IMG/VR virus record: IMGVR_UViG_3300002494_000025
Span: 32,001-96,000 of that record
DNA from: a virus
Direction: 5' to 3' (one strand)
Length of the DNA stretch: 64,000 nt
In this document: positions 1 to 64,000 of the stretch, one piece after another
Layout of the letters: every line of letters starts with the position of its first letter
Position numbering within the stretch: position 1 is the stretch's first letter
Position numbers and translations under genes: made by a program
The notes under the pieces: generated by a model
The model's input: only the letters and a program-made list of their open reading frames with translations
Databases searched by the model: none
What the model was told of the DNA's origin: nothing

Positions 1-972
1 ATGAGTTCTGTATTGGATCGATTTTATCATAGTTACAACCTTATACACATTTTTGAACAAGGTTTGTCTGAACAAACTGTTTATGATCTTTATAAACAAC
101 TGTTAACATATAACATTAAATTAATATTCATCAATGAAGTTGGTTTAGACAATAGATTTTTGAAAATACTCAGGTTAATACCAGATTACAAACTTGTACC
201 AATATATTATCACTATCACTCAACAAGTAGTAATTTGTTTAAATCGGTGAATTTTCAAGACTTAATAAGACCATTTGTGGAAAATTTTAATGTTAAGTTT
301 ACAACACCGGTAATGGCAACATATCAACTATGTTTGGAGAATCAATTTTATGATTGTACGTATGTACCATTTCCAATAGATCCAGATAATGTTAACAAAC
401 AACTTGTACCAACACATGAAAGATTAATCGATTTTTATATTCAGAAATCAGTTCAACCACATACACTTAAGTTATTATTACAATATATCTGTGACAATGA
501 GAAAACATAGATAATACGATATTTAAAAGATATAAGGTCTGATAACACAAAACATATACTTGAAGAAGTTACTCAAATTGTTGAATAGTACAAAAATAGT
601 AACATTATTTACAAACCACATGATTCTTTGATTGATAACATTGACTATTATTATAGTATATCTAAATTTTATTACACACACCCACAATCAGAATTATCAT
701 CAATTGCAACGTTGGATTAGATGGTAAATGGTTGTGTCCCAATCATACACAATCTTAATACACATAACTATACCGATTATTCTGATTATAAAAAATATTC
801 ATTATATTAGATATATCAATCACCAGTTGAAACTGATGAACATTTTATTACAACTACTGTTCCTGAAAAACTTAATTAGTGTGATGATGATTTTAGAAAA
901 CAAATGAGGGATTTTGTAATCGATAACTATTATTATACAGTTTTGAAATTCTTTGAAACTATTTGTGTGTAA
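1..972 (+). CDS. GT-B (GT4-like) glycosyltransferase, TAG-recoded; 5' end may lie outside window
   Basis: Frame 1 stays open through 5 TAGs to TAA at 970-972. C-terminal SELSSIATLD*MVNGCVPII resembles the GT4 E-x7-EAMAxGxPVI motif with *=Ala. Confidence 0.55.
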
Positions 973-1038
973 TTGTTTGATTTAATCTTAATTTAAAAAT
1001 AACCACTTTAGTTGTAAGAATATGGTGGTGATACAACA

Positions 1039-1512
1039 ATGGGTTTCTCATGGCAACAATCTATAAGTAGAAATACTGTTATCACATAGTAGCAGATAAA
1101 TGAAATAGAAACAAATGTACAAACTTTATTAAATAGAGTTTGTTATATACATTATGTTAGTCAAAATACAAATGATTATTTAACAAACCAAGCAGTTCCA
1201 CACTATACAGGACATCAACAAACTCATTATGTAAATCATTACAACCCCAATCATACTGGGTTCCATTCAGGTTATGACAACTCAAATCAGACCTCACACT
1301 TGACATCATATGTTACGGGTGATAAAAGTACATACATGAGTACACATGTTATTACAAATAATACAACTCAAAATAGTACACATAATAGTGGAACATATAG
1401 TGGATATAATTCAACATATTATATAGGTGATGATAGTTCATATGATACAAGTAAACAATTAACACATAATTATACAGTTTATAATCAACATTTTATGAGT
1501 GTTATAAACTGA
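1039..1512 (+). CDS. His/Tyr/Asn/Ser-rich low-complexity protein, probable virion or tail accessory; TAG-recoded
   Basis: GGTGGTG RBS, ATG at 1039, MGFSWQQSISRNTVIT**QINE, ends TGA at 1510-1512. Roughly 4-residue periodic H/Y/N/S pattern. Confidence 0.65.
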
Positions 1513-1556
1513 CTGGTAACATTTATTAACCATCTACTAAAGTGGGTGAGAATTGT

Positions 1557-2393
1557 ATGTCTGTCAATCAAAACAATATCATTACATTCCAATGGTTAAA
1601 CTCAAACATACTTCAACCACTTGAACAATAGTGGAAAAAACGAGACTTTGGAAATCCAACCTATAATTGTACATCATATACTATACAATATGATTTTCGG
1701 AATATCATTACTACTGGTAAAATAATATCTGTTGACGATATTAATCAAATAAAAACTAACATGGACTATTTATACGATAACTACTGTAAAACTCATTACT
1801 ATGGTCACAAACAGACTCAGTATTCATCATAGTATACAAACAATCTCAGTAGTCATCATGTTACTTATTATTATAGTCAAAATGTTACTCAAAATTCATA
1901 GCATTTATACAATTACGATAATGCAATCCAGACAGGTTATAATTCTGGTTATAAATCTGGTGTAGATAGTTCTCATCATCTATCATATTATTAGAGTGCA
2001 TATAATCCACATAATAGTACAAATAAAACAAATGTAAACAGTTCTAAACATATTACATATCAGAATAGTGTTGATACTGGACATAAAAGTAGTAACCATG
2101 GTACGTACTATAGTTAGAATAAAATTACATATTGTGGTACTCATTATGTATCTCATTATTCAGGTCATAATTCGTCCTATAATTCGTCTGATTATATACC
2201 TCATTATTCAGGTTATAATTCGTCCTATAATTCGTCTGATTATATACCTCATTATTCAGGTCATCAATCTAGTAACCTAAGTTCTAACCTTAGTTGGTAT
2301 GATTCTACAGTAGACCAAGTAGTAATTACTCCAAGAGACCCAGGTGGTGGATAGTCACTTGAGTGTGGTAATCATCATGTAGCATTTACATAA
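1557..2393 (+). CDS. His/Tyr/Asn/Ser-rich repeat protein, paralog of the upstream gene; TAG-recoded
   Basis: GTGGGTGA RBS, ATG at 1557, open through 6 TAGs to TAA at 2391-2393. IISVDDINQIKTN parallels VIT**QINEIETN of the upstream gene. Contains HYSG(H/Y)NSSYNSSDYIP repeats. Confidence 0.65.
2152..2264 (+). repeat. 48-bp tandem coding repeat (about 2.3 copies)
   Basis: ctcattattcaggt(c/t)ataattcgtcctataattcgtctgattatatac at 2152 and 2200, with a partial copy at 2248. Confidence 0.9.
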
Positions 2394-2423
2394 TACAATA
2401 TAAACTATAAAAATAATAAAAAC

Positions 2424-2450
2424 AGAGAGTGGTTAGTTCCACCCTCTTTT
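2424..2450. terminator. Probable bidirectional intrinsic terminator
   Basis: Imperfect stem-loop (agagagtgg..ccaccctct) flanked by A/T runs, between convergent genes. Confidence 0.55.
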
Positions 2451-2468
2451 CATATTTACATAACAAAT

Positions 2469-4196
2469 TTAATTTACAACAGACACTTCTATTGTAGAGA
2501 GATTGGTATCATAGTCTTTCTTAATTTGAACATTTACGTATTCAAATGGAATTTCCTGAATATTGTTGTTACTGATTATTACCTGATAGTCATATTGTTT
2601 TGCAAAGTCATAAAGTAATTGTAAAATTTTCAAAACATTTGAACCATCAACACCATTAAAGAAATCATCAAAAATTAATACTTTGAGTTCAGGTGCTGTT
2701 TTGAATATATTTAAGATTGTAAGAATTGTAAGAATAAAGATAATTGATACTTTCTTACGTTCACCATTTGATAATAGTTGATACGGTATGAACACACCAT
2801 CCCTGATAATACCGAACGAGATACTTTCATCATCGTATACAATTTCAAACTCTTCATTTTTATTCAACACATATGAACTATATGATTTAGCAATACTATT
2901 CATTTTACTGATATATTGTGATAAGAAATTTTTTCGTACTGGTGACTTGACATTTAGTAGTTCAATTATCAGATTTATATGTTTTAATTTTGTATCTAAT
3001 TCTTCAACAAGTTTGTTTTTCTCAGTGATTTGTTGTTCAATTTGTTTTATGTTTTCTTCGATTTGTTTAACTTGGTTATCATTTTGTTCGATTTGTTCAT
3101 TTATCATTTTCCATACATCTCTGGCACGGTTATGTAATTGTTTAAATTCTTGTATCTTGCTCAATTTCGTTTTCAACTCATTATACTGTTGTTCTATTTG
3201 TTTCCGTTGATTTGATGTTTTCAATAAGACTTCAATTTCGTCGTTTATTAATTGCGTATAAACATCAACATCACCTTTTGTGATTGGTCTATAACAAGTG
3301 GGACATTTTTGTAGTTCCTTTAAATGATTTAGTTCTTTTATCTTTTTTTCGTGAGTTTGTTCCGAAGTTTTCAATTCTAATAACTTTTTTTCCGTTTCAT
3401 TTATTTCATGTTTTATAGATGTTTCCATTGTTGTAACAAATTGTGTAATTTCATTACTTTTACCATTGAAATCTATCTCCAATTCAGGATTAAAGTACTT
3501 TTTTAATTCATTTAAATCGTTCATATACTTATTAAGTTCATTAACCTTTCTTTGGATTGTTTCAACTGAAAACTGTTGTTGAATATTTTTTAATAAACTC
3601 TCAAACTTATTTTTAGAAGATTTCAACGTTTCAATTTCAGACATTAATTTCGATTGTTGTGTCTGTAATGTTGATTGTTGATTTTTAATTTCCTTAATAT
3701 ACTCTTCCAAATCTTTATTATAAATGATTTTCTCAATAATTCTAAAAATTTGAACTGATGATAAGTCATATATTTGTTCTTTGTTCGGAATAAATACATG
3801 TGTAAGTGAATATATCTTATTAATATCTTTTATAATACTCTCTACAAAATAGTCAATTTTATCTTTTATTCTAATATTAAAAATATCTGGTTGAATTGTT
3901 ACATCAGATTTTCGACTATCAAATATTCTTGTTATAGTATACGTATGTGTATCATCTTTTTTAAATGTGACAGAAATCTTGGAATCACCTTCCGAACCAA
4001 TACGTTTCAAACTTTTAAACGATTTTATTATATTTAACGTTGACAATATACTATAGACAATTGAAGTTTTACCAGAACCGTTTGTAATGTTAGTATCATT
4101 ACTGTTTAATAACACGATGTTGTAATTATCAGGGATTTCAACACTAACATTATCATATACAGTAATATTCTCAAGTTCGATACGAGAAATTTTCAT
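2469..4196 (-). CDS. SbcC/Rad50/T4 gp46-like recombination ATPase
   Basis: Walker A NGSGKTS, coiled coil, CPTC zinc hook, LSNGE signature, IFDD Walker B. No internal TAG. Confidence 0.9.
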   Translation of the reverse strand: MKISRIELENITVYDNVSVEIPDNYNIVLLNSNDTNITNGSGKTSIVYSILSTLNIIKSFKSLKRIGSEGDSKISVTFKKDDTHTYTITRIFDSRKSDVTIQPDIFNIRIKDKIDYFVESIIKDINKIYSLTHVFIPNKEQIYDLSSVQIFRIIEKIIYNKDLEEYIKEIKNQQSTLQTQQSKLMSEIETLKSSKNKFESLLKNIQQQFSVETIQRKVNELNKYMNDLNELKKYFNPELEIDFNGKSNEITQFVTTMETSIKHEINETEKKLLELKTSEQTHEKKIKELNHLKELQKCPTCYRPITKGDVDVYTQLINDEIEVLLKTSNQRKQIEQQYNELKTKLSKIQEFKQLHNRARDVWKMINEQIEQNDNQVKQIEENIKQIEQQITEKNKLVEELDTKLKHINLIIELLNVKSPVRKNFLSQYISKMNSIAKSYSSYVLNKNEEFEIVYDDESISFGIIRDGVFIPYQLLSNGERKKVSIIFILTILTILNIFKTAPELKVLIFDDFFNGVDGSNVLKILQLLYDFAKQYDYQVIISNNNIQEIPFEYVNVQIKKDYDTNLSTIEVSVVN

Positions 4197-4239
4197 ATTT
4201 CAACCCCCTTTATACTTTATTTAACAAATACTATCCAAT

Positions 4240-4260
4240 AATAATATGTTGAAATTTACA
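4240..4260 (-). promoter_or_regulatory. Conserved motif TGYAAA-N5-AHATATTATT (candidate early/middle promoter); representative of about 12 copies
   Basis: Other copies at 9006, 15274, 17983, 25767, 28320, 30087, 47796, 48433 (minus) and 30903, 32320, 32901 (plus), each just upstream of a gene in the same orientation. Confidence 0.75.
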
Positions 4261-4292
4261 GTTTATTTTAAAATTTAAATGAGGTGACATAA

Positions 4293-4928
4293 ATGGAATA
4301 TAAAGATGGGTTTGTATTTATAGATGATAGTAATAAAGTTGTAAGAGACACACTATAGTTCGTAAAATAGTCGATGTTTAACTTATATTCATTACAAAAA
4401 GTACATCAATTTTATTTGAAATTTGAATCAAACGGTAAAATAACACAGGATTTTATAAATCTACTCAATGAACGATACCAATCAATTCAAAATTAGATAC
4501 CACAATGGAAGTTAGAAACAAATACTGTTACATATTCAGGAACTGAGTACCACATACCAACTGTCTTAACCATAGAAAATCCAACAGTCACAGTAACTTT
4601 TTTAGAAACAAAAAATTTTGACATTTATAAAACATAGAAAAAATATTTGATTGTTGATAGAAACATATCCAATACGGACAATTTACTCAACAATAAATAC
4701 ATCATACACAAACCGACAAATTACTTTACTAAATTGGATGTTACATTATTTAGTTAGAAATATAAACCAAATAATAATGATATATCCCCCTATCTTACAG
4801 TCACCTTCTACAATTTGTACATAAAAAATATTTCTATTGATACTCAACTCAATGTTAACAACACTGAATTAGTATATACAACAATAGAATTTGCATATAC
4901 TCAAGTATTCTTAACACCAAGAGATTAA
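4293..4928 (+). CDS. Tail-tube-fold (gp19/gp48/gp54-like) protein 1; TAG-recoded
   Basis: GAGGTG RBS, open through TAGs to TAA at 4926. IPQWKLET..TVTFLE..TFYNLY..TTIEFAYT pattern shared with the downstream paralogs. Confidence 0.6.
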
Positions 4929-4945
4929 CTATAGAGGTGACATGA

Positions 4946-5623
4946 ATGTAGTCAGAAAAGGATAATTTACTAAAATATGATGATATGATTCATAAACTAT
5001 AGGACGATGTATAGTTTTTTAATTCATTCAAAATTATGGTTAGGAAGGTTAATTTTGAGGAAAACCTAAATAATAACCTCAATACACTATTACAAAAAAT
5101 CATGAGTAATTAGGTTTTATCCGCAAATAAACCAAATTATGAACGTGAGACATACTATGTTAGTGATAACGATATTATCACACGTTTAAATTTCATATTC
5201 TTTTTCGTAAACAGTATCGAAGGTCTTCCATCACCTCATATAGAAACAGAAGAGTATAGTTTTATTGGTAGAAAGTATCAAATACCAAAACATCAAACAG
5301 TAGAACATGAGTTAAGATTTACATTTATTGAATTGGAAGGTTTATACATTTACCGTCTGTTTACAACATATTTGTTACAAATATTTGACTATTATAATGG
5401 TTATTTGAAACTTAATGATAGAACCCAATACACTTTTGATTTGTCAGTATATGGACAATATAAAGATACATTCTATGGTCAAGATGTGGACTAGTACTTT
5501 ACAATTAATTTCTACAACGTATTTCCAGTTAATGTAAACTTTGGAAACGAATTACAATTTAATAATACAAGTTATGTAACAACAACTGTAACATTCAGAT
5601 ATGATTATTATGAACAAATATAA
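4946..5623 (+). CDS. Tail-tube-fold protein 2; TAG-recoded (begins ATG TAG)
   Basis: SIEGLPSPHIETEEYSFIGRKYQIP..LRFTFIE..FYNVFPVNV..TVTFRYDYYE, typical of T4 gp19-like proteins. Stop TAA at 5621. Confidence 0.7.
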
Positions 5624-5655
5624 TAAATTGTCAATCTCAATGGGGGTGAATTTAA

Positions 5656-6369
5656 ATGGCACTATCAGACTTAACAAGATGGAAATTAACCACTGATAAA
5701 ACGTTATACGATTACACAGCATATCCAATTTTCCAAGTAATTGAGTTAGAAACAACCAACAATTTTATGAATTATGCAAAAAATGATACAATGTGGAAAA
5801 AGTTTCAAAATAATCAAAATAATCAAGATAATTCTTAGATCACTGATGACAGTAAATTGTTAGCCACACTACAAAATGTATTTGTACGTGCTACCGCTAT
5901 AACATTCCCAGGATTTACCTGTGAAGTAACGGAAATACCACAACAGTTTTCGAATATAAAAATATAGAACAAAGTTTCATTCACAAACGAAATAACATTC
6001 AATTTTGTGGAAGACGCAGAAAATAACATATTCAAATTCTTTAAATCGTGGTTAGATCAAATACTTCTAGTGGATTATCAAACACCTGTGTACGGTGCAC
6101 AATACAATATTGCAAATAACTACAAAGTAAATATCACATTCGGTATATATAAAATTAATAACACAATAATGAATACTGTAACAAAATCAACAGGTTATAA
6201 TGGAAAAGATGGTTTTGATAGTACCAACATAATATTCAAATTTAAACTTCACGGTTTCTTCCCCAAATCGATCAACAATCCAACATATGATTACACAACA
6301 TTTGAAATCGTAACACGTGATGTTGGGTTTACATTCGATTATATAGAACTATTAACACCATCACTATAA
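5656..6369 (+). CDS. Tail-tube-fold protein 3; TAG-recoded
   Basis: Joins the ORF-track pieces at 5656 and 6007 (same frame) across TAGs. ITFPG..ITFNFVED..LHGFFPKSI..FTFDY. Confidence 0.7.
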
Positions 6370-6391
6370 TAAGAAACAAGAGGTGATATAA

Positions 6392-7078
6392 ATGTTAATT
6401 AACAATTTATTACAAAGTACAAAAAGTACACCAAGTGTTTCAACAACTACATATTTTCTCGTAGACCTTACAAATTTTGTTAATATAATTGATAAGACTG
6501 GTAATTTAAAAAACACAATAAACAAATACGTTAAATCTGTTACACTCCCAGAAAGAAAAGTCGATACCACATCTATTGAGGGTTAGATGTTATCAGTACA
6601 ACATGCCCAACTTAAACAGACTTTTGATACGTTTCAAATCACATTCTTTGATGATAAAAACTTTACAATCAGAACAAATCTTCTAAAGTACATGTTAAAA
6701 TCAGTTTTCGATTATACCAATCTTGTCTACAAAAGTGCAAGTACCTACAAATGTGATATTACAGTTTACGTTATTAACAACTTCTTGGGCAGTGATGTAA
6801 CACATACAGTAACAATAAATAATAATAATGTAAATACCACTGATATATCAACAATTGAAAATATTATTAACAACACACCAACAAACACGTAGATAACCAC
6901 AGTACCAGTATATATCTATAGATTCTATGGTTAGTTCCCAACAGAAATACCAGAAATAACATTTTCCACAACTGATGAATTAGAACCAACAATTACCGTA
7001 ACATTTACATACGATTGGTACAAAATCGATACTACAAATACTGAAAAAATAAATTTGGCACAACTTAGTTTAATCTAA
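6392..7078 (+). CDS. Tail-tube-fold protein 4; TAG-recoded
   Basis: KSVTLPER..FQITFFDD..FYG*FPTEI..TVTFTYDWY. Stop TAA at 7076. Confidence 0.75.
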
Positions 7079-7095
7079 TTGAGGTGGTGATTTGA

Positions 7096-7857
7096 ATGGC
7101 AATCAGTATAATAAATAGTGTTAACACATACAATGTTAGTACATACGACGCATTTAACAAATAGAAACTGTTTAGTAGACTACCTGTTGCATATTCAAAT
7201 GATATATCGTTCATCTTACGTGGTGAAGTAGTAAATGAATCAAATAATAATACATTCACTTCAAAACTTAACAACTCGTTTACAAGTTCAATAATGATAC
7301 GACTCAAATCGATATCATTACCAACTATGTCATTGGAAACAACAGAAATCCCCCATCTGTCATTCAACGCTAAAATGTAGTCTAAACCCACACTTGGTGA
7401 TGAAATAACAGTTTCAATAGTTGAAGATGCAAATTCAAATGTGTTCCTCAACTTTAAAGATTTTATTGAAACTTATTATAATTGGGTAATTTAGGTTCCA
7501 AACAATCCCAACTATAGTATCAAATTCCATATTGAATAGTTCTTAACACCATTGATACCAACTACTGTAAACAATATAAATTATTCATATTTATCGACAG
7601 CAAACACAAGTAGAAATAATGTAGCTGCAATAACAACTGTAAGTAATAATACAAACAACTTTACTGGAACACTTGGTACACGTATATTCAAAATAACACT
7701 GTATAATCCAATTATAAAGAACTTGAATCATCAAACCATGGATTATTCAAGCACCGAACTGATCAATAGAGATATTACAATTGGGTTTGAGTACTTTGAG
7801 TTTATTACATATATGTATGATAATAACAATCAACTAGTAAATGCACCATTGTTCTAA
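7096..7857 (+). CDS. Tail-tube-fold protein 5; TAG-recoded
   Basis: GAGGTGG RBS, MAISIINS start, KSISLPTMSLETTEIP..ITVSIVED..ITIGFEYF. Same frame as ORF-track piece 7552. Confidence 0.7.
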
Positions 7858-7892
7858 ATTTAGAATCATTAACTAACAGGGTGGTGATATAA

Positions 7893-8609
7893 ATGTTGAT
7901 CAATAGTGTATATAGTGATCAAAATAACATTTCTTATACTGTTACAGATGTGTTTAGACCAAATGCGTTTATAGTTAGTTTTACAGAATTCAAAAGTGAT
8001 AGTAAATTGTTTGAACAACTAAATAGTTTTATTAACAAATACTTAAAAGTATGTAATATTATAGATGATGATAAAAATAATAAACCATTCACCGAAATAT
8101 CAAACAATTTTTTTGGTACTAACAATAACAGTAATACTACTACTACTATTACATTCCATCAAAACATGTTACCATTACTTGCAAAAAGTGTAACATTACC
8201 AGATATAAACATTGAAGTAAGTGCAATTGACTTGGGATTATGGAAAACACAAAGAATAGTAAATAGAAAAACATTTGATACTTTCACGATAACATTCCAA
8301 GAGTTACGTGGTTTACCAGTTAGGTTATATTTCTTAAAATGGATGTTTGCGTACATAATAAACCCGTGGAGAGGTTATCATGTATAGCCAGATCTATATA
8401 AATCAATCATCAACGTACAAGTATTAAAGAATATAGATAAATATGATCCACTTTATGTAGTCAAATTCTATGGTTAGTTCCCAACAAATTTGAATGAACT
8501 AATACTATCATATGAAAACAGTGACATTTTAAACACTGAAGTGACATTTGTATACGATTACTTTGATATTGAACAAACACAACCAAAACAAGAAGAACAA
8601 AAAAAATAA
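7893..8609 (+). CDS. Tail-tube-fold protein 6; TAG-recoded
   Basis: FRPNAF..KSVTLPD..FTITFQE..FYG*FPTNL..EVTFVYDYF. Stop TAA at 8607. Confidence 0.75.
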
Positions 8610-8630
8610 CAATCAACAACAAAAACAAAA

Positions 8631-8658
8631 AAGGTGGGGTAATCAAATCCCCACCTTA
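8631..8658. terminator. Bidirectional intrinsic terminator
   Basis: aaggtgggg..ccccacctt stem between convergent genes. Confidence 0.7.
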
Positions 8659-8681
8659 AATTTTATTCATTTACCTAACAA

Positions 8682-8954
8682 TTAGTTAGTGGGTATCACA
8701 ATACTTGGTTTTTGTTGTTGAATTTCTGTAATCCGACTTTTTACATATTCTTCCAACTCTTTATTGAGATCATCAACACTTACATTTAATAATTCTCCTA
8801 CTTTCTTTATCAAAAATTCAATCACAAGACTATCAATGTTTGACTTGTTCAGTAACATTAATACTAACTTTCTCAACTCTTCAATCATAAGTTTTGTTTC
8901 ATCAATATTACCAACATCAGAACCTCCACCAATTATCACACCCATATAAAACAC
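8682..8954 (-). CDS. Hypothetical protein (TAG-free)
   Basis: ORF with GGAGG near its start and the early motif at 9006-9026 upstream. Exact start codon uncertain. Confidence 0.55.
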   Translation of the reverse strand: MFYMGVIIGGGSDVGNIDETKLMIEELRKLVLMLLNKSNIDSLVIEFLIKKVGELLNVSVDDLNKELEEYVKSRITEIQQQKPSIVIPTN

Positions 8955-9039
8955 CTCCTAACTCTTATATATTGTAAGTTCTATATATTTTTAAACACTT
9001 ACATCAATAATATGTATAGTTTTACAATCTGTTTTTAGT

Positions 9040-9046
9040 AAACTTA
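9040..9046 (+). promoter_or_regulatory. AAACTTA candidate late-promoter element (representative copy)
   Basis: Also intergenic upstream of genes at 18982, 35594, 42293, 54797, 59992 (plus) and 20511, 22737, 32284, 42273, 53657, 54760 (minus). The motif is short and AT-rich, so chance hits are common. Confidence 0.45.
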
Positions 9047-9084
9047 AAAATGTATTGTTACAAACAAAATGTGGGGTGACATAA

Positions 9085-10911
9085 ATGTCTACAATAGTTT
9101 TAAACGATTGGAATTTAGTAAGTAAAAATATACTATACGTGGTTAAATAGGTACAAAAATTTTTAAGTAAAAACTTTATGCTTCCTGAAAAGAAAGTTAT
9201 TCTTTCTGGTTACTAGGAGTTTTTTAGTAAATATTTTTTCACTCTTGACAAATATCGACAATTCCTGGAAAAAGTCAATCCACCATTCCTCATATATAAT
9301 ATGTCAGAATTTACAATTAATCGTGGTACATTGAACCATCAGTGGAATACTACTGGTTTTGAATAGGTCGACTTACAAAAATATACACTGTACATCCAAA
9401 AAACATTTGTCAGAATACCAATCAACATTACGTTATACACTGACAGTCGACCACAATTGTTATATTATGTGTCTTTGTTCTTGGCAACTTTTGATGTTCC
9501 ACAGTCAAAAATAGTCGTTCGGTACCCCATCGAAATACCTGATGATGAACCAATCAAAGAAGTAATTAATGAAGAAGTATTCACAGTTCTATCACCCGAT
9601 AACATTACAGACCAGAGTGAATATATATTCGATGACAATATGAGAACGTTCAAACTTACCACGTCATTCACTTTGGAAGGTTATATCTTAACACGTATTA
9701 GATACTATAACAAAATTACACAAGTTAATTTACAATTCTCAAACACATCACAAACCATCCCTGTATAGGAACAAACATTGTATAACGATATTTCACAAAA
9801 TGGTATTGTCATCTCTATTAATACGAACAATACCACAATCCCCCTATTAACTTCTGAAATCATACAACAAACTGACTTGACAAATCCAACAGTTGAAACC
9901 AATAGTATAGAAGTTACTATCACAGACCCAACAAATAATACATCAACTACAGTACCTATTATAAGTAGTAATGAAACTAATACAACAACCGTCGTCAATC
10001 AATCGATAACTGTTAATAAGGATACTATACCATTTACAACTGTAAATAATTCCATCATTACACCAATATTAGAAAACAGTACAAACACAATAAAGTCAAC
10101 AATATATACACATATCAAACAAACAATTTATGACTAGACAATAAATAATAAGATTAACTTACCACAGAATATTATTAATTTAATTAACAATAATGTAATC
10201 ACAATTGAAAATGTATAGACACAAATATAGGAACAAATTGGTAATCAGTTAACACAAACATTTTCAACCAATTTACAAACATCATTAACGGGAACCATAA
10301 CAACTCAATATAATAATGTAATCAGTACTGTATTAAATCAAATCTTGGGACCAAATAATACAATTCCCGTTCAACTTCAAATCACATATAACGAAGATAC
10401 TCAACAACTATCAGTATCAATATAGAATATTAATGATATTCAACAAACAATTAACAATATAGTTACGGGTACTACTGAAAATATATTCAATAACATTACA
10501 AACACAACAATAATTAATGACACTATATCCAATTCATTAACACAAACAATGACACAGTCACAATCAACTTTTACCGTCACCGTAATGAACCCGAATAATA
10601 ATACAATATTAGCTGATAATTCACAGATCACCATATCAAATGAAGTTACTCAAACGTTAAATAATGTACTTGTTAATCAAGTATCAGGTGTTTATTCTAA
10701 TACTATCATGAACAACTACAACAAATTCATTCAAGGAACACAACAATCATCAACACCAATTATTCCACTCTCAAAATTAGAAAACGTAAACCTCAACTAT
10801 AACATTAACGTTAACTATCGTATATCAGAAACAACAAGTATATACACAGTACCACAAACACCAGAAGATTACAATAATAACGAATGGGTTGTTATATCAT
10901 TAAAATTTTAA
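9085..10911 (+). CDS. Tail completion/terminator (T4 gp15-like) N-domain fused to a long Thr/Asn/Ile-rich extension; TAG-recoded
   Basis: GGGGTG RBS. ORF-track pieces 9457, 9778 and 10549 are in one frame joined by TAGs. PINITLYT..RTFKLTTSFTLEGYI resembles gp15 family proteins (from memory). Confidence 0.5.
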
Positions 10912-10926
10912 GTGGGTGGATAAATT

Positions 10927-11406
10927 ATGAGTGGTAGGTACTCACGACAAAAGGGTTATAGAATAGAATATGAACTCACCAAACTTTTACAATCTTATCA
11001 CATTAACAATAAACGTGTACCATTGAGCGGTGGAAGTTGGTTAAAAGGTGATATTATCATTGAACACAATAACAGAACATATATATGTGAAGTAAAAGGT
11101 GGTAGTAACAAATTTAAAATAATATATGACAAATTTCTAACATATAGAGATACAACAAACAAGTCATGTGTCTATCTTGGTGATTATGTTCTGTGTGATA
11201 TCCCAACATTTGTAAAACTTCTAAATAACGAAACAAATATCATTAATAGTATTAGTGACATTTTGAACATAACCAAACTAAATATGATCAATGATTATAT
11301 CGATAAAAAAGATGTATTGTTCATCAAACGTGACAGAAAAGAATATCTGGTAATATTTAGAAAACAACTATTTAACTCATCAAGTGGGGGTGTTACAAAT
11401 GGATAA
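10927..11406 (+). CDS. Hjc-like Holliday junction resolvase (PD-(D/E)xK nuclease)
   Basis: KGYRIEYE, RVPLSG, GDII and EVK motifs. No TAG and no Ala. Confidence 0.75.
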   Translation: MSGRYSRQKGYRIEYELTKLLQSYHINNKRVPLSGGSWLKGDIIIEHNNRTYICEVKGGSNKFKIIYDKFLTYRDTTNKSCVYLGDYVLCDIPTFVKLLNNETNIINSISDILNITKLNMINDYIDKKDVLFIKRDRKEYLVIFRKQLFNSSSGGVTNG

Positions 11407-11992
11407 TAGTTTCAAAATGGGGTAGTTAAAATATGGTACAATATTGTTATTTCCAGTCAAACCATATGTGTATGATCTAATTTAGAAACATTTTGGTAAA
11501 CCAATTTAGGAATTGTTACTTTAGACATCCGGTGAAAAAGTAATACATTAGGAAATTCTTGTGACTGGTACTATCACACTTGCATAGATCGATAAAGGTG
11601 TACATCTAATTAAAAGATCATTATCAGATTTTAAACATCTTGTACTCGTTAGACACAAAGATATGGATACAGTCTCACTACAAGATTATTTAAATACAGT
11701 ACATAAACATTGGAATGTTCCGTATGATTATGCATCTTTGTTCTTAAACACATTAACACACATTGTTAATAATGTTCCAATTCTTGACCAGATTATTGAA
11801 AAATATATTCATACAAATGTACCATATGAGAATAAACAAATGTATATTTGTTCTGAAACTGTTTAGAGAGTACTTGAAGATTTGAATCTACCATTATTCA
11901 CTGACAGATCACCTGAATACATATCACCAATGGATATATTGAGAAGTCCTAATGTTGATTTGTTATATAAACCAATCGATTTTGAATTGTGA
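11399..11992 (+). CDS. Permuted papain-like NlpC/P60 (YiiX/YebB-type) amidase/peptidase; TAG-recoded
   Basis: His (IH*EI) precedes Cys (YICSETV*R, cf. CSELVA), with a PYDY motif. Stop TGA at 11990. Confidence 0.7.
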
Positions 11993-12029
11993 CTGTAATA
12001 TACTAATATCTCACACCTGGTGATACATA

Positions 12030-12515
12030 ATGTTTGATGTACCACTATCAGAAATATCCGAAATTCATTTTAAACCACATAACACAATCTCATTTATTAA
12101 AGTTGTAACAAAATCAAATAAAATTCGTATACACAATTTACATCACTATCCAATTAACAATATATTGTTATCTTTGGAAACATATTTGTATTCATACGAA
12201 CAATTAATGTTTAACATAAAAGAAGATTTGTAGTACACTATATTTGTCGAAATAAAACACTATGTTGAAAATAAATTATGGAAACAAAACTCACATTTAC
12301 ACATACCTTATAAGTTTGAATTAAAAAATATCAAAACAAATAAAATCAGAACATTAGATACTAACATTATTTTTAAAACGTATCAGGTTGAAAACAAGGA
12401 CTATTTGATTTATAAATCTTTACGTGTTAATTGGAATACATGTTACGATATGAATGATATAAAACATGATATAAAACAGAATGAAGAAATTGATGGTGTC
12501 AACAGTAGTCAATAA
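12030..12515 (+). CDS. Hypothetical protein; one internal TAG
   Basis: GGTGA RBS. Reading continues past TAG at 12231 to TAA at 12513. Confidence 0.55.
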
Positions 12516-12519
12516 AAGT

Positions 12520-12581
12520 GTACGATTTTATCAAATTTAGTCGGTAAAAACGTACGATTTTATCGAATTTGGTCGATAAAA
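12520..12581. repeat. Two 30-bp direct repeats with internal dyad symmetry
   Basis: gtacgattttatcaaatttagtcggtaaaa and gtacgattttatcgaatttggtcgataaaa, period 32. Confidence 0.8.
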
Positions 12582-12606
12582 TTCGACACTATGTACTTAT
12601 ATAACA

Positions 12607-12635
12607 AAAGGGGGTCGATTCACTCAACCCCCTTT
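12607..12635. terminator. Bidirectional intrinsic terminator
   Basis: aaagggggt..accccctttc stem-loop between convergent genes. Confidence 0.65.
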
Positions 12636-12667
12636 CATATTAGTTATTCACTTGTCATTCAAACTAC

Positions 12668-12928
12668 TTATCGTAACTTCAAATTTTCAACATTATTAAT
12701 TCTTTTTTTGAACCATTCATATATTTGGTAACCGTTATAACCATACAAACGTAGTTCAGAAACGATTGTTGATATCAATTCTTCAAAAAGTTGATTGACT
12801 TCAGAGTTAGTGTTTATCTGAGACTGTAACTCATTCAAAAATGTACCAATTTTATATATTTTTTTATTTTCATTGAACCTAATAATTTCATTCATTATAT
12901 CAATTTCATACTTTCTTACTGTACTCAC
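12668..12928 (-). CDS. Hypothetical protein
   Basis: GTG start with GAGGGGG RBS, TAG-free. Confidence 0.6.
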   Translation of the reverse strand: MSTVRKYEIDIMNEIIRFNENKKIYKIGTFLNELQSQINTNSEVNQLFEELISTIVSELRLYGYNGYQIYEWFKKRINNVENLKLR

Positions 12929-12944
12929 ACAGTTACCCCCTCAT

Positions 12945-13361
12945 TTACACTTCAACTTGGTCTTTTACAAAATATGCAACTTCGATTCTACCAGATGTCA
13001 TTAGTTGTGTTGCAATAATCCAATATAAATCATTTCTATAATCAATCGTCAGAAATGATGTATAGGGATTGTATGAGAATGTAAACTTATATTTATTGGT
13101 GCCCAGTGTGTCAACATTTACGTTTTCTACTGTGAAATCAAATGGTGGACGTATTAAAATGAGTTCCAACGTTGCACCTTTTCGTATTTGTGGATATCTC
13201 ATGTACAATCTATAACCATAATGTTTGGGTTTTGGTAGTTCCATCATAGAACCAGGATTCAATACATATTTATAAGGTTCAACATTATGGTTCTTCCACC
13301 AACCCATTCGATAATACGAACTTAAATAATCATACATCGTTCTTTCAATATCTCTACTCAC
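12945..13361 (-). CDS. Hypothetical protein
   Basis: ORF in a tightly packed operon with GGTGGTGG RBS. Confidence 0.65.
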   Translation of the reverse strand: MSRDIERTMYDYLSSYYRMGWWKNHNVEPYKYVLNPGSMMELPKPKHYGYRLYMRYPQIRKGATLELILIRPPFDFTVENVNVDTLGTNKYKFTFSYNPYTSFLTIDYRNDLYWIIATQLMTSGRIEVAYFVKDQVEV

Positions 13362-13362
13362 T

Positions 13363-14046
13363 TTATTCCACCACCTTTACCTTTTCTTTAAAAATTAATT
13401 CCACCGACTTAATAATATCTATAGGGATGTAATCACTACACATGTTTAAGTTGTCAAGTATCTTTTTCGAATTAGAACGTTTATAAATATTTTTGTTACG
13501 ATTGCTATACGTATGAAACAACGTGTAATTATCGGTTAAAATTTCACCTAGTAGGGTACGAATGTTGTTAACAACTACACTAACTGGTATATCGATGTAA
13601 TGATTCACAAACAAATTACCAGTGTTGACACTAAAAAATGTTGTAATCGTTAAATATCCGGTTTCTTTACTCCCAAAGATACTTCGAATTTGTTGTTTGA
13701 TACTTGTACTTGATACTATGTTATCTATTCCAAGTTTCTGTAGTTTATACTGTATTATATCTACGTTGTTATCGTCATAAACCGAGTAAACGTAGTAAAT
13801 AAAAAGTTCATTAACATTAAATTTATTTGTTGCAATTAAAAAGTTTTTGTTAAACATGTCATTCTTGTCAAACACAAGGTACAGTGTAATAAATGTATCT
13901 TTTTCTCTATTGAAGAACACATACATATATTGTTTATTTTTTGTGAAAGATGTAATGTTAATTGGTTGGAATAACGAAACACTTGTAGTAACAAGTAACC
14001 CTGTAGTTATATCAATATTTGGTGTAACGATTGAGATTGATTCCAT
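13363..14046 (-). CDS. Hypothetical protein
   Basis: 227-aa ORF directly downstream of the Mre11-like gene. Confidence 0.65.
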   Translation of the reverse strand: MESISIVTPNIDITTGLLVTTSVSLFQPINITSFTKNKQYMYVFFNREKDTFITLYLVFDKNDMFNKNFLIATNKFNVNELFIYYVYSVYDDNNVDIIQYKLQKLGIDNIVSSTSIKQQIRSIFGSKETGYLTITTFFSVNTGNLFVNHYIDIPVSVVVNNIRTLLGEILTDNYTLFHTYSNRNKNIYKRSNSKKILDNLNMCSDYIPIDIIKSVELIFKEKVKVVE

Positions 14047-14050
14047 TTTA

Positions 14051-15229
14051 TCACCCCTGTTGATTGGATAATGAATTTAAATTTACAACATATGTATTGA
14101 ACAAATTGATCAACAACTCTTCATCATATGTAATTCCTTTGTTCCTTAAACTTTGGATATATTCCATAAGATATTCAACAAAATACTCTTCAAAAGTAAG
14201 ATACTTTTCTTCTACAATTTCAGTTTCTTGTTGTAATTTATTATCTTTTAATAAATTACTTAATGTTATTAACTTTTTTACATGAGAATTATTACTTAGT
14301 TTATTGATTACAACATCATCAATATTTGAATTATCTGTTAGATGTAGTTTAACAACGTATAGATGATGGTTATCATTTAAAAATGGTTCATACTTATCAT
14401 ACTCATTACTCATAAACTCTAAATACTTAACTTGGTGTGGCCACTCATTAAATGTTAATTGATATGTGTTAAGATCAAATTCATAATATCCGTATATATT
14501 ATTATGTACCGTTGTTTTTTCACTAAAACTCTTTGGGAAACATGTAATAACATAATAATTATCATCTGGAATTCGAATATCCTTAGTGTGATAATGTCCT
14601 TGAAAGAACTTGTAATTGAGGTTACTCGTTTGTAGGAACATTCTCAACTCGTTGTAATTGAGATAATGTGGATTGTTAGTTACATCAACATTTTCAAATT
14701 GTGTAATAATTTCTGAAATTTCAGCATGTGATATAAACAAATGTAATGACCGATTGTGATATGTATTTGTGGTTATAACATTTTTTATTTTCTCAATTAC
14801 GATATCAGTCAGTGTATTATCAACAATATCTTTGAAGAACTCTTTGGGGTAATATGGAATAAAATGGATATACAGGTCTGGAGAAAATTGAATTGTGGAA
14901 ACTTCCTTCACAGTAATCGTACGTTTATACGTACTTAACAGATTAGTTACATTGACAATTTGATTCATTATATCGTGATTTCCGTTGATTAAGTATACTT
15001 TCTTAAACAAACTAACTATTTTACCGTACAATAGCATATCAAAGTACGTAATTTTACTAATATTATCGAACAAATCACCCCCAATTAATAAAACATCTTC
15101 ATTAGGGGTTAGTTGTAAATTTAAAAAACTTTTCAATAATTGAATACTTCTTTCTGACATACTTTTTTTATTACTAAACAATGTGTTACTCTGTGTGATA
15201 TGTAAATCCGATACTATGTACAATTTCAA
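14051..15229 (-). CDS. SbcD/Mre11/T4 gp47-like metallophosphoesterase nuclease
   Basis: SDLH, GGDLFD, GNHD and GHYH motifs. TAG-free with one Ala in 392 aa. Confidence 0.9.
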   Translation of the reverse strand: MKLYIVSDLHITQSNTLFSNKKSMSERSIQLLKSFLNLQLTPNEDVLLIGGDLFDNISKITYFDMLLYGKIVSLFKKVYLINGNHDIMNQIVNVTNLLSTYKRTITVKEVSTIQFSPDLYIHFIPYYPKEFFKDIVDNTLTDIVIEKIKNVITTNTYHNRSLHLFISHAEISEIITQFENVDVTNNPHYLNYNELRMFLQTSNLNYKFFQGHYHTKDIRIPDDNYYVITCFPKSFSEKTTVHNNIYGYYEFDLNTYQLTFNEWPHQVKYLEFMSNEYDKYEPFLNDNHHLYVVKLHLTDNSNIDDVVINKLSNNSHVKKLITLSNLLKDNKLQQETEIVEEKYLTFEEYFVEYLMEYIQSLRNKGITYDEELLINLFNTYVVNLNSLSNQQG

Positions 15230-15299
15230 ATTTCAACCCCCCTTTATTTTTTTATTCCATATTGTGTTACATTAATAATATGTTATATTTTTACAAAAT

Positions 15300-17948
15300 T
15301 TAAATTATTCCCCCGAATAATGTGTACAGTTGTTGAACATTGTTATTGGTTGTTACAGTACTCAGTATATCGTTAATAATTTTTTCAGACATAAAACTTT
15401 CAAATCGTCTAACAAACTGTTCATAGATTGAAAGATAATCGACTTTTATTGTTTTGTCATTAGTTAGAATTTCTTTTACAATCTTGGTATCATTTTCCTT
15501 AAATGAAAGGTAACCACTTATTTCAGTAACCTTTTTTCGTTTCTCATTAAAAATTTCTCTTGCCACATTAAAATATTTTGATGTATTAAGTATTTTTACA
15601 GGAATTACATAAATTTTTTGACCAATAAGTTCGTTATCGTCATAATCAATATCCATAACATCTTCCGCGATATACTTGAATAACTTCCAACCACGTAGAT
15701 GATATGGATCAACTTTATACTCCAGCGTTGTAAGTGTTTTCGACTCTGCAATTTCTTCAAGATGTGTAGTTTCAAGTTCGTTATAAATTTGTACAAATAA
15801 ATCCTTCATGTCTTTTTCAGATATATTATCATTGGTTACAAGTAACATAAACAATTGACGTAGTTTATTTTTCAAAAATTGTGGAAAATCAGACCTTGCC
15901 AAGTCAACACCTTTATATATTTCCTTCCCATGGTAATCAAACCCGTAGTAACGTTTTTTCACACCAAAGAATTTTACACGTTTAAACACTTTATCAATTT
16001 CCATTCTCAGTGTATTGATTTGTCTTAGTTCTTCATCACTTATATTCTGTATAATTTCCTTCAAAAAATCTGGTATTTTGTTATTTACATGTTCCCTTAT
16101 ACGTTCAGCACATACTAATGTAACTTCTTCGTTATCCATTATTACCGGATTTATAAATATAAACTCGATAAATACACTGTCTGTATCACCGTATACTACT
16201 TTAGTTAAAAATGTATACTTAAACCCATTTATATCTTCTCTCCAAGTTTTATCATCAACATAGTCAATAACACTTCTTATCAAATACCTTCCTACAGATG
16301 TAATTGATAGTGCAACATCTGTATTGTAAAATGTAAAATATTTTGTTCCGAACACCCCATAAATACTATTTGCCAAAATTTTATAGTTTAGTTGTCTATT
16401 ATAGTATTCCATATTATCGGGGTGTTCTTTACTTAGTTTCTTATAGTAGAATCTCATTTCTAATATATTTCTTATCATCTTTCGTATAAGTGTATCTTTT
16501 TGTAAGAAGTATACGTCACGAACACCTGTTAATTCTTTGTTGATATGTGTATATTTCACAGGTTCTGTGGGTTTCTTTACTGGTTGGATATCTATACTGC
16601 ATGTCAGTATTATATTTGGGTATAGTGATGCAAAGTCTAAGACTACGACGTTTTTATGTACTCCATCATCCGGGGTATGTACATATGCACCGGTGTAACT
16701 TTCATCGTTGTTTTCCTCGGGATCTATATTCTTTACACCAGACGTAAAAGGCAACAACACATTTTCCTTCCATGCAAATAGATTCAAATAACCTTCGACT
16801 GTGTATAAGGTACTCATGAGTTTATCAAGATTTATTGGAACAATTTCGTTAAATGAATTCAACAGTGTAATTAATTTTAATTTTTCTTCGAGTTTGACCA
16901 GTATCTCAACATCACGTATTATGTAACTTAAAAAACGTTTGTAATCATCAATATGTAGATATCCCATCTTTTCTGTTTTTCCAAATTCTAATCCATTGAT
17001 TTTTGCAATATTATCCAGACCCCAACTTGTTGGTGTCTCTGGTATAAATTTTTCGTATAATTCTTTATAATCAATGAAATAAATCATTGGTACATTTATG
17101 TAATATACAACACCACGTCCACCTTGTGCAAATTCCTTAAAGTATGGTTTACTTATCTTATACTCATTGGAATCAAAGGATAAAAAATCATTGAATAATC
17201 CATGTTGAATCAGTCGTTTGACCAAGTATGGAATATCATACATGTTAGAAAACCATCCTGTAATTATGGATGGTTTTTGTATTTTCACATAAATTAAAAA
17301 TTTATCCAACAAGTCCACTTCATCTTTTGCAATGGTGATTTTAGTCTTTATGTTGTACTGTTGGTGGTATTCTCTTTCATATTCAATTACATCCTTAGGA
17401 TTATTAACTTTAATAAATTCAGTGTTAATGATAGTATAATACGTATTGTCGGTATTGTTATACCAGGTGATAGAAGTAATTGGCATCATCGCTTGTTGAG
17501 GTTTGTTCCATCCGTGTTTAAGTGCTTCCGGTGTAGAATACACTTCTATGTCCAACATCCAATATGTTCTATCGAATTGAATATCCTCAACAGTAAACAA
17601 TCCTACATCTTTAATAAAATTTCCCACAATAAGTTTTCGCTTTTTCAACCCTGCTAAATATCTCACAAATTCATTCTTAAATTCTCTAAATGCATAATAA
17701 TCATGTTTGTCATCTTTTAGAAAGACTTCATAAATTGATTCACCATTCAACCCAGTAAAGTTTGTCTTTTTTACACCGATATTAATGTTTTTCTCCTTCA
17801 AAAATGATTTCAAATACTGTAAACCTTCCTCTACCAAATAGAAGGAAGGTTTCATTTTAAGAATATTTAGTTTATCTTCCGTCGTGTGTATCAAAAATTG
17901 ATATTTATCTTTATCATAATACAAATTCTTAATTTTCATATAAACCAT
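15300..17948 (-). CDS. polB: Family B DNA polymerase with proofreading exonuclease (gp43-like)
   Basis: DIEV ExoI, YDIPY, DFASLYP, KILANSIYG, YGDTDS and KKRY motifs. Confidence 0.95.
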   Translation of the reverse strand: MVYMKIKNLYYDKDKYQFLIHTTEDKLNILKMKPSFYLVEEGLQYLKSFLKEKNINIGVKKTNFTGLNGESIYEVFLKDDKHDYYAFREFKNEFVRYLAGLKKRKLIVGNFIKDVGLFTVEDIQFDRTYWMLDIEVYSTPEALKHGWNKPQQAMMPITSITWYNNTDNTYYTIINTEFIKVNNPKDVIEYEREYHQQYNIKTKITIAKDEVDLLDKFLIYVKIQKPSIITGWFSNMYDIPYLVKRLIQHGLFNDFLSFDSNEYKISKPYFKEFAQGGRGVVYYINVPMIYFIDYKELYEKFIPETPTSWGLDNIAKINGLEFGKTEKMGYLHIDDYKRFLSYIIRDVEILVKLEEKLKLITLLNSFNEIVPINLDKLMSTLYTVEGYLNLFAWKENVLLPFTSGVKNIDPEENNDESYTGAYVHTPDDGVHKNVVVLDFASLYPNIILTCSIDIQPVKKPTEPVKYTHINKELTGVRDVYFLQKDTLIRKMIRNILEMRFYYKKLSKEHPDNMEYYNRQLNYKILANSIYGVFGTKYFTFYNTDVALSITSVGRYLIRSVIDYVDDKTWREDINGFKYTFLTKVVYGDTDSVFIEFIFINPVIMDNEEVTLVCAERIREHVNNKIPDFLKEIIQNISDEELRQINTLRMEIDKVFKRVKFFGVKKRYYGFDYHGKEIYKGVDLARSDFPQFLKNKLRQLFMLLVTNDNISEKDMKDLFVQIYNELETTHLEEIAESKTLTTLEYKVDPYHLRGWKLFKYIAEDVMDIDYDDNELIGQKIYVIPVKILNTSKYFNVAREIFNEKRKKVTEISGYLSFKENDTKIVKEILTNDKTIKVDYLSIYEQFVRRFESFMSEKIINDILSTVTTNNNVQQLYTLFGGII

Positions 17949-18062
17949 CCCTCCTCAACATATAAACAATTCTGTCTCTAATAATAATATGTTGACATTT
18001 ACAATTTTACTTAAAAAAAGACAGGGTTTAAACCCTGTTTTTATAACAACAACTTCAACTTT

Positions 18063-18965
18063 TTATAACAACTTCCTTAGTTCTTTGAAGGAATCGTCAT
18101 TATGAATTTTTATATATAATGTGACATACAGATTTGGTAGTACATGTTCATACATCAACCTATATTCAACACTTGTCATATATATTAACATGTCCGTCAA
18201 TATTTCATTAACTATTATGAACCAGTCCGTGTAATAGTCAAGATCATGTTTATTGTTCATGAGTCGGTGTATATAATTTAATATATATATGTCGTATTCT
18301 GTTCTATTTTCAAGAATCCTTTTACGTAACATATATATAATACCACCCATTACACCATCTTCTATGATCTCCCAAAAGTCCATAAATAATGGGTCTTTTT
18401 CATCATCAATATTCAAATCAATTAATTTATCTAGTATGACATATTTAGTACCTTTCCAAATCTTATATGCCTGTGATTTATTTTTTAGTGTCTTATAACT
18501 AAAATATTTTCCCATGTTTGTATATATGTATTCTATATCTTTAACAAATGCATTGTAGAATTCTTTTCTATATTTATTTGTTAAAACCCAGATTGGGACG
18601 TGTGTTAGTTCATGTAACACAATATACAATGTATACCATACTACCCCCTTCTGTTTTTCTGTATCATTAATTGTTGTAGTATCATTTTCAATTGAATTTT
18701 TGATTTTGTAAACATCCGATAAATTAAAATAAATTACCGGGTGAAATCCTTCCCGGTTAAATTCTACTGTAAAATGTGAAGTTTCGGATTCATTATTGAT
18801 GATTACAATTTTACCACCACGTTTTTTAAAATACTTCAGTAGTAGTTTACCATTACTATAATATGGTCGTATATCACCTTCCAAATACTGTTTTATTTCA
18901 TTTTTATTACAACTCAATAACTGTGACATTAATTTTTCTATTTCCATCACCACACCACCTCCCAT
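18063..18965 (-). CDS. Putative zinc metallopeptidase-like protein (HExxH)
   Basis: VLHELTH motif. Actual start is probably an ATG/GTG near 18947-18950. Confidence 0.5.
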   Translation of the reverse strand: MGGGVVMEIEKLMSQLLSCNKNEIKQYLEGDIRPYYSNGKLLLKYFKKRGGKIVIINNESETSHFTVEFNREGFHPVIYFNLSDVYKIKNSIENDTTTINDTEKQKGVVWYTLYIVLHELTHVPIWVLTNKYRKEFYNAFVKDIEYIYTNMGKYFSYKTLKNKSQAYKIWKGTKYVILDKLIDLNIDDEKDPLFMDFWEIIEDGVMGGIIYMLRKRILENRTEYDIYILNYIHRLMNNKHDLDYYTDWFIIVNEILTDMLIYMTSVEYRLMYEHVLPNLYVTLYIKIHNDDSFKELRKLL

Positions 18966-19111
18966 GTATTCATCATTGTTAAAACTTAAATAAAATAAGA
19001 AATAAGAACTGTGTTTTTAATCGTTAATTTTGTCAAGAGTATACATACGCATAGTAATACACTATCATTCTTTAGTTAGTTGTACATAATTCAATCAGGG
19101 GGTGGACATCA

Positions 19112-19930
19112 ATGAAACTAACACATAATAAAATTAACCATACCAATTATAAACAGGGGATTGGTCATAAAAAAACATTGTTCTATATAGGTATTATCAC
19201 AAGTTTGTTAATATTGAGTATATCGTCCTTTATAATTGTAACATCCTATTTAAAAATTTTATTTAAATCTCAAATTGAAGTATCTCAACCAATATCAATC
19301 GAAGATCAGGTAGATCAAATAACTGAAGTACATACAACTATAGAAACGTCTACAACTTCATTGGAAATAAAAAATGAAGAAAAAATTAAACAAAAAACTA
19401 ATATAGAAACACAACAGATGATTATGTATTCAACATTAAGACATTTTGGAATCTCCGAACAAAATACAAGACAAATAACCAAAGCAACATTCGAAGAACT
19501 CCCAAACATCTCAAAGTACGGATTCACATATGAAGATGTTATTGCGTTAATTTATCTCGAAAGTGCATTTAAAAATCACAGTCCTTACTGGGACAATCAT
19601 GGTGTAGCTGTTGGATATTTTTCCATCCATAATGTTGCACTTAATAGAGTTAAAAAACATTATCCACATGAATTTGGTCATATCAAAAATAACAAAGACT
19701 TATTAAAATCACCTTACTATCAAACTAAAGTTGCATTGAGATATATATACATAATAATTCAATCAGAAATAAAAGATTCTGAAAAATATTGTAATCTTAA
19801 ATACTATGTGTTGAGTCGTTACAATGGTAGAACAACTAATTTATACGATAACGTATACATAAGGATTTTCAAAAACCGTTTGTCACAAGTGAAATCAATA
19901 ATACAAAAACAGACAACAACGGATTTGTAA
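19112..19930 (+). CDS. Membrane-anchored lytic transglycosylase (SLT-like)
   Basis: N-terminal hydrophobic helix, ALIYLESAF (catalytic Glu), GYFSI and YNG motifs. TAG-free. Confidence 0.7.
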   Translation: MKLTHNKINHTNYKQGIGHKKTLFYIGIITSLLILSISSFIIVTSYLKILFKSQIEVSQPISIEDQVDQITEVHTTIETSTTSLEIKNEEKIKQKTNIETQQMIMYSTLRHFGISEQNTRQITKATFEELPNISKYGFTYEDVIALIYLESAFKNHSPYWDNHGVAVGYFSIHNVALNRVKKHYPHEFGHIKNNKDLLKSPYYQTKVALRYIYIIIQSEIKDSEKYCNLKYYVLSRYNGRTTNLYDNVYIRIFKNRLSQVKSIIQKQTTTDL

Positions 19931-19973
19931 TTTTAAAACAAAAAACCCTGGAACATTCCAGGGTTATTATTTA

Positions 19974-20354
19974 TTAATCTTTTTCCCACCAGTCTCTGAG
20001 TTCATCCATAACTTCTCTGAGTTTCTTTGAAAATTCTGGATTGTTTGTCTTGTTCATGACTGCCTACCAATTCAATTTACCAATCATTTCCTTGTATGTT
20101 ACATCACCAGAGTTTATCTAACTCTTGGCACGACGAACCATTTCATCCTTTGATACATCTGCTAAATTTGTTTTTTTATCATATCTCAGTACATCGTGTA
20201 AACTCCCCTTGTCAATACTCTTTGGTAGTTGTTCAGTTATTTCTGTTTTTTTAGTCTATTTTTTCTTTTTTGAACACTATTCTATTAACTGTTTTGTTTC
20301 AACTAACTCTTGTTTAATTGACTGTAGTGTTTCAAATAATCCTGTCCTTAACAT
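19974..20354 (-). CDS. Hypothetical protein; TAG-recoded
   Basis: GAGGTGG RBS. MLRTGLFETL..KGSLHDVL..RDWWEKD, with 4 internal TAGs and a TAA stop. Confidence 0.6.
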
Positions 20355-20568
20355 TCATACCACCTCACTTTTGTGGAAATTGAGTTTTCAATAACGTTGA
20401 TTTGATCAAGACTATACTTTTCAAGACTTCGATATCAAGTCTATTCGAAACATCATAAAACATCCGATTGTATATATACACCCCTTTTCTAAAAACACAC
20501 CATCCCATTATAAGTTTATAATAGTATTAATTCATTTACTAATTTTTAAACGATTTGACAATCACATA

Positions 20569-21672
20569 AATGATAATATTATACTCAATACAATAATTGA
20601 ACTACAATCAAATGATACCAACAATGATTATATTTTGTATACAAATGATGTGTAGTTAATCTTAAAATAGAAAATGTTCAATGTTGAAACATATACAAAT
20701 ATTAAATTTATTGACATTGAAAATTTTCATACCCACCAGTTCAGAATTGTTAAGATAACAAACGACGATTTTGAACGTTTAATACCTGTCATAGAACGCA
20801 ATCGCTTCGAATCAAATGACATAATTATCAATCGTACTGAGTATAACGTTGATCATAATTCAATTGATTCATATTTCTACATTACAAATGAAGAACAAGA
20901 TGTAAAATACTTATTCAGAAAATTAGATGGTAATACATAGAGGTTTGTATCTATAGAGAAACTATTACATGCATATCTAAGTGAATATCAATACGAAAAC
21001 TATGGATTAAAGATAATTAAACCACGTGACGATGAACAGTTATAGCTACTTGATAGTTTCTTTACAGATACACTAATAATATCATTATAGAAGTCTGGTA
21101 CTGGAAAGACATTGTTATAGTTGTTTTATTAGATAACAGAAGTACTTAAAAATAGACTAAATAAAACGTTAATACCAAAAACATATTCAAAAATTATCTT
21201 TATCGCCAATAATTCAGTTATCCAACCCCGTAAAGAGTTGGGTTTCCTACCAGGTAGTAAACATGAGAAAATATTACCATTTATGAGTGGTATCATCGAT
21301 AATTTAGATTTTCTCTTTAATGGAAATATTAATAATGACTTTGATATAACAAAAACAGATGTGAATAGTCTATTTGAAATCCGACCAATTTAGTACATCA
21401 GAGGTTCATCAATAAATAATTAGATCGTAATTGTTGATGAAGTTCAAAATCTAACATGGCACGAATTAAAAACAATAGTGACACGTGTGAATACATCAAC
21501 ATCAAAATTAATTCTCATTGGTGATATACATCAAGTCGATGAAACAATGTAGATAGATTATCTTGGTATTATGAAATTGATCAATGTATTGTTTGATTCA
21601 AACCTACAAAATTGGAATTATATACCACTTACCACAAGTTATAGAAATATGTTCACAAACACACAAACATAA
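20569..21672 (+). CDS. phoH: PhoH-family ATPase with partial PIN domain (PhoH2-like); TAG-recoded; start uncertain
   Basis: [32 protein letters not shown] and GDIHQVD. Upstream TNDV*LILK*K resembles a PIN-domain tail. No clear start or RBS for the PIN part. Confidence 0.8.
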
Positions 21673-21695
21673 CATAGATTATGGAATAAAAAAAA

Positions 21696-21720
21696 GGGTC
21701 TGAGGAAATCCTCAGACCTA
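21696..21720. terminator. Intrinsic terminator; near-copy at 22793-22815
   Basis: ggtctgagg aaat cctcagacc hairpin, with the similar ggtccgggg aaat ccccagacc at 22793. Confidence 0.65.
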
Positions 21721-21743
21721 TATATATTCTATTATTCAATTAT

Positions 21744-22313
21744 TTATTCACATTCTACTGGTGGATAATACAGTGTTGTATTGTTGTACTTTTTTAAAAA
21801 TTCTAATAATCCATTAACAGTGGTGTCATCATATATTACATTGGATAATGTATACATATCCACCCCCGTATGATAACCGGGGATGTGGTCCAAAAAGTTT
21901 CTAACTATTTCTATTAAACCTGGAAATTCCTTTAATTCTGATATTTCAAGGAGTTTGGATCTTGCTTCTTCTGTTTTTAATGTAACTTTTTCTAATGTTG
22001 TCAAGTCCCCGGCCCGAAGTTTATTTGGAGAATCAACATCAGGATCGGGGTTATCAGGACTAGTCACTGAAACTTTAGAAATTTTAAGAGTACTGCTACT
22101 ATGCCAATACCAATAATCGAATAGTATATATATTCCGGGGAATATTTTGTATAAATAGTACCCCTCGACCCGATTACTACCTGGGGTTCTGTTGACCGGT
22201 CGTATAAACTTCTTATTTTTAATTGAAAAAAACACCCCCATTAAACCTCGTTGTTTTGTTGTGCCATAATAATGACATCCTACAATATCAATTGTATTTA
22301 CACTTATACCCAT
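21744..22313 (-). CDS. Hypothetical protein, reminiscent of the crenarchaeal filamentous/rod-virus AFV1 ORF157-like family
   Basis: GGAGG RBS. FSIKNKKFIRP..YKIFPGIY..PGYH pattern; family assignment is from memory only. Confidence 0.4.
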   Translation of the reverse strand: MGISVNTIDIVGCHYYGTTKQRGLMGVFFSIKNKKFIRPVNRTPGSNRVEGYYLYKIFPGIYILFDYWYWHSSSTLKISKVSVTSPDNPDPDVDSPNKLRAGDLTTLEKVTLKTEEARSKLLEISELKEFPGLIEIVRNFLDHIPGYHTGVDMYTLSNVIYDDTTVNGLLEFLKKYNNTTLYYPPVECE

Positions 22314-22355
22314 AATACCTACCTCCTTTTTAAAATGATATTTGTTTTCGTACAG

Positions 22356-22646
22356 TTATATCATATCACATATATTATTTTTTGTCAATACTTTATTTTT
22401 ATTTTTTTTTAGATCATCATTTACATACCATTCATAACTAAAAAAGATATATTTTCCTGGTAAAACACCACTATACATATAAAAACCCTCATTAACACTA
22501 CCTTCCTTGGATATTGGTTTTACAAACTTCTTGTCTATAGGAGAAAACAATACTATCTTCAACCTTACACTATCAGGAGAATTAAAATACTTTCCACCCT
22601 TAAAAGTAAACAAACTTGTTGTATTCTCACCATTAACCTCAACCAT
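22356..22646 (-). CDS. Shorter paralog of the 21744-22313 gene
   Basis: FSPIDKKFVKP..EGFYMY..LPGKYIFFSY aligns with FSIKNKKFIRP..EGYYLY..FPGIYILFDY. Confidence 0.6.
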   Translation of the reverse strand: MVEVNGENTTSLFTFKGGKYFNSPDSVRLKIVLFSPIDKKFVKPISKEGSVNEGFYMYSGVLPGKYIFFSYEWYVNDDLKKNKNKVLTKNNICDMI

Positions 22647-22831
22647 AATATCATCCCTTAAAATACTTTAGAAAACCGACAATTTCTGTTCTACCACTAA
22701 TTGTTAATGTCACAAAATATCACCACCACTATAATTTAAGTTTTGAACTTCCTAACTTTTTTTTTATTTTTTTTAGTATGAAATAAAAAAGAGGTCCGGG
22801 GAAATCCCCAGACCGAAAATTTATTTGTTAA

Positions 22832-23335
22832 TCATAACTCATTTCTAATTATATAATGGATCATTATATCGTAGAAAACTGCTAATTTGGTGATTTCTTT
22901 CTCATAAAATCTTTTTACCCAATGTGGTAATCTATTTACAAATATTGGTTCTGTTAGTTTTGTTACTATAGATCTAATCAAATCCATCATATCTTTGTCC
23001 AATGTTGTTATAATGTCAACATACTTATAGTAATCTTTAAATATATAAAACAATATTGGTGTCACACGATACGTATCATTTTCTACTTCAACAATGGGAA
23101 GAGGAAATTTTTTATTAAAATACCTTAAATATTTATTATTATTATCAACAAAGTCTGGTGTTATATATAACACTGTCACGAAATCACTGGTTATGTCAAT
23201 AATCACCCCGTTAACAACAATTACCTTACAGTCATTAACATAACACATTCTGATTACGTCATTAATTTTAAAATTAACATTGTCATCATTATTCATTCTT
23301 ATGAATGTCATTTTACTTACCCTCCCTTTAATCAT
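22832..23335 (-). CDS. Hypothetical protein
   Basis: 167-aa ORF. The GGGAGG RBS suggests a start near 23311. Confidence 0.6.
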   Translation of the reverse strand: MIKGRVSKMTFIRMNNDDNVNFKINDVIRMCYVNDCKVIVVNGVIIDITSDFVTVLYITPDFVDNNNKYLRYFNKKFPLPIVEVENDTYRVTPILFYIFKDYYKYVDIITTLDKDMMDLIRSIVTKLTEPIFVNRLPHWVKRFYEKEITKLAVFYDIMIHYIIRNEL

Positions 23336-23545
23336 CTCTCATATATAAGAACTGTATACATTCAAAAATTTGACAGGGGAATATTGTTAAATGTGAATGA
23401 ATGTTATATGTTATTTTTGTTCAACACCTGTTTATAACCTGTTTATACTTGTCGAAGTTATCCGGTGTTTGTCAAGTCTGTCGACGATGTCGAGTAAAAA
23501 TAAAAAGTGGGTTACATAAAGTAACCTCTCAGATCAATCATCGGT

Positions 23546-24220
23546 TTAGATAGATTTTTGTTTTTGACTATATAGTTTTAGCAATTGTGAAATACCGTCT
23601 TTTAGTCTGTATGTGTCTATCACAAAAATTATAAATTTCTCACCAACTGTAATTACAATTTCACAATATTTATGTAACAGTAAATTATTGATAAATCGTT
23701 CATCCATAATTATATATGCACTATTGTACAATTCTGGATAAAAAACTGCATACATATCAGTATACGGTTTTACATTACTTTTAATATTTTTATTATTTTC
23801 TTGTTCTTGTTGTAACGTATCAAAAAATCTTACACTTGTCAACCTAACTGCGTATACTTCTTCGTTAAATTGTTTTATGACCTGAACGTTTGGGGAATCA
23901 ACTGTTAGTCCGATTGGTTCGACAAATTGAAATGCAAAAAACATCTTTTTGTGAGGTAAACTGATATTAATCATTAATTTGACAAATTGCTGATCATCAA
24001 TTTTACCATTGATTATGAAATCTGTTGTACTATAAAGAAAAGTATCAAAGAGTGGATATGTATCATAACGATTTTCTGTATACATAACCCAATAACCAAA
24101 ACTTTCAATTCTTGTTACACTATATACCGACTGTGAAAACAGAATTACAAACAATACAAACACAAACATGTTTAGATATATGTATGACCTTTTAATTTGA
24201 ATACTCATTATTAAACCCAC
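23546..24220 (-). CDS. Hypothetical exported/membrane protein
   Basis: N-terminal hydrophobic signal-like segment, TAG-free. Confidence 0.6.
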   Translation of the reverse strand: MGLIMSIQIKRSYIYLNMFVFVLFVILFSQSVYSVTRIESFGYWVMYTENRYDTYPLFDTFLYSTTDFIINGKIDDQQFVKLMINISLPHKKMFFAFQFVEPIGLTVDSPNVQVIKQFNEEVYAVRLTSVRFFDTLQQEQENNKNIKSNVKPYTDMYAVFYPELYNSAYIIMDERFINNLLLHKYCEIVITVGEKFIIFVIDTYRLKDGISQLLKLYSQKQKSI

Positions 24221-24238
24221 CTCCCAAAAATTAAATAG

Positions 24239-24553
24239 TTAATTATTCTGTACCTCAAGTTTAATTGTTACCCAACCGAACATTTTTTTGATGTTATTAT
24301 ACTCAGGATGTGGTTCAAATCGTAATACAGGTTTAACTGGTTTTATTGTGTAGATTTCATTTAATGGAATTATTTTCCACTCATTACTATCTTGTACACG
24401 AACCAACAACACTGTATTTTTATTTTTTATTAAATTTGTTCCAACTAGATATGGTTCACAGACAATATCGTTTATTTGTATACATTCTTTATTTACTATG
24501 TTATTTTCCAATTGTTTGATTAACTCCCTTTGTGTATATACACTCATACTCAC
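24239..24553 (-). CDS. Stand-alone WYL-like domain protein (degenerate)
   Basis: CEPYLVG..EWKIIPLNEI..F.P.PEYN resembles the 27937-28293 protein. Confidence 0.5.
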   Translation of the reverse strand: MSMSVYTQRELIKQLENNIVNKECIQINDIVCEPYLVGTNLIKNKNTVLLVRVQDSNEWKIIPLNEIYTIKPVKPVLRFEPHPEYNNIKKMFGWVTIKLEVQNN

Positions 24554-24571
24554 ACCATCTCCTCATATAGT

Positions 24572-25741
24572 TTAATTCAATACTTTTAGTAATTCACGTG
24601 CAAGAAAACGGATAACTGGGACTGAAACTGAATTACCTGCTTGTTTGTACAGTTTACTTGTGGGATATGGTTGATTTCTATAAGTGGTGGGTAGTTTATA
24701 ACCATTATCAACAGGGAAACCTTGGATCTTAAACGCTTCTTTTGGTGTTATCATCCGGATTCCGTCTGGAACTCGTACAATAGTCATGTTAGTTGGATGT
24801 GTAGATGATGCGACTAATGCAGGACACAGTCCAGATTTATTTTTTCGTACATAGGAATTCCTTCTAATTTGGTAGAACCAATACATTTCATCAACTTCCT
24901 CTTCAAGATTGATTCTATTCTTTGGTCTTTTATCTGGTGGTAATTTCTCATACTCTTCCTTTGATACAAACAGATATGGATACTTTTCTTTTGTATAATA
25001 ATATTCAGGGTTATCTTTGATATTGATGTTAAGATCTAGTACATTCATACGTTCTTCCATTAATTGTTGAGGTGTTTTCCTGATTTTATATTTTTTAAGA
25101 TTGTTACCATCAAACAATGTAAATTTATCAACATCTTCTTTATTCAGAAATGCAAGAATATAGATTCTTGATCTGTTTTGTGGTAGTTCTGTATAATCTT
25201 TTGTGTTTATAACAGCATCTTTGACGGTATATCCCAAATCTTCAAGTGTAGTTCTAATAACTTTGTATGTATTTCCCCCATCATGTCGTTTTAAATGACT
25301 AACATTTTCCAGGAATAAAACACGTGGTTTTTTACCGAACACCTTTTCATGTTCAATTACAACATCCACGATTCTCCAGAACATTTCCCCCCTTGGGTCT
25401 TCAAATCCAAGTTTCTTACCTGCCACTGAGAAAGGTTGACATGGAAATCCAGCAGTTAGGATGTCAACATGATGAGAAAACATATCGTTCTTCAACTTCT
25501 TGTAATAACGAATTAGTTTAATGTTTTTTGCTAATTCCGGTTTAAGTATTTTTACAATATCACCATGTAGAATTCTGTGGTTGAAATTAGTTTGTAACGT
25601 TACAACTGCATAATTATCTATTTCATTTGACCAAATGATCTCGTATTTTTTATTTTCAACATCCTGGGTGGCAAGTATGAACCCCATTTCTATTCCACCC
25701 ACACCTGCAAACAGACTACCAACATAAAATAACTTCTCCAT
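24572..25741 (-). CDS. DNA (cytosine-5) methyltransferase, orphan
   Basis: LFAGVGG, GFPCQPFS, ENV, QNRSRIY and YKQAGNSV motifs. Confidence 0.95.
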   Translation of the reverse strand: MEKLFYVGSLFAGVGGIEMGFILATQDVENKKYEIIWSNEIDNYAVVTLQTNFNHRILHGDIVKILKPELAKNIKLIRYYKKLKNDMFSHHVDILTAGFPCQPFSVAGKKLGFEDPRGEMFWRIVDVVIEHEKVFGKKPRVLFLENVSHLKRHDGGNTYKVIRTTLEDLGYTVKDAVINTKDYTELPQNRSRIYILAFLNKEDVDKFTLFDGNNLKKYKIRKTPQQLMEERMNVLDLNINIKDNPEYYYTKEKYPYLFVSKEEYEKLPPDKRPKNRINLEEEVDEMYWFYQIRRNSYVRKNKSGLCPALVASSTHPTNMTIVRVPDGIRMITPKEAFKIQGFPVDNGYKLPTTYRNQPYPTSKLYKQAGNSVSVPVIRFLARELLKVLN

Positions 25742-25839
25742 TATCCACTACCCCCATAACCAATCTAATAATATGTTAGATTTTGTAATTAAAAAAACGG
25801 GTGTAATGTAAAAAACAACACCCGACATAAACATTAAAA

Positions 25840-27108
25840 TTATATCCGCATCGGTATTAACACATAAAAGTATGTAAGCTCACTATCAACTGGTGATATT
25901 TTGACTGGACTGACATTATCGACAAACTTAAACATACATTTACTTGTGTCTATATGTTTTATGATTTCGCTTAACAGTTTGGGGTTAAAACTAATAATCA
26001 AGTCACTTCCCTGTTTATCCACAATATCGAGTTCATCAATAACTTCACCAAAATCGGAACTTCTTACTATAAATCTTGTAATGTTATTAGTAATTTCCAG
26101 TACAAGTTTTTCCCCACTTTTGTTTGACAAGACTGATATATGTTTCAATGTCTCTTTCAATTTCTCTGTGTCGAACACTATCATAGTACTTGTGTTAATG
26201 TTAACAACTCGTGAATAGTCTGGAAATTTATCTTCAACAGTCCTGGTGATAATTTTTATATCGCCGGTATCAAACATCACAACTGAGGTATTGTATGATG
26301 TAGACACATTTATTTCTGGTTCTGTGGTTGTAGTTACTAATTTGTATATCTCTTTCATCGTTTTAAGATCTACAAGGAATTGAATAGACTGATTAATTGA
26401 TGTTTGAATTCTATCCGATGTTAGTCCTAGTCTATAACCATCAGTACCCACCAAAGTTAACTCATTATCTTTATTGACTAACCACAATACTGAATTCAAA
26501 TTCCTTAAATTGTAATCTGTGGATGTACAAAACAGTACCTTATCAATTAGTTCTTTTAATATGGATGTTTCTACTGTAAAAACATTATCAGTTTCACTTA
26601 CAAGAGTCTCAATATCTGGGAACTTATTCTCTTCAGAGTATGTTGTAAGTGTATATTTGGATTTTCCACTCTTGATAATTAGTTTACCATCATCTGTATG
26701 ATACATAAATGTAAGAACGTCATCTTTATCAAAACTTTTAACAATATCAAACAATAGATCTGATCTTACAAGAAACTTAGTTTCGTTACCACTACCACCA
26801 CTACCACTGAACTCGTATTCACTAACATTGATACTTGTTACAATTGTAGTTTGAAGATTTGTTGATACTAACTTAACCACTGGTTCCTTATCCATAAAAC
26901 CATTTTCAACTTTGAACAATATACATTGAAGTGTTGGATCAACTGTTCTAGAATTGGTAATATCATCAAGTATTTCAATTTTGTTGATAATATGATATTG
27001 TTTTACATTAAATGACACCACATTCTTTTTCAACATACTTTCTTCATTTAACCTCCTCTCAAAATTTTGTATGTTATTAACAATATACACAAGTTGTACA
27101 TTTACCAT
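25840..27108 (-). CDS. dnaN: Bacterial-type DNA polymerase III beta sliding clamp (start may be ATG at 27036)
   Basis: GTDGYRL, FPDYSRV, ISFNPK and C-terminal LIPMRI. No alanine at all. Confidence 0.9.
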   Translation of the reverse strand: MVNVQLVYIVNNIQNFERRLNEESMLKKNVVSFNVKQYHIINKIEILDDITNSRTVDPTLQCILFKVENGFMDKEPVVKLVSTNLQTTIVTSINVSEYEFSGSGGSGNETKFLVRSDLLFDIVKSFDKDDVLTFMYHTDDGKLIIKSGKSKYTLTTYSEENKFPDIETLVSETDNVFTVETSILKELIDKVLFCTSTDYNLRNLNSVLWLVNKDNELTLVGTDGYRLGLTSDRIQTSINQSIQFLVDLKTMKEIYKLVTTTTEPEINVSTSYNTSVVMFDTGDIKIITRTVEDKFPDYSRVVNINTSTMIVFDTEKLKETLKHISVLSNKSGEKLVLEITNNITRFIVRSSDFGEVIDELDIVDKQGSDLIISFNPKLLSEIIKHIDTSKCMFKFVDNVSPVKISPVDSELTYFYVLIPMRI

Positions 27109-27119
27109 CTTTAATACTT

Positions 27120-27899
27120 TTAATACCCTCTTTTTTGTCTATCAAAATTTTCGTGATTTTTCGTCATATAATGAATTATCAAATCTTCCAAACTTCTTTT
27201 TCCATCAAAATTAATAAACAACTCTGATAATATCTCATGTAATTCATTTGTAACTTTCAAAAACTCGGAATAATCAATATTATAATCCTGTTCTTTATAT
27301 GTTTTCCAATATTTCCATGGGAATAAATTTAAAAGTTTGGACAATTTAACAAATCCTTCAAACACTAGATCATTATATGTTGTAACGTTTTTGTATGGTG
27401 TGTCGAATGTAAAATTAAATGTTGACATCATATCGTTAACAACCTTTTCCACAATAACCTTTTGGTATGTTTTATCACTTACATAATTATCAATCTGATT
27501 ATTTAATTTATCGTTAATTATATTAACTATCAGTAACAATTGTAACAAGAAGTGATAAATATCAATTACTTCATAACGACATTCAACTTTGTACTCACTT
27601 AGTCTAACAATATGTTCGGCATTTGGAAGTTCATCAATCCAATTTTTAATTTCAACAAACTCATCAAACATTGCAAGTATTGTCTTTTCAGCCAGATCTT
27701 TGAATGTTAATCTAGATTGTTCCCAAGTTGGAAGTATTTTTCTTTTTATGATATCAATCATTAGAGAGTTCTGTAAATCAACCATATAGTACAAAATTGG
27801 TTTGTTAGATTGTTTTTTAAATTCCTCAATTTGTTGTTTCATTTGTGGATAGTATTGTATATGTATCTCAAACTGTGACTGTCGGTGTTGTCCCATCAT
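27120..27899 (-). CDS. Dimeric all-alpha dUTPase/dCTPase (T4 gp56-like)
   Basis: DEFVE, EVIDIYHF, PWKYWK and KNHENFDRQKRGY motifs. Confidence 0.8.
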   Translation of the reverse strand: MMGQHRQSQFEIHIQYYPQMKQQIEEFKKQSNKPILYYMVDLQNSLMIDIIKRKILPTWEQSRLTFKDLAEKTILAMFDEFVEIKNWIDELPNAEHIVRLSEYKVECRYEVIDIYHFLLQLLLIVNIINDKLNNQIDNYVSDKTYQKVIVEKVVNDMMSTFNFTFDTPYKNVTTYNDLVFEGFVKLSKLLNLFPWKYWKTYKEQDYNIDYSEFLKVTNELHEILSELFINFDGKRSLEDLIIHYMTKNHENFDRQKRGY

Positions 27900-27936
27900 T
27901 TATTACCCCCTTTTATCTTAATGACATTCTATTCTG

Positions 27937-28293
27937 TTATTGTCTCTTGACATTTACGATGATTCTGGTCATTGCTTTATCATCTGGATTGTACTCTGGT
28001 CGTTGTGTTGGATCAAATTTTACCAAGATACCCTCAGACTGTAATGGTTCAACGTACTCAATCAACTCAACGTTAAACAACTTCCACCCTTCGGAATTTC
28101 CTGAAGTACTATAACCACTTTGTTGAAATGCACGTAATAATGTGTTACCAAGTCGGTTTACACCCAATACATATGGTTCCACAATACGTTCCCGTGGTTC
28201 ACCACGATATTTCAGTTTTACTACAGTTCTTTTTCTAATACTTTTCACCAGTACATTAATAATCTCATTTACACTCATCACCATACTTATCAA
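27937..28293 (-). CDS. Stand-alone WYL domain protein
   Basis: YRGEPRERIVEPYVLG..LRAFQ..GWKLF..RPEYNPDD. Confidence 0.75.
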   Translation of the reverse strand: MISMVMSVNEIINVLVKSIRKRTVVKLKYRGEPRERIVEPYVLGVNRLGNTLLRAFQQSGYSTSGNSEGWKLFNVELIEYVEPLQSEGILVKFDPTQRPEYNPDDKAMTRIIVNVKRQ

Positions 28294-28343
28294 CCTCCTT
28301 CTTTTAACTTGTGTCTAATAATAATATATTGGATTTTGCAATT

Positions 28344-30053
28344 TTAACTGTCTAAACTCTCAAATAGTTGTTTGTTAAAATTTTCAATTTCATAAATCAT
28401 TAATTCATCAATATTTCTAAGTTCATGTTCATCGAATCTATCAATACCGAACAACATATCAAACACCTCGATTTTGGGATTGAGTATTTTGTTTAATACG
28501 TACTTATCAAATAACGATAATAAATTTATCACAATCCCGTCATTAACTTTCTTGTGACGTAGTCTATATATTCTTCCAACTCGTTGATTCATTTTAGCAG
28601 GATTGTATAGTTGGTCGTAATTAATCAGTACATCCAAATCAAGATTTACACCGGTTGATAACACATCTGTTGCAAGGATTATATACTGTTTTAAATTTTT
28701 TAATTGAGAACGATTGATTTGTTTTTTACTTGAAAACACAAATATGTTTTTATTTTTGAATATTTCATTCTTGGTAAGTAGTTCATACAGATGGTTAATG
28801 ACAGTTTCATAAAATGAGAAAATTATAACTTTTTTGTTACTGTATGATTGAAGAATGTCAAATATTTGTTTATCTTTGGGAGACATATAATTATCCCAGT
28901 CTACAGTTTTAACATACTTAGACAGTTCTGGTAGATATTTAGACTTATGTACAGTTTGTTTAATGATGACTGGATTATTTAATATCTCACGTAAATAGAT
29001 GAACCGTACAATGTTTTTAACAAGTGGGTGTGATATATTATTTGTTTCTTGTTTGAGGATTTGTATCATCTGTTTCTGAAGATTTTCCATACCAACATCA
29101 ACAGAAAAAGTATGAATATTTTGAAGGTATAATTTATCGATAACAACAACATCTGTTTTCCTCCTTCTTATATAAACTTTTGTTTGTTGTAATATAGATT
29201 TTAATTCATCCAAATTTTGATATTCGTACTTAGTGAACTTACCATTTTGAATTGGTGTTACATACCGTTCTATAAGTTTATTGGTCCAAATATCCATACC
29301 GTAAAACATAACTTGTAACAAATTAAAGAGTTCAATAACATGATTTTCAATTGGAGTGGCAGTGGATACAATAGTGAATGTCTCCGGTAAGAACTGGTTA
29401 ATAAACTTTATTACTTGTGTAACTTGGGTGTTGGAATTTTTTATTTTTTGTGCTTCATCTAATATTAACAATGTATATGAACTGTTATTTTTAATTTTGT
29501 TGAGGAAATCTACAATTAAACTAACCTGTAATTTGTCAGTTGTTCTAAACAAATCATAGTGTGTTACAATTAGATTAAATTTATTCAATTCATTTGTTGT
29601 ATAAAGTGATTTTTTATCAGTTAACAAAACAATGTTGAGGTACTTATGTAAATTATATTTTTTAATTTCTTCAAGAACATCAAATTTAACATTTTTAAGT
29701 GTAATATAGATTGTAGTAAATGGTTTGTTTATCGACTTGAAATAATCAGTTAACAATAATGTTGAAGACAGTGTTGACAGTGTCTTACCTAACCCAGTAT
29801 CGTCTGCCAATATAACGCCATGTTTTTTGAACAATATACCATTGAATATCTCATTTAAAAACTGTAAGAATTCAACTTGATGTTGTTGTAGTGTAATTTT
29901 GTACTTTGACTGTATCTTAATCTTATCAATATCAAGTCTTATGTTGGTGAACGTACTAATATATCTATTGTCACTTGGTGATATGTTATTTAAAAACAAG
30001 TATAAGTTGGTACTATATTCTTTTATGTGTTCAAACATAAATTCACCATCCAC
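28344..30053 (-). CDS. SNF2-family helicase/ATPase
   Basis: LADDTGLGKT, LDEAQKIKN, TATPIEN, GVNL and QRVGRIYR motifs. Confidence 0.9.
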   Translation of the reverse strand: MDGEFMFEHIKEYSTNLYLFLNNISPSDNRYISTFTNIRLDIDKIKIQSKYKITLQQHQVEFLQFLNEIFNGILFKKHGVILADDTGLGKTLSTLSSTLLLTDYFKSINKPFTTIYITLKNVKFDVLEEIKKYNLHKYLNIVLLTDKKSLYTTNELNKFNLIVTHYDLFRTTDKLQVSLIVDFLNKIKNNSSYTLLILDEAQKIKNSNTQVTQVIKFINQFLPETFTIVSTATPIENHVIELFNLLQVMFYGMDIWTNKLIERYVTPIQNGKFTKYEYQNLDELKSILQQTKVYIRRRKTDVVVIDKLYLQNIHTFSVDVGMENLQKQMIQILKQETNNISHPLVKNIVRFIYLREILNNPVIIKQTVHKSKYLPELSKYVKTVDWDNYMSPKDKQIFDILQSYSNKKVIIFSFYETVINHLYELLTKNEIFKNKNIFVFSSKKQINRSQLKNLKQYIILATDVLSTGVNLDLDVLINYDQLYNPAKMNQRVGRIYRLRHKKVNDGIVINLLSLFDKYVLNKILNPKIEVFDMLFGIDRFDEHELRNIDELMIYEIENFNKQLFESLDS

Positions 30054-30109
30054 AGTTTTATAAATTTTATAACATGTACTCTATTAAATAATATTTCATG
30101 ATTTACAAT

Positions 30110-30610
30110 CTGACTGTAACTGATATCTGTAATGTGTAACATAATAATTATCAGTTACTAGTATCAGTTATATATATATCTGTAACATGACGATTGTCAG
30201 TTATCAGTTGTATTAATATCAACATACATATATTCATAATATGACTATTGTCAGTTATCAGTTGTACTAACACTAATATACATGTATCTGTAATATAACA
30301 ATTATCAATTATCAGATCAGCTATATTAATATCAGTATACATACATCTGTAACATAACAACTGTAATATGATATCTATAATATAACTATTGTAACATGAT
30401 ATCTGTAATATAACTACTGTAGTATGACACTTATAATATAACTACTGTAATATAATATCTGTAACATAACTACTGTAGTATGACATCTGTAATATAATTA
30501 CTGTAATGTAACTACTGTTAGTTATTAGATCAGTTATATATACAATATCTGATACTGACATATATATATGTAACATAACTATAGTCAGTTACTAAGTCAG
30601 TTATGTATAT
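30110..30610. repeat. Degenerate short-repeat array in the largest intergenic region; candidate replication origin
   Basis: Many copies of (at)ctgtaa(c/t)at(a/g), ataactactgt and tatcagtt, located at the minus/plus strand switch of the replication cluster. Confidence 0.55.
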
Positions 30611-30805
30611 AATATATTATATTATTATCTAGGAGACAGTTAATTTTTCTTTGAATAGTAACATACTATTAACAATAGTAACATGGTGGTAAGTTAATTT
30701 ATGTATAAACACTCTCTACCAAGTATTGAATATAAAAGTTTTCTTATAATTTTCATCCTGCCAACTCTAAGTAAAAATTATATTAATTTTTATTTATAAA
30801 TATGT

Positions 30806-30846
30806 TCGCGCGCACACGTCGACTTGGCCGGACCGGTCGGCATCGT
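30806..30846. other. Isolated GC-rich island packed with short palindromes
   Basis: tcgcgcgcacacgtcgacttggccggaccggtcggcatcgt contains CGCG, GCGC, ACGT, GTCGAC, GGCC, CCGG (x2) and ACCGGT in an AT-rich intergenic region. Confidence 0.7.
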
Positions 30847-30954
30847 ACAATCTATCAATGTTTACGTGTACTTAATTGTCAATCTTGTTATTGTATATAA
30901 AGTGTAAACTCGAATATATTATTAATAGGTACAAATGTATGGGGGTGATTATAA

Positions 30955-31353
30955 ATGGTTATGTATACAAAAGAAATAACATTACCTATTCCAAGTCCAA
31001 CACGTGATGACCAAGTTGAATATGTAGATGTAGATAATATAAAGTTAGAAACTATTTATAATTTCGAAACACACGAATATGTTGCAATAGTTTGTAAAAT
31101 AAGAAAAAACAATACACATGAGAAACATCGAATATTTTATTTCAAAGTACCATATGAACGTGAATACGGATTTGCAAATTTAAGAAAAATTTTTGAAAAC
31201 ACTCAACTGGATTATGATTACAGTACGTATATTTCCAATCAACACAACAACATTGATTTAATGAACACAATCATAAATTTGTTCGAAACAATACAGAATG
31301 AAATCCAACAATCACAATCATCATTTCAAAATAATAAAACCGATGTAATGTAA
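30955..31353 (+). CDS. Hypothetical protein
   Basis: GGGGGTG RBS and early motif at 30903. Confidence 0.65.
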   Translation: MVMYTKEITLPIPSPTRDDQVEYVDVDNIKLETIYNFETHEYVAIVCKIRKNNTHEKHRIFYFKVPYEREYGFANLRKIFENTQLDYDYSTYISNQHNNIDLMNTIINLFETIQNEIQQSQSSFQNNKTDVM

Positions 31354-31382
31354 ATGTAAAACTTGGGAGGTGGGTGTAAATT

Positions 31383-31910
31383 ATGAGAAATGAAAGTAAT
31401 TTTAATGTTGACAACATGGAGTTCCCAAAAGTTTTAGAACACATCGAATGGCGTTTGGGTTCGATGGTTAGAATCAGACCATCAAAAGAAAAGGTTTTGT
31501 TCAGTTTTATGTTGAGAGACAAGAACAACAAAGATTACGATACGAATAGTAGAGTATTGTTTTCTACAAACATGTCTGAAACATATCAGATTATCAAGTA
31601 TCTCGATACACTCCTAAATACAGATACAGTTACACCATACACCCTAATCCATGTTCCAGATGGTCCAGATGGTACTAAAAATAATTAGGGAATAAAAAAG
31701 ATATTTACAATCATACCTAAACGTGATGAGAAGATGAAGTTACAAACGGTGTATATTTCTTTAATTGTAAACAACAATGGACATGAGATAAAATATATTA
31801 TCAGTTTTACTGATACAGGTGTGTTACGATATTTTGGATTTAAATTAAAATTAATGTACTATTGGTTAACAACAAACACACTAGTTGGATTCACCGAAAA
31901 CTGGATATGA
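31383..31910 (+). CDS. Hypothetical protein; one internal TAG
   Basis: GGAGGTGG RBS. Reads through TAG at 31686 to TGA at 31908, followed by a terminator hairpin at 31924-31945. Confidence 0.6.
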
Positions 31911-31970
31911 TATGAAAGAATGAAACCCACCAAATTTGGTGGGTTTGTTTTTATTTATTAGTTCGTATTT

Positions 31971-32216
31971 TTATTCATTTTCTGATTTTGTTCTTTGTTC
32001 TTTTTGTTCTTGTTGGTTTTTAACCAACCATTCTTCAATCAAACTATCAAATTGTGATAGTTTTTCCAAAATAACTTGAGTATCAATCTTGTTGTTTTGT
32101 TTTCCTGTGTATAACTTATGTATGTTCTCAAACATTGAGATTACGTTTATTAACGAAACAATCATCTAAGTTGTTAGTATTGACGTCACCAATATAATTG
32201 ACAAATTGTCAAACAT
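31971..32216 (-). CDS. Small single-TM membrane protein (holin-like candidate); one TAG
   Basis: GAGGTG RBS. MFDNLSIILVTSILTT*MIVSLINVISM is hydrophobic, followed by a charged tail. Confidence 0.5.
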
Positions 32217-32359
32217 TTAATTCACCTCTATCTATAGATAATGATTAAATGTTTTGAAACTTCACAGTTTTGTAAGTCATTATTAAGTTTGTTTTCTTTT
32301 TTTAGTTTTGTACTAAAATTGCAAGACTCAATATATTATTATTAGAACGTTGTGTTAAG

Positions 32360-32905
32360 ATGATTGGGGTGGATTGGATGAATGAAAAAACAAATTCAAC
32401 GTTTCAAATCTTATTTTCATTCCTAATGTTTACATCGTACATGTATTCGAACCTTTCAGAATTCATCAAACAACTTAACGAAGTAGTTTTTGAGGGATAC
32501 AAACATACAATCGTAACTAGTAACGATGGGTTGTATATAAAACGAAGTAAAAGTCAAGAACAGATAAAAGATATCATACGTGGTTACGAATATCTAAAGA
32601 GTGGGGGTAATTTACCAGACTCCAATATCGTAGTATTTAATTTAAAAGTAATTGATGTTAAACCAGTCTGTCTTTTTAAATGTAACTGGTTCAAAATTAA
32701 AAACTTGTACAGATACTACGTAAAACTAACAATTGTAGATCATGATTTTCAATTCATGAAGTCGGATGATTCCGTAATTAACTTTGTGATAAAACCGAAC
32801 ATCAGTTATATTTATAGTTACGTTAAACACATAATAAAAGAAACTGATTATGGATATCCGTTCTGGTTCAAACGTGAGGAATTTGAGAAAATTTCAAAAC
32901 TGTAA
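32360..32905 (+). CDS. Hypothetical protein
   Basis: ORF behind the early motif at 32320. Confidence 0.6.
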   Translation: MIGVDWMNEKTNSTFQILFSFLMFTSYMYSNLSEFIKQLNEVVFEGYKHTIVTSNDGLYIKRSKSQEQIKDIIRGYEYLKSGGNLPDSNIVVFNLKVIDVKPVCLFKCNWFKIKNLYRYYVKLTIVDHDFQFMKSDDSVINFVIKPNISYIYSYVKHIIKETDYGYPFWFKREEFEKISKL

Positions 32906-32926
32906 AACCCAATATATTATTAAGGT

Positions 32927-33970
32927 TTGATGTATGTAAAAATAAAAAGTATGGAGGTGGATGGTATGGGTATTTTCGATAGTTTAAATCAATTAAGGAT
33001 GGTGAGAAATATGGGTGAGAACAGTGGTAAGAAGACACGATACTATGACATTCTAAATGTTTATAACAATTCGATGATCCACATCGATAGAGATACTGGA
33101 GAAAAACAGATACTTGATAAAACGACTGTAGTTATATTCAACATTGACAAACCAATATATGTTACAAGAGTGATCACAACGTATCCACGTATTGTAACCC
33201 ATGAAATTATTGTAGACTCACTAACGGACGACGGTGGTTTTGAAAATTTGATGTCAAGAGATACGTTTAAGAAGTATTATAGTATCAAAAAGAGATATTT
33301 TAATACGATCCCCAAAGAAAATTGGAAAAAGTTTAATAAATCAGTAAGAACCGAATGGTATATGGTTATACCAGTTATCGTTGTAAAAAAAGGTGTTGAC
33401 AGACCCACATTAATGATTGTTAAGAATCAAAATATTATTAAAGCGTTTACTGGATTGGATTTGGATGAAACAAAATATAATTTGGCACTTGGGAAAAATT
33501 TCGATGGTGTCAAAGCAACACTTCTAATTACACTTGATATTAATGATCCACGTAACTTTTCATATACATATACCCCAAAATATAATGGATTTTTATCAAA
33601 TGTATATAACACAATCTCAACATCATATCCAATAGAATTGTACCAACAATCGTACGATGATTTTATCAGTTATGCAAAGAACAAGACACGTGAGAATAGA
33701 GATGAAATATTAGTTCAACTTGAGTACTATTTGAACGAAATAACAAATATGATGGAGTACGAAATCAAGAGATTCGAACAATCAAAATCAAAAGATGATA
33801 TTTTACAACAAACGGTAACCACAAACAGTAAAAAAGGACAAACTATGAAGATTGGTAATGTAAGTGAAGAAAGAAGAACACAATCTGATGATGAATTTGA
33901 TAAACTCCTTGAATCCTTAAACATTGATGTTTCAGATAATGAAAATGAAGATGATGAAATTCCGTTTTAA
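32927..33970 (+). CDS. Probable single-stranded DNA-binding protein (gp32-like position); start probably ATG at 32966
   Basis: Acidic C-terminus ending DDEIPF, directly upstream of the RecA/UvsX gene. Confidence 0.55.
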   Translation: MMYVKIKSMEVDGMGIFDSLNQLRMVRNMGENSGKKTRYYDILNVYNNSMIHIDRDTGEKQILDKTTVVIFNIDKPIYVTRVITTYPRIVTHEIIVDSLTDDGGFENLMSRDTFKKYYSIKKRYFNTIPKENWKKFNKSVRTEWYMVIPVIVVKKGVDRPTLMIVKNQNIIKAFTGLDLDETKYNLALGKNFDGVKATLLITLDINDPRNFSYTYTPKYNGFLSNVYNTISTSYPIELYQQSYDDFISYAKNKTRENRDEILVQLEYYLNEITNMMEYEIKRFEQSKSKDDILQQTVTTNSKKGQTMKIGNVSEERRTQSDDEFDKLLESLNIDVSDNENEDDEIPF

Positions 33971-33993
33971 TCATAAACAGGTATGGATGAGGG

Positions 33994-35187
33994 GTGGTGA
34001 TGATGGCAAGAAAAAAGAGTGAAGTTGAATTGAAAACCCATGAAAACTCTGGAATTTTAAAAATTTTTGAGGAAATAGCCAAAGAAACAAATGTGTCAGA
34101 GACTAATCTTATGGATGATATATTTGATACACCATTGACTGTGTTTAATGAACTCATTGGTGGTATTCCAAAGGGTAGGATTGTTAGTATTGCTTCCGAA
34201 CCAGGTGCAGGTAAAACTACACTACTAGTACAAACCATTTCACATCTACAAAAACACGAAACGTGTAATATTATCTACATAGACACAGAACAAAGTATGA
34301 GTAGGAGAAGATTCACAGAACTTGGACTCGATATTGATAAAATATTGTATGTTCAACCACAAACGTTGGAGGATACTTACACATTCATAATCAAAGTATT
34401 ACAACGAAAACAAGAACTTAATGACATGACACCTTTACTAATAGCATTTGACAGTGTCACTGCAACACCAACGAAAAAAGATATTCAACAATCCGACGAA
34501 ACTGATTTTCAACAACAAGTCGGGTACAGAGCAAGAATCAATTCTAAAGTAATACCGATCATACAAACGTATATATCAAAAACAAACACCACATTTTTGA
34601 TGATTAATCAACTGAGAAAAAATATTAATGTCGGATACAGTAGTTTCTTCACCCCACAAGATGAAATTGTTGGGGGATTGTCATTATTGTATTATTCTGC
34701 AATTGATCTTCGATTGTCGTCATCACTGTCAAATAAGAACAAACTACTAGAATCAAATGAAATAGATGGTAAACTTGTGTGGGCAAAGACAAAAAAGAAT
34801 CGTCTGATGACACCCATGATTGAATTTCCATTATTGTTGGATTACAAAAACGGATTTGACAATGATTTATCAAACCTTGCGTTTTTACTTGAGTTTGATG
34901 AGTACAGTAAAGATTATCTACAGACGGGGAGTTGGTATAGGATAAAAAATATCCTCACTGGTAAGGAGTATTCATTTAGGTTATCAGAGTATAAACAAAT
35001 GTGCACTGACAACCCTGAGTTTAGACAGACCGTTGATGATTTGGTGGTATACATATGTAGAAAAGAATTCAAGGGGTTGAAAGACGAGGTGATTGTTGAT
35101 GAACTTACCAACAGAAAACTTAAAGACACAAGAACAAGAATCAATAACGTAGTTGAAGAGGTTAGAACAGCAAATAATGAAAGTTGA
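33994..35187 (+). CDS. RecA/UvsX-like recombinase
   Basis: GGIPKGRIV, EPGAGKTT, YIDTE, FDSV, INQLR and KKNR motifs. Confidence 0.9.
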   Translation: MVMMARKKSEVELKTHENSGILKIFEEIAKETNVSETNLMDDIFDTPLTVFNELIGGIPKGRIVSIASEPGAGKTTLLVQTISHLQKHETCNIIYIDTEQSMSRRRFTELGLDIDKILYVQPQTLEDTYTFIIKVLQRKQELNDMTPLLIAFDSVTATPTKKDIQQSDETDFQQQVGYRARINSKVIPIIQTYISKTNTTFLMINQLRKNINVGYSSFFTPQDEIVGGLSLLYYSAIDLRLSSSLSNKNKLLESNEIDGKLVWAKTKKNRLMTPMIEFPLLLDYKNGFDNDLSNLAFLLEFDEYSKDYLQTGSWYRIKNILTGKEYSFRLSEYKQMCTDNPEFRQTVDDLVVYICRKEFKGLKDEVIVDELTNRKLKDTRTRINNVVEEVRTANNES

Positions 35188-35545
35188 TGAGTTGATTGAC
35201 AAACTATTGAGTGATATCTATGAAGTTGAAAAAAGAAATGAACCATATCTAAAGGGAGGAATCTTTTCTAAAATTCGACAATTAACGGAAACTAAATTGA
35301 ACCTGATGAACTAGTACAAAATATTAAAAGATGACAAACGATAGGACGAGATAAACAACTTAAAAGTGATAGAATTACAAAAAGAGCTAAATCTTATGGA
35401 CGAACAAAATCAGTCGGAAATAGAAAGGTCCTTGAAAGTAATATTCCCAGTATTGGACGATTTCGCAAGACATAGTAAAGTACATTAGGACTTGGTACGA
35501 GAGTTTATTGACTTTGTCATGAAGAAGCTAACATCATTACAATAA
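35177..35545 (+). CDS. Hypothetical helical protein; TAG-recoded
   Basis: ATG overlaps the recA-like 3' end. Open through 3 TAGs to TAA at 35543. Confidence 0.55.
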
Positions 35546-35655
35546 AAATGATAAAAATGTAAAAAAAATAATAACTGAACAACACAGATTTAAAAACTTA
35601 ATAATGACACACCACAATAAACTATACATTTAATTAGGAGGAGGAGTGATTTTTT

Positions 35656-35880
35656 ATGTCGATGGTTTACATATTGTTCATATTTAGATCTGGAAAAGTT
35701 TCAAAAATTAGTGTGGACCCAATACGGGTGGAAAATGTAATCAAACAATTAAGAAATTTCTTCTCCAAAGAACAAACGGGTGATAACAGATACTTGATTA
35801 TTGAAGATGAAAACAAGACATTTTTTGTAGATTTGAGTGATGTTTCTGCGATTGAAGTTATGAAGTATGAAACAAAGTAA
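35656..35880 (+). CDS. Hypothetical protein
   Basis: Strong AGGAGGAGG RBS. Confidence 0.65.
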   Translation: MSMVYILFIFRSGKVSKISVDPIRVENVIKQLRNFFSKEQTGDNRYLIIEDENKTFFVDLSDVSAIEVMKYETK

Positions 35881-35916
35881 ATAAAAGTAAATAAGTAAAG
35901 AGGGGAGTGATGTAGT

Positions 35917-36723
35917 ATGAAATTTCAAGTCAAAGGATTGGAAACTGAAGTTATCGTTGAGTTACCATCAAAAAATATTTTCTACGGTCTTCCACAAGAT
36001 TTAAGAGTTAAGGTTCGCCCAATGACAGTGAAGGAGCAGAAGACAATGTTGTCTATGAACGGTAACAACGTAGAGGATGTGATAAACTCAATTATATTTG
36101 CATGCTGCAAGTATGAAGATGGACGACCATTACCACAGGATTTGTTAATTGCAGATAGAGACTTTTTACTTAATGAAGTTAGAAAAATCACATACGGTTC
36201 TGATATTCAGTTAACATACACATGTGATAAATGTAATACAGAAAATAAAATACATTATGATCTAAACATGCTTGATACAATATCAATACCCGAAGATTTC
36301 AGAATTGAAGATTTACAATATACATCACAACACATAACAGATGAAGAAGGAAATCCAGTAGTATTCCAATTCATATTCCCCACAATTACAACAGTTAAAC
36401 AACAGAGCATGCTTTCTAAAAATAAACGTGACATTTTGATATATACCAGCATCGTATCGAATATATATGGTATTGTTGTAACTGAAGTTGGTGAGGATGG
36501 AAAGGTCACAAAAACAGTTAAACAGTTGAGTCTTGAAGATAAGAAGAATCTTCTTGAAGTACTTATGCAAACACCTGCAATTGAGATTACGAATATGTTA
36601 ACCTTTATGAAAGAACATTCTTTTGATGGTATACAAAAGTCTGTGTCATTCACATGTTCCAATTGTGGTACTGATAACGATGTTGTCATTATAAATCAAG
36701 ATTACTTTTTTCCTATTAGATGA
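35917..36723 (+). CDS. Baseplate hub assembly protein (T4 gp26-like)
   Basis: RPMTVKEQK, DLLIADRDFLL..R..YG, two CxxC motifs, ends with FF. Confidence 0.7.
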   Translation: MKFQVKGLETEVIVELPSKNIFYGLPQDLRVKVRPMTVKEQKTMLSMNGNNVEDVINSIIFACCKYEDGRPLPQDLLIADRDFLLNEVRKITYGSDIQLTYTCDKCNTENKIHYDLNMLDTISIPEDFRIEDLQYTSQHITDEEGNPVVFQFIFPTITTVKQQSMLSKNKRDILIYTSIVSNIYGIVVTEVGEDGKVTKTVKQLSLEDKKNLLEVLMQTPAIEITNMLTFMKEHSFDGIQKSVSFTCSNCGTDNDVVIINQDYFFPIR

Positions 36724-36994
36724 GAGGAATTCGGAAATATAGGCAAAACAATTTCATGAACTACTTACAATGCAGTTACAGTTGTAGTAGAAATATCATG
36801 TTTAGATTTCAGATACAGATAATATGAGTTTATTCGAATTTCAAACGTTATATAAAATATTTGTTGATTTTGTAAAAGCAGAAGAAGAAGAAATGAAAAA
36901 AGTGGAAAACAAAATTAATCAATCAAACAAGTCAAACAAACTGACACTTACAAATCCGTTACCAACAAAATTATTTGATCGTTTGGAGATGTGA
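36707..36994 (+). CDS. T4 gp51-like baseplate assembly ORF in the +1 frame of the gp26-like gene; TAG-recoded
   Basis: QLQL**KYHV*ISDTDNMSLFEFQTLY resembles gp51 family proteins. No convincing start/RBS of its own. Confidence 0.5.
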
Positions 36995-36998
36995 TGTA

Positions 36999-37178
36999 AT
37001 GTATATCGAAAAGCCACAAGTGTTGAATTATAGATAGTACACTAAAAATATAATTGATAAATCAAACTTATATATGTATTATTTAAAAAAAATTAAGCAA
37101 TAGTCACGTATGAATAATTTGAGTAGTTATGTCAAATATTTGCATCGAAGTGTTGGACAATTATTACGTATTAAATAA
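36999..37178 (+). CDS. Small basic hypothetical protein; TAG-recoded
   Basis: Fills the gap between genes. ATG at 36999, two TAGs, TAA at 37176. Confidence 0.4.
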
Positions 37179-37193
37179 GTGGAGGTGAGTTAA

Positions 37194-37685
37194 ATGGGTA
37201 AAGATTTTAGAAATAAGCTGTGGCGGATACTTGAATCAGACGAAGCCGTTGATGAAGTTGTTGATAAAGAACCAAATGATGTGGATGAAGAAGACAAACT
37301 TGAAGTGTTAACTCAGAAACTTGATGAAATATTGAACAAACTTGAGGAAGTACTTAAACTCGAACAGACAAAAGATGAATCTGAGGAAATTACTGAAGAG
37401 GAAACTACTGAAGAGGAAACTACTGAAGAGGAAACTGATGATGAAAATGAAAAAGAATCTGTACAAGAAATGAGACAAAGAATTAGAGAAAAATTAAGAA
37501 AGAAAATGTTAAGAGAAGCTCTTGAACATGCACTTTTTGAAGCAAAAATGAAAAAGAAGTGGACTGACTTTGAGAAAAAGGTTGAAAAAGTGAATACAAT
37601 AAAGGAAAACCTTGATGACGAAGAATTGGAAGACATTGTAAGAAAACTCAAAAATGAGATCAAAAAAAGATTGAGAAGAAGATAA
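37194..37685 (+). CDS. Highly charged protein, possible prohead core/scaffold
   Basis: Glu/Lys-rich with a 15-bp TEEET repeat near 37392-37436, located next to the prohead protease. Confidence 0.5.
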   Translation: MGKDFRNKLWRILESDEAVDEVVDKEPNDVDEEDKLEVLTQKLDEILNKLEEVLKLEQTKDESEEITEEETTEEETTEEETDDENEKESVQEMRQRIREKLRKKMLREALEHALFEAKMKKKWTDFEKKVEKVNTIKENLDDEELEDIVRKLKNEIKKRLRRR

Positions 37686-37698
37686 AATTGAAAAGTAA

Positions 37699-37736
37699 AA
37701 CACCCCTGGGATAAATTTCTCAGGGGTGTTTTTTTT
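37699..37736. terminator. Bidirectional intrinsic terminator
   Basis: aacacccctg..caggggtgtt followed by a T run. Confidence 0.75.
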
Positions 37737-37737
37737 C

Positions 37738-38373
37738 TTATTTATGTTTTAATTTTGAACGTTTTAGTTTCTCAATATATGTTTTTAACACATATTCTTC
37801 AAAACTATTCAGTTTACCACGGTTTTCCAATTTCTTTAAATAATTAACACTTTCAGTAATAACATACTATTTGTCAAATCCCGGAATTGATACTACATCA
37901 AAAGTAATAATATCGAATGTATCAGGAACTACATATATAACACTTTTACCACTTATATATTTTTCTTCAACATCACCTAGAGCTCTCAATGAAATACCAA
38001 CTGATACTTTTGAATTTAACAATTCTTGTAGTATGACACCATTTGGAGTATTAAGTGGAACAAATGATCCATATATTATTTTATCTTTTAATTCCAGATT
38101 CGTAATAAGATGTGATACTTCAGTCAGTTTGATGTACTACATACGATTTGGATCATTTGTTTCTGGATGGTCGAGTTCTCCCATCAGTCTCTTCTATTCA
38201 ATTTCTTTTTGTAATCTTGGATAGTTTCTTGTAAAACATTCTTTTGGATAGTACCTGTTATTGTTATTTACGGTTTCAAGTAACATAAAGATCTATTTAT
38301 ACTTTTTTCCATTTGTTCCATCTATACTTGACTATCCCATGTTTTCAACTATGACAGTGTGTCTGTTTGGCAT
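37738..38373 (-). CDS. Prohead protease (T4 gp21-like); TAG-recoded
   Basis: NNNNRYYP, GELDHP, VSHLIT, TPNG and GISLRALG motifs appear only with TAG readthrough. Missing from the ORF track. Confidence 0.85.
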
Positions 38374-38396
38374 TGGTTACACCCCCAATTGATATA

Positions 38397-40121
38397 TTAT
38401 CTTTGTAAGAACGTTATGTAGTTATTTATATTACTAATGAGTGTTAAATCGAACACTGGAATTTGATATTCTGGTATTCTTACGACTTTTAATGGGTAGT
38501 TAGAAGTATTCGTATGTAAATACAAATCAATTGATTTTATCCCGTTAAGGGATGAATATAGTTGTTTTTGTATATTGTACTATGAAATTTCAATATACTT
38601 TAAGACTTTAGATTTTTGTAATTCCATATTTAAGTTTATCAACAGGTCTGAAATTGTTTTCACCATTTCTTGTTGTTTAACATATTCTGGTATGTATTCT
38701 ATAGTTCCTGTTAAGTACAGTAAGATTTCTTGCTATTCTTGTACAGACACGATAGTTCCAAATGGGACTATTTTTGAGAAATAGTTTTTAATGATTTGTA
38801 TATAATCATTCTTTCTGTTTTGAGAAATGTTATCAATAAACTTTACATATATTGTAATCAGGTTTGAGTATATTGTGTTATCATGTACGATCGTGTATCT
38901 AAAGTTTATATCGTTGAGGAATGTGTTTCCAAGATATTCCATGTGATTGTTGAAGTCGTCTTTAGTAATCTAGTAACCAAATGTACGGTTAACACGAGTT
39001 GCGTTTAGAATGTATGTATCCAAACTTTCTCTGTTTTTTCCATTTGTAATGTCTTCATGTGATATGTACGGTTGGTAGTAATAAATCATATTTGGGATTT
39101 CGGTATCTGTATATGTACCATACAACAAATTGTAAATGTCATTTTTATTTTTATCATTTAAATTTGTATTTACCATGTTATTTTCATCAATATTTACATA
39201 TCTGAAAACACCCTGGTTATCGATGTATTCAATGTACAGATTATACGATATTAGGTTTAACGAGTTTCTTTCAACGTTACCACCAACGCCATATGTAACG
39301 TAGTATGTTATTTCAACAGTGTAATTTTTTGGTTGTTTGTAGTTGAAAATATCCAACTATATTAATGAAAATGTTTCATTACGTTCAGAATAATTAATTA
39401 AAAAGTAATATTTATATTCATTTTCCTTTTTTAATTCCAATTCTTCGTACAATTCAAAAATATTTTTCTATACCTTTGCAGGATACCAGTGTTCGTTATC
39501 GAACGTTACCCGCTAAGTTATTGTATCCGGTAATAGATACTAACCAGTTGGTATTGACTGTATGATTTTTTGTTCCACATAGTTACTACCACTGAATTCG
39601 AAGTAATCAGTTATTTTTTGTATTTGACTAACTGTAACTGGAAATGTGATTGAGTAGTTATTATCAATAATTGTTTGGGAGTCAACGGTGATATCCTATG
39701 TATCAATTTGGGTATATTCGATGTTTTGGTTTTTACTATATGACAACAACAAATTTGATAGTTTGATATTTACATATGAACCCGGGTTAAGGGTAAGTGA
39801 TGATGTTATATCCCCACTGTTGTATAATTGTGGGTTCGGGAAATAAATTGTAACATAGATGTTTGATGTTGGTGGAAACTACCACAATCTATCGTGTGGG
39901 TATAAATCTAGTATAGAATGAACATTTTCGGGATCAGTTGCACTATCGATAAATTGTTCGTTGAACTAAACATCTATGGATTCGTTTAAGAATGTCTATA
40001 GATAAACGATCTATGATACCAATGAATTAATTGCAGATGATTTTGATGTATCTAAATTTGGGTATTGGTTTTTCAATGATACTAAAAGTTCTTCTTTGAT
40101 TTTATCTGGTGTTATATTCAT
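38397..40121 (-). CDS. Baseplate wedge protein (T4 gp6-like); TAG-recoded
   Basis: N-terminal NEQFIDSA and YYVTYGVGGN..GKNRES motifs. ORF-track pieces starting at 39356 and 38942 are in the same frame. Confidence 0.7.
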
Positions 40122-40140
40122 TGTGTTCACCCCTTACATG

Positions 40141-41400
40141 TTATAGTAAATATAATTTTGAATTGGATTGGACAGTAAGTTCATTTATTGTGTTTAATAA
40201 TTGGGTTTTTATTTCATTAGATAAATTAGAATTATTAACCAGGGTTGTTAAAACCGATTTAAGATTGTTAACAAATTCATTCAAATCTTTTTTACGTACA
40301 ATCTAATATTCATTCATTGCATCGTTTAACTTGTTAGTTGTTAACATGAATTTATAATTGTTGTCATTTGAGTAAACTGAAAATTTGTTAACTTTTAGAG
40401 AGTACTCATGTGTATCTATGTATATACAATGCTATTGTTGGTTATAGTTTTCGGATGACATGTTTATAGTGTCCTATGAAATACCAACGGAATTCGTCTA
40501 TTTCATCTAAAAGGTATTTGTTGTAAAACTAACACTTTGAGTATTACTGTTGAGTGTGTTTGTATTGAGAGTAATATTATTTTGCTATTTTATTTCCTAT
40601 GTATTACCGTTTGTTGTTATTGTATTAGATATAAGGTTAATTGAGTTTGTTGATGATAAAGTTTTATCTGTATCGTTGACAATTTTTCTTAATGTTTCCG
40701 TGATATTTTTACTTTGGTCGAAAATAATATCACCTGTAACTTCTAAATTACCATACAACTTTAAGGTGGTATTGTTGGTTTCAATAGATACTTTATTTAA
40801 TGTAAAAGATGCACTGTTGGTATTGACTACAAAAAGATTATTTGCGAACTTATACTTCATCAGTTCATTTTTATCGTCAAATATCAAATTGTGTTTTTGT
40901 GTTCTTAAAGTTAAACCATTCAATTGTATGTTTGGATTGTCATAAATCTATAAATATCTTGTGAATGTAGGATTACCAAAATAATATACACGATTAAAAT
41001 TTTGTTCTACCACGTCTTTACCAAAATCCAAATTGTTGTGAATGTTGTTAATAGTTTTTCCATCAGAAATGAATATATTGAACGGTATGTAATAGAAATC
41101 GTTATCATAGGTAAGTCTCAGTACCACAACATAGTCATTGATTTGTGGAATGGTGATGAGATTACCCAACAATGGTTTAACAAGAATACCGTCGTTTGTG
41201 TTTGAACACAGTTTATGGATATAAACTGTGATACAACCGACACAGTACAATTGTTTGTCAAGGTTATTATTAATAACTCTACCAATGTACACATTGTCGA
41301 TTTTGTAGAATGTACTATCATTAAAAATATTTTTAACATCATCATTAAAGTTGTAGATTTGGTTTATGTAATACTGGAAATCGAAATCCAGATTTGACAT
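40141..41400 (-). CDS. Baseplate spike/gp5-like OB-fold plus beta-rich protein; TAG-recoded
   Basis: YIGRVINN..IPQINDYVVV N-domain. Frame stays open across TAGs to TAA at 40141-40143. Confidence 0.65.
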
Positions 41401-41417
41401 TTATATCACCTTTTACA

Positions 41418-42239
41418 TTATAGTGATATCTTTTTAATATTAACGTTATTAACATTTGTAAACATTTTGGCCATATTGATTATGATATTGAACAACCTAC
41501 TGATGTGTTTAAAGTCGAAGTTTAGTTGTGCGAGATATAAATCGTAGAATACACTGTTTTTCAACATTTTGTTGAGTTCATCTTCGTTTATATCAACGGG
41601 TTTTATATCTGACATATCTGAGTCTTCTTGGTTTAAATTAAAATTAAAATCTGTGTTTGTGTTATAAACATCGGGTGTATTTTGTATATTTTGTTGTGTA
41701 TTTAACTAATCAGTGGATGAAGGATCAATAGAAATACCACCCGGAGTTTCTGTTAATTCCGGTTCATTGACGGTTACATTATCTTTGTTTTTTGTTTCAT
41801 CATCTTCAATGATTATGTTGATTAAATTGTTCATTGCCATGTCAAATTTGATTCTTTCAAGAATGTATTTGTCTATTTGTTTTGGTTTCTTTTTTTCAGT
41901 AGTTGTTTTAACAGTTTGTTTAATGCTTTGTTGAAACAATATTTGTTTATATGATTGATTTAAAATTTTTAAATATGAAATTATATAACCCAAATCATCA
42001 AAATATTTGTTTATTTGGGTTCTGTACAACGATAAAAAAAGAATAGATGATTTGTAACTTAGTAATACTCGTTGTAACATTTCCAAATCTATGATAATGG
42101 TATCAAGGTCATTTGTTAAAAAACACTTGATGAAATCGTACAGTAGTTGTGTTGTTTGTGTTTCATCATTTATGTCGATTTCTAATATTTGTTTAAAAAA
42201 ATCCACTATTGTGTATGTTTGATTGTTTTTTGGTTTCAT
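41418..42239 (-). CDS. Hypothetical protein; one internal TAG
   Basis: GGGAGTG RBS before ATG at 42239. Joins two ORF-track pieces across TAG at 41706. Confidence 0.6.
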
Positions 42240-42332
42240 CGATGTCACACTCCCATAAAAAGTTTTCAATATTAAGTTTGAAACAAAATCATAAACTTAA
42301 ATATGAAAATAAATACTGATTGGGTGGTGTAA

Positions 42333-42758
42333 ATGGGGTTATTTAAATTTGTTGATCTTTTTGGTAATCAAATAGATGTATTTATGGATAAAATTGAAAA
42401 TGGTATCGATAAATTTGGTAACTATCTGGACAATTTAATAGGTAAACAAATTTTTATAGGACAACAACAAATCTTATCTGAATTGACAACACAACGTTCA
42501 ACAATAAGTAAACAATCAGAAACTGAACTTAAAGCATATATAACCAAAGAATCACAACCTGAAAATGTTACACAATTCGTCGATTCGGAATTTGATAATG
42601 AATTAGAGGAATCATTGAATTATCTGGGTATTCAATTACCAACAACAAACATAAATACACATGATGTTGATGATTATGTCATGCTGGGTGGGGATGAGTA
42701 TGATGAAGATGAAGAAGATGAAAATCAAGACTTTCTTAACTTAATTTTAGGTGAATAA
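42333..42758 (+). CDS. Hypothetical acidic protein
   Basis: GGGTGG RBS and AAACTTA upstream. Confidence 0.65.
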   Translation: MGLFKFVDLFGNQIDVFMDKIENGIDKFGNYLDNLIGKQIFIGQQQILSELTTQRSTISKQSETELKAYITKESQPENVTQFVDSEFDNELEESLNYLGIQLPTTNINTHDVDDYVMLGGDEYDEDEEDENQDFLNLILGE

Positions 42759-42786
42759 ATTGAGTTATCAATAAGGGGGTTATATA

Positions 42787-44064
42787 ATGTAGAAAGTGTT
42801 AACAAACATAAATAGTATCCAAAATATTGAAAGAACGAATCAAAACGAAATTACCATTACAACAGAATCTTCAAAATCAATACGATACAAATTTAATGTG
42901 GATACAAATAAAATACCCAACGGTAAAACATAGGTTGGGTTGTATCGAGATATTATCGAAAATGTTGAGACGGGGGATGTGGATGTAATTCAGGATCATA
43001 ACGATATTACAGATTTATTTGTAAAACACTTGATATATCGTCTATTTATAAATAACGGTATTACTGAAACTGTTGATTATGACAGATATTTCAACATACC
43101 ATAGGATTCATAGTTTCTTAGTATGATAAAACCATACAAATAGACCTCCGAATCTGAATTTATATTACCACTTTCAAAATATCTTGGTATTCATTCCTGG
43201 GAAGTGGGTATTGGACATGAGAGTTGGGATTCTCCACAAAATTTGTATGGATTTACATATAACGAATATGGTTTTCCAATACGTGTCACAACTGGTTCGG
43301 GTGGTTCTAGTACATATGTACCACATTCCTCCCTTCAAATTTATAAGGATACAATTAAAAAATATCATAGTGTGAATGATTTGTAGTACAATGACACAAA
43401 TATTACACACCATAACTCGTTAATTTGTAGAATTCCACCACAATTGTTACAATATGGAAATTTTTATCAAATTAGTAGTACTCAAAAAACATATTCGTTG
43501 TATTCGTACCGTAAACCAGTTCAGGTATTTTTTGTTTTACCTACACAGTATTTACTTGATGATAATACTGTTGTTACCGATCCAATTACAATTTTAAACA
43601 AACTGAAAACAGGAGAGTATGTTACTGAACGCGTAATTGAGTGGTTACCGTATACGGGAAATAATGTACTCTATGGTATAAGTAATACGTTGATAAATCA
43701 GATGAAGGTCAGTTACATCATACCTGAATTCATAATGGTGCAATAGATTTTTGAACCATTTGAGGCAAACTTTACATGGAGAGAATTTGGTGTATTGGCA
43801 GGATTTAACACATTTGTCAGTACAAGTGGTACTACAAATCTTAACACAATTGAAACGGAAGAAAATGAACCAAATGCAAGTTTGATGGCATGGATGAAAC
43901 ATAACAATGTAAATACGACAATCTCTGAATTCCACCCACTTGTGTATCCAAGAGGTACTTTTATCGATTACAAAGTTCATAAAGCAATAAACAAAACAAG
44001 AAATATGCGAATTACAAGACAAATAATCTTTGGAATTCTCAATATATCGTCACAATTGTTATGA
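42787..44064 (+). CDS. Probable baseplate/tail structural protein; TAG-recoded (begins ATG TAG)
   Basis: AAGGGGG RBS. ORF-track pieces 43204, 43444 and 43795 are in one frame. FTWREFGVL motif. Confidence 0.6.
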
Positions 44065-44085
44065 TTAAAATGGGGGTGTATTAGG

Positions 44086-44877
44086 ATGATAAAGACATAT
44101 TTAGTATCAATGCATGGACAAATTCAGACTCAAGGAGGTGTAAAATATCCTGGTTTGTACAATATAATTGGACAGTCAGGTAACGATGAGGTACTTACTT
44201 CGTTACTAAATGATAATAACCCGCAATCTTTTGTGTCAACACTAAAGTCAATAAATTCCACATTAACTACAAATAGAGGTATATCACCAATAAGATTTAA
44301 GTTATAGGATAACGATGAATACGATTTAAGTTATCCTCTTGCCATACCATCATAGTAGAATGTTACATATTATTCGTTTCGGAAATAGTTGAAACTTTTA
44401 TTTACTTCGGATGTTTAGTCTGAACCACAAACAATCACCATAAAGAATTTAAGATTTTATGTTGATACTGGTTATACGGTAACAGATTCCAGTGGTAGAC
44501 AGATTCAAACTATTGGAGAAGGTATTAAATTACAAGTACGTACGTCTGTAAAATATATTCCACCATCAGTGGATGATGTTACAAACGGGTTAAATACTCA
44601 AGAAGACAACAATACATAGAATCAAACAAGTCCGTTAGAAGACTAGTTGACGTTTACTGTAAATAATCCACTGATGTTAACTAGTAATAATGTTGTATGG
44701 ACAAGTAACAACCTAAATTCACAAGTTACCGGTAACACTGAAAGTGAAAAATTGTAGAGTTTTACTCAGAAATGGTTTGGTACACAACCATATGTTTACT
44801 TAACTGTTGGATTATCGTCAAATGCAACACCAAAAAACTATTCATTTACTATTTACTTTGTATACGATGAAATCTAA
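44086..44877 (+). CDS. Probable virion structural protein; TAG-recoded
   Basis: GGGGGTG RBS. Open through TAGs to TAA at 44875. Confidence 0.6.
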
Positions 44878-44891
44878 TCGATGGGGGGTAT

Positions 44892-45290
44892 ATGATTATG
44901 TCCGATTTTGTAACTTTGTTGTTGACATTCTTAGGTGGGTTTCTATCGACATGGTTTGTCCAAGTCATAATGATAAAATTTTATCCCAAAGCAACATCCT
45001 GGGTTGCAGAAAATGTTACAAATACTTTTGTGAAACAGTTTGGTGATAAAGGTTAGAACGAGATTGTTAATTATATGGGATTGTTCTTTATCAAGTCAGG
45101 TGTTAAACTCATATCCCAAATCCCAGATAGTGAACTTGTTAACTCGTATGTCAAACAGTTGACAGAAATATCTGACAAACTCCAAGATAGTATGGTACAG
45201 AAACAATATATACCCGAATCAGATAAACAGTATCTGAATGAAATTAAAGTTAAAGAAACAGACACAACAAACACACCGTCGGATTTCTAA
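44892..45290 (+). CDS. Membrane protein (holin-like candidate); one internal TAG
   Basis: GGGGGG RBS, M-I-M start, hydrophobic FVTLLLTFLGGFLSTWFVQVIM segment, TAG at 45054. Confidence 0.5.
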
Positions 45291-45345
45291 GATCCAAATT
45301 TAAAAGTAATAAAAACAACTATATTAATCTGGAGGTGTATTACGT

Positions 45346-46194
45346 ATGGAAAAAGTAGAAACCGGGGGTAAAAATAGTGGTAAGAAGGTATTATATATAA
45401 CTATACCCGCATATGATGGTAGTATCAACTCATTTTTGGCAATAGAGTTGGTAAAAGCCAAACAATTGATATATACGGATGATAAGTACAAAGATATTGA
45501 TTTACAAATTGAAATCTTAAATTTTGAAAGTCTTGTAACCAGAGCCAGAAACACACTTTTACGTTCATTCTTGGATCATACGGAAGGATATGATGATGCA
45601 GTATGGTTTAGTATCGACAATGATATTGTGTTATCGGCAAATGATATATTGGATATATATGACAAAGTACAGAAGTATAGAGTAATGACATATCCTTATC
45701 GTATTAAAACAAATGACATATTCAAGATAGTTGTGACTGGTTTCAAATACTTCCCGGAAAAATTCATGGATACAAATGAACCCGACTGGGATAAGACAAG
45801 AATCGGTATAGTAGAACATGCAGGAACTGGACTTATGGCACTTCACAAATCTGTCGTCTTGAGACTTGTAGAATGGGCAAAACAAAATAATTTGTATTAT
45901 TACGACGACAATGGAAAAGAATTTTATGACGTTTTTAAAACTGAAGTTGGTGTGATTGAAACACGTAATACAAGAACGTTGTTGTCTGAAGATTGGTATG
46001 TTTGTCATGTTCTTGATAAAATACTCAATCAACCAATATACCTGGATTTATATGTTACATCACACCACATCACTAAAAACTTCTTTTTTACATATACACC
46101 ACAATTGTTGTATCAAGTTCTTTTAAATAAAACTGATGTAAATATGAATCAAGTTGTCAACAATGAACAGGAAATGACGGGTGTGGTGAAATGA
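45346..46194 (+). CDS. GT-A fold (GT2-like) glycosyltransferase
   Basis: SLVTRARN, IDND (DxD), AGTGLMAL and LSEDWYVC motifs. Confidence 0.7.
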   Translation: MEKVETGGKNSGKKVLYITIPAYDGSINSFLAIELVKAKQLIYTDDKYKDIDLQIEILNFESLVTRARNTLLRSFLDHTEGYDDAVWFSIDNDIVLSANDILDIYDKVQKYRVMTYPYRIKTNDIFKIVVTGFKYFPEKFMDTNEPDWDKTRIGIVEHAGTGLMALHKSVVLRLVEWAKQNNLYYYDDNGKEFYDVFKTEVGVIETRNTRTLLSEDWYVCHVLDKILNQPIYLDLYVTSHHITKNFFFTYTPQLLYQVLLNKTDVNMNQVVNNEQEMTGVVK

Positions 46195-46697
46195 AAAATA
46201 GTTTACCATTCTATCTACCAACAATCCGATTAGATTACGATGAAGATAGTTTTGAAAAACTAATGAAAAATGTTGAAAAAATTTTTAGAAACTCCAAATA
46301 TTACAATTTATGGGTATCAATGCAACGTGAAAAAAAATTGAAATGTATTGTTTCTGGTATCGGATTTGATGATGGTGGAGATATAGAATTACATCACTAT
46401 CCATATACACTATTTAGTATTACAAGACGTATATAGATAGATTTAATCAACAAAGAACCAACTACAAGTTTGTTTGTAATTTAGCATTATCTGTAGTATA
46501 TACATGTTATTGATGTTGTACTGTATGTCCCATTGTTGAAAAGTTATCATAGGTTATGGCATGAGAATCCGTGGGAGATTGAACATGAAAAAGTTATTAA
46601 TCATGAATTGATTCCCGTGTGGAATACATTCATGATGAGGAAGTTGGATTTGGATGGATTTTTGTATGAGGTTAAACAAATCAAAAATTCTGAATAA
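46191..46697 (+). CDS. Conserved large-phage protein with HNH-like His pattern; TAG-recoded
   Basis: IELHHYPYTL..VPLLKSYHRLWH. Open across 3 TAGs to TAA at 46695. Confidence 0.55.
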
Positions 46698-46708
46698 AAA
46701 AAAAAATA

Positions 46709-46740
46709 TAAGGGTAGGTTCATTTTTAACCTACCCTTAT
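46709..46740. terminator. Bidirectional intrinsic terminator
   Basis: taagggtaggtt..aacctaccctta with flanking A/T runs. Confidence 0.8.
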
Positions 46741-46753
46741 TTTTTTATCTATT

Positions 46754-47743
46754 TTATTTATTTTGGTTGTCTAAATTTATATCTAACTGATTTATAAATT
46801 GTTCATCCATTATTTCATCAATTATACCATCACTGTTTAAGTCCTCAAACTTTATGACTGTTTCGGCATTGGGGGTAAAGTATTTTCGGAAGTATATTCT
46901 ACTGATGTTGTCTAAGTACTTTGTCAATTTTAAAACATCATTTATTGACATTACCTTTTTTGTGTATTTTCTTTTATATTTAAAAATATGTTTAAATGAC
47001 AAAATTATAAATTTATTGATTGTTAACAGAGTGGTAATTACATATTCACTATCATGTTCAGTGACACTTGTAAGATACCGTGAATATAGCGTTTTAATGA
47101 AATGTATAAAATTTTGTGAGTCGTTGATTTCAAACTGTTCTAAATCATTCATAAGTTGGAATAACGTTTTTCTATCTTTATTTATATTATCAAATTTATA
47201 TAACTGGAGGTAATTATGTTTTTCGTCATCTATTGTTATGTATGTAGAAGGAATACTTGTTACTTTATTGGTTGAATCGTTATGTGTCACAATGATATCT
47301 ATGAGTTCGTCATGTTCGATATCATCGTTGTCTTTTTGTGTTTGTGATAATGAATAAAATGATACTACATAGTTTGTTTCTTTTACAAGATTCTATATTT
47401 TGTATTTAATTATATTTTCTGCAATCTATGTTAGGTATGAAAACAGGTTTTTATTTTTGTTGAATCTTGTTAGCTAACTTAGTTGATTTGTTAAAATATC
47501 ACTTCTTAGTTCTTCTCTCAATTCATATTCGTAAGTTTTATCTACAACCAAATTATATTTGTTCATGTAGTATGGTAATTTTTTGTTTAGTACACCCTCA
47601 TTCAATTGTTGTATATATTTCAACTACTTTTCTTTTTTGGATTTATCATTACTAAACCACAATGACACGATGTACTATTCATTAAAGTAATAATTTTCTC
47701 TATAACTTTTTTTATCATTTTTGTTTTTGTTATCAATACTCAT
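46754..47743 (-). CDS. Putative late-transcription sigma-like factor (gp55-like); TAG-recoded
   Basis: GGGGGTG RBS. NYYFNE near the N-terminus and RFNKNKNLFSYLT*IAEN resembling sigma region 2 of gp55-type factors. 5 TAGs in the 5' half. Confidence 0.5.
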
Positions 47744-47961
47744 CAATAAAACACCCCCATTTCGATTTTTTTTTATATATATGTTACCTTCCTTTAATAA
47801 TATGTTGAACTTTACAATTTTCATTAACGAAATGATACTAAATGTTGATGAGTGAATCGATATGAAAAAAGCCCACCAGTATACACACTGGTGGGTTGTG
47901 ATATTAATGTTTATTCAATTATCAATTGGTAAATATCCCCCGAACCCCCACGGACTTATGC

Positions 47962-48414
47962 TTATTCAAGGATTATTGTTTTCTGTCTTTTCGATTCCTT
48001 TTCATCTGGTTTTTCAAAGTATAATGTAAGTTCAACGTATCCATCCTTTTTTGTAGCTTCATGTTTGATAACTTTACCTGGGAGTATTACATATCTTTCC
48101 TCATCTACACTGATATCATTCCATTCTTTGTGATATACATATACATTTTCACTATCACTATCTTTTATATTTATATTGTGTTTAAATGTTAACTTTTGAA
48201 TATCATTAACATCTTCCAGATAGATTTTTACATCCTGTGGTATTATTTTGAATTTCCAAGTATAATCATCGAGTTTGTAAATATTGAATTTAATATGTTT
48301 ACTATTATCCAAGGACATTTCAACAAACTCTGTCATAGGTCTGTCATCAATCATAAAATCGATGATATCAGTGTAGTTTTTCAATAAATCGTGAATATGT
48401 TTTTTAATATACAT
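47962..48414 (-). CDS. Small heat-shock protein (HSP20-like)
   Basis: C-terminal EATKKDGYVELTL and IxI-like TIIL tail. Confidence 0.55.
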   Translation of the reverse strand: MYIKKHIHDLLKNYTDIIDFMIDDRPMTEFVEMSLDNSKHIKFNIYKLDDYTWKFKIIPQDVKIYLEDVNDIQKLTFKHNINIKDSDSENVYVYHKEWNDISVDEERYVILPGKVIKHEATKKDGYVELTLYFEKPDEKESKRQKTIILE

Positions 48415-48465
48415 AACACACCACCTCCATATAATAATATGTTTAGATTTGCAATTTTATTTGTA

Positions 48466-50577
48466 TCACAAGATATCAATATTATCATCGGTGAATTCTT
48501 CATCTAAAAACACACCATACTATACTTGTATTATGTAAATTGATTGGTTTGTTTGTTCATATTGTTGTATGTATTTTTCGGATTTTTTAACTTTCTATAA
48601 TATCTCTTTTAGTTCGAATTGTATACGTTCTTTTATCTATGACACATCAAATTTATATGTTTTGATACGTGTTGTAACATCGATAACATCGGGTATTTGT
48701 TTAACATTTTCAAGTTGATGTGACTAAGTATCGTACATATCTTTCAAAAATGAACGGATGATTGATAAATCAAATTTATAATCCTTATATTGTTCCGAAA
48801 GTTTTTTAACTAAATTGATTCTATTATCTTTTGTGAATTTAATATCTATTGGTAGTTCTAATTGTTTTAACATTTCAATTCTTTCTTCACTAAATTCTTT
48901 TAATAGGTCTTTTACAATATTGTGCATGTTTTTGTTAATCAATGAAAATTTATCACGGTCGACAAGTTTTACCAATTCATCTGAATTTCCTGTTAGTTTT
49001 CTTAGCACAACACCCTCGATTTCTTGTTGTTTTTCATCTGTGATGATATCGTTGACATACTATATTAAAATATCTTTGATATTCAACATATAGTTACTTC
49101 TAACATAGTTCTATAACATCTCCCGGAGTTCTTTTATTTGTTGTCTATATTCTTTTGGAACTCTGTTTAATTTTATTGTTATCTATTCAAAAACTGTTAA
49201 ATCCTTAAATTGGGTAGGAACTGATATATCAGGTATCTCACTTAGTTTTTTGTTCAAGAATTGTTTCAATTCATTGAGGTGTTTTTCAATTTCAGTTTTA
49301 ACTTTAGAGAGGTATTTGTTAATATCGAAATACTCCACAGTATCAACAGACCAAGTTTCAGAGATTTGTTTCTATACAATATCATCATTTTCAAGATCTG
49401 GTACATACTATGTTACGTTCACTGTTATTGGTTCAGTTGATTTAAGTTCTTCATACAGTGATAATAAATCCTTATCAAGTTCATTAATATCGATGTTACT
49501 ATCTGTAAATCGTGGGAGTGGTCTTAAATAGATTGTTTTTGATGTTGAACTATTGTATTTTATTGTGTTTGTGTATAACGTTGATACCAATTCACACTCC
49601 CATTCGATTTGTTTACCATAATATTTGTTAAGATATTTGTCAAAAATATTTTTATATTTTTGATACAATGTAGTAACAAACTATGTCTAACTTCTAATGG
49701 CGTTATACTGTGGGATTTTAGGTATTTCTTTCCAGTTATACCATGGTATCTATTTACCTCCGAACGATTTACGACGGATTGTATATATTTGTCCATTTGT
49801 ATCGATACCGAAGGAAAGGTTCTAAACACCATCGATTTTGATTGATGTTAATAATGGTTCAGTTTCATACAGTATCTATTCAATATAGTCAATGAATTCA
49901 TTTACTGGGATATCTTCAATATGTGAAATTTCAGTTAATAACTATTCTGACACATTCTATTTAGATACATTTCTTTTTGGTTTTGGTGTGAATATATCAT
50001 CACCATATTCTTGTTTTAGGAAGTTAACATACTCTACAATGAGATCAAACAATTGAAGGACTGGTGTTGCAAGTAATTGTTTCTATGTTTCATAATCACC
50101 ATTAAAGAGTGCATTTCTCAGTTTTGTCTAAGAGATTTCATCGTCTGATTCAACATTTCTTGGAAGTTCTTCAACTTTAATTTTGTCACTAAGATTTACA
50201 CGTTTTAATTGTCCTTCATATGTTTGTTTTCTATCAGTTCCACAGTAAACCTTTACGATTTCAATGTCATCATATTTATTCTTTATGTATTCGCTAATAT
50301 TTGGTATATATCCAACATTGAATACTTCAACGATCTAACTTTTATTGTATTTATGTTTTAAATCGTTTATGATAGCTTTAATAAATAGTGTTCTAAGTTC
50401 CTAGTCAAATGGATTTTTGTAGACATCTTGACTTGTTTTACTACCCTATATTATCTATACAATGACAACATCTATATCATTATCTCGGAATGCAACTTCC
50501 AGTAATTTTTGATGCTATTTTGTAACACCTTGGAATCTACCAAGTATTAGTCCACCTCTAAATATTTTTTTATCCAT
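48466..50577 (-). CDS. Fusion of an HxGH-type (cytidylyl/NMN adenylyl) nucleotidyltransferase-like domain and a ligase-like KxDG domain; TAG-recoded
   Basis: N-terminal GRFQGVTK*H, NPF, CGTDR and IS*TKLRNAL, then SHIED, KIDG and EIEGVVLR. One frame to TGA at 48466. Confidence 0.65.
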
Positions 50578-50614
50578 TTATTGACACCACCTTGATATTA
50601 ATTAATTGATTGTT

Positions 50615-52237
50615 TCAAATTTTCAAAATCCAATCATAGTCATTATTGGTTATGTTTTCAGTCTCATTATTTACTTCTTGTTGTTTGTTTTTATTAATGA
50701 TTTTTTTACTCTCTTTTAAGTTTATTCTGAGTATTGTGTTTTCAATATGTTCAAATGTCTATTTTAAATTAATCCGATTTTGTTCAATCAACTGATTTCT
50801 CTAATAATATGCAAATGACAACTACATTACAAGGTCGTCATTATATCCATGTTTTGCTTGTGGTTTACCACCACGGTATACAAAGACTAGTAACTCACTT
50901 ATAATTCTTTCACTTCTGATATTTTCTGGAAATTCAGTAACGTATTCCTTCATCTATTTCAATATTAATGGTCGGGTAATTGCAGTAGTAATGATACCGT
51001 ATGTACGAGTTTGGGATCGTTTTTCGAGATCTTGTGTGTTGATTTTCTATTCTTCTTTTGTACTGGAGATGTATTTGTCGATGAACAAATTTGAATAACC
51101 TTTTTCACGTAGACGTCTTGCAACCTATAATCCCCATCCACCGGTAACTTCTATCTATATCGACTATGTGTTGTAATATTTACCAATCTCTATTAATACA
51201 TCCTAATATTCAACATCTGATATATGTTTACTTGTAAAATCCTATACAACTTTACCATCTTCGTCAATTACAACGAACTAAGACTAGTCATTTGACATTC
51301 CAGAAGCAACGTCTACGCCTATGATATACTATTTATTTTCCTTCACTTCTTCATACATATAAACTTCCCAACCGTTAATTTCAAATGAACTTATTGGTTT
51401 TTGTTGTGACTTTTGTAATTTTTCTAGTGTTACAGAATCCAAGTATGTGTCATTAGATGAAATGAAATGTAACTCTAATTCTTGCATTATTGCAAGATGG
51501 TCATTACCAAGTATTTCACATTGTTGTTTGTACCATGTATCGTCATAATACGGAATATCTCTCCAGTGGAATCTGAACAATGTATATGGTGGGTTATCTG
51601 AATTTATCTACTATTCATAATATCTATAGTAATCATTATCCACACCATTGGGTGTTGAATTGAGGATAATACCCCATGGAATACCAGAATTCTATATCGT
51701 AGCAAGTGTTGGTGCTAACTATTTTAACTATTCTTCAAGATTTGGGACAAACTACTACTCATCTACAATAACAGTTGACAATCTAAAAGAACGAAACGGG
51801 TTATTCGTATTACCCTATCGGATTACACTACCGTTAGAAAAATGGAGAGACTTTTTAAGAGGTCTCTCCAACTTAGGTAACCATGAAATTTTTGATAATT
51901 CGGAAATCTCATACATTTCTTTTATGTCTTGTAAGAATTGGTTTGCTTTATCTTGTTCAATTGATAAGATACCGATATAGTATCTACTATAAAACAACTA
52001 CAACCACAGTGATAATGCTTGTAATGTAGTGGACATACCTGTTTGTCGTGATTTTAACACCAACATCTTATGTTTTTCCAACCATAGTCGAATAAATTCT
52101 TTTTGTTTTTCAAACATTTTAAATGGTACAACACCCATTCTTTGATTAAAAATTTTTATATAATTTTCAATAAAATAAATGGGGTCTGTTTTACATTTTA
52201 AATATTCTTGTATGTTATCGAGTTTTGTATTTTCCAT
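50615..52237 (-). CDS. terL: Terminase large subunit (T4 gp17-like); about 22 in-frame TAGs
   Basis: KSRQTGMST, IVDE**F, STPNG, GVDVASG and DDLVM*L. Single frame to TGA at 50615. Confidence 0.92.
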
Positions 52238-52249
52238 TCGACATACCCC

Positions 52250-52663
52250 TCAATCAAAACGTATAACTACAAACATCTCTTCCGGTTCTAAAATTATCTG
52301 TGAGGTAAATTCATATGTTTGATATTTAGTTGTTTCTTTTAACATGTTAATATTCTCTTTATCCCGATATATTGTTATCGTTGGTATATGTTTAGATAGA
52401 TAGTTAAACAAATCAATTAGTGACTGTTCAACTTCACTTTCACTTATATTAGTTGATTTTAATATTCTATTGAGAAACTATTCAGATGTAAGAAACTTTC
52501 TAATTTTTAAAGGTAGAGTAATAGACCAAAATTGTGTTGTAAACAAAACTGATACTGATATAATGTGATAATGTAACAAAATTTTAATAAGTGTGGATAA
52601 AAAAATCTCATAATTTGGTAGGTTGTTCATTTGTATACTGATGTGGACGATTTTTTTCAACAT
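52250..52663 (-). CDS. Hypothetical protein; one internal TAG
   Basis: Reads through TAG at 52478 to TGA at 52250, immediately upstream of terL. Confidence 0.5.
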
Positions 52664-52697
52664 CTCAAAACCATTCCTCTATTAGTATAATGTTTGA

Positions 52698-53060
52698 TTA
52701 TTCAAATTGTATTTCAAGTCTATTTGTCTAATAATGTTTAAGACTAACTGTTTGATTGTTGTTTGAAACGTCAGGAAGTTTAATATTGTTATTCATAATC
52801 TGTTGAATAAATTCTTTTAATAATTGTTTCATATCTTTATCAATTACATTGTTTGATAGATCTACAAGTTTGTGAAAGTCAAATGTTCCCAAATCTCTTA
52901 CTGTTGTGTATGTTGTTCTTTTACCGGTTCTTGGGTCCTCCATATATGAATAGAATTTTACTTCAAACAAAATATTTGTTGTTGGCCGACCTATTGAATC
53001 GTACGTAATCTTTGGTTTTATTTTTATCTCTTTAACTTCAATAAGATTAATTTTGTCCAT
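52698..53060 (-). CDS. Hypothetical protein; TAG near the C-terminus
   Basis: GGTGGTG RBS. TAG at 52728 followed by TAA at 52698. Confidence 0.55.
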
Positions 53061-53123
53061 TAATACTCACCACCTTGTTATAATGAACATAATTTAGATA
53101 AATTGTTATTTGCATGATTGCGA

Positions 53124-53597
53124 TTAATTGTTTGTATCTATTGTATCTACAGATTTTCTTTTTCTTTTGTTTGTAGTTTGTTGTTCAGATTGTTTTTCTT
53201 TAGTTGTTTCTGTTGTTTCTGTGGTGGGTATTGATTCAGATTGTATTTCAGTGTTGTTAACATTAGATTCAACTGATAGTTCAACGTTTTCTTTAACGGG
53301 TTCTTGTGATTCAGACTGAGGTTCTACTGTTTCAATCACTTCTGTAGTTGTTGGTTCATGATTTTCCTCTGTTTCCACTTTTTCAACCTCGGGTTCAGAT
53401 GGTATTTCTGTAGTGGGTGTTGATTCTACAGATTGGACTGTTGTTGTAAGTAGTTCAAATGCTTCGGGTTTCATTTTATATACGGTCTCATCGATTTCGT
53501 ACTGTTGATTTGCAAAAAATACTAAAACTTTAAACAATCCTTCATCGTTGTAAAATATTTGTGTGTTTTTAGTACACAACACCTTAACATTTGCCAT
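53124..53597 (-). CDS. Hypothetical Glu/Thr/Pro-rich protein
   Basis: GGGGGG RBS and a low-complexity acidic C-terminal half. Confidence 0.65.
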   Translation of the reverse strand: MANVKVLCTKNTQIFYNDEGLFKVLVFFANQQYEIDETVYKMKPEAFELLTTTVQSVESTPTTEIPSEPEVEKVETEENHEPTTTEVIETVEPQSESQEPVKENVELSVESNVNNTEIQSESIPTTETTETTKEKQSEQQTTNKRKRKSVDTIDTNN

Positions 53598-53686
53598 ACT
53601 TGATTACCCCCCATCTTATGAATGTTTTAGTTTAGACATTGATATTTACATATTTTTAAGTTTGTTTTAAATTTGACATTGTGGGT

Positions 53687-54073
53687 TTAAAAAATTACTT
53701 TGTTGAAGTTATTACTTTTAGATACACGTTCGTTTTTGATATCATAATAAATAAACTTACTATCATTAGGATTGGGTTTTTCAACACCAAAAACATAGAA
53801 ATATATATTATCAGAATAGTCGTTTATATTGACACGGTGACGCTTCTAATATTTAAAATTATCACCATGAATTATAGTGAATGGAAAATCAACTGGTCGA
53901 CGATTGTAATAGAAAAATCTCACAATTAAAGACAGACTGTCTCTTTGTGTTAACCAGTATTTTGACAGAAAGTCATCAAGTTCATGAAAGTTTTTGAAAA
54001 TGAATACAAGGTTCTCCTTATCATTTGTTAAATTTGTCTTTACGATAAATTCAACTTTTTCCATGTAAACCAC
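53687..54073 (-). CDS. Hypothetical protein; one internal TAG
   Basis: Continues past TAG at 53846 to TAA at 53687. Confidence 0.55.
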
Positions 54074-54083
54074 ATACCCCCTA

Positions 54084-54713
54084 TCAATATTTTTGGTTAC
54101 TATCCTGGTTATTGATTTTTTCTAAATATTCAAAAACATCCTCACTGTTAGAAAAATCATATGTTTTATTATATACTTCATTTTCGTCAATATATGTATT
54201 ATTTTCAATTGTAGTCATAGTATTACCAACAAGACCAGTAGATTTGATTTGTTTGTAACCATTTATTAACATTCGTCTCAATAAAGTATCAAAGTCGGTC
54301 TCCAGATTTTCATTTTCGTTTAGAATATCATCTACGACTGTCTTATTTATCACAGTATCATTTGATTGTGTATTTGTAAGTATATATTCGAATAAAATTT
54401 TTAGGTATGTATCATTAAGAACATATAAAACCATAGATTCATTAACTCCATCGAATACAACCTTGGTAAAATGTGAGGAATCCTATTCATCAACACTGTC
54501 CTCACAGTAGTTGTATTTATTTAGTATACTAGTGTCAACCGTGTGTGATTGTATGAATGAATTAATTATGTTAATTAAATTGGGATGTCCAATTATCTAT
54601 TTGTATGTATCCAAAAATTTAAACACAGACTTTTTTAAATTTGTTACATTTTGTAAATACATTTGTTTAATTATATTACACATTGTCTGTATAAATGTAT
54701 TATCTGGTGACAT
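54084..54713 (-). CDS. Hypothetical protein; TAG-recoded
   Basis: AGGTGGG RBS before ATG at 54713. Two TAGs lie upstream of the ORF-track piece. Confidence 0.55.
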
Positions 54714-54826
54714 TCCTATATCCCACCTTTCGATTTTGTCAATAGTTTAAACACATTATTAAGTTTATTGTTTTTTAACTGATATTAACATTAACCAAAC
54801 TTATAAACAGGTGGTGATGTATAATT

Positions 54827-55318
54827 ATGGCTTTAATTGAAAATATTATTAGTCGGTACAAAACACAGACACTTGAGAATGCAAATAAAAATGTATTATA
54901 CGATTTTCAGGTGGAGATTGATCCCCCACCCTCAAATAAGGTATCTAAAGATATAACAAATTATGTCATATCGATATCTTCCATACCGTCATATTCACTA
55001 AATATGGATAACATAAACATTGGTGGACTATTTGAATTTGTTTTTCCAAAATCTTTGACTGTTACAGGAACATTATCACTTACGATTTTAGATTCACATA
55101 GTTACGATTTCTATAAAAATTATGTATACGATTGTTTCATCAACCAAAAAATTTTTACAATTACTCTTATGATAACAAATTTGGGAAGATATGTGTTTTA
55201 TGGATAGAAAATTTTGAAAATACCAGATCTGTCATTTGAATTGGTTGGTAACGGTCCAAGTCCTCTGCAATATACACTTGATATAGATTACAACAGGTTT
55301 ACCTTTTCGTTTGAATAA
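54827..55318 (+). CDS. Tail-tube-fold protein 7; one TAG
   Basis: DFQVEI..SIPSYSL..LSLTILDS..YVFYG*KI..LDIDY. Stop TAA at 55316. Confidence 0.6.
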
Positions 55319-55348
55319 TAATTTAATACTGTCAACGAGGTGAGGTTG

Positions 55349-58345
55349 ATGTTAACTAAATATAGTATTGACGATAAAGTTGATTTAAGTAAACTCAATG
55401 AGGTAACAACAAAAATAAAAAATACAAAAACACTGATATATAACTTGACCTTCAATAATGTAAAGAAAAATATTGTTATCGATTTTAGTGATGCAATGTT
55501 CGATTATTCAACAAATTGGTTAATTATAAATACAACCATAAAATAGGGTTATATGAAATATCATAACCAATATATTTTTAATAAAGATGATATTGAACTC
55601 AGAATTCCGATTTTTTATCCATCACAGTATCAAATTGAATTATTACTTTTTAACTGGAATCATATAAATAAAATATTGTCCAATACACAATTTGAACAAA
55701 AAATAGACATATATCTATTAAATAAATTGATATTTTACAATGTTCAAAATGAATTAAATTTGTCTTTGAAGTTAATTGACTCACTTTACATGAATAATCA
55801 GTTTGAAGTTATTGATAAACCTGTTCTTTTTGTTGGTGTATATGATCAAAATACTAACTACGGATATGTAGTATTAAACGATAGTAACATATTGACACTC
55901 TACTATAAACGAGATGGTAATATTATACAATTTGACAAACCACTTGATATTTTGAATAGTTTGAAATAGAACAGTACTATTGAACTTTATAATGTTACAT
56001 TTACAAATATGTACACTGATATGAACTTGGGGAATGTGTTCAAAAGCTTTTTTACTACATTAATACAAAAGAAAACAACCAATATGATATTTGGTACCCA
56101 AGATTTTTATAATTAGTTCAGTTTCAAATATACAATTAATGAGTTTGAAGAAATGTTCAAGAACTTCTTTTTAGAAGATGTTATAGATTATTACAATATC
56201 ATGAACTATAACAAACTATCCTTTAACATCTTTTCATTAAATCAACTTGATATATTACACGACATTACTTTTTTACAAATATCTAAACTGTTACAATTAT
56301 TTAGTGATACCCTTGATTCGAGATATTTGTTGGAGTTTTACAAGTTTTACATAAACAACAAGGACTTTATAAACTTTTATATATTGTATCCACAATTTAC
56401 TGAGTTATTTAAAATGTTTGACGATGTCTTTGTAAAATATGGATTTAACTACATCCAATAGCAAAATATCATTGATAATTTGTTGATTAACGATGAATCA
56501 TTTGTTGATGTTATTTCTACATGTGTTTTATATTTCACAAACATGTCCAATCTACGAATTAAATTTACAAGTACTGATATATAGGAATTAACAAATGAAA
56601 CTACATTAAAATCTTTGATTTATGTAAAAAATTTTTTTGGTGAAAATATTCTTGACAATATCAGTCCAGAATTGGCATAGTTACTAACATTGTTTGATAT
56701 TACATACTTTATTAATAATTCAATTCTTTCATATAACGTATTATCTGAAATGGTACTAAAAGACAATGTTGTATCTATAACAAAAAACCCACATGTTAGT
56801 GGTTCATTACATAATAATAATATTTTCAATATGTTGGGATACCCATCATCAATTTGTACTGTTGACATGAATTATACGTCCAAACAATTAACTAGAAAAA
56901 AATTCATTACTAGTATTTTCATTGTAACAAACCCAGTAAACTTACCAACTCCTCTAACAGAAAACAATTTACCAAATCTTGCTTTGTTTTCACCGTATAA
57001 TACTTTGGAAATTAAACCTGATACGTTTATGAAATCACTGGTTGTTGATTTGAATACTCAGATTGTTCAACAATCAAAGAGTTATGTTCTTATTGATATG
57101 AAGTACGTCACAAAAGAAAGTAGACAGGTTTATATACCTGCCTATGAACCATTATCGTTATATAACCAATATAATGTTACTGAAATTACACTTCAAAATA
57201 TGTCAACATTACAGTCAATTCTAAACTTGTTTAAACAGTATAACATGTTGGAAATATTTAAAACATTCTATATGTTCTTTAACAACATGACTATTAAAGT
57301 CAGTCATGTGAGTGATAAAGATAATACTTTTAATAACGTACTACTTCAACTACATAATACAAAAACAAATGATGACTTATATGTACACATTCATAATGAC
57401 CAAGTTTTTGTAAACAATCACCCACTTTCAACGTACGAAAAATCAGATATTAAGTAGATATGTTCATAGATTAGAAGTAATTCACTTAAGTCAGTCTTTA
57501 TACTTGATAATGTAATTGATCCTAATCGTGTTATTGTTGTTTCTATAAATTACAATCTATTATCAAAAGAGTTCAGTATTGAACTTTCAAATGTTGTCAT
57601 ATTCTACAATGAATTTTCAAATGAGGTCTATTATTATTACAAAACATACAAACGAAATGTTAACATAATTGTAATGAATTATAATGTTAAAAACAATCCA
57701 ATACCACATCCACCAGTATAGACATATAGTAATGGTGTATTGGCAACAAATGATGGACTTAATTTAATTGTTGACAAAATATTTGAAAAACCACTTAATG
57801 AGACATCTTTTGGTGTACCGTCTAGAACAAATGAACTTGATATTGTCAGACTTGTAAACACATTGGAAAATATTCTACCAAATAGTGTTTTGAATACACT
57901 AATAACAAATTTCAACCAACTGAAGTACAAGATATTTGATGATTTTACAACTTATAAACAATTGTCCGACATTTTAAACATTTTCACAAGTACACAACGA
58001 CAAACACTATTATAGATTGTAAAAGATATTATTAAAAATACAATTCCAAATTATTCATCTGGTATCGTAATAAATGACAGTTTTGTGAAGGATGTCATTT
58101 TACCATAGGTTTTTAATAACCCAAACCTTGTAAATACACTTACAAGTAATGGGTTTAATGTAAACAACCCAGATGTGATGAACACAATTGTGGAAACAAT
58201 ATTAGTTGAATAGAAAAATTTACAAGACGTAATAAAATAGGCAATTATTTTTAACCAACCCATTGATTCATCACTTCTCAATAACTAGATGTTACTCAAC
58301 ATGTTACTAAATTATTGTGTTGCGTGTTCTGGTAATAACCATTGA
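55349..58345 (+). CDS. Large (about 1000 aa) probable structural protein; TAG-recoded
   Basis: Five ORF-track pieces in one frame. The gaps I checked contain only TAG. Stop TGA at 58343. Confidence 0.65.
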
Positions 58346-58356
58346 GGTGATACATA

Positions 58357-59919
58357 ATGTTTGGATTAGTCCTATAGGTTGGAATATAGATTGGTGTCTA
58401 GAAATAGATCTTTGATAAAAAGGGACAACCAAAACCAGTAGTATCATCACAACCACCATCTTCACAACGACCAAAAACACCAAAACTTGATGTAATTAAA
58501 AACGTACGTGATGATGATAATAGACAACGGTATAAATATAGACCAAATCCAATATTTATTCCACGTCAAACCATCAAAAAACCACAATTTTATAATGAAC
58601 TTGATATAAAGGAAAAAATAAGGACGTAGTTCAAAAGAAATCACAGTGTAAATAAACCTATTTTTACATTACCCACAAATAATAAACGTACTTATATTGT
58701 TCCAAAGTTTACACGTAAACCAATTATATCGGTTCGTAACGTTTCTATCAAAAGAACTACTACAGTACCAAAAACTAGTCCAAATGATTACACATACTTT
58801 CTTTTTTCTAAACACCTCACTAACAATACCATTGATGTCAGAATTGAATTTATAGTAAATGACACCAAGTCTATATATGTTGATCCTTTACATATAAAAT
58901 ACTTTAGAGAATATTTGACATTTACAAAATATACAAACACATATATATTACGAATATTGTCACCATCAATGTTTTTGTACCGTGATTTGTTGGACAAGAA
59001 TAACAAAATTAGAATCAAAGTAACAATCTATGATAATAACAATAAAATTTTTGAAAACACTTACATTCCACTCTCAATAGTTTCTAATATCGTAGATGTA
59101 AATAGTATTGATGGCGGGAATAATTCAAATGTCATTTTTGATATTACAATGGTATCTGAACTGTTTTTGAAAATGTACAAAAACTATACATTTAGAAAGT
59201 ATGTCGGTATGACACCGGAAGAAATTTTACACAACTTGTAGAAATCTTATAACTACACTGCCAAAACAACTAATACCACAATTACCACCAACAACATTAT
59301 CTATAAATATTCGAATATGAATGATATTGATTTTTTAAAATACTTATCAAATATTGCAAAATCTGAATCTAACCCAACTGTTACTTCAATATTTGATATA
59401 TATCACTTCTATGTCCATGATAATAGTCTTTTATCTGTTAACACTAATTATTTTAAAAATAATCCAATCATAATCGATAGTTAGTATGTACCATATTTAA
59501 AAACAACAAACTACGTATATAATACAGTTCCCCAATTGAATGAACTGTTAGTATTGTCATATGATGTTGAAAAAATTAATCTGTTAACAAACAACATAAC
59601 CAATCAATCTGATATGTTTGATAATGGACATGTGTATAGAAATAGTTTCGTGATGTTTAATAATAATGATGTACCAATTGAATTGGAAATGATCAAAAAG
59701 AATAGAAAAAAATTTAACATTTTACAAAATACCATGATTGTGGTTATCCCAATTAACATTCCAAATCTTACCGTGTTTAGTTACATTAAAGTGGTTAACG
59801 ACATTTAGATACAAAAACTTGGGTTCCAAGAAGGTATTGTACTAGGTTACTTTGCTGATGTACATAATACAGAAAGTTTGCTTTTTACAACAGTACTGAT
59901 TATACATAAATTGAAATGA
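58357..59919 (+). CDS. Possible baseplate hub (gp27/late-control-D-like) protein with a basic Pro-rich N-terminus; TAG-recoded
   Basis: GAGGTG RBS. ORF-track pieces 58915 and 59536 are in frame. GMTPEEILHNL*..NDIDFLKYLS is only loosely hub-like. Confidence 0.45.
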
Positions 59920-60047
59920 TTAAGATGACCAATTGGAGAACAAAGTGTATGTAAAACTATATATATGACTTAACCGGGGATTTTACTTTTCAAACTTAAA
60001 AATGAATTACATCAAAATTAATAAAGTAAAATTGAGGTGATAATAAT

Positions 60048-63000
60048 ATGAAATTAAACAAAACATTGAGATTAAAAACTATTAATTTTATGATGGGTTT
60101 GTTAAAGAAAGACATTAACGAAGTTGATAATATAATTCGTATTGAACTTCAATCAGATGTATACAATCAAATATTATCGGAATTAAGGGCAGGTAAAGTC
60201 ATTAGAATTTTAATAGATCACGAACTGATGAACATTGTAAAGTTTCATCAACAAATTTACCATAATGGAACTACAAATAATTATGTTGCAGAATTTTTTG
60301 TTATACGTGGTGTTGAAAATACACAACCGGTACCACACAAATCATCGAATAATACAGTAGTTAGACAAGTCTTAACATCCGAACTGTTTGAAACATAGTA
60401 CAATAGTACAGAGTTGGACAAAGTTTTATACAATGAATTAGAGTCTTTAAACTAGTTTGTGTAGGATATATCCGGTTCTGGATTTATTAATAATATGTTA
60501 ACAAGCAATGTTCAGATAAATTAGAATGAATATCAAGGTAATTTACTTGTTGTGGATTTTGATGTATTAGAGGAGTATGCCAATACCGGATATAATCCCG
60601 GTTCTATAAATACAAGTGTTAATTCAGTTTTATTTTACCCACGTACAAATCCTTCTGAAAATGATAAACTGTCTCTAAATTCACTTGTCTTATACAAAGA
60701 TACAAATAATATAGTTCATTATTATTACATAACAAATATTATAAAAGATAGTAACAATAAAATCGTTTGTCAACTTTAGGAAATCCCATCAAATAGTGGT
60801 GTACTTCAAAATATTTCCTTTGTATATTCAAAATATCACAAAAGTTTGTTCATGACAAAGGATGGTACACCAACACGGTTATAGTTTGTCAAAGACATAA
60901 TTGACGGTATAAATCGTAATACATAGTAGAATTTGAGTAGAACTCAAGATACCTACTATACTACAAATTAGGAACTGTATAATGTTATCAATAGTAATGG
61001 ACAAAATACAGCACCAGGAAAATATTTCGGATTTTTTAACAATATTGATAGATTGTTAACAGTAACTTACTATCCCAACTCAACCCTTTCATATTCAACA
61101 AACACCTTGAATCCGTATCCTAATAAAATTGTCTCGGATTCCCGTGTACTGTTCGATCTTACAAGAAACAATCTTTATATACACAATAAGGACATTATTG
61201 TTGATTAGGCGAACAATGTTTCATTCTATGGTAATATATCTTTTAAAACTGGGTTAACAATCGATGGTAAATCAGACAACCTGTTCCGGGTATCGTATTC
61301 TACAAATAACAAAACATATATAAATTTTGAAAATAATCCTAATGATGGTGAATAGGACTTAACAATTTCTACTGTCAATAATTTTGATATTCAAACACGT
61401 TATTTTCGAATATCTGACAGAAATACAACACCAAATCAGATTGTAAGTATTGATACTAATACATAGACTGATAGAAAGTTATCAATTTCAAATCTCAATA
61501 GTTTATCAATGAACAGTAACAATATTAGTATCATGTCACCAACGAAAACACAATTAACCGTTGGTGATAAATTAACATTTGAAGCTTTAAAATCAACCAA
61601 TAACCTTGTAGATGTAAATGTCGATTACATCAATACACTCACATTTAAGAATGTATATACGATTAGTATCAGAAATGACGTAACCACAGAAAGTATAAAT
61701 GTTTCATTGTCAAATTAGTTGAATAAAACAATAACACTATCAAACCTTAATAACTTCAGTGTTCTTACAAGTGTAAATAATGTGACTGTAAATCCATATA
61801 ATAACATCCAGTTAACAGCACCAAATATTTCAATTAATAATGTTAATACATTCAATTTGTCATAGAAAATCAATACCAGTGAAAGAACAGTCCTTACGAT
61901 TAAAAATACTGGTATTGATTTGAACGTTAGTGTTATTCTAACCAATGTAAATGTCCTTGATACAGATACAAGTCTTGTAAATATCAATACAAAATCAGTT
62001 ACTATCAAAGATGGAACAAACGAATATATTAAACTTCAAACTGGTACTACAAATACATTAACAATTAACAATTTGTCAAATACAAGTATTATTAGTAATA
62101 TATTTAGTCTAAAAACAGGAACAGTTCTATCACCAACTGAAAAAATAAGTGTCAATACTGATACTATTCTACTTAACAATAGTACACTATTGATAAATGG
62201 TAGTACACTTCAATTCAATACATAGTCAGTACTTACAATTAAAAATGGAACCACCGGGAATAATGTAATCGGAATAAAGGTCAATGGAACAGATAATTAC
62301 CTGGAGACAACTACTAAAAATGTTCGTATATATACAACAAATAATACTAAGATAAATTTAAATGTCTCCGGTATTGAAAAAGAAATTCTCTCAATTGTCA
62401 ACAATAACAACACCTCTGAATTTAATGTAACTGCTAATAAAATATATCTTGAAGGTAGTATAAATACTTCTGTAAATACTAACAAATTTACAATATCTAC
62501 AAACACTACCGAATATCTCAATATTACAAATACCGGAACAGCATAGACACTTACAATATCCAATCTTAGTACAATTGATGTTAATACACAATTGTCTCAA
62601 ACATATAAAATCAATAATAACGAACGTTTGAAAATTGATGATTCCTCAATTACTACAAATGTTACAAATCTATCAATCAAATATAATACAACAACATTTG
62701 TTGATATTAACACGAATACAAATAGTATTAATACTACAGTTAAAAATATTTACACTAAAGTCTCCGATGTCTATAAACTGGGTGTTATATACGATGGAAT
62801 AAATACTACCAATGTCGTATCTGCAACAAATTCAGCATCATCTGTATTACTTACACTTAATGCAAATAATATTACAACAGTCAGTAATACAACAAATATC
62901 AATTTTCATAACATATTTAACATAGGTCTTCCAACAAAAACATATTTAATATTGAAAAATGATGATACACTTAGTGTAAATAATCTGTCAACCACAACAT

Positions 63001-64000
63001 TTGATACATCTACTTCACACCTATTTAAAATTAATGGCGGTAATAGATTATTAATTAATACCACCAATGTTGATATAACAGTTTCAAATCTCAAATAGTC
63101 TGTAACAGATTTCAATGTTGGTAGTGGTACTACATATTTAAATCTCAACACTACCAACAACTTAGTGAATGTTACAACAAAAGACTTTAATGTAACAACA
63201 AGTAATATCACATCAAATGTTGATAATTCATTTATATAGAATGTAAAAAATCAATTCACCGTTAGTGTTAGTGTTAATAATGGTATATCACAAACAATTA
63301 AAAACGTGTTAAGTATTTCTAATTCAAGTAATACATCTAAAGTTTTACTAACTGTAGACAATATTGATACCGATGTCACATCATCACTTATTGTACGTAA
63401 GGGTTCGTATAACTATGTAATAGTAGATACACCCAATAACACACTTACAACACAAGCAAATAATGTGTACGTCAACTCTAATACATTCTATGTAACTACT
63501 TATATTAATAATGGCATACAACAAATAACCACTACTGTTGTAAATATTACAAATACAAATAATAAATAGTCCTTGTATATCACAACTAATAACTTTAATG
63601 TTATATCTGATAATCTAAATACAACAATCAGTAATGTAATAACTAAAGTATCTAATACTTGGACATTGATGAAAAATACGACAGAATATATCAATGTCAA
63701 TTTATTAACTGATACAACAACGTCATTAACAGTCAACAACTTTAACACAATTTCTCTAACATCAAATAACCACTCAATCAAAACAGGTAGTGTTGAACGA
63801 GTTAAAGTAGATAACACCAATGTAACTATCAACACAAATACATTATCAATTATTAATAACGGTAATACATTTGTTACTACAAATATTACACTCGATAAAG
63901 GCACCTATACCTTTGATAGACTCAGTAATTTCATAGTCAAGAAAGTTGGTACAACAAACAATGAACTGTTCAAATTGAGTGAAACAATATTGAGTGTATC
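60048..64000 (+). CDS. Very long Thr/Asn/Ile/Val/Ser-rich beta-repeat protein (tail fibre-like), runs off the window; TAG-recoded
   Basis: GAGGTG RBS. Six ORF-track pieces in one frame, each ending at TAG. More than 1300 codons. Confidence 0.7.

Follow-up and report, generated by a model that had tools for sequence, protein, structure and literature searches.

In the codon capture scheme of Osawa and Jukes, directional mutation pressure empties codons, which are then reassigned. Vertebrates have lost CpG by deamination of 5-methylcytosine, and the RNA viruses of vertebrates are under selection against the same dinucleotide. Reassignment of stop codons in phages, namely of TAG to Gln (code 15) and of TGA to Trp, is described for crAss-like, Lak and related phages in several reports (PMC11210395, PMC10607447, PMC9523058, PMC10879173), and the study by Burke et al. 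(2021) deals with phage gene clusters for GpC-specific C5-methyltransferases and TET hypermodification (PMC8256090). We compared with these systems the DNA of a phage in which both GpC and the standard Ala codons have become rare; according to the original prediction, pressure against GpC made Ala costly, and reassignment of the amber codon restored it.

Genome, genes and the reading of TAG

The window, i.e., the whole stretch of 64,000 nt analyzed here, corresponds to positions 32001–96000 of a 135,374-bp record and consists of T4-like phage DNA in which TAG is read as sense. The completeness of the record is 76%; its GpC-depleted region extends from about 24.6 to 130.7 kb, and the phage genome part amounts to about 106 kb. 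The G+C content of the window is 28.7%. We used our own ORF models with TAG as a sense codon, which resulted in 66 genes lying wholly within the window and 96 phage genes in the record. Coding coverage by ORFs of at least 200 aa was 0.32 under the standard code and rose to 0.79 once TAG was treated as a sense codon. The host itself presumably uses the standard code. The features relevant to the analysis are listed in Table 1.

Table 1. Features of the phage genome (window coordinates, unless given as positions of the record).
Feature	Position	Strand	Match	Codons and remarks
Large terminase subunit (TerL)	50615..52237	-	PHROG 2, E 2e-39	22 in-frame TAG
PhoH-like ATPase	20635..21672	+	PHROG 170, E 3.5e-43	10 in-frame TAG
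DnaN sliding clamp	25840..27108	-	three DNA_pol3_beta Pfam domains	no TAG, no GCN, 0 Ala in 422 residues
Family B DNA polymerase	15300..17948	-	PF00136, E 5.5e-44	TAG-free, 17 GCN in 882 codons
C5-cytosine DNA methyltransferase	24572..25741	-	PF00145, E 1.3e-67	TAG-free, 13 GCN
Mre11-like phosphoesterase	14051..15229	-	PF00149, E 3.5e-10	TAG-free, 1 GCN in 392 codons
RecA/UvsX-like recombinase	33994..35187	+	PF00154, E 6.9e-29	TAG-free, 11 GCN in 397 codons
tRNA(CUA)	record 118731-118806		67 bits as tRNA in Rfam	
tRNA-Ala(UGC), tRNA(CUA), tmRNA	record 118483-119172			outside the window

To assign an amino acid to TAG, the terminase was aligned with 111 standard-code homologs. In the columns facing its 22 in-frame TAG codons, Ala was enriched 5.7-fold and was the commonest residue in nine, whereas Gln occurred at 0.23-fold. 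Likewise, six TAG positions of the PhoH-like ATPase could be aligned with PDB entry 3b85 and faced Ala four times and Gly and His once each. AlaRS recognizes G3:U70 and the discriminator base A73 of its tRNA and ignores the anticodon. The gene for tRNA(CUA) adjoins that for tRNA-Ala(UGC), both score as tRNA in Rfam, and the tRNA(CUA) cloverleaf contains G3:U70 and A73, so the phage tRNA carries the predicted tRNA-Ala identity set. Judged from alignment columns and tRNA, TAG is best read as Ala, as originally proposed; a literature search found no natural code in which a stop codon encodes Ala. Code 15 was also considered for this phage and was rejected on the Gln and Ala values of the terminase columns.

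Stop codons account for 50% of the Ala codons in the phage of the record. The 38 TAG-free genes encode only 1.4% Ala, compared to 7.2% in the flank of the record, which indicates that GCN codons are costly independently of the recoding. TAG is absent from replication genes and frequent in structural genes. The late major capsid gene contains 26 GCN codons and no TAG, and the division between TAG and GCN is therefore not simply one of early versus late genes.

Extent and distribution of GpC depletion

If the original prediction was right, the GpC odds ratio should depart clearly from 1, and a value of 0.24 was obtained: the window contains 312 GpC, compared to 1,314 ± 28 (minimum, 1,226) in 200 mononucleotide shuffles (z = −36). 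Two counts made earlier by eye proved nearly exact, since about 16 GpC reported for positions 60001–64000 compare to 17 computed (75.7 expected), and about 4 GpC and 11 CpG for positions 2461–3180 compare to 5 and 11. All 32 two-kb bins of the window showed odds ratios of 0.10 to 0.56, and a 5-kb profile of the record yielded 0.11–0.42 inside the depleted region and 1.19–1.44 in the left flank. Other dinucleotides of the window behaved differently, with values of 0.77 for CpG, 1.16 for GG (GG/CC, 1.05–1.16), 1.25–1.26 for GT and AC and 1.27–1.31 for TG and CA. GpC was normal in the controls, with values of 1.05 in a T4-like phage using the standard code, 1.24 in a TAG→Gln phage and 0.95–0.97 in outgroup contigs. 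A neighbouring phage module of the record, which has a tail-fibre segment in common, does not avoid GpC, and this speaks against a pressure acting on all phages of the community. A literature search retrieved no report of GpC depletion in phages.

The depletion was observed in all codon positions and between genes. For the 96 phage genes of the record, the ratios were 0.31 at codon positions 1-2, 0.15 at positions 2-3 and 0.18 at positions 3-1, and intergenic DNA contained 41 of 203 expected GpC (0.20). The 66 window genes gave the same picture, with 194/667 (0.29), 27/215 (0.13) and 49/288 (0.17) observed over expected, respectively. Synonymous choice followed suit: GGC was used 20 times versus 632 for GGT, AGC 23 versus 681 for AGT, TGC 6 versus 118 for TGT, and CGC 6 versus 176 for CGT. 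Outside Ala positions, TAG-free and TAG-containing genes were depleted equally. The depletion is thus real, far beyond chance and not confined to Ala codons, where it is weakest.

All 16 NGCN words were depleted (0.11–0.63), and no effect of context appeared outside the Ala frame (TGCA 0.09–0.27, VGCB 0.15–0.18). After maximum-order Markov correction, words containing GC ranged from 0.65 to 2.0 with no outlier. GATC (0.45), CTAG (0.48) and CATG (0.72) were depleted beyond lower-order composition, as in classical restriction-site avoidance. Host restriction of GpC-containing sites, which had been suggested first among several possible drivers, fits these data poorly, as no GC word falls below the dinucleotide effect and 568 GpC are still present per strand. 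Classical site-specific avoidance was accordingly rejected for GC-containing words of 4–6 bp.

Methyltransferase, related loci and strain comparison

The C5-methyltransferase may be connected with GpC biology. Its catalytic domain matches M.HhaI (E 6e-33), and its target-recognition region did not align to solved enzymes. The enzyme looks intact, with legible FAGVGG, PCQ, ENV, QNRSR and GNS stretches, which we take to be the conserved catalytic motifs of C5-methyltransferases, and it retains 7 of 11 conserved Ala. We found 119 full-length homologs with 46–54% identity, which bear generic names and, where an organism is named, all belong to Bacillota, and one homolog with 89% identity. The genes flanking the methyltransferase had no Pfam match. 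Among the genes scanned in the 76% complete record, there was no nuclease, deaminase or TET gene; a search of the record with PF12851 (TET/JBP) gave no match, as was also the case for the control genomes.

Twelve TerL-related loci were recovered from other metagenomes, ten of them with GpC odds ratios of 0.00–0.27 and two with 0.46–0.47. TAG occurs in frame in four loci and TAA together with TAG in eight. The TerL genes of the latter lack GCN codons, which are also nearly absent across the whole of these eight loci. Where this was tested, TAA and TAG both fell in Ala columns of the alignments, and all eight read TAA as well as TAG as Ala. Five of them carry tRNA(UUA)/(CUA) genes with G3:U70 and two a release-factor gene; in L007 and L008, G3:U70 and A73 are present in every tRNA(UUA) and tRNA(CUA) examined. 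The tRNA(UUA) genes of the relatives are GpC-free, and a paired change in the D-stem removes a GpC while keeping the base pair. GpC depletion and the use of stop codons for Ala were seen in all TerL relatives recovered.

Nine public TerL entries of the clade have been translated with TAG as Gln and contain 7.4–10.5% Gln and 0–1.8% Ala, compared to averages of 4.8% Gln and 6.6% Ala for the 111 homologs. Such entries are misannotated if TAG is Ala, and gene callers would break the TAA-recoded relatives altogether.

Between related strains, gain and loss of GpC at third positions were 3–7 times rarer per precursor site than the corresponding transitions in most other contexts, in a test that counts shared events several times. 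NGT↔NGC changed in 7/447 cases versus 137/1,844 for NAT↔NAC, and A|C↔G|C in 7/611 versus 0.047–0.076 in other contexts, which corresponds to 0.011–0.016 for GpC versus 0.042–0.076 in most contexts. This test is confounded, since NCT↔NCC changed just as rarely (5/360, 0.014), although CC is not depleted. Residual GpC was conserved between strains in 47% of cases, compared to 78–95% for other dinucleotides, and 73 of 81 alternatives at these sites were GT or AC, as also expected from deamination of 5-methylcytosine.

Possible causes and comparison with known systems

We favor, with a probability of about 0.6, the reading that this clade is under selection against GpC in any flanking context and has regained Ala by stop-codon capture. 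Because all four Ala codons start with GC, strong pressure on GpC in the nucleic acid of the clade would strip Ala from its proteins. Compensation would be provided by phage tRNAs combining the AlaRS identity elements with stop anticodons: the anticodon CUA would make TAG an Ala codon in the record phage, and UUA plus CUA would do so for TAA and TAG in the relatives, aided by a phage release factor. One branch of the clade would then use TAG only and the other both codons, with several Ala-identity suppressor tRNAs, a release factor and TGA as sole stop. GCN may survive where Ala is indispensable or suppression too costly, as in the capsid, polymerase and methylase genes. GpC avoidance probably came first and then drove the reassignment. 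The depletion, the clade and the scarcity of Ala support this core of the original prediction; the causal order is not proven because the evidence stems from a single clade and thus from one or two evolutionary events.

We infer a cost that increases with the number of GpC steps and falls chiefly on DNA. As putative agent we consider a nicking, cutting, deaminating or binding activity directed at GpC and belonging to either the host or the phage. Since an enzyme cutting all of the 568 sites per strand would destroy the genome, the cost should be dose-dependent or the remaining sites protected. That such an activity, be it a host defence or an anti-host weapon of the phage, taxes the clade, with GCN being abandoned and Ala rebuilt on stop codons, is in our view an even bet.

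Vertebrate CpG depletion is milder than the odds ratios of 0.00–0.06 found in relatives, and this bears on the alternative of mutational decay, in which methylation at GpC and deamination to GT or AC would erode GCN while leaving stop-encoded Ala immune. Such a decay would agree with the intact-looking methyltransferase, the excess of GT and AC, the fast turnover of residual GpC to these dinucleotides, and the GpC-targeting phage enzymes documented previously (PMC8256090). However, TG and CA are equally over-represented, so the excess of GT and AC is not specific; moreover, the methyltransferase appears to be a recent acquisition, given its retained Ala and the full-length Bacillota enzymes of about 50% identity outside the clade, and therefore cannot explain a clade-wide depletion. 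A neutral process should also show equal flux, and the low values for GpC, confounded as they are, weakly disfavor pure methylation-driven decay. Altogether, we regard decay as rather unlikely. Avoidance at the RNA level, by which transcripts including tRNAs would escape a GC-cutting endoribonuclease (a host toxin, or a host-shutoff RNase of the phage to which the phage messages would need to be resistant), has in its favor that GpC is its own complement, so that DNA and RNA targets cannot be distinguished at the dinucleotide level; phage intergenic DNA is also mostly transcribed, and the tRNA(UUA) genes of the relatives lack GpC. On the other hand, the sense-strand contexts are about symmetric (GCT 0.16 versus AGC 0.19, GCG 0.16 versus CGC 0.13), the tRNA-Ala, tRNA(CUA) and tmRNA genes of the record phage retain many GpC, and our search of this phage yielded no RNase candidate, which makes this explanation improbable.

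One might also assume two unrelated traits, i.e., stop-encoded Ala as a gate for late genes, as has been suggested for TAG→Gln phages, with Ala arising from the indifference of AlaRS to the anticodon, and a coincidental loss of GpC. The distribution of TAG over structural and replication genes would suit this assumption, but gating does not predict the low Ala content of TAG-free genes, the late capsid gene lacks TAG, and the TAG→Gln control phage has normal GpC. In addition, GCN loss tracks the share of stop-encoded Ala, which rises from the value of the record phage to about 90% in L003 and about 99% in L006; we consider mere coincidence quite improbable. Still less credible is that a tRNA-Ala supply problem, such as an anticodon nuclease, or plain AT pressure made GCN unusable, even though the phage has its own tRNA-Ala(UGC) and a low G+C content. 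A supply problem had been linked to depletion limited to codon positions 1-2 and is contradicted by the stronger depletion at positions 2-3, 3-1 and between genes. As to AT pressure, the odds ratio is already corrected for composition, CpG and GG/CC are not depleted alike, and an outgroup contig of 31% GC (L001) has a GpC value of 0.95 and 278 GCN in 6,651 codons.

If selection against GpC with stop-codon capture is correct, this would be the first natural code with a stop codon read as Ala and the first case of dinucleotide avoidance driving codon reassignment. It would extend the range of stop-codon reassignments known from phages in nature to Ala, and in the relatives to TAA, and offer a testable driver of code change besides lysis timing, namely a nucleic-acid penalty on the dinucleotide that starts all Ala codons. 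The implied biochemical activity reading a 2-bp GpC step would be of interest for phage defence and also as a tool.

The phage resembles TAG→Gln phages, as characterized in the reports cited above, in the concentration of TAG in structural genes and its absence from replication genes, in the phage-encoded suppressor tRNA(CUA) and, for the relatives, in a release-factor gene. It differs from them in the amino acid, which alignment columns and tRNA identity indicate to be Ala, and in the near loss of the Ala codon box together with genome-wide GpC avoidance; unlike both TAG→Gln and TGA→Trp phages, relatives in the clade reassign TAA as well, so that TGA alone signals termination. As in restriction-site avoidance, the DNA itself is short of certain words, but what is avoided here is a dinucleotide in all 16 contexts instead of a 4–6-bp site, and hundreds of GpC remain. 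With vertebrate CpG the phage shares a self-complementary dinucleotide at about 0.2, a modest excess of transition products and a fast turnover of the residue, whereas GpC is the dinucleotide concerned, the host is a bacterium, relatives reach still lower values, and the genetic code has been rewritten. As in the clusters treated by Burke et al., GpC is singled out in phage DNA chemistry and a phage C5-methyltransferase is present, yet here GpC is removed instead of decorated, and the methylase resembles ordinary Bacillota enzymes. Finally, as in Osawa–Jukes capture, a composition-linked pressure would empty part of the code table before a reassignment, but the emptied GCN codons are not themselves reassigned; instead, stop codons appear to be captured to restore Ala.

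Extent of the GpC depletion and the unit avoided

At a G+C content of 28.7%, the window contains 312 GpC steps versus about 1,315 predicted from base composition, corresponding to an odds ratio of 0.24 (CpG, 0.77; GG, 1.16). Shuffling the window 200 times yielded 1,314 ± 28 GpC with a minimum of 1,226 (z = −36), and each of the 32 two-kb bins showed a value between 0.10 and 0.56. The depletion, originally noticed by eye, is confirmed by the odds ratio and the shuffles, and the underlying counts were correct: positions 60001-64000 contain 17 GpC (about 16 had been reported; 75.7 are expected), and we counted 5 GpC and 11 CpG in 2461-3180, within one of the earlier figures.

The viral record comprises 135,374 bp, with the window at bases 32001-96000, and is classified in IMG/VR as a provirus of 76% completeness. 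Its low-GC, low-GpC region lies between about 24.6 and 130.7 kb, and the left 24 kb show 41-44% G+C and GpC values of 1.19-1.44. A host origin of the flanks was rejected; the left part (record 1-24,400) is a separate phage module using the standard code, which has a terminase, a portal and head and tail genes of its own plus a 2,447-aa ORF, and it served solely as an internal, GpC-normal control. Because this module carries its own phage genes and a tail-fibre segment is repeated at both junctions (two copies at the left, one at the right), the record may be composite, resulting from chimeric assembly, tandem elements or the exchange of a receptor-binding module. Ten GpC are unique to the flank copy of this segment; at six of these sites the phage copy has GT or AC, too few cases for separating mutation from selection.

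For the analysis by codon position, we used 96 ORF models obtained by greedy ORF calling with TAG as a sense codon, leaving out the ORF across the left junction. GpC reached 0.31 of expectation at positions 1-2 (381/1,211), 0.15 at 2-3 (55/365), 0.18 at 3-1 (88/485) and 0.20 in intergenic phage DNA (41/203), versus 1.07, 1.36 and 1.60 at the three codon junctions of the flank genes. The depletion is therefore stronger at 2-3, at 3-1 and between genes than at 1-2. It is also visible in synonymous choice, with GGC used 20 times versus 632 for GGT, AGC 23 versus 681 for AGT, TGC 6 versus 118 for TGT and CGC 6 versus 176 for CGT (for comparison, GTC 209 versus GTT 903), and outside Ala positions it is equal in TAG-free and TAG-containing genes. 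Because the depletion thus reaches beyond Ala codons, a shortage in tRNA-Ala supply, named beforehand as the alternative, is removed as an explanation.

All 16 NGCN words are depleted (0.11-0.63). The value of 0.63 belongs to TGCA, which is spared solely where its GCA is in the Ala frame (T|GCA, 0.87); its values for the two remaining frames and the intergenic DNA are 0.09, 0.23 and 0.27, versus 0.18, 0.15 and 0.17 for VGCB. Context-specific targets (GCB, VGCB or RGCY) were rejected, since TGCA is depleted like VGCB outside the Ala frame. GCA exceeds GCT by 4.7:1, and a similar preference for A-ending codons is found for CCA/CCT (5.0) and ACA/ACT (2.8). Words of the GC-N-GC type occur 8 times at a spacing of 3 versus about 3 expected, which is no more than at other multiples of three. 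After maximum-order Markov correction, no GC-containing word was an outlier, nor was any 5- or 6-mer. Because every NGCN word is depleted, no such outlier emerges and the GpC contexts on the sense strand are about symmetric, the avoided unit is GpC itself rather than a longer word. The only tetramers strongly under-represented after the same correction are GATC (0.45), CTAG (0.48) and CATG (0.72) across the whole phage region, a shortage that resembles the usual avoidance of restriction sites, superimposed on the GpC effect.

Features of the viral record and of related loci (L017 and L018 are pieces of the record itself; L006, L009 and L012 are metagenome loci related by TerL)
Feature	Coordinates	Strand	Remarks
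C5-methyltransferase (C5-MTase)	window 24572-25741		M.HhaI match over catalytic domain only
703-aa protein	window 48466-50577	minus	23 TAG; N-terminal cytidyltransferase-like domain (PHROG 395, E 2.5e-12)
TerL	window 50615-52237	minus	22 in-frame TAG
Major capsid gene (Pfam Gp23)	record 110866-112305 (L017:14866-16305)		0 TAG, 26 GCN
tmRNA	record 118813-119172 (L018:2813-3172)		directly after suppressor tRNA; Rfam 204 bits; predicted tag ANEYIPLAA
Two paralogous ORFs, ~160 aa	record 119266-119757, 119990-120460 (L018:3266-4460)		adjoining tmRNA
Tail-fibre segment, ~460 bp, 3 copies	record 24420-24880, 25081-25548, 129518-129979		right copy inverted; 77-85% identity
Anaerobic ribonucleotide reductase genes	record 130,700-135,374		right end of record
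Eco57I/MmeI-type restriction-modification fusion, 1,165 aa	L009:139-3636	plus	47 GCN, no in-frame TAA/TAG, normal GpC
Class-I release factor, 355 aa	L012:63-1130 and L006:6587-7654	plus	Pfam RF-1, E about 1e-29

TAG as a probable alanine codon and the proposed cost of GCN

Coverage by ORFs of at least 200 aa increased from 0.32 with the standard code to 0.79 with TAG as sense codon, as compared to 0.37 with TGA as sense codon. The TAG columns of TerL were analyzed against 111 of the 120 database matches, which use the standard code; the nine recoded relatives were left out. Ala was the commonest residue in 9 of the 22 columns and was enriched 5.7-fold, versus 0.23-fold for Gln. An alignment of PhoH with PDB entry 3b85 likewise placed Ala opposite four of the six aligned TAG positions. 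Genes for tRNA-Ala(UGC), tRNA(CUA) and tmRNA follow each other in the record, outside the window (Rfam scores of 73, 67 and 204 bits), and the tRNA(CUA) carries G3:U70 and A73. Alanyl-tRNA synthetase reads G3:U70 regardless of the anticodon. Because the TAG columns are rich in Ala and the tRNA(CUA) exhibits these identity elements, the predicted decoding of TAG as Ala in this phage is well supported by sequence evidence.

Among the TAG-containing genes, the one coding for the 703-aa cytidyltransferase-like protein has a long C-terminal part without an assigned function. The two paralogous ORFs next to the tmRNA show near-normal GpC (0.9) and 7-9 GCN codons each, yielded no family match and may be recent arrivals.

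GCN accounts for 1.23% and TAG for 1.24% of the phage codons, as compared to 7.2% Ala in the flank. The 38 TAG-free genes contain only 1.4% Ala, and the 58 TAG-containing genes 1.2% GCN plus 1.8% TAG; among the former, GCN is found in 0 of 422 codons of DnaN, 1 of 392 of an Mre11-like protein and 17 of 882 of the polymerase. Our main argument is that GCN is avoided even where TAG is unusable, which indicates that GCN is costly in itself. The major capsid gene differs from the other structural genes in containing no TAG and 26 GCN, and despite these it has only 1 NGC codon versus 9 expected. The most abundant protein is thus independent of suppression, and GCN is retained where plenty of Ala needs efficient synthesis. 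Stop codons supply 50% of the Ala codons in this phage, about 90% in the related locus L003 and about 99% in L006.

Relatives with one or two reassigned stop codons

A scan of JGI metagenome contigs retrieved 12 TerL-related loci (L002-L013), and a scan of genome contigs one distant match; in IMG/VR, no clade members were found via TerL alignment, capsid protein, polymerase or tRNA pattern. All 12 loci are GpC-poor, with values of 0.00-0.27 for ten of them and 0.46-0.47 for the other two, of which one holds a GpC-normal restriction-modification gene. By codon position, GpC in the relatives amounts to 0.03-0.10 at 1-2, 0.05-0.36 at 2-3 and 0.07-0.23 at 3-1, and to 0.44-0.45 in L009 if its GpC-normal gene is included; the TGA-only ORFs used here are rough models, some of which overlap with tRNA genes. 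L006 contains 2 GCN in 3,234 codons. Apart from this gene, which codes for an Eco57I/MmeI-type fusion with normal Ala, L009 is GpC-free; the gene either was acquired recently or represents foreign DNA within the contig.

In-frame TAG occurs in L002, L003, L005 and L013, and the TerL genes of the sister branch (L004 and L006-L012) contain both TAA and TAG in frame, for example 46 TAA and 8 TAG with no GCN in 494 codons, leaving only TGA for termination. In the loci analyzed, TAA and TAG alike fall on Ala columns of standard-code homologs; at TAA, 13-14 of 25-40 columns have Ala as the top residue, with an enrichment of 4.5-6.9-fold (first 60 of the 111 homologs, columns with at least 30 residues only). 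Five of these loci (L007-L009, L011 and L012) each encode a single tRNA(CUA) along with two or three tRNA(UUA), and G3:U70 and A73 are found in the acceptor stem shared by all eight tRNAs of L007 (2669-4112) and L008 (5245-7412). GpC is completely absent from the tRNA(UUA) genes, in which A:T takes the place of the usual G:C pair of the D-stem, with both sides changed. The TAA/TAG branch also encodes a class-I release factor with a GGQ motif, a highly divergent N-terminal half and the tripeptide SPT at the place where RF2 has SPF. Its gene contains one GCN and no in-frame TAA or TAG, and the protein may terminate at UGA only; in the record of the window, a gene of this kind was not found. Nine public TerL entries of the clade, translated by their source with TAG as Gln, contain 0-1.8% Ala and 7.4-10.5% Gln, versus 4.5-9.0% Ala and on average 4.8% Gln in the 111 homologs, and are probably mistranslated.

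Probable selection against GpC and its possible agents

We compared strains among loci L006-L012 (91-97.5% identity; pairs above 99.5% were skipped). Conservation between strains was 47% for GpC, 78% for CpG and 86-95% for all other dinucleotides, and of 81 alternatives to GpC, 73 were GT or AC. Such turnover is predicted by fast mutational loss and by selective removal alike. If gain were neutral and only loss hypermutable, the flux at third positions should equal that of other contexts. In 5 of the 21 strain pairs, using same-strand blocks of at least 500 bp only, NGT↔NGC changes reached 0.016 (7/447) versus 0.074 for NAT↔NAC and 0.042 for NTT↔NTC, and A|C↔G|C changes 0.011 (7/611) versus 0.047-0.076 in other contexts. 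This lower flux favours selection against new GpC, although the test is weak, because the value for NCT↔NCC is just as low (0.014) and events common to several pairs are counted repeatedly.

The phage encodes a C5-MTase with stretches that match the conserved catalytic motifs. Full-length homologs with 46-54% identity number 119, for which every source name with an organism belongs to the Bacillota (e.g., Clostridium, Bacillaceae), giving a hint at a host in this phylum; a further homolog with 89% identity is located on a short contig. Because the enzyme retains 7 of 11 conserved Ala and shows about 50% identity to the Bacillota homologs, it looks like a fairly recent acquisition and is thus unlikely to have caused the clade-wide depletion. 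Neither a nuclease partner among the neighbouring genes (Pfam, PADLOC, Atlas) nor a nuclease or deaminase candidate among the genes scanned was detected. Phage C5-MTases specific for GpC and coupled to TET enzymes are described in one report (PMC8256090); our search for TET gave no match here, and the control of the same search was blank as well.

The proposal that GpC avoidance lies behind the recoding passes its own tests and receives strong comparative support. In the most likely account, selection would act against GpC as such, GCN codons and hence Ala would be lost in consequence, and Ala would be regained via Ala-identity suppressor tRNAs on TAG or, in the relatives, on TAA and TAG. Among the papers searched, those on phage stop-codon recoding yielded no natural stop→Ala code, and those on dinucleotides in phages did not describe GpC depletion. 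Control values are 1.05 for a standard-code T4-like Flavobacterium phage and 0.95 and 0.97 for outgroup contigs, and the TAG→Gln phage Phass-1, unlike this clade, also has normal GpC (1.24). The pattern differs from classical restriction avoidance as well, in that a dinucleotide is avoided and 568 GpC per strand remain in the phage.

Follow-up and report, generated by a model that had tools for sequence, protein, structure and literature searches.

The replication genes of the phage described here are free of TAG and hence readable by a normal host, while the endolysin, large terminase (TerL), protease, tail tube and sheath all need this codon. New here is that one promoter-like motif, P1, is shared by the TAG-free units and the suppressor tRNA. 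In the explanation that we favor and hold to be likely, the TAG-free genes stay readable in code 11 early in infection, and the TAG-bearing genes follow the build-up of the suppressor. The window, i.e., the whole stretch of 64,000 nucleotides that was analyzed, belongs to a phage of ~108 kb with 28% G+C and T4-type core genes from a hot-spring community.

Genome and reading of TAG

Under table 11, the window is chopped into short ORFs, and long ORFs return when TAG is read as sense. Greedy ORF cover, taken per 5 kb over the phage part of the record, rises from 0.47–0.97 (table 11) to 0.70–1.0 (TAG as sense). The ORF set was drawn from this phage part with TAG as sense and comprises 99 ORFs (three were dropped), which together hold 375 TAG and 417 GCN codons. 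The GpC step is avoided genome-wide (o/e 0.26), and GCN alanine codons are therefore rare throughout the genome, which would explain why the phage resorts to TAG for alanine. The T4-type core genes found are a gp23 capsid, a T4-type terminase, a prohead protease, a gp26-type hub, a sheath and a tube; among cultured phages, no capsid protein exceeds 29% identity to the one found here. The left 25 kb of the record is a different, standard-code phage and the right end is chimeric; the “provirus” label of the record looks like an assembly chimera.

Alignments and tRNA features support a reading of TAG as Ala and not Gln. Among 111 distant homologues of TerL, Ala is the top residue at nine of the 22 TAG columns, and the residues pooled over these columns are 38.6% Ala against a background of 6.6%. 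For PhoH, the pooled TAG columns give 25% Ala (background 6.1%). The phage tRNA(CUA) bears G3.U70 and A73. This amber-suppressor tRNA of the phage’s own, with its alanine identity set, would read TAG as Ala, presumably after charging by the host AlaRS. The phage tmRNA adjoins the suppressor tRNA. As gene-calling tools assume table 15, database proteins of the clade show Q where Ala is meant, and Q in these proteins was taken as the code-15 rendering of TAG.

TAG content along the window

The features below are given with their TAG counts; P1 and P2 are the two promoter-like motifs discussed further on.

2469..4196, minus strand: SbcC-like gene, 575 aa, 0 TAG, stop TAA (phrog_77, E = 3.9e-24)
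4242..4260, minus strand: P1 core upstream of the SbcC-like gene (motif match)
4293..8609, plus strand: six tandem tail-tube paralogues, 211–253 aa, with 5, 5, 2, 3, 4 and 2 TAG (phrog_45 ‘tail tube’ for four of six)
8682..8954, minus strand: small TAG-free ORF, with P1 cores 9008–9026 and 9297–9315 ahead (ORF and motif scan)
9041..10911, plus strand: P2 motif (9041–9052), then a 608-aa ORF (9085–10911) with 8 TAG (ORF and motif scan)
10927..11406, plus strand: RusA-like/PDDEXK resolvase, 0 TAG (PF24608, E = 2.9e-5; phrog_244)
11384..11992, plus strand: phrog_1128-like 202-aa ORF, 7 TAG
12668..17948, minus strand: TAG-free unit of three small ORFs, SbcD (Metallophos) and a family-B DNA polymerase (Pfam; PolB E = 5.5e-44)
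17985..18003, minus strand: P1 core upstream of PolB (motif match)
18063..19930: two TAG-free ORFs, 18063–18965 (minus strand) and 19112–19930 (plus strand), with no family match in Pfam or PHROGs
19974..20354, minus strand: 126-aa ORF, 4 TAG
20635..21672, plus strand: PhoH-like ATPase, 10 TAG, non-structural yet recoded (PF02562, E = 8.2e-29)
21744..28284, minus strand: TAG-free unit of five ORFs of unknown function, a C5 DNA methylase, a DnaN-type clamp, a dUTPase_2/NTP-PPase and a WYL-like ORF (Pfam)
28322..28340, minus strand: P1 core heading the preceding unit (motif match)
28344..30053, minus strand: SNF2-family helicase, 0 TAG (PF00176, E = 4.7e-19)
30903..31910, plus strand: P1 core (30903–30921), TAG-free ORF 30955–31353 and ORF 31383–31910
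32320..35187, plus strand: TAG-free unit of a 181-aa ORF, a 347-aa ORF and a RecA/UvsX-like recombinase, with P1 cores 32320–32338 and 32901–32919 (PF00154, E = 6.9e-29)
35595..37685, plus strand: P2 motif (35595–35606), TAG-free gp26-type baseplate hub (35917–36723), two small ORFs with 3 and 2 TAG, and a TAG-free acidic ORF (37194–37685) (PF12322, E = 9.8e-22)
37738..38373, minus strand: prohead core protease, 5 TAG (PF03420, E = 1.8e-10)
38397..41400, minus strand: two large ORFs without family match, 12 and 8 TAG
46754..47816, minus strand: P1 core (47798–47816) heading a 329-aa ORF with 5 TAG
47962..48453, minus strand: TAG-free 150-aa ORF with P1 core 48435–48453
48466..50577, minus strand: cytidylyltransferase-like gene, 703 aa, 23 TAG (phrog_395, E = 2.5e-12; PF01467)
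50615..52237, minus strand: TerL, 22 TAG, nine of them at columns with Ala in standard-code homologues
55340..64000, plus strand: three large ORFs without assigned function, with 14, 8 and 19 TAG (19 for the part within the window), and P2 motif 59993–60004

The TAG-free ORFs in 2469–35187 all end in TAA or TGA, and two TAG-free runs on the minus strand span 12668–18965 and 21744–30053. The methylase ORF and ORF 27937–28341 each have a single in-frame TAG, placed in a 5′ extension ahead of the likely start; a weaker P1 copy is found upstream of the methylase start, at about 25761–25793. The one TAG of ORF 31383–31910, which sits in an otherwise TAG-free unit, is codon 102; 73 open codons come after it, and the ORF may end at this TAG under code 11. 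The true start of PhoH may lie upstream, since its relatives measure 440–460 aa and carry an N-terminal PIN domain.

The original prediction had replication genes without in-frame TAG or TAG stop, and this is what we find for SbcC/D, PolB, the methylase, DnaN, dUTPase, helicase and RecA; the labels SSB and HSP20 have no support in Pfam or PHROGs (the 347-aa ORF ends in DDEIPF and is SSB-like by eye only). Its counterpart, a dependence of morphogenesis genes on TAG, applies to TerL, the prohead protease and the tail tube, but not to the gp23 capsid gene (0 TAG), and the ‘baseplate’ label at 38397–41400 is without Pfam or PHROGs match. Of the exceptions named as TAG-free, the gp26-like gene, the ORF starting at 37194 and ORF 19112–19930 all have 0 TAG, the SLT label again lacking support in either database.

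Non-random partition of TAG

With Ala content controlled, the TAG split departs strongly from randomness. No TAG is present in 16 of the 54 ORFs with at least four Ala-equivalent codons, against 1.04 expected, and none of 20,000 permutations reaches 16 (heterogeneity across ORFs: χ2 = 249.8, df 53, p = 2.6e-27). TAG-free genes are also clustered (32 runs versus 50.1 expected, P = 0.00015), in blocks on both strands that are interleaved with TAG-rich genes. As predicted, TAG is distributed by functional class: of the annotated DNA-metabolism genes, 12 are TAG-free and two carry TAG, compared to two and 10 for structural and lysis genes (Fisher p = 0.0011; 0.0033 without NrdDG). These classes comprise 26 annotated genes, because 40 of 49 window proteins have no PHROG family at 1e-8. 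PhoH and the cytidylyltransferase-like gene are non-structural yet TAG-rich.

GCN density is alike in P1 units and elsewhere (11.5 versus 12.6 per 1000 codons), and TAG adds 15.9 per 1000 codons only outside P1 units; P1-unit proteins consequently hold 1.2% Ala-equivalents versus 2.8% elsewhere. PolB has 1.9% Ala compared to 4.0% in 114 distant homologues, and the DnaN-type clamp (422 aa) has zero GCN codons. In most other genes (packaging, tail, lysis and many of unknown function), more than half of the alanines come from TAG.

A very improbable explanation of this partition is a mosaic origin, in which the phage took up its TAG-free genes from standard-code genomes so recently that they have yet to gain TAG. 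It would suit nrdG and nrdD, which are TAG-free, ~80% identical to Fervidobacterium DNA and GCN-rich (33 in NrdD) with a GpC o/e of up to 0.9, and also the major capsid gene (gp23 type), which lies beyond the window and in which both G+C (35.6%) and GpC o/e (0.68) are higher. P1-unit genes, however, share the low G+C (26–34%) and GpC avoidance (o/e 0–0.5) of the rest of the phage and are alanine-starved instead of normal in composition. Moreover, relatives with as little as 40% identity also have a PolB without TAG, and interleaved blocks on both strands do not fit recent import.

P1 and P2 motifs

The P1 core, TGYAA-N6-AYATATTA, came to light through the duplicated sequence ahead of the two tRNAs and not through TAG status. 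Strong P1 sites number 14 in the record versus 0 in each of 20 shuffles, the core matches the window 10 times (0.09 expected), and 99 kb of Fervidobacterium loci contain no match. From these motif scans, P1 and P2 may be considered promoter-like, P1 being phage-specific. P1 heads the suppressor tRNA and a tRNA-Ala as well as TAG-free units, and the ~30 ORFs of P1 units take in almost every gene annotated for replication, recombination or nucleotide metabolism. Units headed by P1 contain 27 TAG-free and three TAG-bearing ORFs (0.9 TAG per 1000 codons). Those headed by P2 contain 10 and 21 (13.9 per 1000), an association that is biased because P2 was found by inspecting the upstream regions of TAG-rich genes. 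The split between P1 and P2 units gives a Fisher p of 4.3e-6, with ORFs sharing a unit not being independent; 38 of the 99 ORFs were assigned to neither motif.

In T4, early and middle promoters drive replication genes and tRNAs, and late promoters drive morphogenesis. Likewise, the two motif classes part replication genes and tRNAs from tail and packaging genes, although the P1 and P2 sequences differ from the T4 motifs. No gp55, gp33 or MotA homologues were identified in the phage. Among first genes behind P1, the 329-aa ORF alone clearly carries TAG. Its likeness to sigma-factor region 2 is weak and sub-threshold: there is no PF04542 match in the record at E ≤ 1, the hhalign probability is 0.7%, and a PDB profile search returned no sigma factor.

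In the favored explanation, P1 would be early and P2 late. Genes whose translation falls to the still unmodified host machinery when infection begins would have to stay readable in code 11, and genes translated after the suppressor tRNA accumulates would be free to use TAG. Since the suppressor tRNA shares P1 with the TAG-free genes, any switch would consist of tRNA build-up plus late transcription rather than late tRNA expression. The only RNA run covers both gene classes; it is made of contigs and cannot rank expression.

Alternatively, and with a rather low probability in our view, TAG may act as an active timer or safety lock that holds back the translation of late genes, lysis genes and regulatory genes until the suppressor has become plentiful, so that the code switch itself times development. 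Excerpts of Borges et al. (10.1101/2021.08.26.457843) propose such a role for lysis genes, and here six TAGs in the endolysin and 22 in TerL would fit. In a variant, the P1-driven 329-aa ORF with its five TAGs would be a late regulator: its TAG columns are kept as Q in relatives (one column in 3/3), and two of its distant homologues give sub-threshold Sigma70_r2 matches (E = 0.0021, 18.2 bits, cut-off 24; E = 0.094). Against a timer, the first TAG lies no nearer the 5′ end than chance (0.138 versus 0.166, P = 0.125), with no sign of deliberate stop placement, and ~16 TAG per 1000 codons over nearly all non-P1 genes looks like GpC-avoidance codon usage and not like a few regulatory stops.

Somewhat less probable still is that expression level matters and not timing, i.e., that suppression is inefficient against host RF1 and that TAG is avoided wherever a gene product is required in the largest or most dependable amounts. 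The record yielded no release factor gene, which makes RF1 competition plausible. The major capsid gene, which shares a P2 unit with TAG-rich tail genes yet has 26 GCN and 0 TAG, would agree with this, as would Cpn10, the gp26-type hub and the acidic scaffold-like ORF, all TAG-free though inside P2 units. Yet abundant virion proteins carry TAG (nine in the sheath, 2–5 in the tail-tube paralogues), while the low-copy SbcCD, resolvase and methylase are all TAG-free, and the P1 motif (27 versus 3) tracks the partition far better than any plausible abundance ranking.

Relatives and host

The partition recurs in relatives down to 40% identity. Q occurs in one of 65 cells at the conserved-Ala columns of five PolB relatives (40–87% identity), compared to 110 of 234 cells for nine TerL relatives. 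The host is probably Fervidobacterium, a standard-code genus of Thermotogota. The phage tmRNA shares 82% identity with its F. islandicum counterpart, the phage tRNA-Ala is 91–95% identical to Fervidobacterium copies, and nrdGD shows the ~80% identity noted above. The phage TerL was found in none of five Fervidobacterium genomes, and the CRISPR repeat of the sample had no match at ≤2 mismatches in 24 family genomes. RF1 is present in four of four Fervidobacterium genomes and TAG terminates 13 of 61 long ORFs of this genus, in line with the standard-code host of the original prediction, although we only infer the host’s identity.

This indirect host assignment, the chimeric right end and the foreign left 25 kb of the record would allow for there being no switch at all, either because Ala is the host’s own reading of TAG or because the record mixes two genomes with different codes. 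We regard this as the least probable explanation. TAG-free and TAG-rich ORFs are interleaved with a common composition within 26–130 kb, DNA word depth is even across the phage part (about 320–450×), and Fervidobacterium, the likely host genus, possesses RF1 and uses TAG as a stop. If the host read TAG as Ala, moreover, there would be no cause for alanine-starved replication genes to avoid this codon.

Comparison with known recoded phages

The sources in this section are cited from excerpts. The early-standard, late-recoded layout has already been published by Borges et al. (10.1101/2021.08.26.457843), who describe gut phages with standard-code replication machinery and recoded structural and lysis genes, and model a passage from early standard to late recoded translation. 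Common to those phages and ours are in-frame stops in a subset of genes, a suppressor tRNA of the phage’s own and a predicted standard-code host. For phages whose code differs from that of the host, the excerpts of that work name TAG to Gln and TGA to Trp as the sole reassignments seen, whereas TAG appears to be Ala here. Other differences from the phages in those excerpts are the hot spring and probable Thermotogota host instead of the animal gut, standard-code genes that are alanine-starved with GCN avoided genome-wide, and a promoter-like motif shared by the suppressor tRNA, next to which the tmRNA lies, and the standard-code genes.

Mgcod models phage genomes with two-code blocks (preprint 10.1101/2022.06.29.495998), and such genomes likewise combine blocks readable by code 11 with blocks needing a reassigned amber codon. 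Tools of this type assume table 15, as do pyrodigal-gv pipelines with TAG = Gln (PMC11210395), while the phage here appears to read TAG as Ala. For crAss-like phages, genetic code 15 was validated by metaproteomics (PMC9523058). There too, TAG is sense in the phage and a stop in the host, but alanine is indicated here by alignment columns and tRNA identity elements, that is, from sequence alone. As far as these excerpts go, the phage would represent a TAG-as-alanine case of the replication-standard, structure-recoded layout that is known with glutamine in gut phages.

Distribution of TAG over the Genes

Reading TAG as a sense codon raises the ORF cover per 5 kb from 0.47–0.97 to 0.70–1.0. With TAA and TGA as the sole stops, and after three ORFs were dropped (a tandem-repeat ORF, an ORF antisense to the tRNA and tmRNA genes, and a low-complexity ORF) and three 5′ extensions were trimmed where a later start was supported, the final set comprises 99 ORFs with 31,611 codons, 375 TAG and 417 GCN. 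These ORFs end in TAA (n = 70) or TGA (n = 29), and every TAG-free ORF inside window 2469..35187 has one of these two ends. The original prediction held that replication genes are TAG-free and morphogenesis genes depend on TAG, a view at odds with a TAG distribution that is random once alanine content is controlled. The distribution proved to be non-random under that control. Counting GCN and TAG codons together as Ala-equivalents, 16 of the 54 ORFs with at least four of them have zero TAG (1.04 expected), random relabelling over 20,000 rounds reached at most six such ORFs, and TAG is heterogeneous across the 54 (chi2 = 249.8, df 53, p = 2.6e-27). TAG-free ORFs are moreover grouped together on the genome (32 runs, 50.1 expected, P = 0.00015), and TAG-free blocks are carried by both strands.

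A PHROGs search at 1e-8 assigned no family to 40 of the 49 window proteins, and the functional comparison covers 26 annotated genes. Within the DNA-metabolism class, 12 of 14 genes are TAG-free (SbcC, SbcD, resolvase, PolB, MTase, DnaN, NTP-PPase/dUTPase_2, SNF2 helicase, RecA, thymidylate kinase, NrdG and NrdD), the exceptions being PhoH (10 TAG) and a cytidylyltransferase-like gene (23 TAG). Conversely, 10 of the 12 structural and lysis genes are TAG-bearing, namely TerL (22 TAG), the protease (5), four tube paralogues (5, 2, 3 and 2), the sheath (9), the endolysin (6) and two fibre genes with a CBM module; the gp23 capsid and the gp26-type hub are TAG-free. The two classes differ in whether their genes carry TAG (Fisher, p = 0.0011), also without the recently imported nrdGD (p = 0.0033). 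The predicted contrast between replication genes readable in code 11 and recoded structural and lysis genes is thus borne out, with two exceptions on either side. The labels SSB, HSP20, SLT and ‘baseplate’ given to some genes in that prediction find no support in Pfam or PHROGs.

Several of these genes have further peculiarities. The gp23-type capsid gene (record 110,866–112,305, numbered on the whole database entry) has 26 GCN and 0 TAG, 35.6% G+C and a GpC observed/expected ratio of 0.68, and lies between TAG-rich neighbours. Window 4293–8609 (+) contains six tandem tail-tube-like paralogues, an unusual number for a myovirus; four of the six match phrog_45. In its relatives, PhoH is 440–460 aa long and carries a PIN domain (PF13638) at the N-terminus; at 345 aa, the present ORF may be truncated at its 5′ end (upstream 20354–20635).

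Amino Acid Inserted at TAG

Three consecutive RNA genes at record 118,483–119,172 (L004:8483–9172) encode a tRNA-Ala(UGC), a tRNA(CUA) and a full-length tmRNA (204 bits). The second of these is the suppressor:

Record 118731–118806: suppressor tRNA(CUA), detected by ARAGORN and scoring 67 bits against the Rfam tRNA model

Its acceptor stem carries G1-C72, G2-C71, G3.U70 and A73, as in the adjoining tRNA-Ala, and G3.U70 is common to both tRNAs and the tmRNA, the latter with the tag ANEYIPLAA. G3.U70 is the identity element of alanyl-tRNA synthetase (AlaRS), and the anticodon is ignored by this enzyme. The protein alignments agree. Among 111 distant homologues of TerL, Ala is the commonest residue at nine of the 22 TAG columns (in 101–107 of the 111 at six of them) and makes up 38.6% of the pooled TAG columns versus a background of 6.6%. 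For PhoH (103 homologues), Ala is commonest at two of the 10 TAG columns (97 and 69 of 103), with 25% pooled versus 6.1%; one PhoH TAG is the first Walker A position, where the homologues have Gly in 103 of 103. Genetic code 15, in which TAG means Gln, was rejected, since none of the 22 TerL and 10 PhoH TAG columns has Gln as its commonest residue and the tRNA has G3.U70 and A73. TAG is therefore read as alanine through the phage tRNA.

Taken as a whole, the suppressor most resembles the host tRNA-Gly(UCC) and tRNA-Trp(CCA) (78–79%), from which it follows that an origin by duplication of the tRNA-Ala cannot be concluded, despite the duplicate upstream regions of the two genes. Neither an AlaRS nor a release factor gene was found in the record. 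Ribosomes that run past TAG stops in host genes might be rescued by the adjoining tmRNA.

Promoter-like Motifs and Alanine Content

The core of the duplicated regions upstream of tRNA-Ala(UGC) and tRNA(CUA) was turned into a weight matrix and scanned over the record, which defines the predicted promoter-like motif P1. Fourteen strong sites occur in the record versus none in each of 20 shuffles, in addition to one weak site before the MTase start. The core TGYAA-N6-AYATATTA matches 10 times in the window (0.09 expected) and is absent from 99 kb of Fervidobacterium loci. Leaving the two tRNAs aside, 12 genes come first behind P1: 11 are TAG-free, and one, a 329-aa ORF, has five TAG. A second predicted promoter-like motif, P2 (AACTTAHHWATG), occurs 16 times in the phage (1.76 expected), eight of them in the window (0.84 expected). 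Twelve P2 sites lie 26–128 nt before a start, and nine of these 12 first genes are TAG-bearing. P1 was found blind to TAG status, P2 by a search upstream of genes rich in TAG. With each same-strand run treated as a unit and assigned to the motif at its head, P1 and P2 units differ markedly in TAG status (Fisher, p = 4.3e-6, the ORFs within a unit being non-independent).

TAG status of ORFs by heading motif
Heading motif; TAG-free ORFs; TAG-bearing ORFs; TAG per 1000 codons
P1; 27; 3; 0.9
P2; 10; 21; 13.9
Neither; 8; 30; 16.8

GCN codons are used to a similar extent in P1 units (11.5 per 1000 codons) and elsewhere (12.6), and TAG adds 15.9 per 1000 codons only outside the P1 units. As a result, the TAG-free proteins contain 1.2% alanine-equivalents versus 2.8% in the rest. 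The DnaN-type clamp (window 25840–27108 (-), 422 residues) has zero alanine codons, and PolB contains 1.9% Ala versus 4.0% in 114 distant homologues. TAG-free genes are hence under equal pressure against GCN and have not taken the escape that TAG offers, which we regard as the strongest internal sign of constraint.

Some individual loci deserve mention. Several other P1-unit ORFs are likewise without alanine codons. The P1-unit ORF at window 31383–31910 (+) contains a lone TAG at codon 102 with 73 open codons after it; its product could be short while the suppressor is absent and long once it is there. At record 119,266–120,460, two paralogous ORFs, each behind P2, share one TAG position (codons 36 and 34). 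Window 30151–30576 (-), which separates the helicase gene from the next P1 unit, is a low-complexity, repeat-like stretch; instead of a gene, it may represent an origin or a regulatory region.

Partition in Related Phages

A PolB-based search for related loci in viral contigs gave no relative, and a TerL-based search gave only terminases of 25–34% identity. The partition in relatives was judged from database proteins as a proxy. Nine TerL relatives (36–88% identity) have Q in 110 of the 234 cells at conserved-Ala columns and are composed of 7.4–10.5% Q and 0–1.8% A, the pattern that code-15 translation of TAG yields. In five PolB relatives (40–87% identity), Q occupies 1 of 65 such cells, with 2.2–3.4% Q and 0.9–2.7% A overall. 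As the TerL relatives are Q-rich and the PolB relatives are not, the partition is a trait of the clade. The PolB and TerL relatives at 87% identity are both listed with 82,483 bases as the longest contig. Q at conserved alanine columns, the code-15 translation of TAG, is seen in the public proteins P0002–P0010 and P0122–P0138 of this clade. Some TerL relatives contain 0% Ala, and GCN may be fully replaced there.

Composition of the Record and Host

The record comprises 135,374 bases, of which 32,001–96,000 form the window, is classed as a provirus in the collection and has a CheckV completeness of 76%. Its composition divides it into three parts:

Record 1 to ~24,800: 42–44% G+C, GpC observed/expected 1.34
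Record ~24,800 to 130,400: 27–31% G+C, GpC observed/expected 0.26, the recoded phage
Last 5 kb of the record: 33–42% G+C, the right end with nrdG, nrdD and mutS

The left part is a separate siphovirus-like phage of the Fervidobacterium type, with 42% G+C and the standard code, in which TAG serves as a gene end. Its genes encode YqaJ, a terminase, an SPP1-type portal, an SU10-type capsid, a tube protein, a 2,447-aa tape measure and a CBM_4_9 tail fibre; the capsid protein has a 73% identical counterpart in a Fervidobacterium MAG and was found in three of the 24 genomes of that family. The left join falls within diverged copies of a tail-fibre module (75–85% identity, exact matches up to 43 nt) and coincides with a fall in GpC observed/expected from 0.87 to 0.32. 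CBM-like modules of this kind, 75–85% identical, are common to both phages (record 24420–24905, 25083–25574 and 129518–129980).

At the right end, MutS is 84–85% identical to Fervidobacterium proteins, and the DNA is ~80% identical to and syntenic with Fervidobacterium over 4,954 bases. Contigs of the hot-spring DNA run X1 were placed on record 117,001–135,374, which gave a word depth of ~320–450x through nrdD and 22x over mutS; the phage copy of nrdG and nrdD lies on ~330x contigs and mutS on a 22x contig. The ~330x contig has 27 differences from the record, all within the final 300 bases before the contig end, and beyond that point the record agrees base for base with a 13,738-base contig of depth 22. 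Since the former diverges where the latter takes over, the record crosses from the phage nrdD copy into host nrdD and mutS. Most simply, the right end (130,396–135,374; L005:13396–18374) is an assembly chimera between homologous genes, formed inside nrdD. An integrated prophage would be expected to show an integrase, attachment repeats and host flanks at host depth. The record has no match to the integrase family PF00589, and no direct repeats of more than 13 nt join the two ends of the low-GC DNA, at record ~24.4–25.2 kb and ~132.3–132.9 kb. It is thus probably not a prophage, and the label ‘provirus’ is doubtful.

The phage proper hence measures ~108 kb. It carries the gene set of a T4-type (gp23-fold) myovirus:

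gp23-type capsid: PF07068, E 9.4e-50
T4-type large terminase: relatives bear PF03237
Prohead protease: PF03420
gp26-type hub: PF12322
Sheath: phrog_23
Tail tube: phrog_45

An endolysin is also annotated. No cultured phage has a capsid protein more than 29% identical to the one encoded here.

Sequence similarity of the tmRNA, tRNA, nrdGD and tail-fibre module points to Fervidobacterium as the putative host. The phage tmRNA is 82% (F. islandicum), 79% and 76% identical to those of three Fervidobacterium genomes, the tRNA-Ala 91–95% to the Fervidobacterium copies, nrdGD ~80%, and the fibre module 75–85% to that of a Fervidobacterium-type phage. RF1 scores above the curated cut-off in four of four Fervidobacterium genomes, TAG ends 13 of 61 long ORFs, and the code-11 cover is 0.89–1.0. 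The phage TerL was found in none of five Fervidobacterium genomes. PolB homologues P0250–P0255, 33–35% identical, are annotated in Marinitoga genomes, a further link to the Thermotogota.

In contigs of X1 and of the RNA run X2, which comes from the same sample, stretches matching the phage adjoin a 30-nt CRISPR-like repeat (L005 ~4807–4842, 8245–8281, 10543–10579 and 12677–12709), so that some organism in the sample holds and transcribes spacers against the recoded phage. At two mismatches or fewer, the repeat occurs in none of the 24 family genomes. It was rejected as host evidence, its only counterpart being a two-copy remnant with three mismatches in one Fervidobacterium MAG.

Proposed Timing and Mechanism

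The sharp split between TAG-free and TAG-using genes is conserved and is aligned with both the two motif classes and gene function. The X2 contigs, assembled from one metatranscriptome run, cover all 30 bins of record 117,001–135,374 and both gene classes, at contig depths of 0.2–120 that provide no ranking of genes. Run X3 (0.06 share of words, pieces mostly 90–95% alike) was left out.

At the start of infection, the P1 units would be read by the host machinery together with the suppressor, the tRNA-Ala and perhaps the tmRNA. With growing amounts of the suppressor, presumably charged by the host AlaRS (no phage AlaRS was found), the remaining genes would become translatable. Competition with RF1 would persist, given that no phage release factor was found, and may account for TAG avoidance in the capsid and a few other genes of P2 units. 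Under this scheme, early genes simply cannot rely on a tRNA that is still absent. We favour such a passive constraint over an active lock, because two thirds of the ORFs use TAG as an ordinary codon and the first in-frame TAG is no nearer to the 5′ end than by chance (0.138 versus 0.166, P = 0.125).

For an active timer, the P1-driven ORF with five TAG (together with its P1 core at window 46754..47816 (-)) is the surviving, weak lead. Its protein has no match in Pfam or PHROGs and six matches in a representative protein search, and two homologues showed sub-threshold Sigma70_r2 matches. A profile search against the PDB gave no sigma factor, PF04542 has no match in the record at E <= 1, and hhalign against eight Fervidobacterium sigma factors gave a probability of 0.7%. 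A sigma-factor identity is thus no more than a weak lead, the likeness to region 2 staying below every threshold.

We consider it unlikely that all elements combine into a lineage of phages of thermophilic Thermotogota in which TAG serves as an alanine codon free of GpC and development is clocked by the code change itself. A single phage-specific promoter class, P1, would then drive the TAG-free replication genes along with the Ala-type suppressor tRNA. It would also switch on a regulator that carries five conserved TAG and, owing to them, is made only after the suppressor has built up. This regulator would open the P2 class for the TAG-rich morphogenesis and lysis genes, and the tmRNA would clear ribosomes reading through the roughly one fifth of host genes that end in TAG. 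The passive constraint remains our preferred reading.

Relation to Known Recoded Phages

The layout and the model have been published before. Borges et al. (10.1101/2021.08.26.457843) describe phages in which replication genes keep the standard code and structural and lysis genes are recoded, with suppressor tRNAs and a switch from early to late; in phages with a code unlike that of their host, they saw only TAG to Gln and TGA to Trp. The Mgcod preprint (10.1101/2022.06.29.495998) describes genomes split into blocks of two codes. Compared with the layout of Borges et al., the architecture here is the same, but TAG encodes Ala and the phage is that of a thermophile. Full-text literature searches gave no natural TAG-to-Ala phage code; bioRxiv preprint supplements might list other reassignments. 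What is new is the other amino acid, the habitat, the alanine-starved early set and the motif that ties the suppressor to the standard-code genes.

Avoidance of GpC (observed/expected 0.26 in the recoded phage versus 1.34 in the adjoining left-part phage) entails avoidance of GCN codons, which is the visible reason for recoding here. As current pipelines render TAG as Gln, the proteins of at least nine TerL and 17 PhoH clusters are wrong at many positions. The alanine-starved replication proteins, such as a 422-aa clamp without alanine, form a natural experiment in which a phage uses neither GCN nor TAG. The motif common to the suppressor tRNA and the TAG-free genes provides a concrete and testable set of two motifs, one tRNA and one tmRNA. 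Recurring here with a different amino acid and in the phage of a thermophile, the early-standard, late-recoded layout is not bound to TAG = Gln or to gut phages.

What the first reader, a model, noticed from the sequence alone, without database searches (positions are those of the whole stretch)
25840..27108. Alanine-purged early proteome: a DnaN clamp with zero Ala
TAG-free proteins have nearly lost Ala. My counts from the supplied translations are DnaN 0/422, Hjc-like 0/159, Mre11-like 1/392, SbcC-like 4/575 and PolB about 17/882. Conserved Ala positions are replaced by Gly/Ser/Thr, e.g. DnaN VATDGxRLA -> VGTDGYRLG and IAFN -> ISFN. These genes apparently cannot use TAG and shed Ala instead, giving nearly 19-amino-acid proteins.
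Basis: seen in the sequence. Interest (0 to 1): 0.8.

Follow-up and report, generated by a model that had tools for sequence, protein, structure and literature searches.

The report
Alanine-free clamp from phage GpC avoidance
A hot-spring phage has almost removed the two-letter DNA word GC from its genome, which strips out the normal alanine codons; it reads the stop codon TAG as alanine in many genes, while TAG-free genes such as its DNA sliding clamp have little or no alanine.

Summary
The DnaN clamp (w25840-27108, minus strand) has 0 Ala in 422 residues. About 19 are expected from its own base composition, and the family median is 6%.

Ala loss is not specific to TAG-free genes. GCN codons are equally rare in TAG-free genes (1.38%) and TAG-containing genes (1.17%).

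The cause lies in the DNA. The GpC dinucleotide is depleted about 4-fold (o/e 0.27):
- It is depleted in all three codon phases (0.32, 0.15, 0.19) and in intergenic DNA (0.20).
- At the synonymous NGC/NGT choice, only 55 of 1,662 codons end in C.
- None of 309 control loci falls below o/e 0.60.

TAG is read as Ala:
- A phage tRNA(CUA) carries G3:U70 and A73.
- TAG aligns with conserved Ala in terminase and PhoH.

TAG supplies about 60% of the Ala in TAG-using genes. TAG-free genes lack this route and stay Ala-poor.

Relatives in public databases share the trait but are translated with TAG as Gln.

Why GpC is avoided is unresolved. Candidates are GpC methylation followed by heat-accelerated deamination, or nuclease avoidance.

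Earlier first-reader notes of this scan on the same genome had already raised GpC depletion.

The parts
25840..27108 (-). dnaN, a bacterial-type beta sliding clamp with 0 Ala. The true start is possibly Met25 (w27036).
   Evidence: One search gives the translation. One search finds 0 GCN and 0 TAG codons. One search finds PF00712, PF02767 and PF02768. Searches give an AF2 model with pLDDT 93.8 and a top match to the Thermotoga maritima clamp 1vpk (TM 0.93). expects 19.4 GCN codons.
24572..25741 (-). Cytosine-5 DNA methyltransferase next to dnaN. It is a candidate for GpC-related methylation, but its specificity is unknown.
   Evidence: One search finds PF00145 at E = 1e-67. One search matches the M.HhaI catalytic domain at E = 6e-33, with no match to the recognition domain. 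One search counts 13 GCN codons, 9 of them GCA.
10927..11406 (+). PDDEXK/Hjc-like nuclease. TAG-free, 0 Ala in 159 aa.
   Evidence: PF24608, E = 3e-5, below the gathering score.
14051..15229 (-). Mre11/SbcD-like phosphoesterase. TAG-free, 1 Ala in 392 aa.
   Evidence: PF00149.
2469..4196 (-). SbcC/Rad50-like protein. TAG-free, 4 Ala in 575 aa.
   Evidence: only a weak AAA_23 hit, below cut-off.
15300..17948 (-). Family B DNA polymerase. TAG-free, 17 Ala in 882 aa, 14 of them GCA.
28344..30053 (-). SNF2-type helicase. TAG-free, 5 Ala in 569 aa.
50615..52237 (-). Large terminase with 22 in-frame TAG and 10 GCN codons. Together these give 5.9% Ala, which is typical for the family.
20635..21672 (+). 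PhoH-like ATPase with 10 in-frame TAG codons. The ORF is probably longer at its 5' end, because relatives are about 450 aa.
37738..38373 (-). Prohead protease with 5 in-frame TAG codons.
   Evidence: PF03420. One search finds Ala in 53 of 139 cells aligned to TAG.

Best explanation
The window lies in a roughly 106-kb AT-rich, T4-like phage found in a hot-spring metagenome. The phage genome avoids the dinucleotide GpC at the DNA level. All four alanine codons begin with GC, so the GCN box has been almost emptied (1.2% of codons), and most conserved Ala positions have been replaced by Gly, Ser, Thr, Val or Cys.

The lineage partly restored alanine by reading TAG as Ala. It does this with a phage-encoded tRNA(CUA) that keeps the AlaRS identity set (G3:U70, A73, G2:C71). 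This tRNA sits beside a phage tRNA-Ala(UGC) and a tmRNA.

Genes that contain no TAG include the replication and recombination set: DnaN, PolB, SbcCD-like, the PDDEXK nuclease and SNF2. These genes have only the disfavoured GCN route, so they are Ala-poor. DnaN has no strictly Ala-requiring position and has reached zero.

**Shown**
- GpC avoidance in all codon phases and in intergenic DNA.
- Equal GCN rarity in both gene classes.
- In-frame TAG at conserved Ala columns.
- The tRNA identity elements.
- The Ala-free clamp is predicted to fold normally.

**Inferred**
- TAG-free genes are the early genes, read before suppression is active. This follows the model published for TAG=Gln phages.
- The cause of GpC avoidance. 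I favour GpC-context cytosine-5 methylation, with the phage C5-methyltransferase next to dnaN as the candidate, followed by heat-accelerated 5mC-to-T deamination. This would be a GpC analogue of vertebrate CpG decay. Counter-selection by a GC-recognising nuclease may act as well or instead. I put the two at roughly 40:35.

The confidence given is for the core claim: DNA-level GpC avoidance causes the Ala loss, and TAG=Ala rescues only the TAG-using genes. It does not cover the cause of the GpC avoidance.
For: **GpC avoidance**
- The window has 312 GC dinucleotides, o/e 0.24.
- Along the 135-kb contig the o/e is 0.11-0.42 in the AT-rich block, against 1.19-1.44 in the 42%-GC left flank.
- In 97 ORF-called phage genes, phase 1-2 has 386 seen against 1,210 expected (0.32). 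Phase 2-3 has 55 against 368 (0.15). Phase 3-1 has 93 against 500 (0.19). Intergenic DNA has 41 against 209 (0.20). The 21 flank genes give 1.08-1.63.
- At the synonymous NGY choice only 55 of 1,662 codons end in C (3-5%), against 19-43% for every other NNY family. The G|C codon junction has o/e 0.18.
- Controls: 309 loci of at least 4 kb (152 T4-like phage, 79 bacterial MutS, 78 PhoH phage) have a minimum o/e of 0.60 and group medians of 1.09-1.13. This phage is 0.27.

**TAG means Ala**
- aragorn and Rfam find a tRNA(CUA) with G1:C72, G2:C71, G3:U70, A73 and an encoded CCA.
- In terminase, at the 22 TAG columns, 111 standard-code homologs show Ala in 900 of 2,442 cells against a 6.6% background. 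Ala is the majority residue in 10 columns.
- The log-odds for Ala is +4.7, against -23.4 for the next residue, Ser. The control columns A, Q, S and G each recover their own residue.
- In PhoH, Ala is also best: -1.9 against -8.7.
- In the prohead protease, 53 of 139 cells aligned to TAG are Ala.

- 96 genes hold 30,981 codons, with 381 GCN and 384 TAG. TAG-free genes have 1.38% Ala. TAG genes have 1.17% + 1.78%.
- Terminase reaches 5.9% Ala with TAG counted, against a family range of 4.5-9.0%.

**Real substitutions, not a hidden Ala codon**
- Nine different codons sit at 12 Ala-rich DnaN columns.
- An RNA-library contig over dnaN shows no difference beyond a variant that is also in the DNA run.

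**Fold**
- AF2 gives pLDDT 93.8. Foldseek's top hit is the Thermotoga maritima clamp.

**Clade**
- The 9 closest terminases show 'Q' in 118 of 198 cells at the query's TAG columns. Three of them have 0 Ala.
- The 17 closest PhoH proteins have 0-5 Ala and 13-35 'Q'.
- Table-11 gene calls of the same clusters are fragments of 60-113 aa.

**Thermal setting**
- The runs holding the sequence are labelled hot springs metagenome.
- The flanking MutS is 85% identical to a Fervidobacterium protein.
Against: - 'TAG-free' does not map cleanly on 'early'. The Gp23-type capsid gene is TAG-free and keeps 26 GCN codons.
- No timing data exist. The RNA run is held as contigs, which cannot rank genes, and it may contain DNA.
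- TAG=Ala rests on sequence inference only. In PhoH one TAG column aligns with an invariant Asp (102 of 103) and one with an invariant Gly (103 of 103). One sheath column aligns with Gly in 44 of 48 cells.
- The cause of GpC avoidance is not established.
  - The methyltransferase's specificity cannot be read from sequence.
  - The GT/AC excess (1.25) is matched by a TG/CA excess (1.28) that the smaller CpG loss cannot explain.
  - In a recently shared fibre domain, 12 of 18 lost GC sites became GT or AC. That is no more than an ordinary transition bias would give.
- GC is its own reverse complement, so DNA-level and RNA-level selection cannot be separated by strand.
- DNA of close relatives could not be obtained, so the order of events (GpC loss, then TAG capture) is untested.
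- Gene calls are my own ORF heuristic, with TAG read as sense throughout. Some ORFs with a single TAG may be misclassified.
Confidence: 0.8

Rival explanations
1. Translation-level purge. GCN codons are avoided because alanine decoding by host tRNA-Ala is unavailable or unsafe during infection, for example if host tRNA-Ala is cleaved by a defence nuclease. The phage then brings its own tRNA-Ala(UGC) and an anticodon-shifted tRNA-Ala(CUA), and early genes simply do without Ala.
For: The phage carries its own tRNA-Ala(UGC) and tRNA(CUA), both with G3:U70. 270 of the 381 remaining GCN codons are GCA, which is cognate to UGC. tRNA-targeting defences and rescuing phage tRNAs are described in papers I saw only as titles and abstracts in the search listing.
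Against: It cannot explain why GC is even more depleted where it does not encode Ala: phase 2-3 is 0.15, phase 3-1 is 0.19 and intergenic DNA is 0.20, against 0.32 in the Ala phase. It also cannot explain the roughly 8-fold avoidance of NGC against NGT synonymous codons. The 5' neighbour of retained Ala codons mirrors the 3' neighbour (T 205 of 381 and A 270 of 381, so TGCA is favoured). That is the symmetry expected of duplex DNA.
Confidence: 0.07
2. Selection against a GC-recognising nuclease, with no mutational bias. A host restriction or defence enzyme, or a phage-encoded host-DNA-degrading enzyme, with a very short GC-containing site removes genomes in proportion to their GC sites. The phage methyltransferase protects the remaining sites. 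This is a rival only for the cause of GpC avoidance; it is compatible with the core claim.
For: All 10 NGCN contexts are depleted, but in a graded way. TGCA is 0.65, contexts with one non-TGC/GCA side are 0.16-0.41, and contexts with two are 0.11-0.28. This fits an agent that reads a GCB/VGC trinucleotide on either strand. Retained Ala codons cluster in TGCA: 17 of 26 capsid Ala codons follow T and 20 of 26 are GCA. A C5-methyltransferase sits in the replication gene cluster. The host-like flanks are GpC-rich, at o/e 0.97-1.34. A GC-specific methyltransferase of a chlorovirus is named in an abstract listed.
Against: No candidate nuclease was found. Ten TAG-free neighbours gave no informative Pfam hit. 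Classical restriction avoidance removes specific 4-6-bp palindromes, not a dinucleotide in every context. If the methyltransferase protected all GC sites, there would be little selection to lose them.
Confidence: 0.3
3. The low Ala content is simply a consequence of extreme AT richness (29% GC).
For: Ala content falls with AT-type amino-acid bias among DnaN homologs (r = -0.68).
Against: The 61 DnaN homologs with similar AT-type amino-acid bias (FYMINK fraction within 0.03 of the query's or higher) have 1.5-8.6% Ala, and 4.9% is predicted for the query. DnaN's own base composition predicts 19.4 GCN codons. The 51 control loci with GC below 33% have GpC o/e of 0.60 or higher.
Confidence: 0.02
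4. RNA-level avoidance: a GC-specific endoribonuclease, such as a toxin-antitoxin mRNA interferase, selects against GC in transcripts.
For: GC is self-complementary and nearly the whole genome is transcribed, so strand cannot exclude this. The structured RNAs keep GC: there are 6, 4 and 7 GC dinucleotides in the two tRNAs and the tmRNA.
Against: The context preference around retained GC is reverse-complement symmetric (TGCA tolerated, AGCT 0.15), as expected for duplex DNA recognition. No such nuclease was identified.
Confidence: 0.05
5. Artefact: a sequencing or assembly error, a hidden sense-codon reassignment to Ala, or RNA editing that restores Ala.
For: The contig is compositionally chimeric at its ends.
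Against: Logan contigs of a DNA run and of an RNA library reproduce the region, with 3 single-letter differences and 3 small insertions or deletions over the 18 kb laid. Within dnaN the only difference is one letter that both runs share. The DNA run may be the source of the record. Independent database relatives share the trait. Nine different codons occupy the Ala-rich DnaN columns.
Confidence: 0.01

Closest known systems
Stop-codon-recoded phages that read TAG as glutamine (genetic code 15; crAss-like, Lak and other gut phages)
   Same: In-frame TAG in structural and lytic genes, TAG-free replication genes, a phage-encoded tRNA(CUA), and a host presumed to use the standard code. This model appears in passages of the Borges et al. 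preprint (10.1101/2021.08.26.457843) that I read.
   Different: The amino acid here is Ala, not Gln. This rests on the tRNA identity elements and the alignment columns. That preprint states that only TAG-to-Gln and TGA-to-Trp were seen in phages whose code differs from the host's. Here the recoding is tied to near-loss of the standard codon box through dinucleotide avoidance, which is not part of that model. The setting is a hot spring, not a gut.
Methylation-driven CpG depletion of vertebrate genomes (recalled general knowledge, not from a call)
   Same: A roughly 4-fold depletion of one self-complementary dinucleotide in every context and phase. The two transition products are in excess (GT and AC at 1.25; the G|T codon junction at 1.65 and A|C at 1.52). 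A cytosine-5 methyltransferase is encoded.
   Different: The dinucleotide is GpC, not CpG. Methylation and methyltransferase specificity are untested. The excess of transition products is not specific. The consequence, loss of an amino acid's codon box, has no vertebrate parallel.
Chlorovirus GpC methyltransferase M.CviPI and short-site restriction-modification systems
   Same: A virus-encoded C5-methyltransferase acting on a 2-bp GC site exists. An abstract listed names M.CviPI as a GC methyltransferase. The rest is recalled.
   Different: Chlorovirus GpC depletion or Ala loss is not known to me.
Restriction-site avoidance in phages (recalled)
   Same: Under-representation of short palindromic words as a response to nucleases.
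   Different: Here all 10 NGCN contexts are depleted rather than one 4-6-bp site, and the depth of depletion reshapes the proteome.
UAG read as Ala in some chlorophycean mitochondria (recalled, not checked in any call)
   Same: The same codon-to-residue assignment.
   Different: That is an organellar, genome-wide code, not a phage code with TAG-free genes. No dinucleotide link is known to me.

Membership tests
Bacterial beta sliding clamp (DnaN) | Three consecutive clamp domains (Pfam PF00712, PF02767, PF02768) | tested here: met
   One search gives E-values of 9e-12, 2e-16 and 3e-15. All three exceed their gathering scores.
Bacterial beta sliding clamp (DnaN) | Clamp fold | tested here: met
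   One search gives pLDDT 93.8 and pTM 0.88. One search's top hit is 1vpk (Thermotoga maritima) with TMt 0.93, rmsd 2.2 and 33% identity.
Bacterial beta sliding clamp (DnaN) | Head-to-tail dimer ring and polymerase-binding pocket | not tested
   No complex prediction or pocket analysis was run.
TAG-recoded phage (code-15 type) | In-frame TAG within conserved genes that are full-length only with read-through | tested here: met
   For example, terminase has 22 TAG codons and PhoH has 10.
TAG-recoded phage (code-15 type) | Phage-encoded suppressor tRNA with anticodon CUA | tested here: met
   (contig 118,731-118,806, outside the window).
TAG-recoded phage (code-15 type) | TAG decoded as glutamine | tested here: not met
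   Ala is the best-scoring residue, and Gln is not among the six best. The tRNA has G3:U70, A73 and G1:C72.
TAG-recoded phage (code-15 type) | Early genes in standard code, late genes recoded | tested here: inconclusive
   Replication genes are TAG-free, but so is the major capsid gene. There are no timing data.
tRNA-Ala (AlaRS substrate) | G3:U70 wobble pair with A73 and G2:C71 (identity rules recalled) | tested here: met
   One search finds these elements in both the UGC and the CUA tRNA.
tRNA-Ala (AlaRS substrate) | Charging with alanine | not testable with these tools
   This needs an aminoacylation assay or proteomics.
Methylation-deamination dinucleotide decay | Depletion of the target dinucleotide irrespective of coding phase | tested here: met
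Methylation-deamination dinucleotide decay | Specific excess of the transition products | tested here: inconclusive
   GT and AC are at 1.25, but TG and CA are at 1.28. Of 18 lost GC sites, 12 became GT or AC.
Methylation-deamination dinucleotide decay | A methyltransferase of matching specificity, and methylated residual sites | not testable with these tools
   A C5-methyltransferase is present. Its recognition domain has no informative match.
Classical restriction-site avoidance | Depletion confined to specific 4-6-bp palindromes | tested here: not met
   All 10 NGCN contexts are depleted, at 0.11-0.65.

The most novel reading that the evidence does not exclude
A whole, diverse lineage of thermophile-associated phages (PhoH relatives down to 38% identity, some on contigs above 200 kb) has been driven by a DNA-level purge of GpC to abandon the GCN codon box. 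It has re-created alanine coding on the TAG stop codon with a duplicated tRNA-Ala. Genes that stay TAG-free have consequently evolved into natural, functional proteins built from 19 amino acids. Public databases translate these TAG codons as glutamine. This would be a case where a DNA constraint, not translation, rewrites both a genetic code and a proteome's alphabet.
Probability: 0.5. Interest if true: 0.9.

Novelty: new variant of a known kind. Interest (0 to 1): 0.8.

Why it matters
1. It gives a concrete, testable cause for a codon reassignment. A dinucleotide constraint on DNA empties a codon box, and a stop codon is then captured for the same amino acid. This differs from the lysis-timing explanation offered for TAG=Gln phages.
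2. TAG=Ala appears to be undescribed for phages in the papers I could search. Pipelines translate these genes with Gln, so a whole clade is mis-annotated at 2-4% of residues in its TAG-using genes.
3. A 400-residue, presumably functional and thermostable sliding clamp with no alanine is a natural experiment in reduced amino-acid alphabets.
4. GpC depletion to o/e 0.27 is a phage analogue of vertebrate CpG depletion. It points to an unknown GC-directed methylation or nuclease system in hot-spring bacteria or their phages.

Tried and rejected
**Rejected explanations**
- AT bias alone is rejected.
- A hidden sense codon for Ala is rejected. Nine different codons sit at the 12 Ala-rich columns.
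- RNA editing is unlikely. The RNA-library contig over dnaN equals the DNA apart from a variant both runs share.

**Attempts to obtain relatives' DNA all failed**
- A DnaN single-protein scan of viral contigs found no relative.
- A terminase single-protein scan found none either.
- Terminase-alignment scans of viral contigs and metagenome contigs returned only relatives at 32% identity or less.
- A PhoH clade-alignment scan returned only general PhoH phages at 43% or less.
- tblastn against GenBank phages gave a best hit of 31.5%.
- A tRNA-Ala-like CUA-anticodon pattern had 0 hits in viral contigs.
- As a result, the order of GpC loss and TAG capture, and polarised substitution spectra, could not be examined.

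**Host assignment by CRISPR failed**
- The repeat seen in loose ends of same-sample contigs was absent from 5 Fervidobacterium genomes.
- It was also absent from 151 genomes of that phylum.
- Absence in incomplete genomes proves nothing.

**Other dead ends**
- Methyltransferase specificity: only the M.HhaI catalytic domain matched.
- Nuclease search: Pfam on 10 TAG-free neighbours gave nothing usable.
- The fibre-domain comparison for a deamination signature was inconclusive (12 of 18).
- tblastn of the 96 ORF-called phage proteins (TAG read as X) against the 160 T4-like loci gave hits for only 4 genes.
- Literature searches, and passages read, found no phage TAG=Ala or GpC-depletion report. 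Supplements were closed and not seen. Only the held library was searched.
- The search of earlier findings by relatives and by words returned nothing.
Full report
**Setting**

The window is bases 32,001-96,000 of a single 135,374-nt virus record.
- Bases ~24.6-131 kb form an AT-rich block with 27-31% GC.
- That block carries T4-type genes: a Gp23-type capsid protein, a large terminase, a sheath and a prohead protease. It also carries a family B polymerase.
- The first 24.5 kb have 42-44% GC and encode a different phage structural module: a terminase, an SU10-type capsid protein, a tail tube and a 2,447-aa tape measure.
- The last ~4 kb encode NrdD and a MutS that is 85% identical to Fervidobacterium proteins.
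- The sequence is held by two runs of one sample labelled hot springs metagenome, one DNA and one RNA library. The DNA run may be the source of the record.

- The ORF at w25840-27108 (-) is a three-domain beta clamp with no Ala in 422 residues.
- DnaN's own position-specific base composition predicts 19.4 GCN codons, giving P = 4e-9 for zero.
- Among the 150 best of 17,085 DnaN representatives, the median Ala content is 6.0%. The only protein at or below 1% is a 75%-identical relative with 1 Ala in 393. The next relative, at 45% identity, has 22 in 367.
- At the 12 columns where homologs have at least 35% Ala, the query has V, S, G, C, T or E written with nine different codons. These are real substitutions, not a disguised Ala codon.
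- No DnaN column exceeds 68% Ala among the homologs, which explains why zero is attainable.
- The Ala-free protein is predicted with high confidence (pLDDT 93.8) to be a normal clamp. Its best structural match is the Thermotoga maritima clamp.
- Homologs start at the query's Met25, so the true protein may be 398 aa.

**What lies behind it**

The window contains only 312 GC dinucleotides, an o/e of 0.24. I called genes with a simple longest-ORF heuristic that reads TAG as sense, giving 97 phage genes.

| Position of GC | Seen / expected | o/e |
|---|---|---|
| Codon phase 1-2 (the Ala phase) | 386 / 1,210 | 0.32 |
| Codon phase 2-3 | 55 / 368 | 0.15 |
| Codon phase 3-1 | 93 / 500 | 0.19 |
| Intergenic DNA | 41 / 209 | 0.20 |

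- The same measures in the 21 flank genes are 1.08-1.63.
- The cleanest test is synonymous. AGC, TGC, GGC and CGC together make up 55 of 1,662 NGY codons (3-5%). Every other NNY family is 19-43% C-ending.
- The G|C codon junction has an o/e of 0.18.
- None of 309 control loci of at least 4 kb falls below 0.60. These were 152 T4-like phage, 79 bacterial and 78 PhoH-phage loci, and 51 of them have GC below 33%. This phage is at 0.27.

GpC is therefore avoided at the nucleic-acid level, and loss of GCN is a by-product.

**TAG is alanine**

- The contig encodes, outside the window at 118,483-119,172, a tRNA-Ala(UGC), a tRNA(CUA) and a tmRNA.
- Both tRNAs have G1:C72, G2:C71, G3:U70, A73 and an encoded CCA, and a typical tRNA-Ala D-arm. 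The identity rules themselves are recalled knowledge.
- In terminase, the 22 TAG columns align with Ala in 900 of 2,442 cells of 111 standard-code homologs, against a 6.6% background. Ala is the majority residue in 10 columns.
- The column log-odds for Ala is +4.7, against -23.4 for the runner-up. Control columns recover their own residues.
- PhoH also ranks Ala first (-1.9 against -8.7). The prohead protease has Ala in 53 of 139 aligned cells.
- Exceptions exist: one invariant-Asp column and one invariant-Gly column in PhoH, and one Gly column in the sheath.

| Gene class | Genes | GCN | TAG | Total Ala |
|---|---|---|---|---|
| TAG-free | 38 | 1.38% | 0 | 1.38% |
| TAG-containing | 58 | 1.17% | 1.78% | 2.95% |

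- In all, 96 genes hold 30,981 codons, with 381 GCN (270 of them GCA) and 384 TAG.
- GCN density does not differ between the classes (P = 0.66). Total Ala does (P = 3e-6).
- With TAG counted, terminase has 5.9% Ala, inside its family range of 4.5-9.0%. DnaN, from a family with a 6% median, has none.

The capsid gene is an instructive exception. It is TAG-free and keeps 26 GCN codons. Of these, 20 are GCA and 17 follow a T, and it has only 5 GC dinucleotides in other phases. It is thus native DNA under the same constraint, with Ala kept in the standard code.

**Context**

- All ten NGCN tetranucleotides are depleted. TGCA is least affected (0.65). AGCY and AGCG are most affected (0.11-0.15).
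- The grading follows how many strands read GC followed by a base other than A.
- Retained Ala codons prefer T before (205 of 381) and A after (270 of 381).
- This reverse-complement symmetry argues for recognition of duplex DNA.

**Cause of GpC avoidance (inferred)**

A C5-methyltransferase lies next to dnaN, and the setting is hot. 5mC deamination at methylated GpC would erode GC to GT and AC.
- GT and AC are in excess at 1.25. The G|T junction is at 1.65 and A|C at 1.52.
- But TG and CA are equally in excess.
- In a fibre domain recently shared with the 42%-GC phage, GpC o/e (my arithmetic from the counts and GC fractions printed) has fallen from 0.74 to 0.30-0.44, while overall GC fell only from 41% to 37-38%.
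- In that domain, 12 of 18 lost sites became GT or AC, which is not more than ordinary transition bias.

Selection by a GC-reading nuclease is an equally live alternative. No nuclease candidate was found. The methyltransferase's site cannot be read from sequence.

**A clade, mis-translated**

- The nine closest terminases (36-88% identity) carry 'Q' in 118 of 198 cells at the query's TAG columns. Three of them have 0 Ala.
- The 17 closest PhoH proteins (38-80% identity, on contigs up to 231 kb) have 0-5 Ala and 13-35 'Q'.
- Other members of the same clusters are table-11 fragments of 60-113 aa.

The trait is therefore shared by a broad lineage whose TAG codons are rendered as Gln in the databases.

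I could not fetch their DNA.

**Literature**

- Searches found no report of TAG=Ala or of GpC depletion in phages.
- Passages of the Borges et al. preprint state that only TAG-to-Gln and TGA-to-Trp were observed in phages whose code differs from the host's.
- Passages of two further papers treat phage TAG recoding without naming Ala.
- Supplements were closed.
- First-reader notes of this scan on the same genome had already raised GpC depletion, the two-code layout, the methyltransferase and the junction. I had computed the depletion before reading them, and I tested the thermophile lead.

**Verdict**

The interpretation needs correcting: the driver is GpC avoidance in DNA, TAG=Ala is a partial rescue, and TAG-free genes are what remains without that rescue. 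I class it as a new variant of stop-codon recoding in phages, with an unexplained and testable DNA-level cause.

Noticed in passing
contig 1-24,500 and 131,000-135,374 (outside the window); junction inside the ORF at contig 22,485-26,717: The record is compositionally chimeric. A 42%-GC siphovirus-like structural module lies on the left. NrdD and a Fervidobacterium-like MutS lie on the right. A 1,410-aa tail-fibre ORF runs in frame across the left boundary through repeated CBM-like domains. These domains also occur in a 317-aa protein at contig 129,136-130,089 (-). This could be an assembly chimera formed through a shared receptor-binding domain, or a real mosaic or integration.
   Followed up: partly
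contig 118,483-119,172 (window coordinate 86,483-87,172, outside the window): Three RNAs that would all be AlaRS substrates lie clustered together: tRNA-Ala(UGC), tRNA(CUA) with G3:U70, and a full tmRNA (Rfam 204 bits, tag peptide ending in Ala-Ala). These RNAs keep GC dinucleotides.
   Followed up: partly
contig 110,866-112,305 (window coordinate 78,866-80,305, outside the window): The Gp23-type major capsid gene has no TAG and 26 GCN codons. Of these, 20 are GCA and 17 are preceded by T. The most abundant late protein thus keeps standard-code Ala in the tolerated TGCA context.
   Followed up: partly
window 15109-15140, 16280-16318, 22352-22382, 24894-24928 and near 29093: Short same-sample contigs match about 30-39 nt of the phage and continue into a 30-nt CRISPR-like repeat on both sides. 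This means spacers against this phage exist in the community. The repeat was not found in 5 Fervidobacterium genomes or in 151 genomes of that phylum.
   Followed up: partly
relatives P0001-P0009, P0271-P0287, P0405-P0411: Public protein sets hold relatives in two forms. Some are full length with Q at TAG positions. Others are fragments of 60-113 aa from standard-code gene calling. Both forms are mis-annotations if TAG means Ala.
   Followed up: partly
window 20635-21672 (+) and upstream: The PhoH ORF as called is 345 aa, but relatives are about 440-500 aa with an N-terminal PIN-like domain (PF13638). The gene probably starts further upstream, through more TAG codons.
   Followed up: no
window 13000-31000: Contigs of an RNA library from the same sample cover 29 of 30 bins of the replication-gene region. 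Their contig depths are uneven (0-70), against a nearly flat depth (336-472) in the DNA run. This suggests transcription, but contigs cannot prove or rank it. Both runs read C where the window has T at 25855.
   Followed up: no
window 48466-50577 (-): A 703-aa protein with 23 TAG codons has an N-terminal cytidylyltransferase-like domain. A TAG sits at the small-residue position of the (H/T)xGH-type motif (motif name recalled). The rest of the protein has no family match.
   Followed up: no

Follow-up and report, generated by a model that had tools for sequence, protein, structure and literature searches.

A GpC-depleted T4-like phage genome in which UAG appears to encode alanine

The ~104-kb core of the viral contig analysed here is best read as the genome of a T4-like tailed phage that uses a code of its own, with UAG standing for alanine, a reading to which we give a probability of roughly 0.88 in the absence of any protein-level data. 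The sequence comes from IMG/VR record IMGVR_UViG_3300002494_000025, whose reads carry a hot-springs metagenome label; the window is the whole 64,000-nt stretch of DNA that was analysed (positions 32,001-96,000 of the record), and a contig coordinate minus 32000 is the window coordinate. The first-pass annotation of the window had proposed that TAG is reassigned to alanine. This interpretation is supported by log2-odds at homologue columns, by exchange of TAG with GCN codons between relatives and by a tRNA(CUA) with G3:U70, although the identity of the amino acid remains an inference from alignments and tRNA identity elements.

Results

In-frame TAG codons across the phage core

The core was delimited by composition (Table 1) within a record rated 76% complete by IMG/VR/CheckV. 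The left 24.6 kb and right 5 kb of the contig were considered as phage DNA and rejected because their GpC and alanine contents are normal. The left flank carries a second terminase, portal, capsid and tape-measure set and the right flank NrdD and MutS; at the left junction depth shifts from 48 to 328, and no contig compared there spans the junction. The contig ends are probably mis-joined or chimeric, and a host common to the flanks and the core phage is inferred solely from a shared fibre module. ORF calling yields 10 in-frame TAGs in 8,630 flank codons, which may be real stops, and the stretches of the left flank that no RNA-library contig covers do not count as evidence of silence.

Table 1. 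Features of the contig; coordinates are those of the window unless marked as contig coordinates.
Feature	Coordinates	Strand	Basis and remarks
Tail-tube gene, 3 in-frame TAG	6392..7078	+	phrog_45 tail tube, E 1e-19
202-codon ORF, 7 in-frame TAG (called an amidase in the first-pass annotation)	11384..11992	+	sequence
PhoH-like ATPase gene, 10 in-frame TAG	20635..21672	+	homologue columns
C5 cytosine DNA methyltransferase gene	24572..25741	-	PF00145, 227.9 bits
DnaN sliding-clamp gene, TAG-free	25840..27108	-	0 Ala in 422 residues
425-codon ORF, ATG-TAG start, 7 in-frame TAG	42787..44064	+	no family match
703-codon ORF, 23 in-frame TAG, N-terminal cytidylyltransferase-like domain	48466..50577	-	phrog_395, cytidyltransferase
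Large terminase gene (T4 gp17 type)	50615..52237	-	Pfam Terminase_6C; PDB T4 gp17, E 4e-23
TAG-recoded, GpC-purged phage core	contig 26.7-130.3 kb (~104 kb)		composition; contains the entire window 1..64000
tRNA-Ala(UGC)	contig 118483-118558	+	ARAGORN; Rfam 73.4 bits; outside window
tRNA(CUA)	contig 118731-118806	+	ARAGORN; Rfam 67.0 bits; outside window
tmRNA, tag ANEYIPLAA	contig 118813-119172	+	ARAGORN; Rfam 204.3 bits; outside window

Among the 97 core ORFs of at least 70 aa, 59 contain at least one in-frame TAG, for a total of 389, and the ORFs end in TAA (67) or TGA (30), a split that follows from an ORF definition in which TAG was barred as terminator. Coverage of the core by ORFs of at least 100 aa rises from 50.7% under code 11 to 88.8% with TAG as a sense codon; the controls, with TGA or TAA as sense, give 56.6% and 72.9%, respectively. 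Three ORFs have their only TAG within the final 8% of the frame, so TAG as the terminator of some genes is not excluded. All 16 coordinates examined from the first-pass annotation hold TAG (51752, 51755, 50822, 21118, 21391, 21421, 6932, 8475, 11864, 718, 1087 and 1090) or ATG-TAG, the latter in the two genes said to open that way (4946/4949 and 42787/42790). Its count for terminase, 22 TAG plus 10 GCN or ~6% alanine, is exact; this ORF has 540 codons and ends in TGA.

Late, structural or lysis genes are enriched in TAG and early genes avoid it, with one exception, a TAG-free T4_baseplate protein at 35917-36723, so that the earlier statement that late genes carry TAG holds only roughly. Packaging, tail, fibre, lysis-type and several enzyme genes have 2 to 41 TAG apiece, the bearers including terminase, tube, fibre, M15 peptidase and PhoH; the genes for PolB, DnaN, SNF2, RecA-like and Mre11-like proteins, primase and the C5-methyltransferase are TAG-free. 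For the methyltransferase, the true start is probably the ATG past its single upstream TAG; its best solved relative, M.HhaI, matches in the catalytic part only, and specificity cannot be read from PDB relatives. Several tube-like paralogues, one of them the tail-tube gene of Table 1, lie between 4293 and 8609. The PhoH-like gene has an absent or diverged N-terminal PIN part relative to its relatives, and a Pfam search with the putative amidase gave no match.

Several lines of evidence indicate that these codons are real. TAG occupies the same terminase sites in three independent metagenome contigs from relatives of the phage (17/18 aligned TAG in L010, 12/22 in L011 and 7/9 in L013), the frames are intact, and terminase is 88% identical to that of L010 with its motifs retained. 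The first-pass annotation had asked whether sequence data support the TAGs, and they are retained in contigs from both a DNA run and an RNA-seq library of the same sample: between 20 and 32 kb of the contig, 48 of 57 in-frame TAGs lie unchanged inside RNA-library contigs, and all 14 differences listed between the DNA-run and RNA-library contigs and the record lie outside the TAGs. RNA editing is therefore unlikely for the stretch compared. That the in-frame TAGs are untranslated, whether as assembly or sequencing errors, pseudogenes or RNA-edited codons, can draw on the likely chimeric contig ends, but it accounts for none of these observations, nor for the preference of TAG for conserved alanine columns, which is unexpected from errors or decay, and we give it practically no credence.

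Amino acid assignment of TAG

Most of the TAG-rich structural proteins have no family in Pfam or PHROGs, and the homologue-column test was consequently confined to terminase and PhoH. When the 22 TAG columns of terminase are compared with 111 distant homologues, alanine is the top residue in nine and glutamine in none, with alanine enriched 5.85-fold and glutamine at 0.23-fold. Codetta-style log2-odds over 21 of these columns are +6.8 for Ala, -33.8 for Ser and -74.5 for Gln; as a control, 34 of 40 codons (n>=4) decode to their standard meaning in the same computation. PhoH gives -0.6, -8.7 and -27.7, respectively, over nine columns, which is weak evidence by itself. Alanine is the most frequent PhoH residue at TAG codons 162 (97/103 homologues) and 263 (69/103) but tops only these two of ten columns, and glutamine tops none. 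For the 30 usable TAG columns of both proteins combined, the log2-odds are +6.2 for Ala, -42.5 for Ser and -102.2 for Gln; the Codetta-type test that had been called for thus favours alanine and not glutamine.

Some of the motifs quoted as placing TAG on conserved alanines are weaker than stated. The PhoH motif PI-TAG-YIRG has Thr at this position in 77/103 homologues and Ala in just 6, and the D-TAG-S of terminase aligns with Tyr in 81/111. The 13 terminase columns not dominated by alanine favour Met, Ile, Ser, Gly, Ser, Tyr, Gly, Val, Lys, Val and Leu, with one variable and one mostly gaps. Within-genome paralogues (10 pairs, 19-73% identity) are too diverged to reveal what TAG means, only one pair exceeding 35% identity; in these TAG meets Ala once and mostly Thr, Ile and Val.

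Gly, Ser, Cys or Thr dominate several TAG columns (PhoH codons 152, 166, 12 and 253; terminase codons 173, 303 and 345), Ser is the second-best residue overall, and no RF1-neutralising factor was found, all of which would suit a TAG that encodes one of these small residues or an ambiguous mix of alanine with another residue or with RF1 termination. We consider this quite improbable. Alanine is ahead of Ser by ~49 bits over the 30 columns, relatives swap TAG with GCN far more frequently than with Ser or Gly codons, and the tRNA(CUA) described below combines G3:U70 with a variable loop of 5 nt rather than the long arm of tRNA-Ser. Alanine at Gly, Ser or Cys columns would be an ordinary conservative substitution, the reverse of that seen in the TAG-free genes.

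The relatives of the phage provide a second view of the codon. Their DNA comes from metagenome contigs (L010-L013), three of the four shorter than 1.8 kb; a single-protein search of viral contigs had found no relative, an alignment search only relatives of 22-31% identity, and a search of genome contigs none. L011, with which the phage recognisably shares only two genes, has 26 aligned TAGs, 12 opposite our TAG and 7 opposite our GCA or GCT, and L013 has 13, with 7 opposite our TAG and 4 opposite our GCN. Seen from the phage, GCN stands opposite TAG at 7/10 sites in L011 and 4/5 in L013, and CAA/CAG does so at 0/18 sites in L011, 0/14 in L013 and 1/15 in L010. The terminase gene of L012 contains 49 TAA, 6 TAG and no GCN; its TAA aligns with alanine, with log2-odds over 33 columns of +15.7 for Ala and -36.3 for Ser.

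These comparisons also bear on a rival reading, in which the alanine signal is an accident of alignment and the phage, like the crAss-like, Lak and further recoded phages of the gut, uses NCBI code 15 with TAG for glutamine. Precedent is on the side of glutamine: among phages that do not share the code of their host, no other amber reassignment is on record in the portion of Borges et al. available to us (10.1101/2021.08.26.457843). The sequence data offer it two further points, a single swap of TAG and CAA in each direction with L010 and the presence of Q at TAG positions in the public translations of 9 close terminase and 17 PhoH relatives. The Ala content of those relatives is 0-1.8% and their Gln content, at 7.4-10.5%, is in excess, the medians of distant homologues being 6.6% Ala and 4.9% Gln. 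However, this Q is best explained as a product of code-15 gene calling, because the DNA of L010, L011 and L013 has TAG there. Glutamine fails at the homologue columns given above, and the true Gln columns hold CAA or CAG in the phage, not TAG. The A73, G1-C72 and G3:U70 of the tRNA(CUA) are, moreover, not known as GlnRS identity elements. Judged from these alignments, neither of the marks of code 15, alignment of TAG with Gln and interchange of TAG with CAA/CAG, is satisfied, and glutamine is strongly disfavoured, to the point that we regard it as very improbable.

A tRNA(CUA) with alanine identity elements

The 64-kb window itself contains no tRNA and no Rfam match. The CUA tRNA with G3:U70 that the first-pass annotation had said to look for is present on the same contig outside the window, between a tRNA-Ala(UGC) and a tmRNA gene (Table 1). 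It has G1-C72, G2-C71, G3:U70, G4-C69, A73 and an encoded CCA (from the ARAGORN fold, with the Rfam alignment for G3:U70), and its D arm is nearly the same as that of the adjoining tRNA-Ala(UGC). The supporting identity elements of tRNA-Ala are A73, G1-C72, G2-C71 and G20, and all are present. Alanyl-tRNA synthetase (AlaRS) does not read the anticodon; with the acceptor-stem identity set in place, the host enzyme should for these reasons charge tRNA(CUA) with alanine. We propose that this tRNA is an alanine-inserting amber suppressor, its charging by AlaRS being inferred. The RNA genes lie in GpC-poor DNA with TAG-bearing genes on either side, and it is this composition and these genes, not reads, that link the tRNA to the phage that carries the terminase. 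With restored coding density and a tRNA of matching anticodon on the same contig, the phage meets the criteria for stop-codon recoding.

ARAGORN labels the tRNA(CUA) as 'Pyl' from the anticodon alone. Judged by tRNA architecture alone, pyrrolysine decoding is not supported: tRNA-Pyl is built with a short variable loop, a small D loop and a long anticodon stem, and the present tRNA fits the standard cloverleaf model over its full length (positions 1-71 of 71), its anticodon stem having 5 bp and its variable loop 5 nt. In IMG/VR, no sequence matched a pattern that joins a CUA or UUA anticodon to a tRNA-Ala-like body. With a looser D-arm pattern, 68 IMG/VR loci yielded 78 further viral tRNA(CUA) genes, none with G3:U70, and the UUA version of the pattern returned 5 tRNAs. 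One of the latter has G:U at 3:70 but was judged unrelated on the basis of A1, A2, G73 and its DNA of normal GpC. ARAGORN found no tRNA on L010-L013, for the most part short contigs.

Release-factor genes, which had also been asked for, did not come to light: no RF-1 domain, RF2 or RF1-neutralising factor was found on the 76% complete contig. An AlaRS gene was not found either, and at this completeness the absence of any of these genes is not shown. Messages with at least 22 UAG would face host RF1, for which no escape route is evident in the genes found.

With no RF gene on the phage and no host genome identified, the host itself might decode UAG as alanine, the phage merely mirroring the host code and the GpC purge described below being unrelated; a search for the tmRNA tag ANEYIPLAA in 185,579 species genomes was without match and so leaves this possibility standing. 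It is nonetheless improbable in our view, as the tRNA(CUA) is encoded by the phage itself. In addition, 38 of the 97 core ORFs, mainly replication genes, are without TAG though also without GCN, which fits a suppressor-free phase, and the standard-code phage and host-like genes of the flanks have 7.1% GCN and normal GpC, evidence that counts only as far as the inferred common host is accepted.

GpC depletion and alanine content

The core has a GpC observed/expected ratio of 0.25 vs 1.31 in the left flank. Depletion is about four-fold at every codon position (0.31, 0.15 and 0.18) and between genes (39 intergenic GpC observed vs 187 expected), and it affects all 16 NGCN contexts (0.09 to 0.63). 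The codon ratios follow suit, with AGC:AGT at 23:688 and TGC:TGT at 6:124, and the transition products are in excess (GpT 1.24, ApC 1.27). The four close relatives have ratios of 0.04 to 0.27, and eleven distant loci 0.84 to 1.18.

Alanine is the sole amino acid with GpC in all of its codons, and TAG (TAA in L012) is therefore a GpC-free alanine codon. TAG makes up about half of the alanine codons in the core (389 TAG vs 383 GCN). Genes with at least two TAG have 1.10% GCN plus 1.96% TAG; GCN stands at 1.38% in TAG-free genes and 7.10% in flank genes. DnaN illustrates how alanine has been purged from TAG-free genes: the median alanine content of 149 homologues is 6.0% vs none in the phage protein, which at seven Ala-majority columns has S, S, C, G, G, T and V.

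We infer, with somewhat better than even confidence, that TAG came to mean alanine owing to a strong pressure against GpC in every context. Candidates for the cause of the purge are a GpC-directed host defence or a hypermutable GpC methylation at hot-spring temperature. A search for TET/JBP is uninformative since it gave no match in the phage or in any control genome.

Discussion

The mechanism that we propose starts from phage DNA that would be pressed to lose GpC, with TAG keeping alanine where it is needed. Replication and recombination genes, which lack TAG and almost lack GCN, would be translatable under the standard code of the host, their alanines presumably having been swapped for Ser, Gly, Cys, Thr or Val. 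Host AlaRS is inferred to charge the phage tRNA(CUA) with alanine and, once this tRNA is expressed, the TAGs in packaging, tail, fibre, lysis-type and enzyme genes would be read through.

Extended to the relatives, this suggests a phage clade that has shifted alanine from GCN to stop codons because its DNA needs freedom from GpC, with AlaRS-compatible suppressor tRNAs carrying the change, UAG being used here and in L010, L011 and L013 and mainly UAA in L012. The code change would then be driven by selection on DNA dinucleotides and not by translation or lysis timing, and the phages could thereby evade a GpC-directed defence, or they could be avoiding GpC methylation that is hypermutable at high temperature. 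We hold the odds to be even for this clade-wide shift, for its distribution of stop codons and for its driving force alike. The clade appears to be present in public databases, apparently translated with Gln at TAG positions. Gene callers that have only codes 4, 11 and 15 mistranslate it, distorting annotation, structure prediction and phylogeny.

The first-pass annotation had suggested that this may be an undescribed viral genetic code, and our literature search, which did not extend to supplementary files, indeed found no report of UAG or UAA as alanine in a phage or bacterium. If confirmed, the phage would be, as far as that search shows, the first prokaryotic virus known to read a stop codon as alanine. 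Phage recoding would be extended past Gln and Trp, and the anticodon-blind AlaRS rule would have found a natural use in rewriting a code. The alanine codon family alone cannot avoid GpC, and a GpC purge thus forces a choice between losing alanine, as in the TAG-free genes, and adopting a new alanine codon, as in the TAG-bearing ones. The purge hints at an unidentified GpC-directed pressure, and the tRNA(CUA) is a candidate natural alanine-inserting amber suppressor from a thermal habitat.

In the portions of the literature available to us, recoded phages (crAss-like, Lak, Agate, Jade and the like) read TAG as Gln (code 15) or TGA as Trp (code 4), the only changes observed in phages with a code unlike that of the host (10.1101/2021.08.26.457843, PMC10607447, PMC9523058). 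As far as those portions go, the present phage resembles them in having in-frame TAG mostly in structural, packaging and lysis genes and none in most replication genes, and in encoding its own suppressor tRNA(CUA) for use in a host presumed to have the standard code. It differs in that the amino acid is Ala, not Gln, and TAG is about half of all alanine codons, and in a genome-wide GpC purge that is not described in the accessible parts of those papers. Unlike those phages, it has no RF2 gene that we could find.

The same codon has the same meaning in some green-algal (Sphaeropleales) mitochondria, where UAG is read as alanine. Those are organelle genomes with tiny gene sets, whereas the present case is a virus of prokaryotes, and we know of no link to dinucleotide avoidance in these mitochondria. 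For tRNA, the closest counterpart is the laboratory amber suppressor tRNA-Ala(CUA), with which Hou and Schimmel and McClain and Foss reportedly established the G3:U70 identity rule in 1988. AlaRS accepts tRNAs with G3:U70 regardless of anticodon, so that one with CUA inserts alanine at UAG. The phage tRNA shares the G3:U70, the CUA anticodon and, as proposed here, the mechanism; the laboratory tRNAs are engineered or selected mutants, whereas that of the phage is a natural gene serving hundreds of codons. Further engineering of an alanine-inserting suppressor has been described (PMC11662663), as have reassignments of AGG to alanine in green-algal mitochondria and of CUG to alanine in yeasts (PMC8629427), to the extent that these sources were accessible.

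Phages with GpC-specific C5-methyltransferases and TET hypermodification have been reported (Burke et al. 2021, PMC8256090). Going by the available part of that report, those phages modify GpC whereas the present phage has largely deleted it. Like them, it encodes a C5-methyltransferase, whose specificity is unknown. A C5-methyltransferase that targets GpC is also known from chloroviruses (M.CviPI). CpG depletion in vertebrate genomes and their viruses is the closest parallel in composition, for there, too, a palindromic dinucleotide is several-fold down with its transition products in excess. In the present case, however, the dinucleotide is GpC, the genome is that of a phage, and the genetic code and the alanine content of the proteome have been reshaped along with it.

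The GpC-poor core of the record

The source record is a single virus record of 135,374 bp, labelled provirus in IMG/VR and 76% complete by CheckV; the window spans its bases 32001-96000. Contig 26.7-130.3 kb has a G+C content of 28.8% and a GpC observed/expected ratio of 0.25; the corresponding values are 41.9% and 1.31 for the first 26.7 kb and 37.4% and 0.88 for the last 5 kb. The left flank carries a separate virion gene set (terminase, SPP1-type portal, SU10-type capsid, tube and tape measure); NrdD and full-length MutS are encoded in the right flank. We compared contig 20-32 kb with the contigs of two public runs from the same sample and study, both labelled 'hot springs metagenome'. The left part is matched by a 19.8-kb record at depth 48 that ends near contig 24.6 kb and the right part by a depth-328 record that begins near contig 25.5 kb; between them lie only short high-depth pieces, and no bridging record was found among the contigs of the two runs. 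A repeated fibre module (QDWSxWxHW...) lies at this gap, and a second, inverted copy of it at contig 129.1-130.1 kb. Given the lack of a bridging contig, the depth jump from 48 to 328, the foreign gene sets and the fibre module at the junctions, the contig ends are probably mis-joined foreign DNA and the ~104-kb GpC-poor core, within which the entire window falls, is the phage in question. The presence of the fibre module at both junctions may mean that the two phages use the same host.

Features in and around the window (window coordinate = contig coordinate minus 32000)
Feature	Position	Strand	Remarks
C5 cytosine methyltransferase	window 24572-25741	-	227.9 bits; specificity not readable
DnaN clamp	window 25840-27108	-	TAG-free; 0 Ala in 422 residues vs median 6.0% in 149 homologues
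ORF adjoining terminase	window 48466-50577	-	23 in-frame TAG
Terminase	window 50615-52237	-	540 codons; 22 TAG, 10 GCN; TGA end
PhoH			10 in-frame TAG
tRNA-Ala(UGC)	contig 118483-118558		outside window; ARAGORN; Rfam 73.4 bits
tRNA, anticodon CUA	contig 118731-118806		outside window; ARAGORN; Rfam 67.0 bits
tmRNA, full-length, tag ANEYIPLAA	contig 118813-119172 (L001, a stretch of the same contig, 2814-3173)		outside window; ARAGORN; Rfam 204.3 bits
Fibre module, left junction	contig 24.4-25.6 kb (L003, a stretch of the same contig, 4400-5600)
Fibre module, right junction	contig 129136-130089		inverted

TAG is used as a sense codon

Reading through TAG resolves the window into long ORFs. The first-pass annotation had counted about 22 TAG and 10 GCN (the four standard alanine codons) in the terminase gene, which is exact, and each of its 16 coordinates that we verified has a TAG, in some cases directly after an ATG. 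Across the core, 59 of 97 ORFs contain at least one in-frame TAG (389 altogether), and coverage by ORFs of at least 100 aa rises from 50.7% under code 11 to 88.8% with TAG as sense; as controls, the same measure gives 56.6% with TGA and 72.9% with TAA as sense.

The TAGs themselves are well supported. Our aligned terminase TAG positions are also TAG at 17/18, 12/22 and 7/9 positions in L010, L011 and L013, independent metagenome contigs with related terminase genes, which rules out assembly or sequencing error. Contig 20-32 kb has 57 in-frame TAG, of which 48 recur in contigs of an RNA-seq library from the same sample, and none of the listed differences affects a TAG. This argues against RNA editing over that region; it is not proof of transcription, since an RNA library can contain DNA. 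We consider it close to certain that TAG is a sense codon in this phage.

The TAG-rich fibre and radical-SAM genes of contig 25.5-32 kb (L003 5518-12000) are covered by metatranscriptome-library contigs at depth 5-20, a hint of expression rather than proof. The first 4.4 kb of the left-flank stretch has one short metatranscriptome piece only (mean depth ~1 in one 400-base bin).

TAG probably corresponds to alanine rather than glutamine

Several lines of evidence suggest that the amino acid inserted is alanine, as the first-pass annotation had proposed, and not the glutamine of code 15. The terminase is a T4 gp17-type enzyme (PDB E 4e-23; Pfam), and we compared it with 111 listed homologues of 29-33% identity (P0013-P0123); the nine closest (P0004-P0012) were excluded, their translations being doubtful. 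Alanine is the commonest residue in nine of the 22 TAG columns (105, 107, 107, 101, 69, 106, 101, 84 and 58 of 111) and glutamine in none; in the remaining 13 the most frequent residues are Met, Ile, Ser, Gly, Ser, Tyr, Gly, Val, Lys, Val and Leu, with one column variable and one mostly gaps. Summed Codetta-style column log-odds over the 21 usable columns are +6.8 bits for Ala, -33.8 for Ser and -74.5 for Gln, in a computation that decodes 34 of the 40 control codons occurring at least four times as in the standard code, GCA (Ala) and CAA (Gln) among them. For PhoH, compared with 103 distant homologues (P0141-P0243; the 17 closest left out), alanine is commonest at two TAG columns (97/103 and 69/103). 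Gly tops two others, including the position of the first Walker A glycine; Cys, Thr, Asn and Phe each top one, and of the last two columns one varies and the other consists entirely of gaps. The PhoH log-odds (Ala -0.6, Ser -8.7, Gln -27.7) are weak when taken alone; together the two proteins give Ala +6.2, Ser -42.5 and Gln -102.2 over 30 columns.

PhoH proteins of relatives have 440-500 aa and an N-terminal PIN domain. Upstream of the phage gene (window 20200-20640) only the final portion of this domain can be made out in frame, preceded by TAA and TGA stops; the PIN region appears to be truncated or degraded.

Codon exchange between relatives provides an argument independent of distant alignments. 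Seven of our ten GCN codons aligned with L011 (53% identical) face TAG, and of its 26 aligned TAG, 12 face our TAG and seven our GCA or GCT; for L013, four of five aligned GCN face TAG, and its 13 aligned TAG face our TAG seven times and our GCN four times. None of our aligned CAA/CAG codons faces TAG in either (0/18 and 0/14). The sole exchanges in favour of glutamine are TAG-CAA with L010, once each way. TAG differs from GCN at two to three positions and from CAG at only one, so the exchange tracks meaning and not mutational proximity.

The closest database proteins would appear to speak for glutamine: the nine close terminase relatives have Q at conserved Ala columns, with 0-1.8% Ala and 7.4-10.5% Gln (distant-homologue medians 6.6% and 4.9%), and the 17 close PhoH relatives (P0124-P0140) have 0-1.5% Ala. 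Their Q positions are TAG in the DNA of L010, L011 and L013, so these proteins look like code-15 translations, though their own encoding DNA was not seen. Some are encoded on contigs as long as 204 and 231 kb, and the clade may include jumbo phages.

A tRNA(CUA) with alanine identity elements

No tRNA gene was found within the window. In the whole record, ARAGORN finds three RNA genes inside 700 bp, the tmRNA starting 7 nt past tRNA(CUA) and ~250 nt past tRNA-Ala(UGC). The first-pass annotation had suggested looking for a CUA-anticodon tRNA with G3:U70, and this one has it: a normal cloverleaf with G1-C72, G2-C71, the G3:U70 wobble, G4-C69, discriminator A73, an encoded CCA and a D arm almost identical to that of the adjacent tRNA-Ala. 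These acceptor-stem features are recognised AlaRS identity elements, and AlaRS makes no contact with the anticodon; ARAGORN's 'tRNA-Pyl' label reflects the anticodon only. As controls, 78 tRNA(CUA) genes with the same D-arm and anticodon-loop pattern were taken from 68 IMG/VR loci; G3:U70 is absent from all of these genes, and no locus is GpC-poor (GpC ratio 0.80-1.37). The cluster lies in GpC-poor DNA between an upstream 1,421-codon gene with 24 TAG and downstream genes with 5 and 6 TAG, an M15 peptidase included.

Taken with the alignments and the exchanges between relatives, this alanine-type tRNA leads us to put the probability that TAG is decoded as alanine through a phage tRNA at roughly 0.88, without protein-level data. 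In the mechanism we infer, host AlaRS would charge tRNA(CUA) with alanine, and genes lacking both TAG and GCN would be translated before this tRNA accumulates. All three cluster RNAs are real or predicted AlaRS substrates; that the tmRNA rescues ribosomes reading through host UAG stops is speculation. The release-factor gene also suggested as a target did not emerge: neither an RF-1 domain protein nor an AlaRS gene was found in the 76%-complete record, and how RF1 is outcompeted at 22-41 UAG per mRNA is unexplained.

Just 3' of the cluster lie tandem paralogues (contig 119266-119757 and 119990-120460; 73% identical) without a Pfam family match, unusually Ala-rich for this phage (GCN 4.3% and 5.8%) and with one TAG each near codon 35.

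GpC depletion as a possible driver

Alanine is the only amino acid with GpC in every codon. In the core, the GpC observed/expected ratio is 0.31 across codon positions 1-2, 0.15 across 2-3 and 0.18 across 3-1, and 39 intergenic GpC are observed vs 187 expected. AGC:AGT is 23:688 and TGC:TGT 6:124, GGC accounts for 20 of 1,071 Gly and CGC for 6 of 852 Arg codons, and C-ending codons without GpC stay common (ACC:ACT 262:595). The shortage extends to all 16 NGCN contexts (0.09-0.63) and is weakest in TGCA and GGCA. Depletion in every codon position and context and between genes indicates a pressure on DNA and not on alanine itself. The purge is a clade trait, as GpC ratios are 0.27, 0.15, 0.06 and 0.04 in L010 to L013 vs 0.84-1.18 at eleven distant terminase loci.

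The core has 383 GCN in 31,379 codons, alongside its TAGs. Alanine makes up 1.38% of TAG-free genes, genes with at least two TAG have 1.10% GCN plus 1.96% TAG, and flank genes have 7.10% GCN. At the seven Ala-majority columns, the residues of the alanine-free DnaN are S, S, C, G, G, T and V; Ala content is 0.3% in a 75%-identical relative (P0244) and 6.0% in a 45%-identical one (P0245). A 479-codon TAG-free ORF within the core (contig 110866-112305, +) has 26 GCN (5.4% Ala) and may be a recent acquisition.

The 1,749-bp metagenome contig L012 (G+C 21%) encodes a terminase 47% identical to ours, whose 570-codon frame extends to a TGA and contains 49 TAA and 6 TAG but not a single GCN. TAA is found at the Walker-B Ala-Ala pair and at ten further Ala-majority columns (12 in total), with log-odds over 33 usable columns of +15.7 for Ala vs -36.3 for Ser. 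Many of the TAA fall in an unaligned low-complexity tail, and the true gene end is uncertain. This one short contig suggests that in its lineage UAA, and perhaps UAG, would mean alanine, with UGA as sole terminator. That conserved alanines have moved to TAG or TAA instead of staying GCN, completely so in this terminase, argues that GCN itself is costly to the phage. We infer, leaning this way without being confident, that GpC avoidance was the reason for the recoding.

Mimicry of flank DNA as the cause of the purge is ruled out by the normal GpC of the standard-code phage and host-like flank genes. Two other causes fit. A GpC-directed host nuclease or other defence could select against GpC, with the methyltransferase shielding the remainder; alternatively, GpC methylation and heat-accelerated deamination could make GpC hypermutable, with which the excess of GpT (1.24) and ApC (1.27) agrees, although that excess would also be expected under selection. 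C5-methyltransferases targeting GpC are known from phages (PMC8256090). The phage's own methyltransferase gene, with 13 GCN, is among the more Ala-rich core genes in a genome almost free of GpC.

Comparison with known recoding

UAG is read as alanine in some green-algal mitochondria. Published stop-codon recoding in phages has the same architecture as that described here but a different amino acid. As far as the available portions of these sources go, a preprint by Borges et al. (10.1101/2021.08.26.457843) observed only TAG to Gln and TGA to Trp, recoding in phAss-1 and crAss-like phages is to Gln (PMC10607447; PMC9523058), Cook et al. considered Gln and Trp, and a Codetta screen (PMC8629427) does not mention UAG to Ala. 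A full-text literature search, which did not cover supplements, found no report of UAG or UAA as alanine in a phage or bacterium. Relative to known phage recoding, the proposed system is novel in its amino acid, its UAA-using sub-variant and its proposed driver.
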